From: Streptomyces sp. WGS_02
GTDB lineage: Bacteria; Actinomycetota; Actinomycetes; Streptomycetales; Streptomycetaceae
Reading direction: 5' to 3'
NCBI GenBank assembly: GCA_040989845.1
Contig: JAYMFZ010000004.1
Location: 2,656,824 to 2,688,823 of the forward strand
Length of the DNA: 32,000 nt
Shown here: positions 1 through 32,000 of the stretch, in pieces
How positions within the stretch are numbered: the first letter of the stretch is position 1
Layout: every line of letters starts with the position of its first letter
Made by a program: the position numbers and the translations under genes
The notes under the pieces: model-generated
Told to the model about the DNA's origin: nothing
What the model saw: the letters and a program-made list of their open reading frames with translations, nothing else
Database searches by the model: none

Positions 1-1925
1 AGGGCGCCGAGGGTGTAGTCGGCCCAGATCCGGGCCGGGAAGCCGCCGCCGTTGGCGCGGCCGGAGTTGGCCGTGCCGGTCAGGGAGACCTGCTTGCGGC
101 CGCCGTCGCCCTCGCCGAAGAGGGCCACGACCGTGGTCAGTTCCGGGGTGTACCCGGCGAACCAGGCGGACTTGTTGTCCTCGGAGGTGCCGGTCTTGCC
201 CGCCGCGTCGTAGGCGGAGGTGTTGGCCGCGGCGCCGGATCCGGCGTCGACGACCCCGGTGAGCGCCTTGGTCACGGTGTCGGCGGAGGCACGGCTGATG
301 GCCTGCTCCCGCTTGGGCTTCTCCGGGTTGACGGTGCGGTCGCGGTGCTCGGCGGACTGGAGGATGTGCGGGGTGACCTTCTGGCCGTGGTTGTCGAGCG
401 TGGCGTACGCGCCGGCCATGTCCCAGGTCGAGGCGTTCATGGTGCCGAGCGAGACGGCGGGGCGTTCGGGGAAGTTCTTGTCCGGTACGCCGAGGTCGAG
501 CGCCGTCTGCTTCGCGGCGGAGGGCGTCACGTCCACGATCATCTGCGCGAAGACGGAGTTGACCGAGCTGTTCATCGCCTTCTGGACGGAGATCGGACCG
601 TAGCTGCGGTCGTCCTCGTTCTGCGGGGCGAACGGGGTGTCGCTGCCGACGACGGGCCGCTTGCTGGTGCCGTCGTAGACCGTGTTCAGCCCGATGAGGC
701 TGCCGTCCTGGGTCGTCGACTCGTTCTCCAGGGCGGAGGCGAGCACCAGCGGCTTGAAGGTGGAGGCGGGCTGGTAGTCCTGGCGGGTGGCGTTGCTGAT
801 GTAGTGCTTGATGTAGTCCTCGCCGCCGTACAGCGCGACGACCTTGCCGGTCTTCGGGTCGACGGAGGTGGCGCCCGCCTGGACGCCCGCGTCGACCTTG
901 CTGCCCTTACGGTCGAGCTTGGACTCCAACTGGTCGTCGACCGCCTTCTCCAGCGCCTGCTGGCGCTTCTTGTCGACGGTGAGGGTGAAGGTCCAGCCGC
1001 CGGCCTCGCGGTCCTCGGCGGAGACGCCCTGCTTCTCCAGTTCCTTGTTGGCCGCCTCGACGAGATAGCCGGTCTGGCCCTCCATGCCCGCGGCCGGCTT
1101 CGGCTTCTGCGGAACGTCGAACTCCAGCTTCGCCTTCTCGGACTCGGTCAGCCAGTCCATCTCGACCATGTTGCGCAGGGTGTAGGCCCAGCGCTCCTTG
1201 ACCAGCTTCTTGCCGGTGGGGGTGGCGGACGCCCAGTCGTACTGGCTGGGGGCCTGGAGGAGGGAGGCGAGGTAGGCGCCCTGGGAGACGTTCAGGTCCT
1301 TGGCGTCGATGCCGTAGTAGGCCTGGGCGGCGGCCTGGATGCCGCTGGCACCGCGTCCGTAGTAGGCGGTGTTGATGTACCCGGCGAGGATCTCGTCCTT
1401 GGACAGCTGCTGGTCGATCTTGAGCGAGATCACCAGCTCCTTGAGCTTGCGGCTCACGGTGGGGTCCTGCGTCAGGTAGTAGTTCTTCACGTACTGCTGG
1501 GTGATGGTCGAGCCACCCTGCTTGCCCTTGCCGCTGACCGTGTTGAGGAGACCGCGGGTGGTGCCCTTCAGATCGACGCCCTGGTCCTTGTAGAAGGTCT
1601 TGTTCTCGGCGGCGACGAAGGCGTGCTGGACCTTCTTCGGCACCTCGTCCAGGTCGACGATCTGGCGGTTGACGCCCTTGCCGGTCCGGGCGAGGACCGT
1701 GCCGTCGCTGTACTGGTAGACGTTGCTCTGCCGCTCCGCCATGGCATTGGCGGCGGGGACGTCGACGTACAGGTAGAGGGCACCGAAGGCGCCCATGCCC
1801 AGCAGGACGATCCCGAAGAACGTGCCCAGCAGCTTCTTCCACGTGAAGAGTCTGCGTATGCCGCCGCTCTTCGCGGCCCGGCGCGACTCCTGCGCCAGGG
1901 CTCGTCGCGCATCCGCTCGACCCAT
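1..1925 (-). CDS. Class A penicillin-binding protein (GT51 glycosyltransferase + transpeptidase), C-terminal end cut by window edge
   Basis: Absent from the ORF track because this minus frame has no stop inside the window. My translation from ATG 1925 (GGGAG about 10 nt upstream) gives MGRADARRALAQESRRAAKSGGIRRLFTWKKLLGTFFGIVLLGMGAF (membrane anchor). It then shows GT51 motifs AENKTFYKDQGVD, GGSTITQQ and RKLKE, and transpeptidase motifs STFK, SVN and KTGT. The frame stays open to position 1. Confidence 0.9.
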   Translation of the reverse strand, partial: MGRADARRALAQESRRAAKSGGIRRLFTWKKLLGTFFGIVLLGMGAFGALYLYVDVPAANAMAERQSNVYQYSDGTVLARTGKGVNRQIVDLDEVPKKVQHAFVAAENKTFYKDQGVDLKGTTRGLLNTVSGKGKQGGSTITQQYVKNYYLTQDPTVSRKLKELVISLKIDQQLSKDEILAGYINTAYYGRGASGIQAAAQAYYGIDAKDLNVSQGAYLASLLQAPSQYDWASATPTGKKLVKERWAYTLRNMVEMDWLTESEKAKLEFDVPQKPKPAAGMEGQTGYLVEAANKELEKQGVSAEDREAGGWTFTLTVDKKRQQALEKAVDDQLESKLDRKGSKVDAGVQAGATSVDPKTGKVVALYGGEDYIKHYISNATRQDYQPASTFKPLVLASALENESTTQDGSLIGLNTVYDGTSKRPVVGSDTPFAPQNEDDRSYGPISVQKAMNSSVNSVFAQMIVDVTPSAAKQTALDLGVPDKNFPERPAVSLGTMNASTWDMAGAYATLDNHGQKVTPHILQSAEHRDRTVNPEKPKREQAISRASADTVTKALTGVVDAGSGAAANTSAYDAAGKTGTSEDNKSAWFAGYTPELTTVVALFGEGDGGRKQVSLTGTANSGRANGGGFPARIWADYTLGA

Positions 1926-2088
1926 TGGTGTGTTGCTCCCGCTTCTCTGCTCGGCCGGTTCGCTCGGTTTCCTCAGTTCGCTCAGACCTGCCAGCTAACA
2001 CCGACAGCAGGGACAAAAGACAAGCGATCCGGCCTTTTACGGACGTGAGAATCAGCACCCGCCTCTACAGGAACCGACTCCCCAGGGG

Positions 2089-2127
2089 TGGACAAGGTTG
2101 CGAGAACCGATAATGTGTAATCACATT
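2089..2127 (+). promoter_or_regulatory. Candidate promoter/operator of the SPFH-RHH operon
   Basis: TGGACA (2089-2094), 16 nt, TAATGT (2111-2116). This is overlapped by the AT-rich inverted repeat AATGTG-taat-CACATT (2112-2127), which stands out in a GC-rich background about 39 nt before the ATG at 2166. Confidence 0.3.
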
Positions 2128-2165
2128 GCTGGCGCGGTGCGATACCGCGCCGAACGGGGGATCCC

Positions 2166-3137
2166 ATGACCGGACAGCACGAGAACCACCACCCGGACGC
2201 CCCGGCGCCGGACCTCTCCATCGACGCTCCCGACATGCCCGAACCGCAGGTCAGGGAGGTCGTCGCGCACTCCATCCCGGGCGGCCTCGGGCTGCTGCTG
2301 ACCGTGCTCGGCGTCTTCGGCGGGATCGGCCTGGCCATCTTCGGCGGGGTGCTGGGCGCCAACGACGACAAGGCGGTCGGCATCCCGCTGCTCATCTTCG
2401 GGGTGCTCCTGGTACTCACCTCGTTCTTCTGCATGAGCGGTGTGAAGATGGTCGCTCCGGGCGAGGCCCGGGTGATCCAGCTCTTCGGCCGTTACGTCGG
2501 CACCATCCGCGCCGACGGGCTCCGCTGGATCAACCCGCTGACCTCCAGCCGCAAGATCTCCACCCGTGTCCGCAACCACGAGACCGCCGTCCTGAAGGTC
2601 AACGACGCCTACGGCAACCCGATCGAGCTGGCCGCGATCGTCGTCTGGAAGGTCGAGGACACCGCCCAGGCGCTCTTCGAGGTCGACGACTTCCTGGAGT
2701 TCGTCTCCACCCAGACCGAGGCGGCCGTCCGGCACATCGCCATCGAGTACCCGTACGACGCCCACGAGGAGGACGGCCTCTCGCTGCGCGGCAACGCGGA
2801 GGAGATCACCGAGAAGCTGGCCGCCGAGCTGACCGCCCGGGTGCAGGCCGCGGGCGTGCTGATCATCGAGTCGCGCTTCAGCCACCTCGCGTACGCCCCC
2901 GAGATCGCCTCCGCCATGCTCCAGCGCCAGCAGGCCGGCGCGGTCGTCGCGGCCCGCAAGCAGATCGTCGAGGGCGCGGTGGGCATGGTCGAGATGGCCC
3001 TGCACCGGATCGCCGAGCAGGACATCGTGGAGCTGGACTCCGAGCGGAAGGCGGCCATGGTCAGCAACCTCATGGTGGTGCTGTGCGGTGACCGCAGCGC
3101 CCAGCCAGTCCTCAACACGGGCACCCTCTACCAGTGA
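2166..3137 (+). CDS. SPFH / band-7 (stomatin-prohibitin-like) domain membrane protein
   Basis: 323-aa ORF with an N-terminal pair of TM helices ([42 protein letters not shown]). An SPFH core follows ([27 protein letters not shown] ... [16 protein letters not shown] ... AMLQRQQA). GGGGGA RBS and high GC3. Confidence 0.9.
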
Positions 3138-3433
3138 CCGACCAGACGCCTCCCCGGCGGACGCCGGCGTCCCGGTCGCAGCAGCGCAAGCAGATGCTGC
3201 TGCGGCTGGACCCCGCGGTGCACGACGCACTCGCCCGCTGGGCCTCCGAGGAACTGCGCAGCGCCAACGCGCAGATCGAGTTCCTGCTGCGGCGGGCGCT
3301 CGCGGAGGCGGGCCGGCTGCCCGGGGCTGCGCGGCCGATCCCCCGGCGGGGGCGGCCACCAGCTCAGCCGCCCGATCAGCCACCGGAGGAGCCGGAGACC
3401 CCGCCCGGGACGGGCGGCCGGGACGCCCCGTAG
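3134..3433 (+). CDS. Small ribbon-helix-helix (Arc/MetJ/CopG-like) DNA-binding protein with Pro-rich tail
   Basis: GTG 3134 overlaps the SPFH stop (GTGA, 3134-3137), indicating translational coupling. The core KQMLLRLDPAVHDALARWASEELRSANAQIEFLLRRAL fits a beta-strand + two-helix RHH pattern. Confidence 0.65.
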   Translation: MTDQTPPRRTPASRSQQRKQMLLRLDPAVHDALARWASEELRSANAQIEFLLRRALAEAGRLPGAARPIPRRGRPPAQPPDQPPEEPETPPGTGGRDAP

Positions 3434-3461
3434 CACCGCACCCCCGGCACGTACCGACACA

Positions 3462-3493
3462 GCGACCCCGGCCCGCCCATGGGCCGGGGTCGC
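3462..3493 (+). terminator. Intrinsic-terminator-like hairpin after the SPFH-RHH operon
   Basis: GCGACCCCGGCC (3462-3473) / loop cgcccatg / GGCCGGGGTCGC (3482-3493), a 12-bp perfect stem followed by CTTTC. Confidence 0.55.
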
Positions 3494-3504
3494 CTTTCGG
3501 ACGC

Positions 3505-3534
3505 GTATACATCGGGGGTATACACGCCGTGTAC
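3505..3534 (+). promoter_or_regulatory. Candidate PadR operator (triple palindromic hexamer)
   Basis: GTATAC (3505-3510), GTATAC (3518-3523) and GTGTAC (3529-3534) lie immediately upstream of the padR-like start at 3545. They form an AT-rich island in GC-rich DNA. Confidence 0.35.
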
Positions 3535-3544
3535 AGTGCTCCTC

Positions 3545-4069
3545 ATGTCTATCGGTCACACCCTCCTCGGGCTCCTGGAGTCCGGCCCCCGGCACGGCTA
3601 CGACCTGAAGCGGACCTTCGACGAGAAGTTCGGCCAAGACCGCCCGCTGCACTACGGCCAGGTCTACTCGACGATGTCCCGGCTCCTGAAGAACGGACTC
3701 GTCGAGGTCGACGGCGTCGAGAGCGAAGGAGGCCCCGAGCGCAAGCGGTACGCCATCACCGACGCCGGGATCACCGATGTCTCGCAGTGGCTGGCGCAGC
3801 CCGAGAAGCCGGAGCCCTACCTCCAGTCGACGCTCTACACCAAGGTCGTCCTCGCGCTGCTGACCGACCGCAGCGCGGCTGGCCTGCTGGACACCCAGCG
3901 CTCGGCCCATCTGCGGATGATGCGCATCCTCACCGACCGCAAGCGCCAGGGCGACCTCGCCGACCAGTTGATCTGCGACCACGCCCTCTTCCACCTCGAA
4001 GCCGATCTGCGCTGGCTGGAACTGACCGCCGCCCGCCTCGACCAGCTCGCCAAGGTGGTGGCTCCGTGA
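3545..4069 (+). CDS. PadR family transcriptional regulator
   Basis: MSIGHTLLGLLESGPRHGYDLKRTFDEKFG...YGQVYSTMSRLLKNGLVEV...KRYAITDAG is the PadR winged-helix signature. I prefer ATG 3545 over the track start 3479. The stop overlaps the next gene's start. Confidence 0.9.
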   Translation: MSIGHTLLGLLESGPRHGYDLKRTFDEKFGQDRPLHYGQVYSTMSRLLKNGLVEVDGVESEGGPERKRYAITDAGITDVSQWLAQPEKPEPYLQSTLYTKVVLALLTDRSAAGLLDTQRSAHLRMMRILTDRKRQGDLADQLICDHALFHLEADLRWLELTAARLDQLAKVVAP

Positions 4070-4752
4070 TTCCCGAAGGCTCCCTGCTCGCCGCGCACGA
4101 TCTGCGCAAGACCTACGGTTCGACGCCCGCCCTGGACGGCGCGTCGTTCTCCGTGCACCCCGGCGAGGTCGTCGCCGTCATGGGCCCGTCCGGCTCCGGC
4201 AAGTCGACCCTGCTGCACTGTCTGGCCGGGATCATCACACCCGACTCCGGCACCATCACCTACGCGGGCCGCGAGCTGTCCGCGATGTCCGACGCCGAGC
4301 GCAGCGCCCTGCGCCGCAGCGACTTCGGCTTCGTCTTCCAGTTCGGCCAGCTCGTCCCCGAGCTGACCTGCGTGGAGAACGTCGCCCTGCCGCTGCGGCT
4401 CAACGGCGTGAAGCGCAAGGCCGCCGAGCGCACCGCACGCGCGTGGATGGAGCGCCTGGAGGTCGACGACCTCGGCTCCCAGCGCCCCGGCGAGGTCTCC
4501 GGCGGGCAGGGCCAGCGGGTCGCCGTGGCCCGTGCGCTGGCGGCGTCGCCGAAGGTGATCTTCGCCGACGAGCCGACCGGCGCGCTGGACTCGCTCAACG
4601 GCGAGCGGGTGATGGAGCTGCTCACCGAGGCCGCCCGGTCCGCCAACGTGGCCGTGGTCCTGGTGACCCACGAAGCCCGGGTCGCCGCCTACTCCGACCG
4701 TGACGTCACCGTGCGCGACGGCCGGGCCCGGGATCTGGAGCACGCGGTATGA
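4066..4752 (+). CDS. ABC transporter ATP-binding protein (MacB/LolD/FtsE-like)
   Basis: GTG 4066 overlaps the PadR stop (GTGA). Walker A GPSGSGKST, signature VSGGQGQRVAVARAL, Walker B VIFADEPTGALD and H-loop VLVTHE are present. Only the last 228 codons of track ORF 3088..4752 are real. Confidence 0.93.
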   Translation: MIPEGSLLAAHDLRKTYGSTPALDGASFSVHPGEVVAVMGPSGSGKSTLLHCLAGIITPDSGTITYAGRELSAMSDAERSALRRSDFGFVFQFGQLVPELTCVENVALPLRLNGVKRKAAERTARAWMERLEVDDLGSQRPGEVSGGQGQRVAVARALAASPKVIFADEPTGALDSLNGERVMELLTEAARSANVAVVLVTHEARVAAYSDRDVTVRDGRARDLEHAV

Positions 4753-7147
4753 CGCTGCTCGACTCCCGTACGGCACCGCCCGCCGCACCGGAGAGCCCGC
4801 AGCCGCCCTCGCGCGGCGCGGCGGTCCTCCGCGACCTCGGCCTCGGCGTCCGGTTCGCCGCCGCCGGTGGCCGCGAGGGCTGGATCCGTACGCTACTGAC
4901 CGCCGTCGGCGTCGGCCTCGGTGTGGCGCTGCTGCTGCTCGCCTCCTCCGTACCGCATCTGCTCGACGAACGCGGCGCACGCGAGGCCGCCCGCAGCGAG
5001 ACCCGGATCTCCGACTCACCCGACACGAACGCCGCGACGTCGGACAGCTCGGTGGTGCGCATCAACGCCACGTCCGAGTACCGGGACCGGACGGTCGCCG
5101 GGTATCTGATGCGCGCGGACGGTTCGGCGCCGGTCCTGCCGCCGGGGGTCGACCGCTTCCCGGCGGCGGACACCATGGTGGTCTCCCCCGCGCTGAAGGA
5201 GCTGCTGAGCAACCCGGGCAACGAGCTGCTGCGCGAGCGGCTGCCGTACGAGATCACCGGCACGATCGGGGACGCCGGGCTGCGCTCCCCCAACGAACTC
5301 CTCTACTACGCGGGCAGCGACACCCTGACGCCCGCGAAGGGCGGTCACCGCATCGGCGGGTACGGGGACTCCCGCGAGGGCGATCCCCTGCCGCCGCTGC
5401 TGATCGTGCTCGTCGTCATGGTCTGCGTCGTGCTGCTGGTGCCGGTGGCGATCTTCATCGCCACCGCCGTGCGCTTCGGCGGCGACCGCCGCGACCGCCG
5501 GCTGGCCGCGCTGCGCCTGGTCGGTGCGGACATCCGGACGACCCGGCGGATCGCCGCCGGGGAGGCGATGTTCGGCGCGCTGCTCGGGCTGCTGATCGGT
5601 CTGGCGTTCTTCCTGGTGGGCCGGTTGTTCGTCGGCGCGGTGGAGATCTGGGACGTCAGCGCGTTCCCCGCCGACCTGGTCCCCGACCCCCGGCTCGCCC
5701 TCCTCATCGTGGTGGCGGTGCCCCTGACCGCCGTCCTCGTCACCCTGGTCGCGATGCGGTCCGTGGTGATCGAGCCGCTCGGCGTCGTACGCCGGGGCCG
5801 CGAGCGGGGCCGCCGGCTCCGGTGGCGGCTGCTGATGCCCGCGGCCGGACTCGCGGTGCTCGCCGTGACGGGCCGCACCAACGGGTACGAGCCGGTGAAC
5901 CCCTTCGCCATAGCCTCGGGCGCGGTCCTGGTGCTGGTCGGCCTCGCACTGCTGCTGCCCTGGCTGGTCGAGGCCTGTGTGAACCGGCTGCGCGGCGGCC
6001 CGGTGCCCTGGCAGCTCGCCACCCGCCGGCTCCAGTTGAGCAGCGGGGCCGCGTCCCGCGCGGTCAGCGGGGTGACGGTCGCGGTGGCCGGGGCGATCGC
6101 CCTGCAGATGCTGTTCGCCGCGATGAACGCCGACTTCCACCGGGTGACCGGCCAGGACCCCTCGCGGGCCCAGTTCGCCGCGTACTCCGAGGACGTCACC
6201 GGCGAGGCGGCCACCTCGGCCATCGAACAGTTCCGTGCCACCCGGGGCGTGGACGTGGTGATCGGATCGGTGGAGGCGTACGCGACCAAGCCCGGGAACT
6301 ACACGGACGACGAGATCCAGCCCACCACCTCGCTGACCGTCGGCACCTGCGCGACCCTGCGCGAACTGGCCCGGATCGACCGGTGCGAGGACGGCGACGC
6401 CTTCGTCGTCCACCCCCGAACAACAAGGACCAGGCGGGCTGGGTGGACCGGACCGCACGCAAGGGCGAGACCGTCCTGATCGGCGAGGGCATGGGCCGCA
6501 AGCCGTTCCGGTGGACGCTGCCGGCCGACGCGCCGACCGTGACCGGCCGCAAGGACCCCATGGGCGAGGTGCACTGGGGAATCATGGCGACCACGGGCGC
6601 GCTGGACGCGGGCAAGCTGCCCGGCGCCACGATCGTCGCCCAGATCCGGGTCGACGAGAGCGTGCCGGACGTCGCCGAGCACGTACGCAACACGGCGGTC
6701 GGGATCGACCCCGGGATGCGCTTCAGCGAGCTGAACCCGGTGGCGCGCGACCGTCAGTACGACAGCGTGCAGACCGGCCTCCAGGTCGGCGCGACCGTGG
6801 TGCTGCTGCTGATCGCCGCGTCGATGCTGGTCTCCCAGCTGGAGCAGTTGCGTGAGCGCAGGCGGCTGCTGTCGGTGCTGGTCGCCTTCGGCACCCGGCG
6901 CTCCACGCTCGGCTGGTCGGTGCTGTGGCAGACCGCCGTGCCGGTGGCGCTCGGACTGGTGGTCGCGGTCGCGGGCGGCCTGGGGCTCGGCGGGACGCTC
7001 GCCTGGATGATCAGCAAGTCGGTGGCCGACTGGTGGCTGTTCTGGCCGATGGTGGGCGCCGGGGGCGCGCTGATCGCACTGGTGACGCTGCTGTCGCTGC
7101 CGCCGCTGTGGCGGCTGATGCGCCCGGAGGGGCTGCGCACCGAGTGA
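4749..7147 (+). pseudogene. ABC transporter permease with two FtsX domains, frame broken by an apparent 1-nt deletion in a C-run
   Basis: ATG 4749 overlaps the ATPase stop (ATGA). The N-terminal part is track ORF 4749..6479. The C-terminal part (…NNKDQAGWVDRTARKGETVLIGEG… to the second FtsX domain …LSVLVAFGTRRSTLGWSVLWQTAVPVALGL…) is in the frame of ORF 4700..7147. The frames join at CACCCCCGAA (C5 at 6413-6417), and adding one C gives ...DAFVVHPPNNKDQ.... Total length is 2399 nt, which is 2 mod 3. Confidence 0.85.
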
Positions 7148-7160
7148 CCTCCGCGTGATC

Positions 7161-7206
7161 CGTGTACGGCCGGGGCTCCTGAGGACGGGAGCCCCGGCCG
7201 TGTACG
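7161..7206. terminator. Bidirectional terminator hairpin between convergent permease and oxyR
   Basis: CGTGTACGGCCGGGGCTCC (7161-7179) / 8-nt loop / GGAGCCCCGGCCGTGTACG (7188-7206), a 19-bp stem including two wobble positions. Confidence 0.6.
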
Positions 7207-7208
7207 TC

Positions 7209-8200
7209 TCAGTCCTGGTCGGGGCGGTCCACCGGCCGCACCGGCAGCGGCTTCATCGCCTCGCGCAGGGCGGCCGCGAACTCCTCGAACTCGCCGCCCC
7301 GCGCCGACCCGGTCCGCATCGCCAGCGCCAACCGCCGGGTGGGCGCCGGGTCCGCGAAGTACCCGGTGGCCAGCGCGTCGTTGCGGCCGGTCTCCACCGT
7401 CACGGCGGTGCGCGGCAGCAGGGTCACGCCGAGCCCGCCGGCGACCAGTTGCACGAGGGTGGAGAGCCCGGCGGCGGTCGTGGTGACCGGCGCGCCCCGG
7501 GTGCGGCCGGCCTCGCGGCAGATGTCCAGGGCCTGGTCGCGCAGGCAGTGCCCCTCGTCCAGGAGCAGCAGCGGCAGTTCGCGCAGCGCGTCCCGGGGAT
7601 GTCCGCGCGGCCGCCGAGCCAGTGGTCCTGCTCCATGACCAGCACGAAGTCCTCGTCGAAGAGCGGGATCTCGGTGACGCCCGGCACTCCGAGCGGCACG
7701 GCGAGCAGCAGCAGGTCCAGACGCCCGGCGGCGAGCCCTTCGAGCAGCGAGGAGGTCTGCTCCTCGTGGACCTGGAGGTCGAGGTCCGGGTACCGCTCGT
7801 GGACGAGGCGGAGCACGGTGGGCAGGAGATACGGGGCGACGGTCGGGATCACGCCGAGCCGGAGGACTCCGGTGAACGGGGCCCGGACCGCCTCCGCCTC
7901 CTCCATCAGCGCGGCGACGGCCTCCAGGACCGCCCCGGCCCGCACCGCGAGCCGCTCCCCCGCGGGCGAGAGCAGCACCTTGCGCGTCGTACGCTCGATG
8001 AGCTGGACACCCAGTGCCTCCTCCAGGGTGGACACCGCTCCGGAGAGTGCCGGCTGACTCATCCCGATTGCTGCCGCCGCGTCCCGGAAGTGCAGATGTT
8101 CCGCCACGGCCGTGAAGGCCCGCAGCTGGGACAGGCTGGGCTGCTTGACGGGTGACTTAACGGACTGCTTGGGGCGTACGCCCTGATTCACCTGGGTCAC
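7209..8200 (-). pseudogene. oxyR: LysR-family peroxide regulator OxyR, frame broken by an apparent 1-nt deletion
   Basis: GTG 8200 with GGAGG 9 nt upstream. The HTH is LSQLRAFTAVAEHLHFRDAAAAIGMSQPALSGAVSTLEEALGVQLIERT (ORF 7424..8425). The C-terminus (MQLVAGGLGVTLLPRTAV...) is in ORF 7209..7454. Restoring one nt at TCCCGGGGAT (7591-7600) gives ...[34 protein letters not shown].... Length is 992 nt (2 mod 3). The gene is divergent from ahpCD, as in Streptomyces. Confidence 0.85.
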
Positions 8201-8333
8201 TGATAGGTACCTCCGATCATCCGGACCGAGTGTAGCTATTTCTGTGATCAATGCACTCTGTGCCAGGGTGGGAGCCGTCCAACCCTCAGGAAGACCCCCA
8301 AAAAGGGAATTCCAGACGTTGCAAGGAGAGCGC
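8201..8333. promoter_or_regulatory. oxyR-ahpC divergent promoter/operator region
   Basis: Locally AT-richer intergenic region with ATAG (8203-8206) and TAGCTAT (8233-8239) elements resembling OxyR/LTTR ATAG-N7-CTAT half sites. The ahpC RBS AAGGAGAG is at 8323-8330. Confidence 0.45.
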
Positions 8334-8888
8334 GTGCTCACTGTCGGTGACAAGTTCCCCGAGTTCGACCTGACTGCTTGTGTCTCGCTGGAGAGCGGCA
8401 AGGAGTTCGAGCAGATCAACCACAAGACCTACGAGGGCAAGTGGAAGATCGTCTTCGCGTGGCCGAAGGACTTCACCTTCGTGTGCCCGACGGAGATCGC
8501 CGCCTTCGGCAAGCTGAACGAGGAGTTCGCCGACCGCGACGCGCAGATCCTCGGCTTCTCCGGTGACTCCGAGTTCGTGCACCACGCCTGGCGCAAGGAC
8601 CACCCGGACCTGACCGACCTGCCTTTCCCGATGCTGGCCGACTCGAAGCACGAGCTCATGCGTGACCTCGGCATCGAGGGCGAGGACGGCTTCGCCCAGC
8701 GCGCCGTCTTCATCGTCGACCAGAACAACGAGATCCAGTTCACGATGGTGACCGCCGGTTCCGTGGGCCGTAACCCCAAGGAGGTCCTGCGGGTCCTCGA
8801 CGCCCTGCAGACCGACGAGCTGTGCCCGTGCAACTGGACCAAGGGCGAGAACACCCTCGACCCGGTCGCGCTCCTCTCGGGCGAGTGA
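8334..8888 (+). CDS. ahpC: Alkyl hydroperoxide reductase subunit C (2-Cys peroxiredoxin)
   Basis: VLTVGDKFPEFDL...KWKIVFAWPKDFTFVCPTEI (peroxidatic Cys) ...DELCPCNWTKGENTL (resolving Cys). GTG 8334 follows the AAGGAGAG RBS. The track start 8244 is too far upstream. Confidence 0.95.
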   Translation: MLTVGDKFPEFDLTACVSLESGKEFEQINHKTYEGKWKIVFAWPKDFTFVCPTEIAAFGKLNEEFADRDAQILGFSGDSEFVHHAWRKDHPDLTDLPFPMLADSKHELMRDLGIEGEDGFAQRAVFIVDQNNEIQFTMVTAGSVGRNPKEVLRVLDALQTDELCPCNWTKGENTLDPVALLSGE

Positions 8889-8900
8889 GCTGATACCGAC

Positions 8901-9434
8901 ATGGCTCTCGACGAACTGAAGTCCGCCGTACCGGACTTCGCCAAGGACCTGAAGCTGAACCTCGGTTCGGTCATCGGCAACAGCGACCTCCCGCAGCAGC
9001 AGCTGTGGGGCACCGTGCTGGCCTGCGCGATCGCCTCGCGATCGCCGAAGGTGCTGCGCGAGCTGGAGCCCGAGGCGAAGGCCAACCTCTCCGCCGAGGC
9101 GTACACCGCGGCGAAGTCGGCCGCCGCGGTCATGGCGATGAACAACGTCTTCTACCGGACCCGGCACCTGCTGTCGGACCCGGAGTACGGCACGCTCCGC
9201 GCGGGCCTGCGGATGAACGTCATCGGCAACCCGGGCGTGGAGAAGATCGACTTCGAGCTGTGGTCGCTCGCCGTCTCCGCGATCAACGGCTGCGGCCAGT
9301 GCCTGGACTCGCACGAGCAGGTGCTCCGCAAGGCCGGCGTGGACCGCGAGACCATCCAGGAAGCCGTCAAGATCGCTTCGGTGATCCAGGCGGTCGGTGT
9401 GACCCTCGACGCCGAGGCCGTACTCGCCGAGTAG
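8901..9434 (+). CDS. ahpD: Alkylhydroperoxidase AhpD (carboxymuconolactone decarboxylase family)
   Basis: 177-aa ORF 12 nt after ahpC. CXXC active site in [14 protein letters not shown]. Confidence 0.93.
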
Positions 9435-9472
9435 TGACACCGCACCACCCCTGACCCACCTGGGTACGAGAG

Positions 9473-9506
9473 GAGCCCCGGGGACGAGAGACCGTCCCCG
9501 GGGCTC
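9473..9506. terminator. Bidirectional terminator hairpin between ahpD and the AI-2E transporter
   Basis: GAGCCCCGGGGACG (9473-9486) / loop agagac / CGTCCCCGGGGCTC (9493-9506), a 14-bp perfect stem followed by TTCC. Confidence 0.7.
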
Positions 9507-9530
9507 TTCCGCGTGTTCCGTGCCGCTCCG

Positions 9531-10924
9531 CTACTCCGGCGACGGCGGGTTCTCCCGCGGGCGTTCGGCCGGCGCGTCCTGCGGGCCCGGACCGGGTGGT
9601 GCGGGCGTGGCCCCGGCGGGCACCGGGTTCATCGAGAGAGCCGTGGATCCGGTGCGCCCGCCGCTCCCGCCCGGGGGCCCCGGCGTCGCGTACGAACGCA
9701 GGTAGACCACAACCGTGTTGGTCACCGCGACCAGCGGTACAGCCACCACCGCGCCGCCGATGCCCGCGACGAGCCCGCCGGTCGCCACCGCGAGGACCAC
9801 CGCGAGCGGATGCACCCGGACGGCGCGGCCGAGGATGAACGGCTGCAGGATGTGGCCCTCGATCTGCTGCACGGCCAGGACCACCACCAGCGCCCACAGC
9901 GCCGTCCATACGCCTTCGGTGACCAGGGCCACGACCACGGCGAGCGCTCCGGAGACCACGGCTCCGACGAGCGGGATGAAGGCGAACAGGAAGATGAAGA
10001 CGGCCAGCGGCACCGCGAGCGGCACGTTCAGGACGTAGAGGCCGAGGCCGATGAAGATGGCGTCGATCAGGGCGACGAGCACCGTGCCCCGTACATAGGC
10101 GGTCAGGGTGCGCCAGGCGCGCGGTCCGGCCCCGGCGACGCCCGGACGGGCCGCGGCGGGCACCAGCTTGAGCGACCACTCCCAGATGCGGCGGCCGTCG
10201 TAGAGCAGGAACAGCGTGGAGAACATCGCCAGCAGCAGCCCGGTGAGGAACTCCACCATCACCGTGACGCCCTGGAGCCCGGCGGAGGTGATCTCCTCGG
10301 TGTTGGTGCCGATGGTGTCGCTGAGGTTCTTGGCGATGTCGTTGATCTGCGACTCGGTGACGTGGAACGGGCTGTCGAGCGCCCAGCGCTTCAGCTCGTC
10401 GATACCGTCCCGGACCCGGTCGGAGAGCGTGTCGAGGTTCTCCATCACCTGCCACACCACGAACCAGCCGACCAGGCCGATGATGACGAACCCGAGGACG
10501 GCGGTCACGGCGGTGGCGAGCCCGTGCGGCAGCCCGAACCGCTTGAGTCGGACCACCGTGGGCTGGAGCATCGCGGTGATGAGCAGAGCGGCCGAGAAGG
10601 CGAGCACCACCAGCTCCACGGCGGTGATCACCCGCATCAGCACCCAGAGCGTCCCGGCGAGGACGAGGAGGCGCCAGCCGGCCTCCGCGGCGACCCGCAT
10701 CCCCCACGGAATCGCCGCCACCGGATCCGGCTTGGCGGCGACCGAGGGGGCGTAGCTGGGGGCGCGGGCACCTGCCCCGCTTCGTCGTCGACGTCGGGGA
10801 CGGCCCCCTTCGCCGTGAACGGTTCATCGTCGGCGGCGGCTCTCGCCCGACGCTCGTCCAGGCGTGCGCCCAGCTCCGTCAGTTCGGACCCGAAGCGGCC
10901 CAGCCAGCCCGGCAGTTTTGACAT
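9531..10924 (-). pseudogene. AI-2E family (PerM/UPF0118) transporter, frame broken by an apparent 1-nt deletion in a G-run
   Basis: ATG 10924 (GGAAGGAAAG RBS) gives MSKLPGWLGRFGSELTELGARLDERRA...EAGQVPAPP in the frame of ORF 10637..11305. The body (…SYAPSVAAKPDPVAAIPWGMRVAAEAGWRLLVLAGTLWV… with 8 TM helices) is ORF 9531..10721. The switch is at GGGGG 10758-10762. Length is 1394 nt (2 mod 3). Confidence 0.85.
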
Positions 10925-10992
10925 GCTCTCTTTCCTTCCCCCATCTGGGCTTCCCAGCGCTCCGGGTTCACCAGGAAGTGACCGTACAACGC

Positions 10993-11030
10993 GCGAGGCC
11001 CCCCACCGTCTGGACGGTGGGGGGCCTCGC
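10993..11030 (-). terminator. Terminator hairpin downstream of the transglycosylase gene
   Basis: GCGAGGCCCCCCACCGTC (10993-11010) pairs with GACGGTGGGGGGCCTCGC (11013-11030). This gives about 16 bp of usable stem, 41 nt after the stop at 11071 on the minus strand. Confidence 0.6.
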
Positions 11031-11070
11031 GGGGTTGAGAGGACGGCAGGTGAGCTTCCGCCCGCTTCCC

Positions 11071-11790
11071 CTAATACCAGTTGTTGGCCTGCCAGAAGGA
11101 CCAGGCGCCGCACGGGGAGCCGTAACGGCCGTCCATGTAGCTGAGGCCCCACTTGATCTGGGTGGCCGGGTTGGTCTGCCAGTCGGCGCCGGCGGACGAC
11201 ATCTTGGAGCCCGGGAGCGCCTGCATCAGACCGTACGCCCCGGAGGACGGGTTGGTCGCGCGGTAGTTCCAGGTCGACTCGTGGTTCACGATGTTGCTGA
11301 AGCACTGGAACTGGTCGGCGGGGACCATCTGACGGGCCATCGCCTGGACCTCGGCCACGGAGTACGAGCCCTGGGCCGCGAACGAGGAGGCGTCGCGGAC
11401 GGAAGAGCGGCTGGCGCGCTCGGCCTCTTCCTTTTCCTTCTTCTCCGCCTCGGCCTTGCGCTCGGCCTCGATCCGGTCCTCGGCCGCCTGCTTCTTGGAC
11501 TTGGCGTCCTTGGCGGCCTGGATGCGGGCGGATTCCTCGGCCGACTTCTTCGCGGCGGCGTCGGCGGCGGACGCCTGGGCGTCGGCCTGCTGCGTCAGCG
11601 AAGCGGTCTGGACCTGGGCCTGCTGGCCCGCGGGGATGTCTGCGAGCAGCGTGGTGTCGGCTGCGGCCGCCTCGAAGTTGTTGTCGTCGGCGGCAGGTGT
11701 GCCGCCCGCAGCAACGCCTACGACGGCGCCTACGGTGGTGACCGCGGTGGCGGATGCCACGGCGAACCCCCGGACCGAGATCCGGCTCAC
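11071..11790 (-). CDS. Secreted lytic transglycosylase-like cell-wall hydrolase (signal peptide + Ala/Lys/Glu coiled linker + C-terminal transglycosylase domain)
   Basis: GTG 11790 follows GGAAGGA (alternative ATG 11808). Signal peptide VSRISVRGFAVASATAVTTVGAVVGVAAG. C-terminal domain: FSNIVNHESTWNYRATNPSSGAYGLMQALPGSKM...WQTNPATQIKWGLSYMDGRYGSPCGAWSFWQANNWY. Confidence 0.85.
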   Translation of the reverse strand: MSRISVRGFAVASATAVTTVGAVVGVAAGGTPAADDNNFEAAAADTTLLADIPAGQQAQVQTASLTQQADAQASAADAAAKKSAEESARIQAAKDAKSKKQAAEDRIEAERKAEAEKKEKEEAERASRSSVRDASSFAAQGSYSVAEVQAMARQMVPADQFQCFSNIVNHESTWNYRATNPSSGAYGLMQALPGSKMSSAGADWQTNPATQIKWGLSYMDGRYGSPCGAWSFWQANNWY

Positions 11791-11808
11791 ATGGTGTCCT
11801 TCCAGCAT

Positions 11809-11949
11809 CGCCCGCTTAGGTGACCTCGCGGGCGCGTTCGTGCCCCTGGCACTGGCCTCCCTACTGCGTGGGTCACGGGAGGCACGGGCCCGATGGGCAA
11901 CCCCGGTGAGGAGGCTGCCGCGTGGTGCTCGCGGGCGGCATACGGGCGT
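11809..11949 (-). promoter_or_regulatory. Candidate ydaO-type (cyclic-di-AMP) riboswitch in the transglycosylase leader
   Basis: Minus-strand RNA: ACGCCCGU...GGGGUUGCCCA...CCUCCCGUGACCCACGCAGUAGGGAGG...GUGCCAGGGGCACGAACGCGCCCGCGAGGUCACCUAAGCGGGCG, followed by the RBS GGAAGGA. The ends pair (CGCCCGU/GCGGGCG, P1-like). Elements resemble ydaO GGGGACCCA, GGGGUGAAUC and AGCUAACCUCGUAAGCG. The match is imperfect and was not verified with a covariance model. Confidence 0.35.
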
Positions 11950-12179
11950 CTTGTGTTGAGTTGTGTGGTGCGTGGCGCCTCTGGAGGTGCCCAAGTGCCG
12001 TATGCGGGGCCTGACGGAAGCAAGACTCTGCCGGACGGGGACGCGTGGAGGCAATTCTGTGTTGCGTGGGAAACGTCACACCCCGTTTGGCCCATCGGTT
12101 TTGCGGAAATGACGGCGCAGCACAATGCAGCCCGGCTAAGATCCTTGGCTCGCCGGGCGGCATGAAGGGGACATGCGGG

Positions 12180-13479
12180 TCAGATGTGGCCCTCCTCCAG
12201 CATTTCGGTCACCAGTGCGGCGATCTGCGAACGCTCCGACCGCGTGAGCGTGACGTGCGCGAACAGCGGATGCCCCTTCAGCTTCTCGACGACGGCGACG
12301 ACTCCGTCATACCGGCCGACCCGGAGGTTGTCCCGCTGGGCCACGTCATGGGTGAGCACGACACGCGAATTCGCCCCGATTCGGGACAACACGGTCAGCA
12401 GGACGTTCCGTTCGAGCGACTGCGCCTCGTCGACGATCACGAACGCGTCGTGCAGCGAGCGGCCGCGGATGTGGGTGAGCGGCAGGACCTCCAGCATCCC
12501 GCGCCCGAGCACCTCCTCGATGACCTCGCGTCCGGCGACCGCCGAGAGCGTGTCGAAGACCGCCTGCGCCCAGGGGCTCATCTTCTCGGCCTCGCTGCCG
12601 GGGAGATAGCCGAGCTCCTGCCCGCCCACCGCGTACAGCGGGCGGAAGACCATCACCTTCTTGTGCTGCTGCCGCTCCAGCACGGCCTCCAGGCCCGCGC
12701 AGAGGGCCAGCGCGGACTTGCCGGTGCCCGCGCGTCCGCCGAGCGACACGATGCCGACGTCGCTGTCGAGGAGGAGGTCGAGCGCGATCCGCTGCTCGGC
12801 GCTGCGCCCGTGGATGCCGAAGGCCTCCCGGTCGCCCCGCACGAGGCGGACGTTGCCCTCGGCCGTCACCCGGCCCAGCGCCTTGCCGCGCTCGGACTGG
12901 AGGACCAGGCCGGTGTGGACGGGCAGCTCGGCGGCCTCGGGGACGTACAGCGTCTCCTCGCTGAACAGCAGGTCGATCTGTTCCCCGGCGAGGGACAGTT
13001 CGCTCATACCGGTCCAGCCGGAGTCGGTGATGGCGAGCTCGGCGCGGTACTCCTCGGCGAGGAGGCCGACGGAGGACGCCTTGATTCGGAGGGGCAGGTC
13101 CTTGGAGACGACCGTGACGTCGTACCCCTCGGCCTGGAGGTTGCGTGCGACCGCGAGGATCCGTGAGTCGTTGTCCCCCAGCCGATAGCCGGCGGGCAGT
13201 ATGCCGGGATCGGAGTGGTTGAGTTCGACACGGAGCGACCCGCCCAGGTCCCCGAGCGGGATCGGGGCGTCCAGCCGGCCGTACCGGACCCGGAAGTCGT
13301 CCAGCAGGCGCAGGGCCTGGCGGGCGAAGTAGCCGAGCTCGGGATGGTGCCGCTTGGCCTCCAGCTCCAGTGACCACCACGATCGGCAGCACGACTTCGT
13401 GCTCGTCGAAGCGGGCCATGGCGCCGGGGTCGGCCAGCAGGACGCTGGTGTCGAGAACGTATGTGCGCCGGTCGGGCAT
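12180..13479 (-). pseudogene. PIN-domain / PhoH-like ATPase (PhoH2), frame broken by an apparent 1-nt insertion
   Basis: ATG 13479 gives [37 protein letters not shown] (PIN, frame of ORF 12346..13707). The sequence then continues as [24 protein letters not shown]...[16 protein letters not shown]...MSELSL...[12 protein letters not shown] (Walker A)...VIVDEAQ in the frame of ORF 12180..13007. The junction is ACTGGAG, with the extra G at 13367-13368. Length is 1300 nt (1 mod 3). Alternative GTG starts are at 13500 and 13503. Confidence 0.85.
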
Positions 13480-13830
13480 GCGGCGCTTGATGCTGTTCAC
13501 CACGGAAGGACGTACCCCCTCGGACGAGGTCGGGGAGTGCGACGGACGGTCGCGGAGCTTCCCGAAGGGAGAGGACGGACCGGGATCGGGCCCTCGTGCG
13601 CGGGCCTGACCGCGGCCACCGCGTCGGCCGCACGCTGCGTACGGTCCTTCGTGTGCAAAGGGCCTCCCGGGCGAGCGGACTGGGTGCCGCTCACTTGGTG
13701 ACGACATCCGCCTGGTTGATGACCGGATGCCGACCTGTCAGGGGTATTCCCTATTCGAACCGAAGCCATGCCGCCGCATATGACACGGCGTGGAGAAGTC
13801 CCGGTGGCCGCCCGATGACGCCCTGGTGGT

Positions 13831-14601
13831 TCAGGCCCCGTAACGCCGGTGCCGGGCCGCGTAGTCGCGCAGTGCCCGCAGGAAGTCGACCTTGCGGAAG
13901 GCCGGCCAGAAGACCTCGCAGAAGTAGTACTCCGAATGGGCGCTCTGCCAGAGCATGAAGCCCGAGAGCCGCTGCTCGCCGCTCGTCCGGATCACCAGAT
14001 CGGGATCGGGCTGCCCCCGGGTGTAGAGGTGCTCGGAGATCAGGTCGGTGGAGACGACCTCGGCCAGCTCCTCGAAGCTGGTGCCCTTCTCCGCGTGCTC
14101 CAGGAGCAGCGAGCGCACCGCGTCCGCGATCTCCTGGCGGCCGCCGTAGCCGACCGCGACGTTGACGATTATCCCATCGATGTGGGACGTCGACTCCTGG
14201 GCCTCCTTCAGGACCGTCTGTGTCTCCGGCGGGAGCAGGTCGAGCGTGCCCACGTGGTGGACGCGCCAGCGGCCGTCCGCGGCGAGGTTGCGGACGGTGT
14301 TCTCGATGATGCGGAGCAGCGGCTTCAGCTCGTGCTCGGGCCGGTCGAAGTTGTCCGTGGAGAGCATCCAGAGGGTGACGACCTCGACGTCGGTCTCGTC
14401 GCACCAGCCGAGCAGCTCGGAGATCTTGTCCGCACCGGCCTGGTGGCCCTGCACGGCGGAGCCGCCGGACGCCTTGGCCCACCGCCGGTTCCCGTCGAGG
14501 ATGACCCCGATGTGCTTCGGCACCTGGTCGTGGTCCAGGCGGCCTTCCACCCGGCGCGCGTAGAGCCTGTACACCAGGTCGCGGAAGTTCACTGCGTTCA
14601 C
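13831..14601 (-). CDS. cis-Prenyltransferase (UppS-family isoprenyl transferase, short Rv1086-like form)
   Basis: HIGVILDGNRRWA, ...VVTLWMLSTDNF..., RTSGEQRLSGFMLWQSAHSEYYF. The start is ambiguous between GTG 14601 and GTG 14592, which has better spacing to GAGAGG. The track start 14820 is too long. Confidence 0.88.
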   Translation of the reverse strand: MNAVNFRDLVYRLYARRVEGRLDHDQVPKHIGVILDGNRRWAKASGGSAVQGHQAGADKISELLGWCDETDVEVVTLWMLSTDNFDRPEHELKPLLRIIENTVRNLAADGRWRVHHVGTLDLLPPETQTVLKEAQESTSHIDGIIVNVAVGYGGRQEIADAVRSLLLEHAEKGTSFEELAEVVSTDLISEHLYTRGQPDPDLVIRTSGEQRLSGFMLWQSAHSEYYFCEVFWPAFRKVDFLRALRDYAARHRRYGA

Positions 14602-14856
14602 CCTCTCGGTTCCGTACGGGCCGGGGCCCGCCCTCCCCGTCGCCGGGGGTAACAGGGGACGTCCCCCGCCGGGGCTCGCTCGCACGACCCGCGCCGCTCG
14701 CACGATCCCTGGGCGGTCCGCGCCTCTACCACCGGCACGGGCCACGCGGGCCATCGCCGCGCCGCACATCGGCATTCCCCGAAGCCGCCACATTACTGCG
14801 AGCGGGTCATCAGGGCCCAACCCGGTCTGTCACAACTCCGTGATAAGCAGAGAAAC

Positions 14857-15906
14857 GTGACTGATTACCTCTCCCCCGACCTGTACTACCGTGCCGCTCC
14901 CTCGCGCTACGACTCCATGGAGTACCGCCGGACCGGGCGCAGCGGCCTCAAGCTGCCCGCCCTGTCGCTCGGCCTGTGGCACAACTTCGGCGACGACCGG
15001 GCGCTGGACTCCCAGCGGGCGATCCTGCGCCGCGCCTTCGACCTCGGGGTGACCCACTTCGACCTGGCGAACAACTACGGCCCGCCGCCCGGCTCGGCCG
15101 AGCTGAACTTCGGCAAGCTCTTCGCCCAGGATTTCGCCCCCTACCGGGACGAAATGGTCATTTCCACCAAGGCCGGTTATCTGATGCACCCCGGCCCGTA
15201 CGGCGAGTGGGGCTCCCGGAAGTACCTGCTGTCCTCACTCGACGCCTCCCTGAAGCGGATGGGCGTGGACCACGTCGACATCTTCTACTCGCACCGCTTC
15301 GACCCGGACACCCCGCTGGAGGAGACGATGGGCGCCCTGGCGTCCGCCGTCCAGCAGGGCAAGGCCCTGTACGTGGGCGTCTCCTCGTACAACGCGGAGC
15401 AGACCGCCGAGGCGGCCGGGCTGCTCCAGGAGATGGGCGTCCCGGCCCTGATCCACCAGCCGTCCTACTCCATGATCAACCGCTGGATCGAGGACGACGG
15501 GCTGCTCGACACGCTGGAGGCGGCCGGAATGGGCTGCATCTCCTTCGTGCCGCTCGCCCAGGGCCTGCTCACGAACAAGTACCTGAAGGGCATCCCGGAG
15601 GGCTCGCGCGCCACCCAGGGCAAGTCGCTGGACCCGGGCCTGCTCTCCGACGAGGTCCTGCGGCGACTGCGTGGCCTGAACGACATCGCGCAGGGCCGCG
15701 GCCAGTCGCTCGCCCAGCTCGCCATCGCCTGGGTGCTCCGCGACAGCCGGATGACCTCGGCGCTGATCGGCGCGTCGAGCGTGAAGCAGTTGGAGGAGAA
15801 CGTGGCGGCCCTCGCGGGTCCGGCGCTCACCGCCGAGGAGCTGAAGGAGATCGACACCTTCGCCGTGGACACGGCCGGCACCAACATCTGGGCCGGTCGC
15901 GGCTGA
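14857..15906 (+). CDS. Aldo/keto reductase (YghZ/Gpr-like, L-glyceraldehyde-3-phosphate reductase family)
   Basis: 349-aa ORF with MEYRRTGRSGLKLPALSLGLWHNFG, THFDLANNYG, ISTKAGY, HRFDPDTPLEET, LIGASSVKQLEENV. Confidence 0.9.
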   Translation: MTDYLSPDLYYRAAPSRYDSMEYRRTGRSGLKLPALSLGLWHNFGDDRALDSQRAILRRAFDLGVTHFDLANNYGPPPGSAELNFGKLFAQDFAPYRDEMVISTKAGYLMHPGPYGEWGSRKYLLSSLDASLKRMGVDHVDIFYSHRFDPDTPLEETMGALASAVQQGKALYVGVSSYNAEQTAEAAGLLQEMGVPALIHQPSYSMINRWIEDDGLLDTLEAAGMGCISFVPLAQGLLTNKYLKGIPEGSRATQGKSLDPGLLSDEVLRRLRGLNDIAQGRGQSLAQLAIAWVLRDSRMTSALIGASSVKQLEENVAALAGPALTAEELKEIDTFAVDTAGTNIWAGRG

Positions 15907-15946
15907 CGTCGGCGTCGGCTCAACGGGGCCCGCGCGGCGGGAAGAA

Positions 15947-15972
15947 CGGGAGCGGTCCGGGGGCCGCTCCCG
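15947..15972 (+). terminator. Hairpin downstream of the aldo/keto reductase
   Basis: CGGGAGCGG / tccggggg / CCGCTCCCG, a 9-bp stem 41 nt after the stop. Confidence 0.45.
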
Positions 15973-16003
15973 GGCCGCGGGGCAGCGCCGTAGTCGGCCC
16001 ACG

Positions 16004-16110
16004 AAAAACGGGCCGGTCCGTGGGGGGGATACGGACCGGCCCGAGGGGGGTTTCCACCATAACCCTTCGTAAGTGCCGGCGCGTGCCACGCCACTCCATC
16101 ATTACTCTCC
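16004..16110 (-). ncRNA. Candidate small RNA with two C-runs and an intrinsic terminator (6C-like)
   Basis: The minus strand reads ...GGUUAUGGUGGAAACCCCCCUCGGGCCGGUCCGUAUCCCCCCCACGGACCGGCCCGUUUUUCG. It has a 13-bp perfect stem (16009-16021 / 16030-16042) with a C7 loop, a U5 tail, and a C6 run just upstream. No credible CDS lies upstream on that strand, and GC is locally lower over 16043-16140. The 5' end is undefined. Confidence 0.3.
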
Positions 16111-16301
16111 GCATATGCCAGACTCCGCTGCGGGCAGGCCCCGCCCCAAGTCGGCACCGGCCTCCGAGCCCCTTCCCGGCCCGTTATCGGCCTCCGTATC
16201 GAGGGGTCGCCGGGCATCGCCGCCTTGACGCGGCCGGGGCGCACGCGCCGGGGGCACGGAGGAGGACAGGAGCTGACCTCAAGGGCCTCTAGGTTCGGGG
16301 C

Positions 16302-17501
16302 ATGACGACACGACCCCCCGCGCCCGGGCCCGCGACTGCCGCCGTGACCGTGACCTGGGCCGGGGCGAACGCCCGGCGGCTGGCCCGGCAGCACCTCCAC
16401 CCGGACGCCGCCGCCACCGCGTCGCCCTTCGCCGAGCCGGGCGACGCGGTGGCCGCGATGCTCGGCGCGCACGCCCAGGTGCTGTCGGCGGCCGAGCTGT
16501 CCGTGGGGCTGCGCGGGGACGGGCTGACCCGCACGGACGTCCGTACGGCGCTGTGGACCGACCGGACCCTGGTGAAGACGTTCGGGCCGCGCGGCACGGT
16601 CCACCTGCTGCCCGCGGTGGACCTCCCCCGGTGGACCGGGGCCCTCTCCGCCGTACCGACGGGCCCGAACCCCTTCCCCGAGAACGCCCGGATGACCCCG
16701 GACCAGGTGGAGGCGGTCGTCGCGGCGGTCGGGGACGCGCTGGCCGGGGCGGAGCTCACGATCGACGAGCTCTCGGACGAGGTCGTCGCGCGGACCGGGC
16801 CGTGGGCCGGGGACCTGGTGATGCCCGGGTTCCAGGCGATGTGGCCGCGCTGGCGGCAGGTCCTGCATCTGGCGGGCCACCGGGGCGCCCTCGCCTACGC
16901 CCCGAACCGGGGCCGGAAGGCGACGTACACGAACCCCGGATGCACCCCGCTGCCGGGCTCCGGGGCGCTGCCCGCCCTGATCGAGCGGTACCTGTACGCC
17001 TACGGGCCGGCGACCCCCGCCCACTTCGCCCGGTGGCTCGCGGCACCGAAGCGCTGGGCGGCCGAGCAGTTCGCCGCCCAGGCCGCATCGGGGGCGATCG
17101 AGGAGGTGACGTTCGGGGAGGACGGACCGGCGTGGGTGGTCGCGGGTGACACGGACTTCCCGGACGCGCCGGTGCGGGGTGTGCGCCTGCTCCCCTACTT
17201 CGACGCGTTCGCCATCGCCTCGGCCCCCCGCGAGCGGCTGTTCCCGGGCGCTGCGTGGGAGCGGGCTCTCGGCGGTGGACAGGCGGGGAACTTCCCGGTG
17301 CTGCTGGTGGACGGCGTGGTGGCGGGCGTCTGGCACCAGCGCCGCTCGGGCCGCCGGATCGCGGTGACGGTGGAACCCCTGAAGCCGCTGACCGGGGCGC
17401 GGCTGCGGGACCTGGAGGAGCAGGTGGAGCGGGTCGCCACGATCATGGAGGGGACGGCGGAGCTGACGGTCGGCCCGGTGACGGTGGGGCCGCACGCGTA
17501 G
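16302..17501 (+). CDS. Winged-helix DNA glycosylase of the AlkZ/YcaQ (HTH_42, DUF1006) family
   Basis: 399-aa ORF with ...ARRLARQHL...AAMLGAHAQVLSAAELSVGLR..., WTDRTLVKTFGPRGTVHLLP, ERYLYAYGPATPAHFARWL, NFPVLLVDGVVAGVWH. This is the typical family architecture, with an H-A-Q catalytic-type motif. Confidence 0.8.
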   Translation: MTTRPPAPGPATAAVTVTWAGANARRLARQHLHPDAAATASPFAEPGDAVAAMLGAHAQVLSAAELSVGLRGDGLTRTDVRTALWTDRTLVKTFGPRGTVHLLPAVDLPRWTGALSAVPTGPNPFPENARMTPDQVEAVVAAVGDALAGAELTIDELSDEVVARTGPWAGDLVMPGFQAMWPRWRQVLHLAGHRGALAYAPNRGRKATYTNPGCTPLPGSGALPALIERYLYAYGPATPAHFARWLAAPKRWAAEQFAAQAASGAIEEVTFGEDGPAWVVAGDTDFPDAPVRGVRLLPYFDAFAIASAPRERLFPGAAWERALGGGQAGNFPVLLVDGVVAGVWHQRRSGRRIAVTVEPLKPLTGARLRDLEEQVERVATIMEGTAELTVGPVTVGPHA

Positions 17502-17502
17502 G

Positions 17503-17723
17503 GGCGGGGGTGCGCGCGTACGGGGGGCATGCGCGGGGCGTGGCGGGGTGAGGCGGGTGCGCGGGCCGGCGGAGGCGGGTGCGCGGGCGGAGGCGGGTGC
17601 GCGGGCCGGCGGAGGCGGGTGCACGGGCGCGCGGGCGGAGGCGGAGGCGGGCGCGCGGGCGGAGGCGGGCGCGCGCGGGGTGAGGCGGGATCGCGGGCGG
17701 AGGCGGGTGCACGGGCGGAGGCT
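17503..17723. repeat. GC-rich imperfect tandem repeat (18-nt core GAGGCGGGTGCGCGGGCG, about 9.5 copies)
   Basis: Units start at 17550, 17572, 17590, 17612, 17638, 17644, 17662, 17682, 17700 and 17718, with 4-8 nt insertions in some. Degenerate copies lie at 17503-17549. The array sits in the convergent gap between the genes ending at 17501 (+) and 17737 (-). Confidence 0.85.
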
Positions 17724-17736
17724 CAGCCTGGACGCC

Positions 17737-18183
17737 TCAGGGGCGCGGGTCGAAGCGGATCGCCATCGTGTCTCCGGCGACCACCACGAAGTCCCCTTCC
17801 TCGCACCGGATGACGGCCTGGAGCACCTCGCCGCCGTCGTCCCTGACCTCCTGGGTGCCGACGACCGTCCACGCTCCCCCGTACGGCACCGGCGGCAGGA
17901 GCGCGGGCGGCGCGTGGTGCCACTGGCTCGCCGGTACGCACCAGTCGGGTAACCGCGGCCAGCCGCCCGGGGTGACGCGCAGCGTCCGGTCGGAGGCGCA
18001 GGTCAGCAGGACGGACTGGTCGTCCGCGAGGACGAACTCGACGGCTTCGGGCTCGCCCGCCCGGCCCTCGGGCCGGTAGTAGACGCCGAGGACGGCGGTG
18101 ATCCTGGCCCCCGTGAGCCAGTCGGCGTTGCCGTGCCGCGCGCGCCCGGCGGACCCCGCACAGTCTTTCCTCTCCACGGTCAT
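17737..18183 (-). CDS. Hypothetical protein (148 aa)
   Basis: ATG 18183 with AAGGAG 11 nt upstream. MTVERKDCAGSAGRARHGNADWLTGARITAVLGVYYRPEGR... High GC3. This is the C-terminal third of the artefactually long track ORF 17737..19149. I recognise no family. Confidence 0.6.
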   Translation of the reverse strand: MTVERKDCAGSAGRARHGNADWLTGARITAVLGVYYRPEGRAGEPEAVEFVLADDQSVLLTCASDRTLRVTPGGWPRLPDWCVPASQWHHAPPALLPPVPYGGAWTVVGTQEVRDDGGEVLQAVIRCEEGDFVVVAGDTMAIRFDPRP

Positions 18184-18320
18184 GCCCGCTCCCACTCCTT
18201 CACTGTGCGTGCCCCTCGCAGGGTAGGACGGCGGCCCGCACGATCCCGTTGCCTCCGGGGCACGGCTGAACTGACGTACGGAGTAAGCGGGTTGACCGGC
18301 GGTACGGGATTCGGCCAACG

Positions 18321-19133
18321 TCACCGGGGCTTGCGGGCTTCGATCAGGAAGCGGGCGGTGCGGGCGAGGAACGGCCCCTCCTTCTCGATCTTCCGGTGCA
18401 GCGCGGCCAGTTGGGGGCGGTACTGCTCGACGGTGAAGCCGGGGACCATCCAGATCACCTTGCGCAGGAAGTAGACCACCGCGCCGATGTCGCGGAACTC
18501 GGTGCGCAGGGTCTCGGAGCGCAGGTCCACCACCTCCAGACCGGCCGCCGTCGCGGCGGCCCGCGCGTCCTCGGGGTGCCGGGCGCGACGGACCTCGGAC
18601 GGCTGCGGGCCGAGGAAGTACTCCACCAGTTCGAAGACGCTGGCCGGTCCGACCTGCTGGGAGAAGTACGTACCGCCGGGGGCGAGCACGCGCGTGATCT
18701 CGTCCCACCACGTGGTGACCGGATGGCGGCTGACCACGAGGTCGAAGGCGGCGTCCCCGAAGGGCAGCGGCGGCTCGTCCTCGTCGGCGACGACGACCGC
18801 CCCGAGCGGGTGCAGCAGGGCGGTGGCGCGGGCGATGTTGGGCGGCCAGGCCTCCGTGGCCACGGTGACCGGCGGCAGCTTGGGCGCGGAGGCCAGCACC
18901 TCGCCGCCCCCGGTCTGGAGGTCGAGCGCGGCATGGGCCCGGCCGAGCCGCTCGGCCATCGCGCGGGCGTACCCCCAGGAGGGGCGTTCCTCGGTGGCGC
19001 GGCCGTCGAGCCAGGAGAAGTCCCACCCGTCCACGGACACGGCGTCGGCCTCGGCCACGAGGGCCTCGAACCGGTCGCGGGAGGCCGTGGAGTCGAACGT
19101 GGGGGCGGAGTCGGGGGTGGCGGGTTCGGGCAT
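18321..19133 (-). CDS. Class I SAM-dependent methyltransferase
   Basis: 270-aa ORF. SAM motif I is ALDLQTGGGEVL, followed by FDLVVSRH and LAPGGTYFSQQV. Confidence 0.85.
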   Translation of the reverse strand: MPEPATPDSAPTFDSTASRDRFEALVAEADAVSVDGWDFSWLDGRATEERPSWGYARAMAERLGRAHAALDLQTGGGEVLASAPKLPPVTVATEAWPPNIARATALLHPLGAVVVADEDEPPLPFGDAAFDLVVSRHPVTTWWDEITRVLAPGGTYFSQQVGPASVFELVEYFLGPQPSEVRRARHPEDARAAATAAGLEVVDLRSETLRTEFRDIGAVVYFLRKVIWMVPGFTVEQYRPQLAALHRKIEKEGPFLARTARFLIEARKPR

Positions 19134-19204
19134 ACCGGAATCGTGTCAAACGGGCCCGGAGGACGCGAACGGATTCCGCCGCGGCCTCAAGGGCTCGCCC
19201 TCGC

Positions 19205-20152
19205 TCAGCCGGCCAGGGCCCCCAGCAGCACTCCGGTCAGCGCCCCGGCGATCATGAACGGGCCGAACGGGATGCCGGTCCTGCGTCCCGCCCGGCGCAG
19301 GAGGACGAGGGCGAGTCCGTACGCCGCCCCGAACAGGAACCCGGCGAACCCGCCCACGAACAGCACGGTCCAGCCGTACCAGCCGAGGGCGACGCCCAGG
19401 GCGAGCGCGAGCTTCACATCGCCGAAGCCCATGCCGTTCGGGTTGATCAGGAAGAGCAGCAGGTAGAAACCGCCGAGGGCCAGGCCGCCCAGCAGCCCGG
19501 CGGTCCAGGACCCGGCGTGCCCGGGGAGGAGTGCCGCCCCGCCGAGCAGCAGGACGGCCAAAGCCGCGAGGGGCAGGGTCAGCGGGTCGGGCAGCCGGTG
19601 GACCCGCCGGTCGACGACGGCGAGAAGCACGGCGACAGGGGCCAGCGCCAGCCACCCGACGAGCTCGGGCCGGGCCCCGGTGGCGGCGGCGAGCGCGACA
19701 CAGGCGAGGACGCTGACGAGGGGGGCGAGGATGCCGGGGGCGTAGGCAGGGGTCGCAAGGGCGGCCGTGATCTGCGGTTCCGGACCGGGCGCTTCCGAAG
19801 CCGGGGCTCCCGGGCCGGGGGTTTCCGGGACCGGGGCCCCGGGGACGGGCGTTGCCGTGGGCCGCGATTCCGGGCCCGGGGCGGCCGGGGCCTGCGACTC
19901 CGGGGCGGGCGGTTCCGCGTCCTGGCCGCCCGAACCGGGGGTTTCCGGGACCCGGGCGGCCGGGGCGGCGCAAGGGGCGCACCGGGCCGGGCCGAGCCAG
20001 CCGCGGGCCGGGCCGGTGAGCGGGTGGCCGGCGGGGCACGCCGTGCGCCAGGGCTCGTCCGGCTCGACGGCGAACCGGTAGGCGGCACGCGGGATCAGCA
20101 GTCCGGTGGCGGCACCCCAGACCGCGGCGAGGGCGAGCAGCACGGCGTCCAC
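19205..20152 (-). CDS. A24-family prepilin peptidase (TadV/CpaA/PilD-like) with a Pro-rich insertion
   Basis: VDRRVHRLPD, GMGFGDVKLALALG (catalytic Asp motifs) and IPFGPFMIAGA. The N-terminal Cys-containing segment (CPAGH...CAPC) is separated from the peptidase core by about 70 aa of PETPG/PES low complexity. That linker is encoded by repetitive DNA around 19780-19960. Confidence 0.88.
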   Translation of the reverse strand: MDAVLLALAAVWGAATGLLIPRAAYRFAVEPDEPWRTACPAGHPLTGPARGWLGPARCAPCAAPAARVPETPGSGGQDAEPPAPESQAPAAPGPESRPTATPVPGAPVPETPGPGAPASEAPGPEPQITAALATPAYAPGILAPLVSVLACVALAAATGARPELVGWLALAPVAVLLAVVDRRVHRLPDPLTLPLAALAVLLLGGAALLPGHAGSWTAGLLGGLALGGFYLLLFLINPNGMGFGDVKLALALGVALGWYGWTVLFVGGFAGFLFGAAYGLALVLLRRAGRRTGIPFGPFMIAGALTGVLLGALAG

Positions 20153-20276
20153 GGGGCGACCCTAACGGGCCTCGGGACCTGGGGTCTTGGGTCCGGGGGC
20201 CCAGAGCGGCCGGCCGGGACCCAAGCGTCGCCGTTCCGGGTCCGGGCACGTCCGCCGGGGGCTACCGTCGGTGCCC

Positions 20277-20675
20277 ATGAGGACATGGCGCGATGGCGAC
20301 GGGACGCTAACGGTCGGTACGGACTCCGGGCCCGGGCCGGAGGGGCAGGCGGTTCCGCTGCGGATAGCCGCCTCGTACCGGGCCCGCGCCAAGGGGCTGC
20401 TCGGGCGGGACGGGATCGAGGGGGCGATGCTGCTCACCCCGTGCGGGAGCGTGCACACCTTCCGGATGCGGTTCCCCATCGATGTGGCGTACCTCGACCG
20501 GAAGTTCAGGGTCCTGGCGGTCACCACGATGCAGCCGGGCCGCCTCGGGCTGCCCCGGCTGCGGGCCCGGCACGTGGTGGAGGCGGAGGCCGGGGCGATG
20601 GCGCGGTGGGGGGTGCGGCCGGGCGTACGGCTGGAGCTGAAGGCGGCACCGGCCACCGCGCCGGAACCCAGCTAG
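20277..20675 (+). CDS. DUF192 (COG1430) domain protein
   Basis: Preferred start ATG 20277 (MRTWRDGDGTL...). ARAKGLLGRDGIEGAMLLTPCGSVHTFRMRFPIDVAYLDRKFRVL matches the DUF192 core. The gene is divergent from the prepilin peptidase. Confidence 0.75.
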   Translation: MRTWRDGDGTLTVGTDSGPGPEGQAVPLRIAASYRARAKGLLGRDGIEGAMLLTPCGSVHTFRMRFPIDVAYLDRKFRVLAVTTMQPGRLGLPRLRARHVVEAEAGAMARWGVRPGVRLELKAAPATAPEPS

Positions 20676-20681
20676 GAGGCT

Positions 20682-20796
20682 ACGGCGGGCCCGCGTCCGG
20701 GCAGGCGCGGCCTCCCGGCGGGCCCGCGGTCCGGGGGCGCGACCCCCCGGCGGGCCCGCGGTCCGGGGTGGCGCCGGCTCACGGCGGGCCCGCGCC
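20682..20796. repeat. 32-34-nt GC-rich tandem repeat, about 3.5 copies
   Basis: Units (A/C)CGGCGGGCCCGCG(G)TCCGGG... start at 20682, 20715, 20747 and 20781. Each contains the palindrome GCGGGCCCGC. The array fills the convergent gap and runs into the last codons of the mannosyltransferase gene. Confidence 0.8.
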
Positions 20797-21981
20797 CAGC
20801 AGGGTCCAGGCGCCGTAGGCCGCTGACGCGCAGGCGAGGGCGGCGAGCACGGCGGCCGTGCGGCCCGTGGTGCGCAGCCGCAGCAGGGCGACGGCGGGCG
20901 GGAGCAGCAGCGGGAAGGCGGGCATCATCAGCCGTGGCCGGGAGCCGAAGTATCCGGCGCCGATCAGCGAGATGACGACGATCGTGATCGCGTAGACGAG
21001 TACGGGGAGCGGTTGCCGCTGCCGTACGCAGAGGACGACCAGCCACCCCAGCAGCGCGAGCGCCGCGCACAGGCCGAGGGCGGCGGGCCACGGCAGCCCG
21101 GCGATGAAGGCGGCGAGCGCGCGGCCGCCGTCGATGTTGTTGCCCCACTGCGCCTGGACGTCGAAGTAGGCGACCGGGCTGCCCTCGCGTACGGCCACGA
21201 ACACCACGTACGCCAGCCAGCCCAGCGGTGCGAGCGCCACGCCCGCGATCATCCGCGCGTGGCGGCGGAGCACCGGGCCGGCGCGGCGCTCGTCGCGGTA
21301 CTCCCGTACGAGGGTGACGGCGGCGGTGATCGCCAGGGCCGCGATGAGGGCGGCCGCCGAGGGCCGGGTGAGCCCTGCCAGGACGCACAGCGCCCCCGCG
21401 ACGATCCAGCGGCCCTTGAGGACGGCGTACAGCGCCCAGGCGGCGAGCGCGGTGAACAGTGTCTCGGTGTACGCCATCGACTGGACGAACGCCGTCGGGT
21501 AGACGCCCCACAGTGCCGCCAGCACCACCCCCGTACGCCGTCCGCGCAGCTGGGAGCCGACGGCGAAGATGCCCCAGGCGGCGAGCAGCCCGGCCGTCCA
21601 GGCGACCAGCAGTCCGGCGCCCCCGAGGGTGAGCGGAGTCACGGCGGAGACGGCGCGTTCGAGGGCCGGGAGCAGGGGGAAGAACGCCAGATCGGAGTGG
21701 ACGGAGCCGTCGGGGAGGGTGACGGTGTAGCGGTAGCCGTGCTCGGCGATGCGCTGGTACCAGACGGAGTCCCAGCGTCCGCTGAGCGGCCCCAGGGGGT
21801 CCTTCCCGGCGGCGGAGGCGGCCACCCAGAAGACGAGGAGCCCCAGGGCCCGCACGGCGGCGTAGACCGCGAGCGCGGGCGCGGCGGCCCGGAGCGCGGC
21901 GGCGGCCCGGGACCCGCCGGGAGTGCGGGGGGCCGGGGCCGGTCCTGCGGGCGTCCGGGTGCGGAGCTGGTGATCGGACAT
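20779..21981 (-). CDS. Polytopic membrane mannosyltransferase (PIG-V / GT-C-like)
   Basis: 400-aa ORF with about 9-10 TM helices. The motif WDSVWYQRIAEHGY...DLAFFPLLPAL is typical of the PIG-V-like mannosyltransferase family. Confidence 0.75.
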   Translation of the reverse strand: MSDHQLRTRTPAGPAPAPRTPGGSRAAAALRAAAPALAVYAAVRALGLLVFWVAASAAGKDPLGPLSGRWDSVWYQRIAEHGYRYTVTLPDGSVHSDLAFFPLLPALERAVSAVTPLTLGGAGLLVAWTAGLLAAWGIFAVGSQLRGRRTGVVLAALWGVYPTAFVQSMAYTETLFTALAAWALYAVLKGRWIVAGALCVLAGLTRPSAAALIAALAITAAVTLVREYRDERRAGPVLRRHARMIAGVALAPLGWLAYVVFVAVREGSPVAYFDVQAQWGNNIDGGRALAAFIAGLPWPAALGLCAALALLGWLVVLCVRQRQPLPVLVYAITIVVISLIGAGYFGSRPRLMMPAFPLLLPPAVALLRLRTTGRTAAVLAALACASAAYGAWTLLGAGPP

Positions 21982-22108
21982 ACGGCCGATTATGACGTCG
22001 GCGACGGGTACGCCGTGCCACGGGCAGCGCAGGGCCGGGCGTCCCGGCAGCGGTCCGATCGGTCCAGGGCCTGCCCCGGACCGGCCGGTGGCCGACGGCG
22101 GTGCGGGT

Positions 22109-22137
22109 GGCCCCGGCCCCCCGTACGGGCCGGGGCC
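22109..22137 (-). terminator. Hairpin just downstream of the 22147 gene
   Basis: GGCCCCGGCCC / cccgtac / GGGCCGGGGCC, an 11-bp perfect stem 10 nt after the stop on the minus strand. Confidence 0.5.
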
Positions 22138-22146
22138 AACCGGCTC

Positions 22147-22743
22147 TCAGACGCCGCCCAGCACCTCGTTCCCGAACACCTTCCACGGCGACATCTCCAC
22201 CGCGTCCATCACCGCGAGCTGCGGGTGCCGGGCCGCCGTCTCGTCCCGTACGGCGACGGTGTCCGGCCAGGCGTCCAGGTGCGCGGCGCCCTCGATGACG
22301 ACGGCGTCCCAGTCGGTGGCGGCCGTCGCGCCGGCCCGGTCGACGACGAAGCCGATGCACAGCACCGAGGCCCGCCCGACGGTCCGCCGGATGGCGCCCA
22401 CCGCGTGCTCCCGCTCCGGCTCGGGCAGTTCCCCCACGGAGAACTCGACGGCGACGACGCCGGCCCGGGCCCGCCGGATGCGCACCAGGAGGTCGAGGCC
22501 GCCGTCGGTCCACAACCGGAAGCCGACCTCGTGCAGCCGCTGGAGGCCGGCGAGGGACAGCAACTGCTCGCGGGTGACAGGCGAACGGGCCCCGAGGGAG
22601 GCGGAGTCGAGGCTGACGAGAACCGTGCGGCCGGTCACCGGGTGCTCCGGACGGAGCCCCTCGGCCGCCAGGTCGCCCAGCAGGGTGCGGGCGTCCAGCC
22701 GGGTCCAGCCGAGGTGGTACGAGAAGAAGAATCCGGCACCCAT
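22147..22743 (-). CDS. Hypothetical cytoplasmic protein (198 aa)
   Basis: Complete ORF with high GC3 and no TM helix or signal peptide. MGAGFFFSYHLGWTRLDARTLLGDLAAEGLRPEH... I recognise no family. Confidence 0.6.
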   Translation of the reverse strand: MGAGFFFSYHLGWTRLDARTLLGDLAAEGLRPEHPVTGRTVLVSLDSASLGARSPVTREQLLSLAGLQRLHEVGFRLWTDGGLDLLVRIRRARAGVVAVEFSVGELPEPEREHAVGAIRRTVGRASVLCIGFVVDRAGATAATDWDAVVIEGAAHLDAWPDTVAVRDETAARHPQLAVMDAVEMSPWKVFGNEVLGGV

Positions 22744-23033
22744 CGACGCCCACCCCCATCGCTCTCGTCGTCACGATCGCTCTCGCTCCGCGCCCGGCGT
22801 CGTGGTCGGCGACCCCCGGCACCCACGAGCGTACTGAGCGGCGGCCGGGGCTGCGTGGGCCCACGGACCCACGGCCGGCCCCCGGCACAACGGCCTCCGC
22901 GCCCCGGCGCAACACCCCTGACGTGCACCGGACTTGGGCCCGGCTTTGGGACCGGGGGCCCGGGACGTGGCAGGTTTTCGGCCGTACGCTCTCGGCCGTC
23001 GGCAACACGCGCGGGTCGAGGAGAGGGTGCACC

Positions 23034-25073
23034 GTGAGCGGTGACGGGGGCGCAGACCGGGGGCGGGCCCGGGGAGACCGGAGCGCGGGACACATACCGC
23101 TGGGACGCCACGGCATCGCCGGTTCCGGTGTCCCGCACCCGCCCCAGCAGGGCAGCCGTTTCTTCGCGTTGACCCGGAGCTGGGTGATCGGCGGCCTGGT
23201 CTACCTCGCCCTCGGGTTCGTCATGAGCCGGGTCCTGGTCGATCTGCTGGCCACCGAGGAGCGGCTGGAGGCGTTCGGCTGGCGGCTGGCCCTGCTCCAC
23301 CTGCCCGCCCTCGTCGTGACGCTGCTGACGGTGCTGGCGGCGACCCGCGTCCTTCCCGAGGAGCACCGCGAGTCCTCCCGCACGGTGTATCTGCTCGCGG
23401 CCCTGGTCGTACCGCTGGCCGGGCTGCTGTACGGCTTTGCCGTCGCGGGGGACGTCGTCGGCATCGAGGGCCTGCTCATGCCCGCCGCGTCCCTGGCGGC
23501 GGGCGCGGCGTCGGGGGTGGCCGTCGACCGGCTGCTGGAGGAGCGCGCCACGCGCGCCCCGGAGCCGCCCCGGTACGCGTACAACTGGCGGGACAGCGGT
23601 GCGACGGCGATGGAGTACCTGGGTCTCGTCGTCCTCGTCACGATGCTGATCGGCGCGATGGCGATGGCAGGGGTCGGCGGCAAGATCGGGGAGCGGCTGC
23701 GGTGTGCGATCAGCTCGCTGGCCGGTGGCGGCGGCTCCTGTGCGTCCGGCGGCCAGGACCCCGAGGCCAAGCCGAAGACGGACGCGGACTACGAACCGAA
23801 GATGTGCCAGGTCTCCAGCATCTCGGACACGGCGGGCGGGAAGGTCAAGATCGGCTGGTTCGAGTGGGGCGAGGAGTACGGCTTCCAGCAGAAGGTCTCC
23901 CAGGCGAGTACCGATGTGAACGGCGACGGCACGGTCGACGGCAAGGACAAGATCGTCTCGATGACGTTCACCGACGCCGCGTCCGCCGGGGCCACCGCCA
24001 GTACACCGGGCGTCAAGCTCGGCAGCCTGGGCAAGGCGGATGTCGACATCGGCGGCGGCATCAAGATCACCAACGGTGACACCTGGATCTTCGCGAGCGA
24101 GGAGGAGGCTCAGCGGATGCGGGACGACATCGAGGAGATGAAGATGTGGGAGACCTCCACCAAGCACAGCGGCGGCTACGGCGGCGGCTGGTACTCCGCG
24201 ATGAAGTGGGCGGAGAAGAAGGAGGACATCGAGAAGAAGATCGGCGACAAGAAGATCTCCTACTCGACCGTCGGCCTCAACGCCTACGCGGACGGCGGCC
24301 TCTCCGTCAAGGGCGGCGACGAGGACGAACTGGGCGCGAAACTCGGGGGCAAGGCGACGTTCTCGCCCGAGGTGACGATCACCAAGGACGACGTGAACGG
24401 CAACGAGTCGTCCACGTACACCGCCAAGCTCGAACTGGAGGGCAAGGCCGGCGGGAACGTGGGTCCGGTCAAGGGCACGGTGGGCGGCAAGCAGAGCCGT
24501 ACCGGCGCCATCACCGTCACCCGCGACCAGAAGACCGGGAAGATCGTCCGGATCGACATGACACAGACCGTGGAGAGCGGTTCGACGTCCGGCAAGGTCG
24601 AGGTCGGCGGCGACAACGGCGAGAGCGGCCAGGACAAGCGGGGCGGCAAGGGCAGCGCGTCGGACTCCTCGGGCGGGACGGGCATCGACGTCGTGACGAA
24701 CTCGATCGTCTTCGGCAAGGACACGGACGCGGCGACCGAGGCCAAGCGGGGCATCGCGGAACAGTGGCTGGACGGCTCCGGCAACAACACGGCCCCCTTC
24801 GAGTACCTCTTCGGCGACCACGGCATGGAGAACCGCCCGGACGGCAACGACCCGTTCCAGCAGCTGATGTTCGAGGACGGGCTGTCCAGCACCCTGCGGT
24901 ACACGGGCGAGAGCGACGCCCAGGAGTTCGGCTTCGAGATCTCCCTCGGGATGAGCCTCGGGTTCTCCCTCTCCACGGAGGAGAAGAAGGAGACACTGAC
25001 GGACGCGCAGTTCCTCGGGGCGCCGCGGGGCGACGCGCGCACGTATCTTCCGTACAGCTACTGCGCGAACTGA
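23034..25073 (+). CDS. Membrane protein with an internal Flp-pilin-like module and a large Lys/Gly/Asp-rich C-terminal domain (orphan)
   Basis: GTG 23034 follows GGAGAGGG. Four predicted TM helices lie in residues ~55-175. Then comes PRYAYNWRDSG|ATAMEYLGLVVLVTMLIGAMAMAGVGGKIGERL (G at 23598-23600), clearly homologous to the Flp pilin at 30144..30374. About 440 aa of beta-rich, K/G/D/E/T-rich sequence follows, ending YSYCAN. GC3 supports one continuous frame. An alternative internal start is ATG 23478 (GAGGG RBS). Confidence 0.7.
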   Translation: MSGDGGADRGRARGDRSAGHIPLGRHGIAGSGVPHPPQQGSRFFALTRSWVIGGLVYLALGFVMSRVLVDLLATEERLEAFGWRLALLHLPALVVTLLTVLAATRVLPEEHRESSRTVYLLAALVVPLAGLLYGFAVAGDVVGIEGLLMPAASLAAGAASGVAVDRLLEERATRAPEPPRYAYNWRDSGATAMEYLGLVVLVTMLIGAMAMAGVGGKIGERLRCAISSLAGGGGSCASGGQDPEAKPKTDADYEPKMCQVSSISDTAGGKVKIGWFEWGEEYGFQQKVSQASTDVNGDGTVDGKDKIVSMTFTDAASAGATASTPGVKLGSLGKADVDIGGGIKITNGDTWIFASEEEAQRMRDDIEEMKMWETSTKHSGGYGGGWYSAMKWAEKKEDIEKKIGDKKISYSTVGLNAYADGGLSVKGGDEDELGAKLGGKATFSPEVTITKDDVNGNESSTYTAKLELEGKAGGNVGPVKGTVGGKQSRTGAITVTRDQKTGKIVRIDMTQTVESGSTSGKVEVGGDNGESGQDKRGGKGSASDSSGGTGIDVVTNSIVFGKDTDAATEAKRGIAEQWLDGSGNNTAPFEYLFGDHGMENRPDGNDPFQQLMFEDGLSSTLRYTGESDAQEFGFEISLGMSLGFSLSTEEKKETLTDAQFLGAPRGDARTYLPYSYCAN

Positions 25074-25080
25074 ACGGGCG

Positions 25081-25767
25081 GTGACGGAGTCGATGAGCAC
25101 GGCGATGAGCACAGCGATGAGTCCGGCGATGAGCACAGCGATGAACTCGGCCATGAGGACCAGGACGCGGAACATGCGGACAGCCCCGGGGCGGATGACG
25201 GCTGCGGCGGCGGCCGTCGCGGCGGCGGCCGTGCTGCTGACCGGATGCGGCGGCGACGCGGACAAGGCCTCCGTGCCCGAGGGCTGGGGCACGTTGGAGA
25301 CCGACAGCCTGAGCGTCGGCTACCCGAGGAGTGAGGGGTACGCGGAGCAGCCCGCGGGCGAGCGGGCCAAGGCCAACGCGGCCGTCGCGCTCAAGGAGGA
25401 GAACGGCATCCGGACCGGCATGGTCTCGGTCCAGCGGGACTTCGCCACGGGGGTGCACGACGCGGCCGGGGCGGCGGCAGCAGCGGGCGCGGGCATCGGC
25501 CTCAACTCCACCCGCAAGGCGACGGACGACGTACGCCTCGCGGGCCCGGACGACGCCGGCGAAGGCCGCGAAGCGCGCCGGATCGACTACGACTTCACGG
25601 CGGACGGCCGGGAGGACACCCCGAACAGGGGGACGCCGATGACCGGGGTCCTGGTCGCGGGGGTGGACTCGAAGGGTGTTCCGTTCGTCGTGCGCCTGAA
25701 CGCGGTGAAGGACGCGGTGGAGGCGGAGGACCTGGACGCGTTCGTGGGGTCGATCACGGTGAAGTAG
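25081..25767 (+). CDS. Lipoprotein of unknown function
   Basis: Lipobox AAAAVLLTG|CGGD. The start is ambiguous: GTG 25081, the ATG ladder at 25093-25153, or ATG 25174, which gives a canonical 25-aa signal (MRTAPGRMTAAAAAVAAAAVLLTGC). The gene starts 8 nt after the stop of the Flp-module protein, so it is probably co-transcribed. Confidence 0.7.
   Translation: MTESMSTAMSTAMSPAMSTAMNSAMRTRTRNMRTAPGRMTAAAAAVAAAAVLLTGCGGDADKASVPEGWGTLETDSLSVGYPRSEGYAEQPAGERAKANAAVALKEENGIRTGMVSVQRDFATGVHDAAGAAAAAGAGIGLNSTRKATDDVRLAGPDDAGEGREARRIDYDFTADGREDTPNRGTPMTGVLVAGVDSKGVPFVVRLNAVKDAVEAEDLDAFVGSITVK
25091..25162 (+). repeat. 12-nt tandem repeat (CGATGAGCACRG, 5-6 copies), each unit containing an in-frame ATG
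   Basis: Units at 25091, 25103, 25115, 25127, 25139 and 25151 encode MSTA MSTA MSPA MSTA MNSA M at the 5' end of the lipoprotein ORF. Confidence 0.85.
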
Positions 25768-25789
25768 GGGACGGCGAGGACCGGTTGGG

Positions 25790-26401
25790 ATGTTCGACGG
25801 CGACCGGCCCTATCTCCCGAGCGACGCCCTGGACCGGGAGGCGGCCGAGGTCGTCGCGCGGGCGGCGGGAGCGGAGGATCCGGGGGCGGTGGTGGACCCG
25901 GACTCCGTGGAGTCGCCGGCCCGGGCGGCCCGCCGCCTCCCGCCGTGGCCCGACACCGTGGCGGGGCTCGCCCGCCTCGCCGGGCGCTTCCCGCTGATCG
26001 GCCTGTCCAACGCGAGCCGGACGGCGCTGCCGGAGCTGAACGCCCACGCCGGGCTGCGCCGGCACCAGGCGCTGTCCGCGCAGGACGCCCGTACGTACAA
26101 GCCGGATCCGGCGGTCCACCGGCTCGCCGTCACCTTCGCCGGGCTGCCGCCGGAGCGCCTGCTGATGGTCGCCGCCCACGCCTGGGACCTGCGCGGCGCG
26201 CAGGCGCTGGGGCTGCGCACGGCGCATGCGGCCCGCCCGGTCGGCGACCCGCCCACGCCCTCGGACCGCTTCGACCTCCATGCCGAGGACCTGACGGATC
26301 TGGCGGGTCAGCAGGGGGCATCCTGGGGACGGGGGAACACGGCGCTCCTCAGCTCAGCGGGCAACCGAGCGGGAGGACGCGTTCGGTCAGCCGGCCGGTG
26401 A
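25790..26401 (+). CDS. HAD-superfamily (haloacid dehalogenase type II-like) hydrolase, N-terminally short/degenerate, possible remnant
   Basis: LPPWPDTVAGLARLAGRFPLIGLSNAS...TYKPDPAVH...LLMVAAHAWDLRGAQALGLRTA matches HAD motifs II-IV. The protein starts MFDGDR, with no normal DxDxT context and a short cap region. The last ~90 nt have poor GC3 and overlap the convergent gene by 53 nt. Confidence 0.5.
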   Translation: MFDGDRPYLPSDALDREAAEVVARAAGAEDPGAVVDPDSVESPARAARRLPPWPDTVAGLARLAGRFPLIGLSNASRTALPELNAHAGLRRHQALSAQDARTYKPDPAVHRLAVTFAGLPPERLLMVAAHAWDLRGAQALGLRTAHAARPVGDPPTPSDRFDLHAEDLTDLAGQQGASWGRGNTALLSSAGNRAGGRVRSAGR

Positions 26402-27943
26402 GGAGGGTGTCGGTGACGTCGGCCTCCGCCAGCCAGTCCGCGGCGGTCAGCCGGTCCACGAGGTCCGGCAGGTCGGCGGGGTCGACGGAGCACCCGGAGG
26501 ACAGGGCGTCCAGGCCGACGCCCTCCCCTCCGGGCCCCAGCCGCCCTTCGCCGTCGGAGCCGGTGGCCAGGGCCAGGGCGAGAAGCCGTACGTCGGCGCC
26601 GGTCTTGCCCTTGCGGAGCTTCTTCTCCCCGACGACCCGCTGGGCCCATCCGCTGAGCTTGGGGCGCAGCTTCCTGCCGAACGTGAACGGCCCCGGGTCG
26701 TCCTCGTCGGGCGTGAGGGACGGCACGCTGATCCGGGTGGGGCTCTCCGGGCGGGAGGCGATCAGTTCCTCGACGGTCCCGGAGATACCGAGCCAGCCGG
26801 ACTCGACCAGCTGCCCCACCAGGTGCTCGGGATCCTGCAGGGGCAGCCCCTTGATGTCCTGCCCGACCAGATTGCCGACCCCGGACTGCGCGGTGCGCAG
26901 CGTCACCATCAGCACCAGCAGGCGCGCCTCGGCTCCCGGCAGGGGGCGTTCTCGGCCACGTGGGCCAGGACGGCTCGGGCGTGGTTCCACTGCGCGGGGG
27001 CGGTCAGCAGCCGTACGACGGCGTGCCCTTCGCCGTCCGGGGCCTGGCCGATGCGGTGCAGATGCTGGAGGCGGGCGGTGGCGGCGGCCTGTTCGGCCCG
27101 CTGGGCGTCGAGGCGCAGCCCGGTGTCGGCGGTGACCTCGGCCCAGGCGCTGAAGGCCTCCGCTTTACGCGCGTGGAGGTCGGCGAGCATCGCGAGGTCG
27201 GGTTCGGTGCGGGCCTGGTAGGCGCGGAAGAGTTCGCCGAGCTCGGTGAGTTCGTCCCGGAGCGCGACGGGCCGCAGGTCGTGGGGGACGAGGCGCTGAG
27301 CGATCCTCCCGCGCGGGTGCCGCTTCCGCGTCGGCCTCGCGGACCGGGGGGCGGAGCGGGGCGACGACGTCTGTTGGGGGACGGCGGTGGCCGTGGTGGT
27401 GGCGGCGCTGTGCGAGAAGTGCGGGCTGATCGCCGAGAAGGTCGGCGTGTGGACCGCGGGGGCCGCGGGAGCTGCGGTCCCGGCCCGGGGCCCGTCGTTC
27501 CTGGCCGGTGCCTCGGTGGCGGCCGGAGCGGTGGCGACGACCTTCGCGGTGGGGTGGGCGGCGGCGCAGCGCGAGCAGCACTCCATGACCTGCCACCAGC
27601 GCCCTTCCCGGTCCGTGATGACGGCCAGGACGACCGCTCCCCCGCACCGCCAGGGCACGGGGCGCTCACGCGGCCCGGCGGGCCGGATGTGCGTATGGCA
27701 CTCCTCGGCCCGACAGGCGCAGTGCACGGAGGGGCGGGGGGCGGGGCCGGCGCGCAGGTGGGCCTTGAGGTGCGCGATCGCCGCCGTGCGGCCGGCGGCG
27801 GCGGAGGGCAGCACCTGCGCCGCGCAGGCCGGGCGGCTGCACGAGACGCGTACGTCCGCACGACCGCGGCCGACCGGGTCCAGCCGCACCGTCCACCGGC
27901 GTCCCGTCACGCGTTCGTTCGTCGCGTGGGCCTCCACACCCAT
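26349..27943 (-). pseudogene. Cys/His-rich orphan protein (~531 aa), frame broken by an apparent 1-nt deletion in a G/C-run
   Basis: ATG 27943 follows GAGGAAGG. The N-terminus has CSRPAC...HLKAH...CACRAEECHTH...CC..C, followed by an Ala/Pro/Thr linker and a helical C-terminal half. ORF 26909..27988 (…AVLAHVAENAP) joins ORF 26349..26990 (LPGAEARLLVLMVTLRTAQSG…) when one nt is restored at GGGGG 26942-26946. Length is 1595 nt (2 mod 3). Confidence 0.6.
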
Positions 27944-27970
27944 CACACCTTCCTCGACGACTGTTCGTAT

Positions 27971-28018
27971 GCGCACCGCGGCAGCCACCCGCCTGTGCAG
28001 GCGGCTGCCGCGGTGCGC
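27971..28018 (-). other. Long near-perfect hairpin in the leader of the Cys-rich gene
   Basis: GCGCACCGCGGCAGCC (27971-27986) pairs with GGCTGCCGCGGTGCGC (28003-28018). An inner GCCTG/CAGGC extension is also present. The hairpin lies 28 nt upstream of ATG 27943. Confidence 0.6.
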
Positions 28019-28153
28019 GGCGTGTCACAGTCTGCTACGCCGGGCAGTCCGGATTCCGGCCCACAACACCAACGAGGGTCCGCCGTTCGGGTGACGGCCT
28101 CGGCGGGCATGTGGCCGGATTCCTGCCCTGGCGGTGTGGCCCCGGACGGCACA

Positions 28154-28194
28154 CCCGCGCCCGCCGTCGTGGGAAGAACGACGGCGGGCGCGGG
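28154..28194 (-). terminator. Terminator hairpin after the OmpA-like gene
   Basis: CCCGCGCCCGCCGTCGT / gggaaga / ACGACGGCGGGCGCGGG, a 17-bp perfect stem 34 nt after the stop at 28228 on the minus strand. Confidence 0.65.
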
Positions 28195-28227
28195 TTGCGA
28201 GGTACGGGCAGCGGTGTCGGGAAGGGG

Positions 28228-28875
28228 TCAGGACCCCTCTCCGCGCGGGAAGGAGACCTCCACGCGGCGGTTCTTCTTCCGGCCCTCTTCGTTGCTGTTG
28301 CTGGCGATCGGGTACTGCTCGCCGTAGCCCCGGATCTCGTACGTGACGGTGGGGCCGAGCTGCTTCGACAGGACCCCGTGCACGGCGTCGGCCCGCTGCT
28401 TGGAGAGGACGTCGCCGTGGGCCGAGGAACCGAGGTTGTCGGTGAAGCCGAAGACGCGGACCTTGGTCGCGTTCTGCTTCTTGATCTCCTCGGCGATGGC
28501 GGCGATACGGGCGTTGGCCGCCGAGCTGAGCTTGGCACTGTCCTTGCCGAAGAGGACTTCGGCCTGGAGCGCGAACTTGATGTCGGCGTTGCTGTCCTCG
28601 CGGCGCTCTTCGCCGCCTAGGTCTTCGACCACCTGGACGATGTCGAGGACGCGGCCGGGGGCGAGGGTGCCGCCTTCGGGCATCTTGAGGTCGGGGTCGT
28701 TCGGGTCGACGGGCACGGGCGGCTCCGACGTCGCCTCCGTACCGGGCGGGACGCTCGGGCCGTCATCGGCGTACGAGGGTGACGCGCCGAGCAGCGTCGT
28801 GCCGGCGATCAGCACGGCGACCGCGACGGCTTGTCCCAGGTTGCGCGCCGCCCGGGGGCGCTGGGTGGTCTTCAT
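28228..28875 (-). CDS. Secreted OmpA-family (OmpA_C-like peptidoglycan-binding) protein
   Basis: ATG 28875. Signal peptide MKTTQRPRAARNLGQAVAVAVLIAGTTLLGASPSYA|DD. C-terminal domain: FALQAEVLFGKDSAKL...VRVFGFTDNLGSSAHGDVLSKQRADAV...GYGEQYPIASN...NRRVEVSF. Confidence 0.88.
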   Translation of the reverse strand: MKTTQRPRAARNLGQAVAVAVLIAGTTLLGASPSYADDGPSVPPGTEATSEPPVPVDPNDPDLKMPEGGTLAPGRVLDIVQVVEDLGGEERREDSNADIKFALQAEVLFGKDSAKLSSAANARIAAIAEEIKKQNATKVRVFGFTDNLGSSAHGDVLSKQRADAVHGVLSKQLGPTVTYEIRGYGEQYPIASNSNEEGRKKNRRVEVSFPRGEGS

Positions 28876-28883
28876 GGCCGCGT

Positions 28884-29501
28884 TCACCCAGAAATCTTCA
28901 GCGAGGTGGTGGCGAAGGTCGGAAGGCTGAAGTCGACCTCGGTCGTGTCCTGCGGCGGGGCGGGGAACTGCATGAAGATCGGTGCCGACTTGCCCGGTGC
29001 GAGGGACGTGATCGCCGTGGTGCACAGGCAGCGGGAATCTGTGTCCCGCAGCACGTAGTAACGCTTCTTCCCCGCCTTGTCGACCAGCGTCGCACCGGCG
29101 ACCGAGTTGGGGTTCTTGTTCACGATGTTCACCTCCGAGCCGGCCCAGCCCGAGGTGGTTCGCGCCTGGTCGCCCTCGTTGGTGATCGCGCCCTGCACGG
29201 TGAGGAATCCGCCGGAATCCCGCTTGACCTCGTTGACGACCAGAACCAGGCCGCCCTGCCCGCGTGTCTCCGCGAGTTTCACATCCGGGTCCACGTTCTC
29301 GCCCGCAGCCGTGTCCTCCTGCTGCGACTCGCCCTTGTCCTCCGCGGAGGGGCTGGCCGGGGCGGACGGCGCGCTGGAGCCCTCGTTGCCGGGCTTCTCG
29401 CCTCCGTCGTCGCCACAGCCGGCGAGAGCAAAGGCCAGAGCAGCGGTCATGCTGACAGCCGCCGTGGCCCTTCTGGTCGTCGTGGTCCGCCGCATGCTCA
29501 T
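28884..29501 (-). CDS. Lipoprotein of unknown function (beta-sandwich-like)
   Basis: Lipobox AFALAG|CGDD, GAGGAA RBS, 205 aa. The stop is 8 nt before the OmpA-like start. Confidence 0.75.
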   Translation of the reverse strand: MSMRRTTTTRRATAAVSMTAALAFALAGCGDDGGEKPGNEGSSAPSAPASPSAEDKGESQQEDTAAGENVDPDVKLAETRGQGGLVLVVNEVKRDSGGFLTVQGAITNEGDQARTTSGWAGSEVNIVNKNPNSVAGATLVDKAGKKRYYVLRDTDSRCLCTTAITSLAPGKSAPIFMQFPAPPQDTTEVDFSLPTFATTSLKISG

Positions 29502-29535
29502 GGTCCGATTCCTCTACTCGTCGTTCGCTTCGCTG

Positions 29536-30144
29536 TCACTGGTCGACCAACCGCACGTCGAAGAGAGTCCTGCTCACCGTCTCCCAGGGTGGAGGGCTGG
29601 CCGGTGCGATCTCGAGAACCTTGCCGTTCCGGCACGTGAAGATGAAAAGGTCCATGATTCCGTCGCTGTTGGCGTCCACAGCCTTCGGGCGGGGGCACCG
29701 GAACTCGATGAGCGCGGTGGCCTCGGCTTTGGCCTTCTTGTTCTCCGAGCCGGGCAGTACCGAGGAGTCGACCGCCTTCAGGCCCTGGACCTCGACCGTG
29801 ATCCGGTCGCGCAGATATCCAGGAGTCGGATAGCACGATTCCATTGTGGCGCCGTTGGCCGCCGCGAGACGGTCCGCCTCGTAACAGGGCGCAATGAAAG
29901 GCGTGTTGAGGAACACGTCCAGCATATTGGTGGGGAGCGAGGCGTAGAAGCCCGTCCCGAAGTCGTCGCGTGCCTGCTGGGCGGCGGCCAGAGCGGCGGC
30001 GTCCGCCGCACCCTGGGAACCGTTGCGCAGAGCCGAGGCCTTACCGACAGCGAAGAAGGCCAACGCAAGGAAGAGCAGGCCCGCCACCATCATCACGTAG
30101 ATGGGGAAGGCCTGCCCTGCGTCGCCGTGTTGGCGCTTATGCAT
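29536..30144 (-). CDS. TadE/TadG-like (Tad_N, pseudopilin-type) pilus assembly protein
   Basis: ATG 30144 overlaps the pilin stop (TGATG). The N-terminus MHKRQHGDAGQAFPIYVMMVAGLLFLALAFFAVGKA matches the TadG-like N-terminal hydrophobic segment. The upstream two thirds of track ORF 29536..30588 is an out-of-frame read-through of the pilin gene. Confidence 0.7.
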   Translation of the reverse strand: MHKRQHGDAGQAFPIYVMMVAGLLFLALAFFAVGKASALRNGSQGAADAAALAAAQQARDDFGTGFYASLPTNMLDVFLNTPFIAPCYEADRLAAANGATMESCYPTPGYLRDRITVEVQGLKAVDSSVLPGSENKKAKAEATALIEFRCPRPKAVDANSDGIMDLFIFTCRNGKVLEIAPASPPPWETVSRTLFDVRLVDQ

Positions 30145-30374
30145 CAGCCCGAGACGATGGAGGTCACCAGTCCGTCGATGCGGCTGGAGATGTTCCCGCC
30201 GATCCCGGAGGCCGCGATCGCCCCGATGATCGCCACGACCACCAGAATGATCCCCAGGTACTCGAACGCCGTCTGCCCCCGGTCCTTCGCCGCGTAGCGC
30301 TTCTGGATCGCGCTGACGGCGGTGTTGGCCCAGCCGTTGACGCGGACGGCGGTCTTCACGGTGATGTCCGACAT
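30144..30374 (-). CDS. flp: Flp family type IVb pilin (prepilin, 76 aa)
   Basis: ATG 30374 with GGAGGGG 6 nt upstream. Leader MSDITVKTAVRVNGWANTAVSAIQKRYAAKDRG, then the processing motif G|QTAFEYLGIILVVVAIIGAIAASG (G/XXXXEY plus a hydrophobic helix). Confidence 0.85.
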   Translation of the reverse strand: MSDITVKTAVRVNGWANTAVSAIQKRYAAKDRGQTAFEYLGIILVVVAIIGAIAASGIGGNISSRIDGLVTSIVSG

Positions 30375-30513
30375 GGTGTTCCCCTCCGGGTTCGGCCGAC
30401 CGGTTGCCGGCCGACTCGCACGTTTCTGCGGTGCCGCCCTCGTTACCGGCTTCCTCCTGGCCGGTGCCGCTGGCGACAGGAGAAACATAGGGGGGAACCC
30501 GCATTCCCACAGA

Positions 30514-30539
30514 GGGCCCGTGGGCCCATTCCCGGGCCC
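30514..30539. promoter_or_regulatory. Three GGGCCC palindromes upstream of the pilin gene (candidate regulator site)
   Basis: GGGCCC at 30514-30519, 30522-30527 and 30534-30539, inside the 210-nt gap between the response regulator stop and the pilin start. Confidence 0.25.
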
Positions 30540-30584
30540 AAAGAGCCTTCTGGGTCCACCCGTCGCGGAATCGCTCGGTCATGG

Positions 30585-31553
30585 TCACGGCTGCCGCCCG
30601 GGGTTCCGGGGCGCGGTGCCGAGCCAGTGGGCGATGGCCTCGCTGCGGGTGGCGCTGTGGAGCTTCGTGAAGATGCGGTTGATGTGGTTCTTGACCGTCT
30701 TCTCACTGATGAAGCAGGTGGCGGCGATCTGCTGATTACTCATTCCGGACGCAATCAGGTCCATGACCTCCACCTCCCTCGAACTCAGCCCGAACTGCTG
30801 CCTGTTGGGGGTGGATACCGACCCCCCGGATACAGAAGACTGTCCCACAACTGGTTGCAGTTGCGAAAGGCTTTCCGAAGGTTCGGTGGTGTGCGGGGGC
30901 AGTGGGGCCGGCGCCGTGGCCAGTGCCGAGCCCAGGCCCTCGGGGAGCGGGCCCCGCTGGGGCGGCGTGCCGTGGCGCATATGGGCCAGGAGGGCGTCCG
31001 CGGCGGTGACGGTGAAGTTGGCGCGGCCGTCCTTCGTGTCGCGTACCGCCTGGACCAGCTGGTTCGCCGTGAACTCGCCGTGCACCAGATAGCCGCCCGC
31101 GCCCAGCCGCAGCGCCTCGTGGACGATCTCGCTCTCGCGGCTGTATGTCAGCATCAGCACAGGTGCGATGCCGACCAGGTGCGGCAGGGCCGAGATGCCG
31201 TCCACGCCCGGCATGCGGACGTCCAACAGGACGACGTCGGGGCGGTGTTCGAGCGTCCTCTCGTACGCCTCGCGGCCGTCCGCCGCCTCCGCGACCACCT
31301 GGATGTCCGCCCGGCCGGACAGCAGTACGCCCAGGCCGGCCCGGACCACCGGGTTGTCGTCCGCGACCACGACGCGGAGACGTTCGGCGGCCGGGGCGGC
31401 AGGCCCCGGGAAGAAGGGGGACGGGGACGGGATCGCAGGGGGTCGAGGGTCGGGGGCCGGGGTGAGCGGGATGGGCGGCGACGGGTGCTGGGGGGCGGGG
31501 CGGTGAGCCGCCGCCCCGTGGCTGTTCGGCGCAGGGGAGACATCGTCCGGCAT
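30585..31553 (-). CDS. LuxR/NarL-family response regulator with a Pro-rich N-terminal extension
   Basis: ATG 31553 follows GAGAGGAGG. About 56 aa of Pro-rich sequence, then REC (RVVVADDNPVVRAGL...VVLLDVRMPGVDG...VLMLTYS...GAGGYLVHG), a ~70-aa linker, and the LuxR HTH (LSSREVEVMDLIASGMSNQQIAATCFISEKTVKNHINRIFTKL). Confidence 0.88.
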   Translation of the reverse strand: MPDDVSPAPNSHGAAAHRPAPQHPSPPIPLTPAPDPRPPAIPSPSPFFPGPAAPAAERLRVVVADDNPVVRAGLGVLLSGRADIQVVAEAADGREAYERTLEHRPDVVLLDVRMPGVDGISALPHLVGIAPVLMLTYSRESEIVHEALRLGAGGYLVHGEFTANQLVQAVRDTKDGRANFTVTAADALLAHMRHGTPPQRGPLPEGLGSALATAPAPLPPHTTEPSESLSQLQPVVGQSSVSGGSVSTPNRQQFGLSSREVEVMDLIASGMSNQQIAATCFISEKTVKNHINRIFTKLHSATRSEAIAHWLGTAPRNPGRQP

Positions 31554-31580
31554 GCTGCGACCTCCTCTCAGGGTCGAGGG

Positions 31581-32000
31581 TTACGGGTGAGTGGCGTGTC
31601 CGTATTCGGCTGCTGGTGCGGAAGCACGTACGGGTACGGAAGCGGGCCGGGGAGCCGACGACGGGCTTTCCACGGACCCGCCCGCCAGCGCCGCCAGCGG
31701 GAGCTCCACCCGTACCTCCGTCCCCTTCTCCGCCTTCCCCCGCCCGATCCTGATCCGGGCCCCGATCGACGCCGCCCGCTCCACCATGCCGACCAGGCCG
31801 AAGTGGCCCGCCCGGCGCAGTGCTTCCAGGGTCGTTCCGGCGGGCAGGCCGCGGCCGTCGTCGTACACGGTGACGCGGAGCATGTCGCCCTTCACGCCCG
31901 CGAGGACGATCAGGTACGTCGGGGACGCGTGGCGGTGTGCGTTCTCCATGGCCTCCGAGGCGACGGTGAGGAGCTGGCGGGCCACTGCCTGCGGGACCGG
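31581..32000 (-). CDS. Sensor histidine kinase (HisKA_3/NarX-LiaS type), only the C-terminal HATPase domain is in the window
   Basis: N-box EAMENAHRHA, G1 YDDGRGLP and G2 GHFGLVGMVERAASIGARI. The frame is open to the window end. TAA stop at 31581, 27 nt before the regulator start. Confidence 0.85.
   Translation of the reverse strand, partial: PVPQAVARQLLTVASEAMENAHRHASPTYLIVLAGVKGDMLRVTVYDDGRGLPAGTTLEALRRAGHFGLVGMVERAASIGARIRIGRGKAEKGTEVRVELPLAALAGGSVESPSSAPRPASVPVRASAPAAEYGHATHP

Follow-up and report, generated by a model that had tools for sequence, protein, structure and literature searches.

Frame breaks in five genes of a Streptomyces chromosome segment are very probably consensus errors of the assembly

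Mass pseudogenisation, as in Mycobacterium leprae and recently host-restricted bacteria, leaves the essential translation genes intact, brings further stops and deletions, and produces lesions that are common to related strains. The contingency tracts of Neisseria, Campylobacter and Haemophilus are usually at least 8 nt long, are conserved among strains and occur in surface and restriction genes only. The genome studied here, that of a Streptomyces sp. (7.76 Mb in 4 contigs, a near-complete chromosome), resembles the former in carrying many frameshifted genes in one genome, and the latter in that the reading frame switches when a G/C run gains or loses one base. Unlike in mass pseudogenisation, however, rplC, rplE and fusA are affected here, secondary decay is absent and every lesion examined is private; unlike contingency loci, the tracts are 4-5 nt long, correspond to interrupted sequence in relatives and fall in random targets. 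One of the affected genes also belongs to a described arrangement, the Streptomyces oxyR-ahpCD divergon known from S. coelicolor. The same organisation is found here, with a LysR-type OxyR-like gene divergent from the neighbouring ahpC-ahpD genes, for an AhpC-like peroxiredoxin and AhpD, but the regulator lies in two frames. This is very probably an artefact, and therefore loss of OxyR must not be inferred.

The closest parallel is technical. Gene-fragmenting indel errors in long-read and flow-based bacterial assemblies are well documented and are addressed by Kastor (BMC Genomics 2025; PMC12007338). Our genome shares with such errors the single-base, mostly homopolymer deletions that split conserved genes genome-wide (PMC12007338), together with lowered marker completeness, inflated pseudogene counts and full coding signal in the halves of the split genes; it differs from typical errors of this kind in that a minority (PhoH2 +1, rplE -2) lie off G/C runs.

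Five frame breaks in the window

The window, the whole stretch of 32,000 nucleotides that was analysed, had been described in a first-pass annotation as containing five conserved genes, each broken by one indel. All five breaks were found where it had placed them (Table 1), by sequence, by GC3 frame plot and, at all but the AI-2E site, by mapping of open reading frames from the closest relative (G005), with Pfam as additional evidence at the FtsX permease, oxyR and PhoH2; the four run contexts that it had listed (C5, CCCGGGG and two of G5) were recovered as well. Its statement that coding GC3 is strong on both sides holds, with values of at least 0.9 at the breaks except for about 0.85 upstream of 10761. 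The claimed absence of added stops or decay was borne out by this GC3 (at least 0.9) and by identities of 76-98% on both sides of the breaks. Secondary decay and lesions in sister genomes, the marks of genuine pseudogenes, were looked for at the five genes and neither was found; none of the relatives compared has the same breaks (90 genomes for PhoH2, 10 each for oxyR and the AI-2E transporter, 8 for FtsX and 2 for the hypothetical protein). The closest relative is a species representative and a single-contig assembly with breaks of its own. It is not a clean reference, and polarity was therefore set via GC3 phase and multi-genome alignments. A milder form of the same indel problem is seen in that assembly.

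Table 1. Affected genes in the window and the sites at which their frames are broken.
Feature	Position	Strand	Remarks
Double-FtsX (MacB-type) ABC permease gene	4749..7147	+	Two frames: 4749-6416, then 6419-7147; ~815 aa in relatives
C5 run in permease gene	6413..6417	+	One base fewer than G005 (CCCGCC there)
OxyR-like LysR regulator	7209..8150	-	N-terminal part ends 7595; C-terminal part 7598-7209 in other frame; start approximate
CCCGGGG in oxyR-like gene	7592..7598	+	One base fewer than 10/10 aligned relatives
AI-2E family transporter gene	9531..10924	-	Body 9531-10760; N-terminal extension from ATG 10924 to 10762, other frame
G5 run in AI-2E gene	10758..10762	+	One base fewer than G005 and G010 (GGGCGG there)
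PIN-PhoH2 gene	12180..13707	-	PIN start 13707 at most to 13369; PIN remainder + PhoH ATPase 13367-12180, other frame
Surplus base in PhoH2 gene	13369	+	A on +, T on coding strand; outside any homopolymer
Hypothetical Streptomyces protein ('Cys-rich orphan')	26349..27943	-	N-terminal part 27943-26946; C-terminal 26945-26349, other frame
G5 run in hypothetical gene	26942..26946	+	One base fewer than G005 homologue: CCCCGCTG there vs CCCC-CTG here

The permease pieces carry one FtsX domain each (Pfam). The 815-aa ORF of the closest relative maps to frame 3 with aa 12-573 and to frame 2 with aa 575-815, abutting at 6416/6419, and the permeases of 7 further relatives (8 genomes with G005) align in a single frame over approximately aa 43-815. 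A GC3 phase switch lies at the C5 run in the window and is absent in the closest relative. With two FtsX C-terminal domains, a length of ~800 aa and an adjacent ABC ATPase gene (4066-4749, LolD/MacB-like), the predicted product is a MacB-type permease. The OxyR-like regulator has an HTH_1 domain and a LysR_substrate domain, the latter cut at profile positions 93/99 (Pfam). Its ortholog in the closest relative, whose best NCBIfam match, OxyR, scores 242 bits and falls short of the cut-off of 329, maps onto two window frames abutting at 7595/7598, and all ten aligned relatives read CGCGCGGG or CGCGGGGA at this site, with one extra base.

The break in the AI-2E transporter gene stands as a frame break, but the domain itself is not broken: a single ORF covers positions 2-323 of the 327 of the AI-2E_transport profile (PF01594, E = 3e-60). 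What is cut off is solely a 55-residue extension at the N-terminus, itself conserved (MSKLPGWLG..., start ATG 10924-10922). This N-terminus, MSKLPGWLGRFG..., lies in the upstream frame in the window, is kept in 8 of 10 relatives and, at the protein level, is contiguous with the body in 10 relatives. The 'Cys-rich orphan' of the first-pass annotation is no orphan, since homologues of it exist in G005 and G004 as well as in other Streptomyces; a Pfam search returned no family for it. The homologue in the closest relative, located elsewhere in that genome, is an open frame of 663 aa, of which aa 132-470 match the window in frame -2 and aa 466-662 match it in frame -1, with the join at ~26940. No GC3 phase switch is seen in it, whereas one is present at the G5 run in the window, and the G004 homologue is likewise open across the break site.

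Of the five breaks, that in PhoH2 is the most atypical, being a +1 insertion off any run. Profile positions 1-31 of PIN_4 match the upstream piece, and PIN_4 34-132 with PhoH 2-203 of 205 the downstream piece (Pfam); a PIN domain at the N-terminus, fused to the PhoH ATPase, identifies the predicted protein as a PhoH2. The frames to which the ortholog of the closest relative maps abut at 13367/13369. The site had been given as an extra G in ACTGGAG. The location was right (CTCCAGT at 13365-13371 on the + strand), but the base was not: the simplest reading is A13369, a T on the coding strand, changing ACGGAG to ACTGGAG. The surplus base turns this part of the coding strand into a perfect CTGGAGCTGGAG tandem and is absent from all 10 relatives and from 80 of 80 loci in other Streptomyces species. 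The CTGGAG motif here may conceivably be linked to base-calling error related to methylation. The closest relative has a private 1-nt deletion of its own in PhoH2, at the window equivalent of ~12987, which is probably also an error, that genome being an error-prone single-contig assembly.

Apart from these five, the window showed no clear frame break. Candidates that were rejected are the 1-nt differences from the closest relative at 11908 and 12153, which fall in a length-variable stretch without coding GC3 upstream of a gene for an SLT-domain protein; that at 14621, which is compensated nearby and lies in an ORF that maps in a single frame; and an apparent break at 8898-8910, which is the natural junction of the ahpC stop and the ahpD start. 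A riboswitch was considered in the leader upstream of the SLT-domain gene, as ydaO precedes cell-wall hydrolase genes, but Rfam gave nothing there, whether at the gathering score or with E relaxed to 1.

Frame breaks across the chromosome

The first-pass annotation had proposed counting frameshifts genome-wide, testing their enrichment at G/C runs and comparing the sites with close relatives; all three checks favour assembly error. A GC3 phase-switch scan of the whole genome gave 516 frameshift-like sites, or 6.65 per 100 kb, compared with 10 sites in 507 kb (~2 per 100 kb) in multi-contig relatives. The 516 sites are evenly distributed along the chromosome, at 25-46 per 0.5 Mb. Their density equals that in the window, where the scan detected 3 sites against 2.1 expected, and five split genes among ~27 are within the genome-wide expectation (P = 0.24). 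The direction of the intrinsic GC3 events is biased (432 vs 84), but natural ATGA-type gene junctions show the same bias (712 vs 220) and confound it, so that it was used solely after background subtraction; the +1/-2 class then makes up ~13% of the inferred true events genome-wide. Counted against orthologous ORFs of the closest relative (tblastn, syntenic subset), 21 of 170 are split (12%), and in about 16 (9%) both pieces reach at least 50 aa, which places the frame-split share at ~9-12%. Within 286 kb aligned to the same relative, 15 strict breaks are private to our genome, 13 of them 1-nt deletions. The density of the breaks is independent of gene function and chromosomal region, core and arms being evenly affected. 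Marker completeness is 95.85% despite the assembly having 4 contigs, compared with 98-100% in most relatives.

The 1-nt deletions are strongly enriched at runs, with 16 of 17 at G/C runs of at least 4 (background 10.8%, p = 5e-15) and 10 of 17 at runs of at least 5 (background 2.8%). Real frameshifts, too, arise most often by homopolymer slippage, and sequence context alone does not discriminate between them and errors. In the whole genome, G/C runs number 19,869 (n=5), 1,642 (n=6), 33 (n=7), 1 (n=8) and 1 (n=11). Runs of 7 are strongly depleted, at 0.4 per 100 kb where relatives have 0.9-7.1, and aligned G/C runs of 6 vs 5 are asymmetric (27 vs 10). The genome-wide shortage of G/C runs of at least 7 is a measurement signature and not a biological one.

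The decisive result concerns essential genes. The sole gene for L3 (rplC) is frame-split at model position 149, the sole gene for L5 (rplE) at position 65 through a 2-nt deletion off any homopolymer, and the str-operon fusA (EF-G) at approximately residue 395. These breaks lie near chromosome positions 3,008,010 (rplC), 3,002,522 (rplE) and 3,015,205 (fusA). A second copy of L3 or L5 was looked for in this genome and none exists, and G005 (97% identical) and G008 (91%) have all three genes unbroken. Broken rplC, rplE and fusA are incompatible with viability, and therefore the frame breaks are indicated to be assembly artefacts. The rplE deletion shows further that the error process is not limited to G/C runs. 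Three more essential-gene probes, rpoB, rpoC and dnaE, were break-free, but zero breaks in their ~10.7 kb has a chance of about one half at 5-10 breaks per 100 kb and is hence uninformative.

Consensus error and its rivals

We propose that the five breaks are, with high probability, consensus-calling errors of the assembly and not mutations of the organism, in agreement with the first-pass annotation, which had favoured assembly error over multi-gene decay; the breaks are genome-wide, consist largely of deletions at G/C runs, are private and reach rplC, rplE and fusA. The assembly carries indels of one base by the hundred, for the most part deletions where G/C runs are short, a pattern characteristic of long-read or flow-based consensus sequence unpolished by accurate reads, the platform being our presumption; the window would be a plain sample of the genome-wide error rate. 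The cause is almost certainly base-calling or consensus error, as we infer for the set, no single site being proven an error.

An unlikely variant is a mixed case, in which the four G/C-run deletions are errors and the PhoH2 +1 at 13369 is genuine and inactivates PIN-PhoH2. Its appeal is that the insertion lies off any homopolymer, whereas 13 of the 15 sampled breaks are 1-nt deletions, that the exact tandem is of a form that replication slippage can make, and that the private deletion in the closest relative could hint at dispensability. However, +1/-2 events are a regular minority of the genome-wide events, the rplE deletion is likewise off any run, and the second PhoH2 break belongs to an assembly that is itself error-prone. 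That some breaks are real, most plausibly this one, with the strain and the closest relative having inactivated PhoH2 independently, is a very slim prospect; if true, the PhoH2 breaks would point to recurrent loss of an RNA-helicase/RNase module in one Streptomyces clade.

It is slightly less probable again that all the indels are real, slippage having lately eliminated the permease, OxyR, full-length AI-2E, PhoH2 and the hypothetical protein, as could happen in a mutator or after long passage in the laboratory. The sites are slippage-prone runs, their privacy implies recency and fits the absence of further decay, and no essential role is known for any of the five genes; but across the genome the same class of break recurs ~400 to 1,000 or more times, in core and arms evenly, the missing long runs are a signature of measurement, and the broken translation genes are incompatible with a living cell. 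Scarcely credible is the idea that the breaks are tolerated or programmed, with ribosomal frameshifting or transcriptional slippage at G/C runs restoring full-length proteins: at four of the sites there is a run of 4-5 G or C, and in endosymbionts slippage is known to rescue genes with long poly-A tracts, but the runs here are short, the PhoH2 site has none, no site is common to any relative, which leaves no conserved recoding signal, and the pattern extends over hundreds of unrelated genes, unlike the distribution of programmed recoding.

Consequences for annotation

With consensus error as the preferred explanation, the living strain most likely carries intact genes for the permease, the OxyR-like regulator, the AI-2E transporter, PIN-PhoH2 and the hypothetical protein. 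The value of the finding is in quality control only, as automatic annotation would call about one tenth of the genes split or pseudogenes. Claims, for example, that oxyR is disrupted beside intact ahpCD, that PhoH2 is lost or that the AI-2E transporter is truncated are unsafe without read-level confirmation. The GC3 phase-switch test, together with a multi-genome control, offers a quick reference-free flag for such assemblies in high-GC actinomycetes.

Frame and domain evidence at the five break sites

Five genes of the window are divided between reading frames, and all five breaks lie exactly where the first-pass annotation had placed them. In a sliding plot, the phase of high third-position GC (GC3) switches at each site, with GC3 of at least 0.9 on both sides except upstream of the AI-2E switch, where it is about 0.85. 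Pfam family domains are cut at the joins of the FtsX permease, the LysR regulator and PIN-PhoH2, unlike the AI-2E_transport domain, which is complete within one ORF; here the break removes a 55-residue N-terminal extension (MSKLPGWLG...), readable in the window's upstream frame and kept in 8 of 10 relatives. For the fifth, hypothetical gene the Pfam search returned no family. Its earlier description as an orphan does not hold, because homologues are found in G005, G004 and other Streptomyces.

The closest genome compared, the single-contig assembly G005, is syntenic and 88% identical over the region, and its ORFs of the permease, the regulator, PhoH2 and the hypothetical gene each map to two abutting window frames. 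Since the relatives are free of the lesions at the compared sites, all five are private to the WGS_02 assembly (G000); the same frame breaks, which had been expected to speak against assembly error, were found in none of them.

Coordinates of breaks and neighbouring features (window positions, GC3 phase switches for the first five; C4, main contig of G000)
Feature	Position	Observation	Relatives
FtsX permease	~6416	One FtsX domain per piece (Pfam)	Single frame in G005 and seven further relatives
OxyR-like regulator	7596	LysR_substrate split at profile positions 93/99 (Pfam)	One base more in 10/10
AI-2E transporter	~10761		N-terminus contiguous with body in ten
PIN-PhoH2	13369	PIN_4 split at 31/34, PhoH behind (Pfam)	One base fewer in 10/10, and in 80/80 other Streptomyces species loci
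Hypothetical gene	~26942		
rplE (L5)	C4:3002522	2-nt deletion	Intact in G005, G008
rplC (L3)	C4:3008010	1-nt deletion	Intact in G005, G008
fusA (EF-G), str-operon	C4:~3015205	1-nt deletion	Intact in G005, G008
LanKC	C4:~2509425 and 2509781	Two separate 1-nt deletions	Compared with G005
100-N run	C4:5132378-5132477	Only one in contig	
AhpC-like peroxiredoxin gene	8244-8888		
ahpD	8901-9434	TIGR00777, 308 bits	
SLT-domain gene	11071-12075		
Non-coding leader	11880-12160	Minus strand	Blocks conserved in 10
402-codon ORF	16293-17501		No counterpart in the matching G005 region

Essential genes and the genome-wide break rate

The decisive test for indel error in the assembly comes from a stretch of ribosomal protein and elongation factor genes (C4, 2.998-3.018 Mb). 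Identity here is 97% with G005 and 91% with G008, and rplC, rplE and fusA are broken in G000 alone. A whole-genome family search split the L3 match at model position 149 and the L5 match at position 65, and found no second L3 or L5 copy in G000. Mid-gene frameshifts in both sole genes are incompatible with a viable cell, and therefore the assembly does contain indel errors, of the very kind that divides the window's five genes. The rpoB, rpoC and dnaE genes are intact, which is unremarkable at the estimated break rate.

The window is not special in break density, and three independent measures agree on this. Firstly, a chromosome-wide sample of 286 kb from G005 was aligned to G000, keeping isolated indels of a length not divisible by three with clearly coding flanks in both genomes, each assigned to whichever genome's GC3 phase switches at the site; 15 breaks were private to G000 (13 one-base deletions, one 7-nt deletion and one insertion) and 6 to G005. 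Secondly, protein-level mapping found 21 of 170 G005 ORFs with a G000 ortholog (12%) split into adjacent frames, about 16 of them (9% of the 170) with both pieces at least 50 residues long; at this rate, five split among the window's ~27 genes has P = 0.24. Among the other genes that the sampling showed to be split are those for a DnaJ, a nucleotidase, a PBP2-type transpeptidase and a class III lanthionine synthetase (LanKC). Thirdly, a reference-free GC3 phase scan, supplying the genome-wide count that the first-pass annotation had proposed, detected 516 frameshift-like sites in G000, or 6.65 per 100 kb, versus 4.59 in the G005 sample and ~2 in multi-contig relatives (10 in 507 kb). The sites are evenly spread, at 25-46 per 0.5 Mb, alike in core and arms, with 3 detected in the window versus 2.1 expected. 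The highly conserved ribosomal region holds 3 coding breaks in ~16 kb, so the true rate is probably 10-20 per 100 kb, which would match the window's 5 in 32 kb.

The G000 assembly comprises 7.76 Mb at 72% GC in 4 contigs, the main one of 7.66 Mb and three unplaced ones of 22-43 kb; a single 100-N run in the main contig makes the chromosome a scaffold that is interrupted once. Marker completeness is 95.85%, low given such contiguity, and most relatives reach 98-100%.

Sequence context of the indels

The suspected enrichment at G/C runs is pronounced. Among 17 one-base deletions (13 sampled and 4 in the window), 16 touch a run of at least 4 (background 10.8%, p = 5e-15) and 10 a run of at least 5 (background 2.8%). 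G000 contains 19,869 runs of 5, 1,642 of 6, 33 of 7, one of 8 and one of 11; runs of 7 occur at 0.4 per 100 kb versus 0.9-7.1 in relatives, where runs of at least 8 reach ~1 per 100 kb. Where aligned runs differ as 6 versus 5, G000 is the shorter 27 times and the longer 10 times. This long-run compression stems from the measurement rather than from the organism.

Of the five breaks, the PhoH2 insertion departs most from the usual pattern: it lies away from any run, creates a CTGGAG tandem and belongs to the +1/-2 class, which accounts for ~13% of inferred events. One extra base is present, as first proposed, though most simply a T on the coding strand rather than a G; that it is a real mutation is very unlikely. 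Homologues of this gene among named records are all from Streptomyces. In G005, PhoH2 is hit by a different 1-nt deletion, private to that genome (window equivalent 12987-12989), and because of this and a raised break rate G005 appears to carry indel errors as well.

Interpretation of the breaks and neighbouring features

Judged from sequence comparison, consensus error in an assembly polished too little or not at all is the best explanation for the five breaks, each of them, taken singly, a probable error; we infer a long-read or flow-based platform. The assembly-error reading favoured by the first-pass annotation is thus supported by lesions that are private, genome-wide, at G/C runs and also in rplC, rplE and fusA. 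Gene-splitting indel errors in such assemblies are a known problem (PMC12007338).

Upstream of the SLT-domain gene, the leader carries conserved blocks around 11880-11900, 11925-11945 and 12125-12150, flanking a length-variable hairpin-like stretch; an Rfam search of the leader found nothing, either at the gathering score or with E values as high as 1. The stretch at ~16100-17700, to which the 402-codon ORF belongs, has no equivalent in the corresponding part of G005, syntenic apart from this; a small inserted segment or a variable island may account for it. The OxyR-like LysR gene is divergent from the AhpC-like peroxiredoxin gene and ahpD (7209-9434 in all), and the "disruption" of this regulator is probably an artefact. 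Statements that the strain has lost OxyR, PhoH2, the AI-2E transporter or the permease are not warranted.

Follow-up and report, generated by a model that had tools for sequence, protein, structure and literature searches.

The gene at 23034..25073 encodes a protein in which a four-helix (4-TM) membrane module is fused to a large, Flp-type, modular pilin-like protein, the junction between the two coinciding with a predicted prepilin peptidase site. Sequence comparison assigns residues 165-679 to an unannotated actinobacterial family of large Flp-type proteins, and the clade represented here has, as judged from its homologues, two partner genes fused in frame, with the peptidase motif as their meeting point. 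In the reading that we favour, and consider moderately probable, an A24 peptidase would cut the fusion after G189 and release a 4-TM partner from a modular Flp pilin, which would serve as a minor or tip subunit or as a surface protein. In the literature we found no description, for any pilin, of a 4-TM and pilin-like fusion at the processing motif.

Translation gives a product of 679 aa, starting at GTG 23034 and stopping at 25071..25073. A Shine-Dalgarno-like sequence, GGAGAGGG, ends 7 nt 5' of this GTG, and M1 is the common N-terminal alignment point of the orthologues. Because GC3 in the ORF frame is 0.90-1.00 and unbroken from ~23100 to ~25000, through the TM part, the motif and the C-terminal domain, this is one real gene with a single coding frame, as a preliminary description of this DNA had placed it. 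The full-length form is found in well over 70 Streptomyces protein clusters, and among the 120 cluster representatives listed of 215 hits all are 628-699 aa and all belong to Streptomyces; an exact look-up of the window protein itself returned no record. Neither the whole protein nor its three parts gave a Pfam or NCBIfam match above threshold; weak PLDc_N and Dockerin matches were rejected as sub-cut-off, the latter being merely a DxNxDGxxD-like loop. The preliminary description had also called the C-terminal domain less GC-biased than its surroundings, which is correct for 24001-25000 (GC 0.65-0.67) but cannot be taken as a sign of foreign DNA: the two parts share a GC3 of 0.957 and differ in GC1 (0.57 in this domain, 0.80 in the TM part), so the lower GC is due to amino-acid composition and a foreign origin was rejected.

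Table. Features of the fused gene, its surroundings in the window (the whole 32,000-nt stretch of DNA analysed) and stand-alone 4-TM genes in related Streptomyces loci; a slash marks a predicted cut
Feature	Position	Strand	Basis or remark
Whole ORF, 679 aa	23034..25073	+	4-TM membrane module fused to Flp-type modular pilin-like protein
Residues 1-48, variable Gly/Arg-rich N-tail, predicted cytoplasmic	23034..23177	+	7 K+R
Residues 49-164, four-helix membrane module	23178..23525	+	hydropathy, conservation, stand-alone homologues of 130-170 aa
Residues 165-189, predicted cytoplasmic loop DRLLEERATRAPEPPRYAYNWRDSG, equivalent to a prepilin leader	23526..23600	+	5 K+R, ends in G189
Predicted A24 cut, after G189	between 23600 and 23601	+	
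Residues 190-229, Flp-type module: ATAMEY, hydrophobic alpha1N helix, second short helix	23601..23720	+	
Residues 224-258, Gly/Pro/Asp-rich linker with C224, C236, C258	23703..23807	+	
Residues 258-679, ~420-aa beta-rich putative cargo domain	23805..25070	+	AlphaFold2, family HMM E 2e-134
Partner lipoprotein, LLTGC lipobox	25081..25767	+	translation; starts 7 nt past ORF stop
A24 (TadV/PilD-type) prepilin peptidase, 315 aa, Pro/Ala-rich insert	19205..20152	-	PF01478, E 1.8e-13
DUF192-like gene	20187..20675	+	NF002996, E 2e-12; tblastn 71% to L005 DUF192 gene
OmpA-family protein	28228..28875	-	Flp operon member
Second lipoprotein	28884..29501	-	Flp operon member
TadE/G-like protein, directly downstream of small prepilin	29536..30144	-	PF13400, E 6e-7
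Small Flp-type prepilin, 76 aa, KDRG/QTAFEY (comparison sequence)	30144..30374	-	translation
Stand-alone 4-TM gene	L005:4611-5120		locus syntenic with window
Stand-alone 4-TM gene	L004:12505-12957		
Stand-alone 4-TM gene	L010:8963-9409		
Stand-alone 4-TM gene	L001:8001-8456		

The junction reads WRDSG/ATAMEY and conforms to the pilin pattern G/xxxxEY, with Gly at -1, Glu at +5 and Tyr at +6. Straight after it comes a hydrophobic helix of ~20 residues, which forms the fifth Kyte-Doolittle peak of the protein (2.41, residues 188-219) and which AlphaFold2 places at 188-211, with a second helix at 215-229. This segment is 38% identical, ungapped, to the small prepilin encoded in the same window, and BLASTP between the two proteins returns 22/58 identities and 62% positives with no gaps (47 bits; E 5e-12, a value that applies to a single pairwise comparison). 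Among 19 fused orthologues of 70-96% identity, W185, R186, D187 and G189 before the cut and T191, A192, E194, Y195 and G197 after it are invariant, and the flanking residues vary. Gly(-1) is nearly invariant across 66 distant relatives, the preceding (D/E)xG context is also present in short forms of the family, and the loop ahead of the Gly in fused forms has a leader-like length of about 22-35 aa. A profile of distant members matches the small prepilin at E 7e-10; searched against ORFs of at least 60 aa in the window and 11 loci, this profile had only four matches outside the family, all pilin-like: the Flp prepilins of the window and of locus L005, a GDSL lipase with a Flp-type leader in L007, and a TadE. 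On these comparisons residues 190-229 are a Flp-type pilin module homologous to the local Flp pilins, a resemblance that had been pointed out before.

The Pfam model Flp_Fap (PF04964) has no match in the protein, even with the isolated segment at E<=10, and it equally misses the small prepilin used as the reference, for which no other Pfam match was obtained either. Nor did the models for TadE and Tad (PF07811, PF13400) match the 679-aa protein. Its total length is far from the usual Flp size of about 50-80 aa, and it departs from the PilFind rules, by which true pilins have a short hydrophilic leader, one TM helix and a motif no further than about 35 residues from the N-terminus (PMC3244431); the short-form relatives comply, but in this protein four helices precede the motif, which is reached only at residue 189.

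Ahead of the motif, Kyte-Doolittle peaks at residues 49-74, 80-108, 114-144 and 146-164 correspond to the four hydrophobic helices previously described, the fourth being weak (1.57). The N-tail is weakly conserved and varies in length among orthologues; conserved positions in the membrane module include, for example, R48 S49 W50, W83 R84 and P91. From the N-tail through the successive loops K+R number 7/1/2/0/5, a positive-inside pattern and therefore an N-in topology, which together with the even helix count, the argument of the preliminary description, predicts that G189 is on the cytoplasmic face. If the fourth helix were not membrane-spanning, the topology would be wrong for cleavage.

These helices had been called a giant leader, a term that has to be given up: they constitute an independent module with its own gene in the Streptomyces loci L001, L004, L005 and L010, and usual leaders are 6-35 aa long. 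The module matches its HMM at E 6e-54 and is the sole copy in the window, and stand-alone Streptomyces homologues include P0203, P0229, P0233, P0248, P0251, P0258 and P0260. In the four loci the separate 4-TM gene is found within ~5 kb of a family member; an HMM scan of L001 places it 2.4 kb from the family member and its lipoprotein, and L005 is syntenic with the window yet has the split form. The module is fused to a family member in the window and in L010. Locus L009, also from Streptomyces, contains a family member and no 4-TM gene within 10 kb. Multi-TM proteins beside non-Streptomyces family members have no homology to the module detectable by HMM; those of L006, L007 and L008, with no match at E<10, were rejected as homologues and are analogous in position only. 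A neighbour-joining tree of C-terminal domains, calculated without support values, does not group the fused forms together. The preliminary description had specified the lack of a Flp HMM match and the existence of split orthologues as grounds for its rejection; formally both were found, and neither removes the core idea.

The family was defined in this analysis by alignment A3. Its C-domain profile recovers the protein over the full length of the domain (hmmsearch E 2e-134, profile positions 5-476), and a search of 1.84 billion proteins yielded 198 representatives at E<=1e-3. Typical members are 450-530 aa long and begin with an ordinary 6-35-aa leader ending in (D/E)RG/AxxxEY; most of the distant relatives have this length and align from their own residue ~5-20 to query residue ~185. 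The class III (prepilin) signal of the family can be written (D/E)xG/A(T/S)xxEY. A [GAS]xxxx[DE] motif followed by a hydrophobic helix occurs in 82/96 long representatives. It is mostly located at residues 6-35 in short forms, some of which have leaders of 54-86 aa, and at 168-189 in the 4-TM-fused forms. Weak Pfam matches among 66 members are most commonly to DUF4244 (5), with Flp_Fap (3) tying with Dockerin_1; the Flp_Fap matches are sub-threshold (best E 9e-4). Some relatives carry the source name "Flp family type IVb pilin"; the members examined are all named either "hypothetical protein" or, loosely, "Flp pilin". The divergent P0234 (L011) has the same C-terminal domain behind a different ~210-aa N-terminus; a link of this protein to type VII secretion was considered and rejected, its WXG100 and EspC-like neighbours all being sub-threshold. 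The GDSL lipase of L007 carries a Flp-type leader like that of the family, suggesting that such a signal may also serve non-pilin cargo.

After the Flp-type helices, the linker contains C236 and C258, invariant family-wide, and C224, which is nearly so; the fourth cysteine, C677, is part of the conserved C-terminus LPYSYC(677)AN. The protein thereby shows the cysteine pattern of the family (two after the helix, one at the start of the domain and one at the C-terminus), which fits an extracytoplasmic domain and suggests two extracytoplasmic disulfides of presumed pairing. AlphaFold2, run on an alignment of 66 diverse members (pLDDT 76.9, pTM 0.75), models the C-terminal domain with two helical hairpins and some 10 strands, each 16-20 residues long; an earlier run on 19 close orthologues alone (pLDDT 46) is superseded. 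The domain is thus beta-rich, and as first described it belongs to no recognised family: Pfam and NCBIfam gave no match, a PDB sequence-profile search was empty, and Foldseek against PDB and BFVD returned TM-scores of <=0.23 (query-normalised) and <=0.33 (target-normalised), too low for the structures returned, all of them membrane beta-barrels or phage maturation proteins, to be accepted as fold matches. Homology and model together describe a helix-turn-helix that corresponds to an entire Flp pilin and, beyond the linker, a distinct domain that is not pilin-like and is presumably exposed, the layout of a modular pilin. By analogy, this domain may function as an adhesin or at a pilus tip.

The lipoprotein gene that had been noticed immediately after the ORF appears to be a dedicated partner. 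Its true start may be an internal Met. Homologues adjoin a family member in the window and in L001, L004, L005, L006, L008, L009 and L010 (two copies), with HMM E-values of 1e-41 to 2e-75; in L007 the C-terminal part of a 309-aa protein is a weak match (E 4e-4), and in L011 the HMM found no homologue beside the divergent P0234. Upstream, 3 kb from the ORF, the A24 prepilin peptidase has the motifs GFGDVK and VDRRVHRLPD, is 68% identical to the A24 enzyme of L005 and is a candidate processing enzyme for the G189 site; its pairing with a DUF192-like gene recurs in L003 and L005. The window and L005 share the gene order HK-RR-Flp-Tad-lipoprotein-OmpA. In the window, the start of the small prepilin overlaps the adjacent gene. 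In the window, L005, L007 (where it is the first gene of the operon), L008 and L009, an A24 peptidase gene lies no more than 4 kb from the family member, and a complete Tad locus (RcpC, TadZ, TadE, TadA, TadB, TadC) is divergently adjacent in L004, L008 and L010; the 32,000-nt window itself contains none of tadA, tadB and tadC. Overall, a Tad locus and/or an A24 gene is found beside relatives in 7/8 long-flank loci. Genes for Tad pili, for A24 prepilin peptidases and for a dedicated lipoprotein thus accompany the family, a context that suits the earlier proposal of a pilin helix carrying a large cargo.

According to the model we propose, the protein would be inserted with its N-terminus inside, and the four helices would return the 25-residue loop 165-189 to the cytoplasmic face, where it could mimic a prepilin leader. 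The fifth (Flp) helix would export the C-terminal domain, and the A24 peptidase of the window would cleave after G189, releasing a free 4-TM partner and a modular Flp pilin whose mature form, 490 aa long, has A190 as its first residue and E at +5. In a Tad/Flp filament the latter could then be a minor or tip subunit; alternatively it could be a surface protein with a pilin anchor, in either case displaying the beta-rich domain outside the cell with the assistance of the lipoprotein. The existence of split genes in other Streptomyces is a reason why cleavage at G189 would make sense. More tentatively, and as something close to an even call, we propose that an A24 peptidase here acts as a splitting protease on a polytopic polyprotein, with an internal class III signal, and that a 490-residue Flp-type pilin is displayed or secreted via a Tad system. 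We know of no case in which an A24 peptidase cuts behind a polytopic segment, and we count against the model the position of the motif, the missing PF04964, PF07811 and PF13400 matches, the weak helix 4, the lack of tadABC in the window, the L009 family member with no 4-TM gene nearby, the non-homologous multi-TM proteins outside Streptomyces and the lack of an informative fold match for the C-terminal domain.

Some of these same points are what recommends the main alternative, that there is no processing and the Flp-like helix is an ordinary fifth TM helix, which would hold the beta-rich domain permanently on the outer face as a membrane anchor, still joined to the 4-TM module; the motif would then be an evolutionary leftover or an aid to helix packing. 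A motif at residue 189 behind four helices is outside all prepilin recognition rules (PMC3244431), Tad assembly genes are absent from the window, and the fusion is stable in many species, such that the covalent link could itself be selected. We nevertheless regard this alternative as rather unlikely, given that G(-1), E(+5) and Y(+6) are invariant in 19/19 fused orthologues while the rest of the helix varies, and that G(-1) and E(+5) are also retained in fused forms of 41-50% identity (P0121 has D at +5). A charged Glu would be costly inside a plain TM anchor; in pilins, Glu(+5) pairs with the free N-terminus. The loop before the Gly has also kept its leader-like length and (D/E)xG context, an A24 peptidase gene lies 3 kb off, and related species have both parts as separate polypeptides.

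Cleavage would still occur if the C-terminal domain were an exported, membrane-active effector or toxin, with the lipoprotein and the 4-TM protein as immunity or handling factors and the Flp-type signal as the route of export or release, but we consider this improbable. The long amphipathic beta-hairpins and helical hairpins of the model would suit such a domain, and the weak PDB Foldseek matches are all transmembrane beta-barrels; at TM-scores this low, however, they are not real fold matches. A small lipoprotein accompanies family members (with the exception of L011, where none was found), often together with a small multi-TM protein, and the two are fused to each other in the 309-aa proteins of L007, yet no toxin or immunity family of Pfam or NCBIfam is matched and the genes to which the family is tightly linked are those of Tad pili and not toxin cassettes. 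The combination, in P0234, of the same C-terminal domain with another ~210-aa N-terminus near faint WXG100 and EspC-like genes would also be in keeping with an effector, as would the use of the signal for non-pilin cargo in the L007 GDSL lipase, but the type VII secretion hints are without exception sub-threshold.

Slightly less probable again is that the pilin-like protein is produced mainly from the in-frame codons ATG 23478 (M149) or GTG 23517 (V162), with an ordinary short leader (28 aa from V162, typical for short forms) and a minor or absent long fusion, as the NCBI lengths of 624/625 vs 655 aa for some fused orthologues might suggest: no stop codon or frame shift separates the modules, GC3 is uniform, V162 is T or L in close orthologues and M149 is missing from the fused P0121, a product starting at M149, inside helix 4, would begin with half a TM helix, no obvious Shine-Dalgarno sequence was seen by eye before either codon, and the in-frame fusion in >70 cluster representatives would be left unexplained.

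If cleavage after G189 occurs, the substrate rules of A24 peptidases extend beyond an N-terminal leader with a single TM helix, and polytopic precursors are processed as well; real substrates would then be escaping current search rules, as the conservation of an internal signal behind four helices across many Streptomyces species would show. The family would then represent a new class of large Flp-type cargo proteins, widespread in Actinobacteria, each with its dedicated lipoprotein and with a fold unlike any solved, and its members could be the exposed tip or cargo by which monoderm actinobacterial Tad pili acquire a function. From the split and fused forms one would expect the pilin-like protein to work jointly with the 4-TM protein and the lipoprotein, and, with sister species of each type serving as a natural control, cleavage would be easy to test.

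Among known systems, the Flp/Fap pilins (PF04964, and the actinobacterial DUF4244-type Flp) share with this protein the G/xxxxEY motif, the hydrophobic helix and the short second helix; the window's own Flp-type prepilin is a homologue of the segment, and both are linked to A24 and Tad genes. Such pilins are, however, 50-80 aa long and have only one TM helix and a leader of no more than about 35 aa, whereas here four helices come before the motif at residue 189, the predicted mature form has 490 aa, and there is no above-threshold Pfam match. The TadE/TadF pseudopilins and TadG (PF07811, PF13400) are minor pilins processed by TadV, as far as PMC10191384 cites Tomich et al. 2006 on them, and TadE/TadF/TadG-type proteins have been proposed to form the pilus tip (PMC12075869). 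Like the present protein, they are larger than Flp, have a Flp-like processing site, in their case N-terminal, and are encoded with Tad genes; our protein differs in its unrelated and much larger C-terminal domain, its dedicated lipoprotein and its N-terminal 4-TM fusion.

Modular pilins with grafted domains are known from T4aP (PMC10191384, PMC8179133), and the tips of Tad pili bear complexes of minor pilins whose exposed domains vary and which require a prepilin peptidase (PMC12075869). The PilB/PilC pilins of Streptococcus sanguinis and the "Tip" minor pilins of the Myxococcus Kil Tad pilus likewise combine a pilin module with a grafted exposed domain (PMC8179133, PMC10191384, PMC12075869). 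Dependence on a prepilin peptidase and the concept of a tip-functionalised pilus would be common ground with the protein described here, whose tie to pili is one of genomic linkage. In those pilins the signal is N-terminal and the modules, for example vWA and lectin, are known, in contrast to a Flp-type protein of monoderm Actinobacteria with an internal signal and a domain without detectable relatives. In Archaea, the Sulfolobus sugar-binding proteins are non-pilin substrates with class III signal peptides. Substrates of this type (reviewed in PMC2910488) belong to another domain of life and another peptidase subfamily, and their signals are N-terminal with no preceding polytopic segment, but they too place a prepilin-type signal on a large non-filament cargo, and the L007 GDSL lipase points in the same direction.

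The 679-aa protein very probably arose when two partner genes fused, and very probably belongs to a Tad- and A24-linked family of large Flp-type proteins. Its long reading frame is neither an assembly nor an annotation artefact; all 120 cluster representatives listed measure 628-699 aa, many of them from complete genomes, and the orthologues have N-termini aligned at residue 1. The nearest homologues, among the matches listed, are all from Streptomyces. The sequence GGAGAGGG lies upstream of the GTG, ending 7 nt before it. In a high-GC window (0.61-0.81 in 500-nt windows, mostly about 0.65-0.80), GC3 of this frame stays at 0.90-1.00, unbroken from ~23100 to 25000, so that the hydrophobic N-terminal part, the Flp-like motif and the C-terminal domain belong to one coding frame. 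The lower GC content of the C-terminal domain, remarked on earlier, is real and reflects amino-acid composition (GC1 is 0.57 there and 0.80 in the transmembrane part, with GC3 at 0.957 in both).

Features encoded in the window in and around the 679-aa reading frame
Feature	Coordinates	Strand	Remarks
A24 peptidase	19205..20152	-	PF01478, E 1.8e-13; GFGDVK and VDRRVHRLPD motifs
DUF192-like gene	20187..20675	+	adjoins A24 peptidase
GT-C/PIG-V-like polytopic membrane protein	20779..22146	-	PF04188, E 1.3e-4, below cut-off
198-aa protein	22147..22743	-	no family match
679-aa reading frame	23034..25073	+	GTG 23034 to stop 25071..25073
Lipoprotein	25081..25767		LLTGC lipobox
HAD-type II dehalogenase-like ORF	25790..26401	+	TIGR01428 profile positions 51-195 only; 117 bits against a 125-bit cut-off
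ORF without family	26349..26990	-	
ORF without family	26909..27988	-	
Possible ORF without family	27387..28094	+	
OmpA-family gene	28228..28875	-	
Lipoprotein of Flp row	28884..29501	-	
PF13400 TadE/G-like gene	29536..30144	-	start overlaps pilin stop
Flp-type prepilin	30144..30374	-	76 aa; similar to the 679-aa protein
LuxR-type response regulator	30585..31553	-	
Histidine kinase	cut by window end at 32000	-	

Hydropathy places four hydrophobic segments ahead of the motif, as the preliminary description had it (49-74, 80-108, 114-144 and a weaker one at 146-164), and a strong fifth at 188-219. The N-terminal tail and successive loops contain 7, 1, 2, 0 and 5 Lys+Arg residues, a distribution that reads as the positive-inside pattern of an N-in topology; the loop 165-189, including G189, is therefore predicted to be cytoplasmic, in agreement with the side earlier assigned to the junction from the even helix count. 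The likeness to the small prepilin also holds, with residues 172-229 aligning gaplessly to its residues 16-73 (38% identity, 62% positives, 47 bits, E 5e-12 for this single pair). The Flp_Fap match by which the module was to be recognized is absent, as are matches to Pfam TadE and Tad, and the 76-aa prepilin likewise lacks all three.

The four helices had been read as a giant leader and were expected to stay fused in orthologues; they are instead a fused partner protein, since stand-alone homologues are encoded separately elsewhere. The search that also gave the family relatives (below) returned proteins of 130-160 aa that match only residues ~30-170, and in four comparison loci from other genomes (L001, L004, L005 and L010, the last with a fused form as well) the 4-TM module is a separate gene. 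L005, from Streptomyces thermolineatus, is syntenic with the window, sharing AhpC, CMD, AI-2E transporter, SLT, PhoH, prenyltransferase, aldo-keto reductase, A24 peptidase and DUF192 genes as well as the histidine kinase-response regulator-Flp-Tad-lipoprotein-OmpA operon; its family member is a short form of 529 aa whose hydrophilic leader is 54 aa long, and at a distance of 5 kb, next to OmpA, DUF192 and A24, a separate 169-aa gene encodes the 4-TM module. In L004 the short form, a lipoprotein, a DUF3592 protein and the 4-TM gene follow one another in a single direction, L010 has the same cassette and after it a fused 665-aa form that has a lipoprotein of its own, and in L001 the 4-TM gene lies 2.4 kb from the family member and lipoprotein. 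The window contains the module only as the fused copy. The fused state thus unites two genes that lie near each other in other genomes. A plausible origin is tandem duplication of an L004-like cassette, which would have brought the 4-TM gene to just before the following pilin-like gene; the stop between them would then have been lost. In cassettes adjoining Tad genes, the lipoprotein gene and the separate 4-TM gene repeatedly have genes for small DUF3592-like membrane proteins between them (weak Pfam matches; L004:12137-12568, L010:8532-8960 and 9449-9886); these have no homologue in the window.

Fused forms do not group together in a rough tree calculated without support values. A metagenomic operon (L007:451-12391), which begins with an A24 peptidase gene, encodes three family paralogues (692, 686 and 504 aa), two of which carry a different multi-TM extension ahead of the same motif; because this extension is non-homologous, helices have been placed before the signal more than once. 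The operon also encodes two 309-aa proteins, each a multi-TM segment plus a C-terminal domain, and a 500-aa GDSL lipase with the same Flp-type leader (RERG/QGTVEY, slash at the predicted cut), indicating that the signal is used on clearly non-filament cargo in these bacteria.

Among 1.84 billion representatives searched, 198 relatives of the protein were found, most of them 450-530 aa long and 21-35% identical to it, their own residue ~5-20 aligned to its residue ~185 and onward to the C-terminus (N-termini such as MFWPRHRTGDRG/ATAIEYVG, LLERG/ASAVEYVG and GRERG/AGALEYAA). A motif scan found [GAS]xxxx[DE] with a hydrophobic helix after it in 82 of 96 long representatives, mostly at residues 6-35 in short forms, some of which have hydrophilic leaders of 54-86 aa (P0124, P0228, P0297), and at 168-189 only in forms with extra helices. 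Across 66 diverse members the cleavage-site glycine and C224, C236, C258 and C677 (window numbering) are invariant or nearly so. Going by these motif positions and conserved residues, members of the family are normally large proteins whose class III signal is of the ordinary Flp type. They also occur beyond Streptomyces, for example in Naumannella (Propionibacteriales), and source records call them "hypothetical protein" or occasionally "Flp family type IVb pilin". The commonest Pfam matches in the 66 are all sub-threshold (DUF4244 in 5, Flp_Fap in 3, tied with Dockerin_1; best E 9e-4), and the family profile matches the small Flp prepilins of the window and L005 (E 7e-10 and 8e-10) and TadE in L004. 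We regard the family as a new and unannotated set of modular Flp-type proteins.

Gene context, counted over eight loci with long flanks, ties the family to Tad pilus and A24 peptidase genes. In the window, L005, L007, L008 and L009 a family member has an A24 peptidase gene no more than 4 kb away, and a complete Tad locus (RcpC-like, TadZ, TadE, TadA, TadB, TadC, then histidine kinase and response regulator) divergently adjoins one in L004, L008 and L010; L001 alone among the eight has neither. The lipoprotein predicted downstream of the 679-aa protein bears its lipobox, and a homologue adjoins the family member in the window, L001, L004, L005, L006, L008, L009 and L010 (twice), with E 1e-41 to 2e-75. 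One 309-aa protein of L007 (4080-5009) matches the lipoprotein profile weakly in its C-terminal part (E 4e-4), and a profile search found no homologue in L011, beside the divergent relative P0234.

The row at 28228..32000(-) is operon-like and recurs in L005; no tadA, tadB or tadC accompanies it, and the genes flanking its prepilin make up the typical actinobacterial Flp setting. The A24 peptidase of the window has 315 aa (200-259 aa in relatives), with a low-complexity, Pro/Ala/Glu-rich insert of ~90 residues (roughly 55-140) that follows the first hydrophobic segment and precedes the catalytic core. A DUF192-like gene adjoins the peptidase gene in three Streptomyces loci (window, L003:578-997, L005:5525-5920). 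The two genes that follow it in the window are absent at this position in L005; they could conceivably be linked to glycosylation of the exported protein. The dehalogenase-like ORF may lack the N-terminal catalytic motif, so that it could be truncated or its start could be set wrongly, and frame-plot signal switches within 26349..28200, where all ORFs are without family.

AlphaFold2 on 66 diverse sequences (pLDDT 76.9, pTM 0.75) models the Flp helix, a second short helix, a low-confidence Cys linker and ~10 strands of 16-20 residues broken by two helical hairpins, with C677 near the first strand, which begins at C258. Foldseek against the PDB gave nothing convincing, all matches being transmembrane beta-barrels (rmsd 14-30 A; TM-scores <=0.23 by query and <=0.33 by target length); BFVD matches were no better, and a PDB sequence search was empty. 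In P0234 (L011:264-1994) the beta-rich domain (family profile positions 84-472) follows an unrelated ~210-aa N-terminus without a Flp motif; beside it are an 87-aa and a 387-aa gene with EspC and WXG100 matches below threshold. Export of the domain may also take a second route.

We propose that the precursor would insert N-in, that helices 1-4 would bring the chain back to the cytoplasm, that the 25-residue loop ending in WRDSG would act as prepilin leader, and that helix 5, as the pilin alpha1N helix, would export the remainder. Cleavage by the A24 peptidase after G189 would yield the same two polypeptides as the two-gene relatives. Among fused orthologues W185, R186, D187, G189, T191, A192, E194, Y195 and G197 are invariant in variable surroundings, fused forms at just 41-50% identity keep G(-1) and an acidic +5 (E; D in P0121), and the loop before G189 retains a leader-like length, all of which supports this reading. 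So does the +5 glutamate itself, which makes sense chiefly beside a free N-terminus in pilin assembly. The whole account, cleavage included, is on balance somewhat more likely than not.

That helix 5 is instead a plain anchor and the chain stays intact is unlikely given the strict conservation of the motif and the existence of split orthologues. The constant small lipoprotein, the multi-TM neighbors, the hairpin-rich model and the different N-terminus of P0234 near faint WXG100 and EspC signals would suit an effector with immunity-like partners; each of these signs is weak, and we consider that reading quite improbable. Translation from an internal start (ATG 23478 or GTG 23517) is less probable still, neither codon being conserved across fused forms.

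Cleaved as proposed, the mature product of 490 aa would be a modular Flp pilin. At that size it is too bulky to form the major subunit, and likelier serves as a minor subunit, as a tip subunit or as a surface protein anchored through its pilin part; its being specifically a pilus tip or adhesin is a tentative and rather doubtful assignment. Such a role agrees with the recent finding on Tad pili that tip complexes of minor pilins, variable in their exposed domains, functionalise them (PMC12075869), and with the modular pilins of Streptococcus sanguinis (PMC8179133, PMC10191384). In the limited library searched, where absence is not proof, we found no description of this family or of a prepilin signal behind a polytopic segment. 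The protein is not a member of PF04964, PF07811 or PF13400 by HMM, and it breaks two rules by which prepilins are defined, that there be a single TM helix and that the motif lie within ~35 residues of the N-terminus (PMC3244431). It is predicted to work like a Flp-type prepilin fused to cargo; what is unusual is its internal signal, arisen by fusion to a membrane partner.
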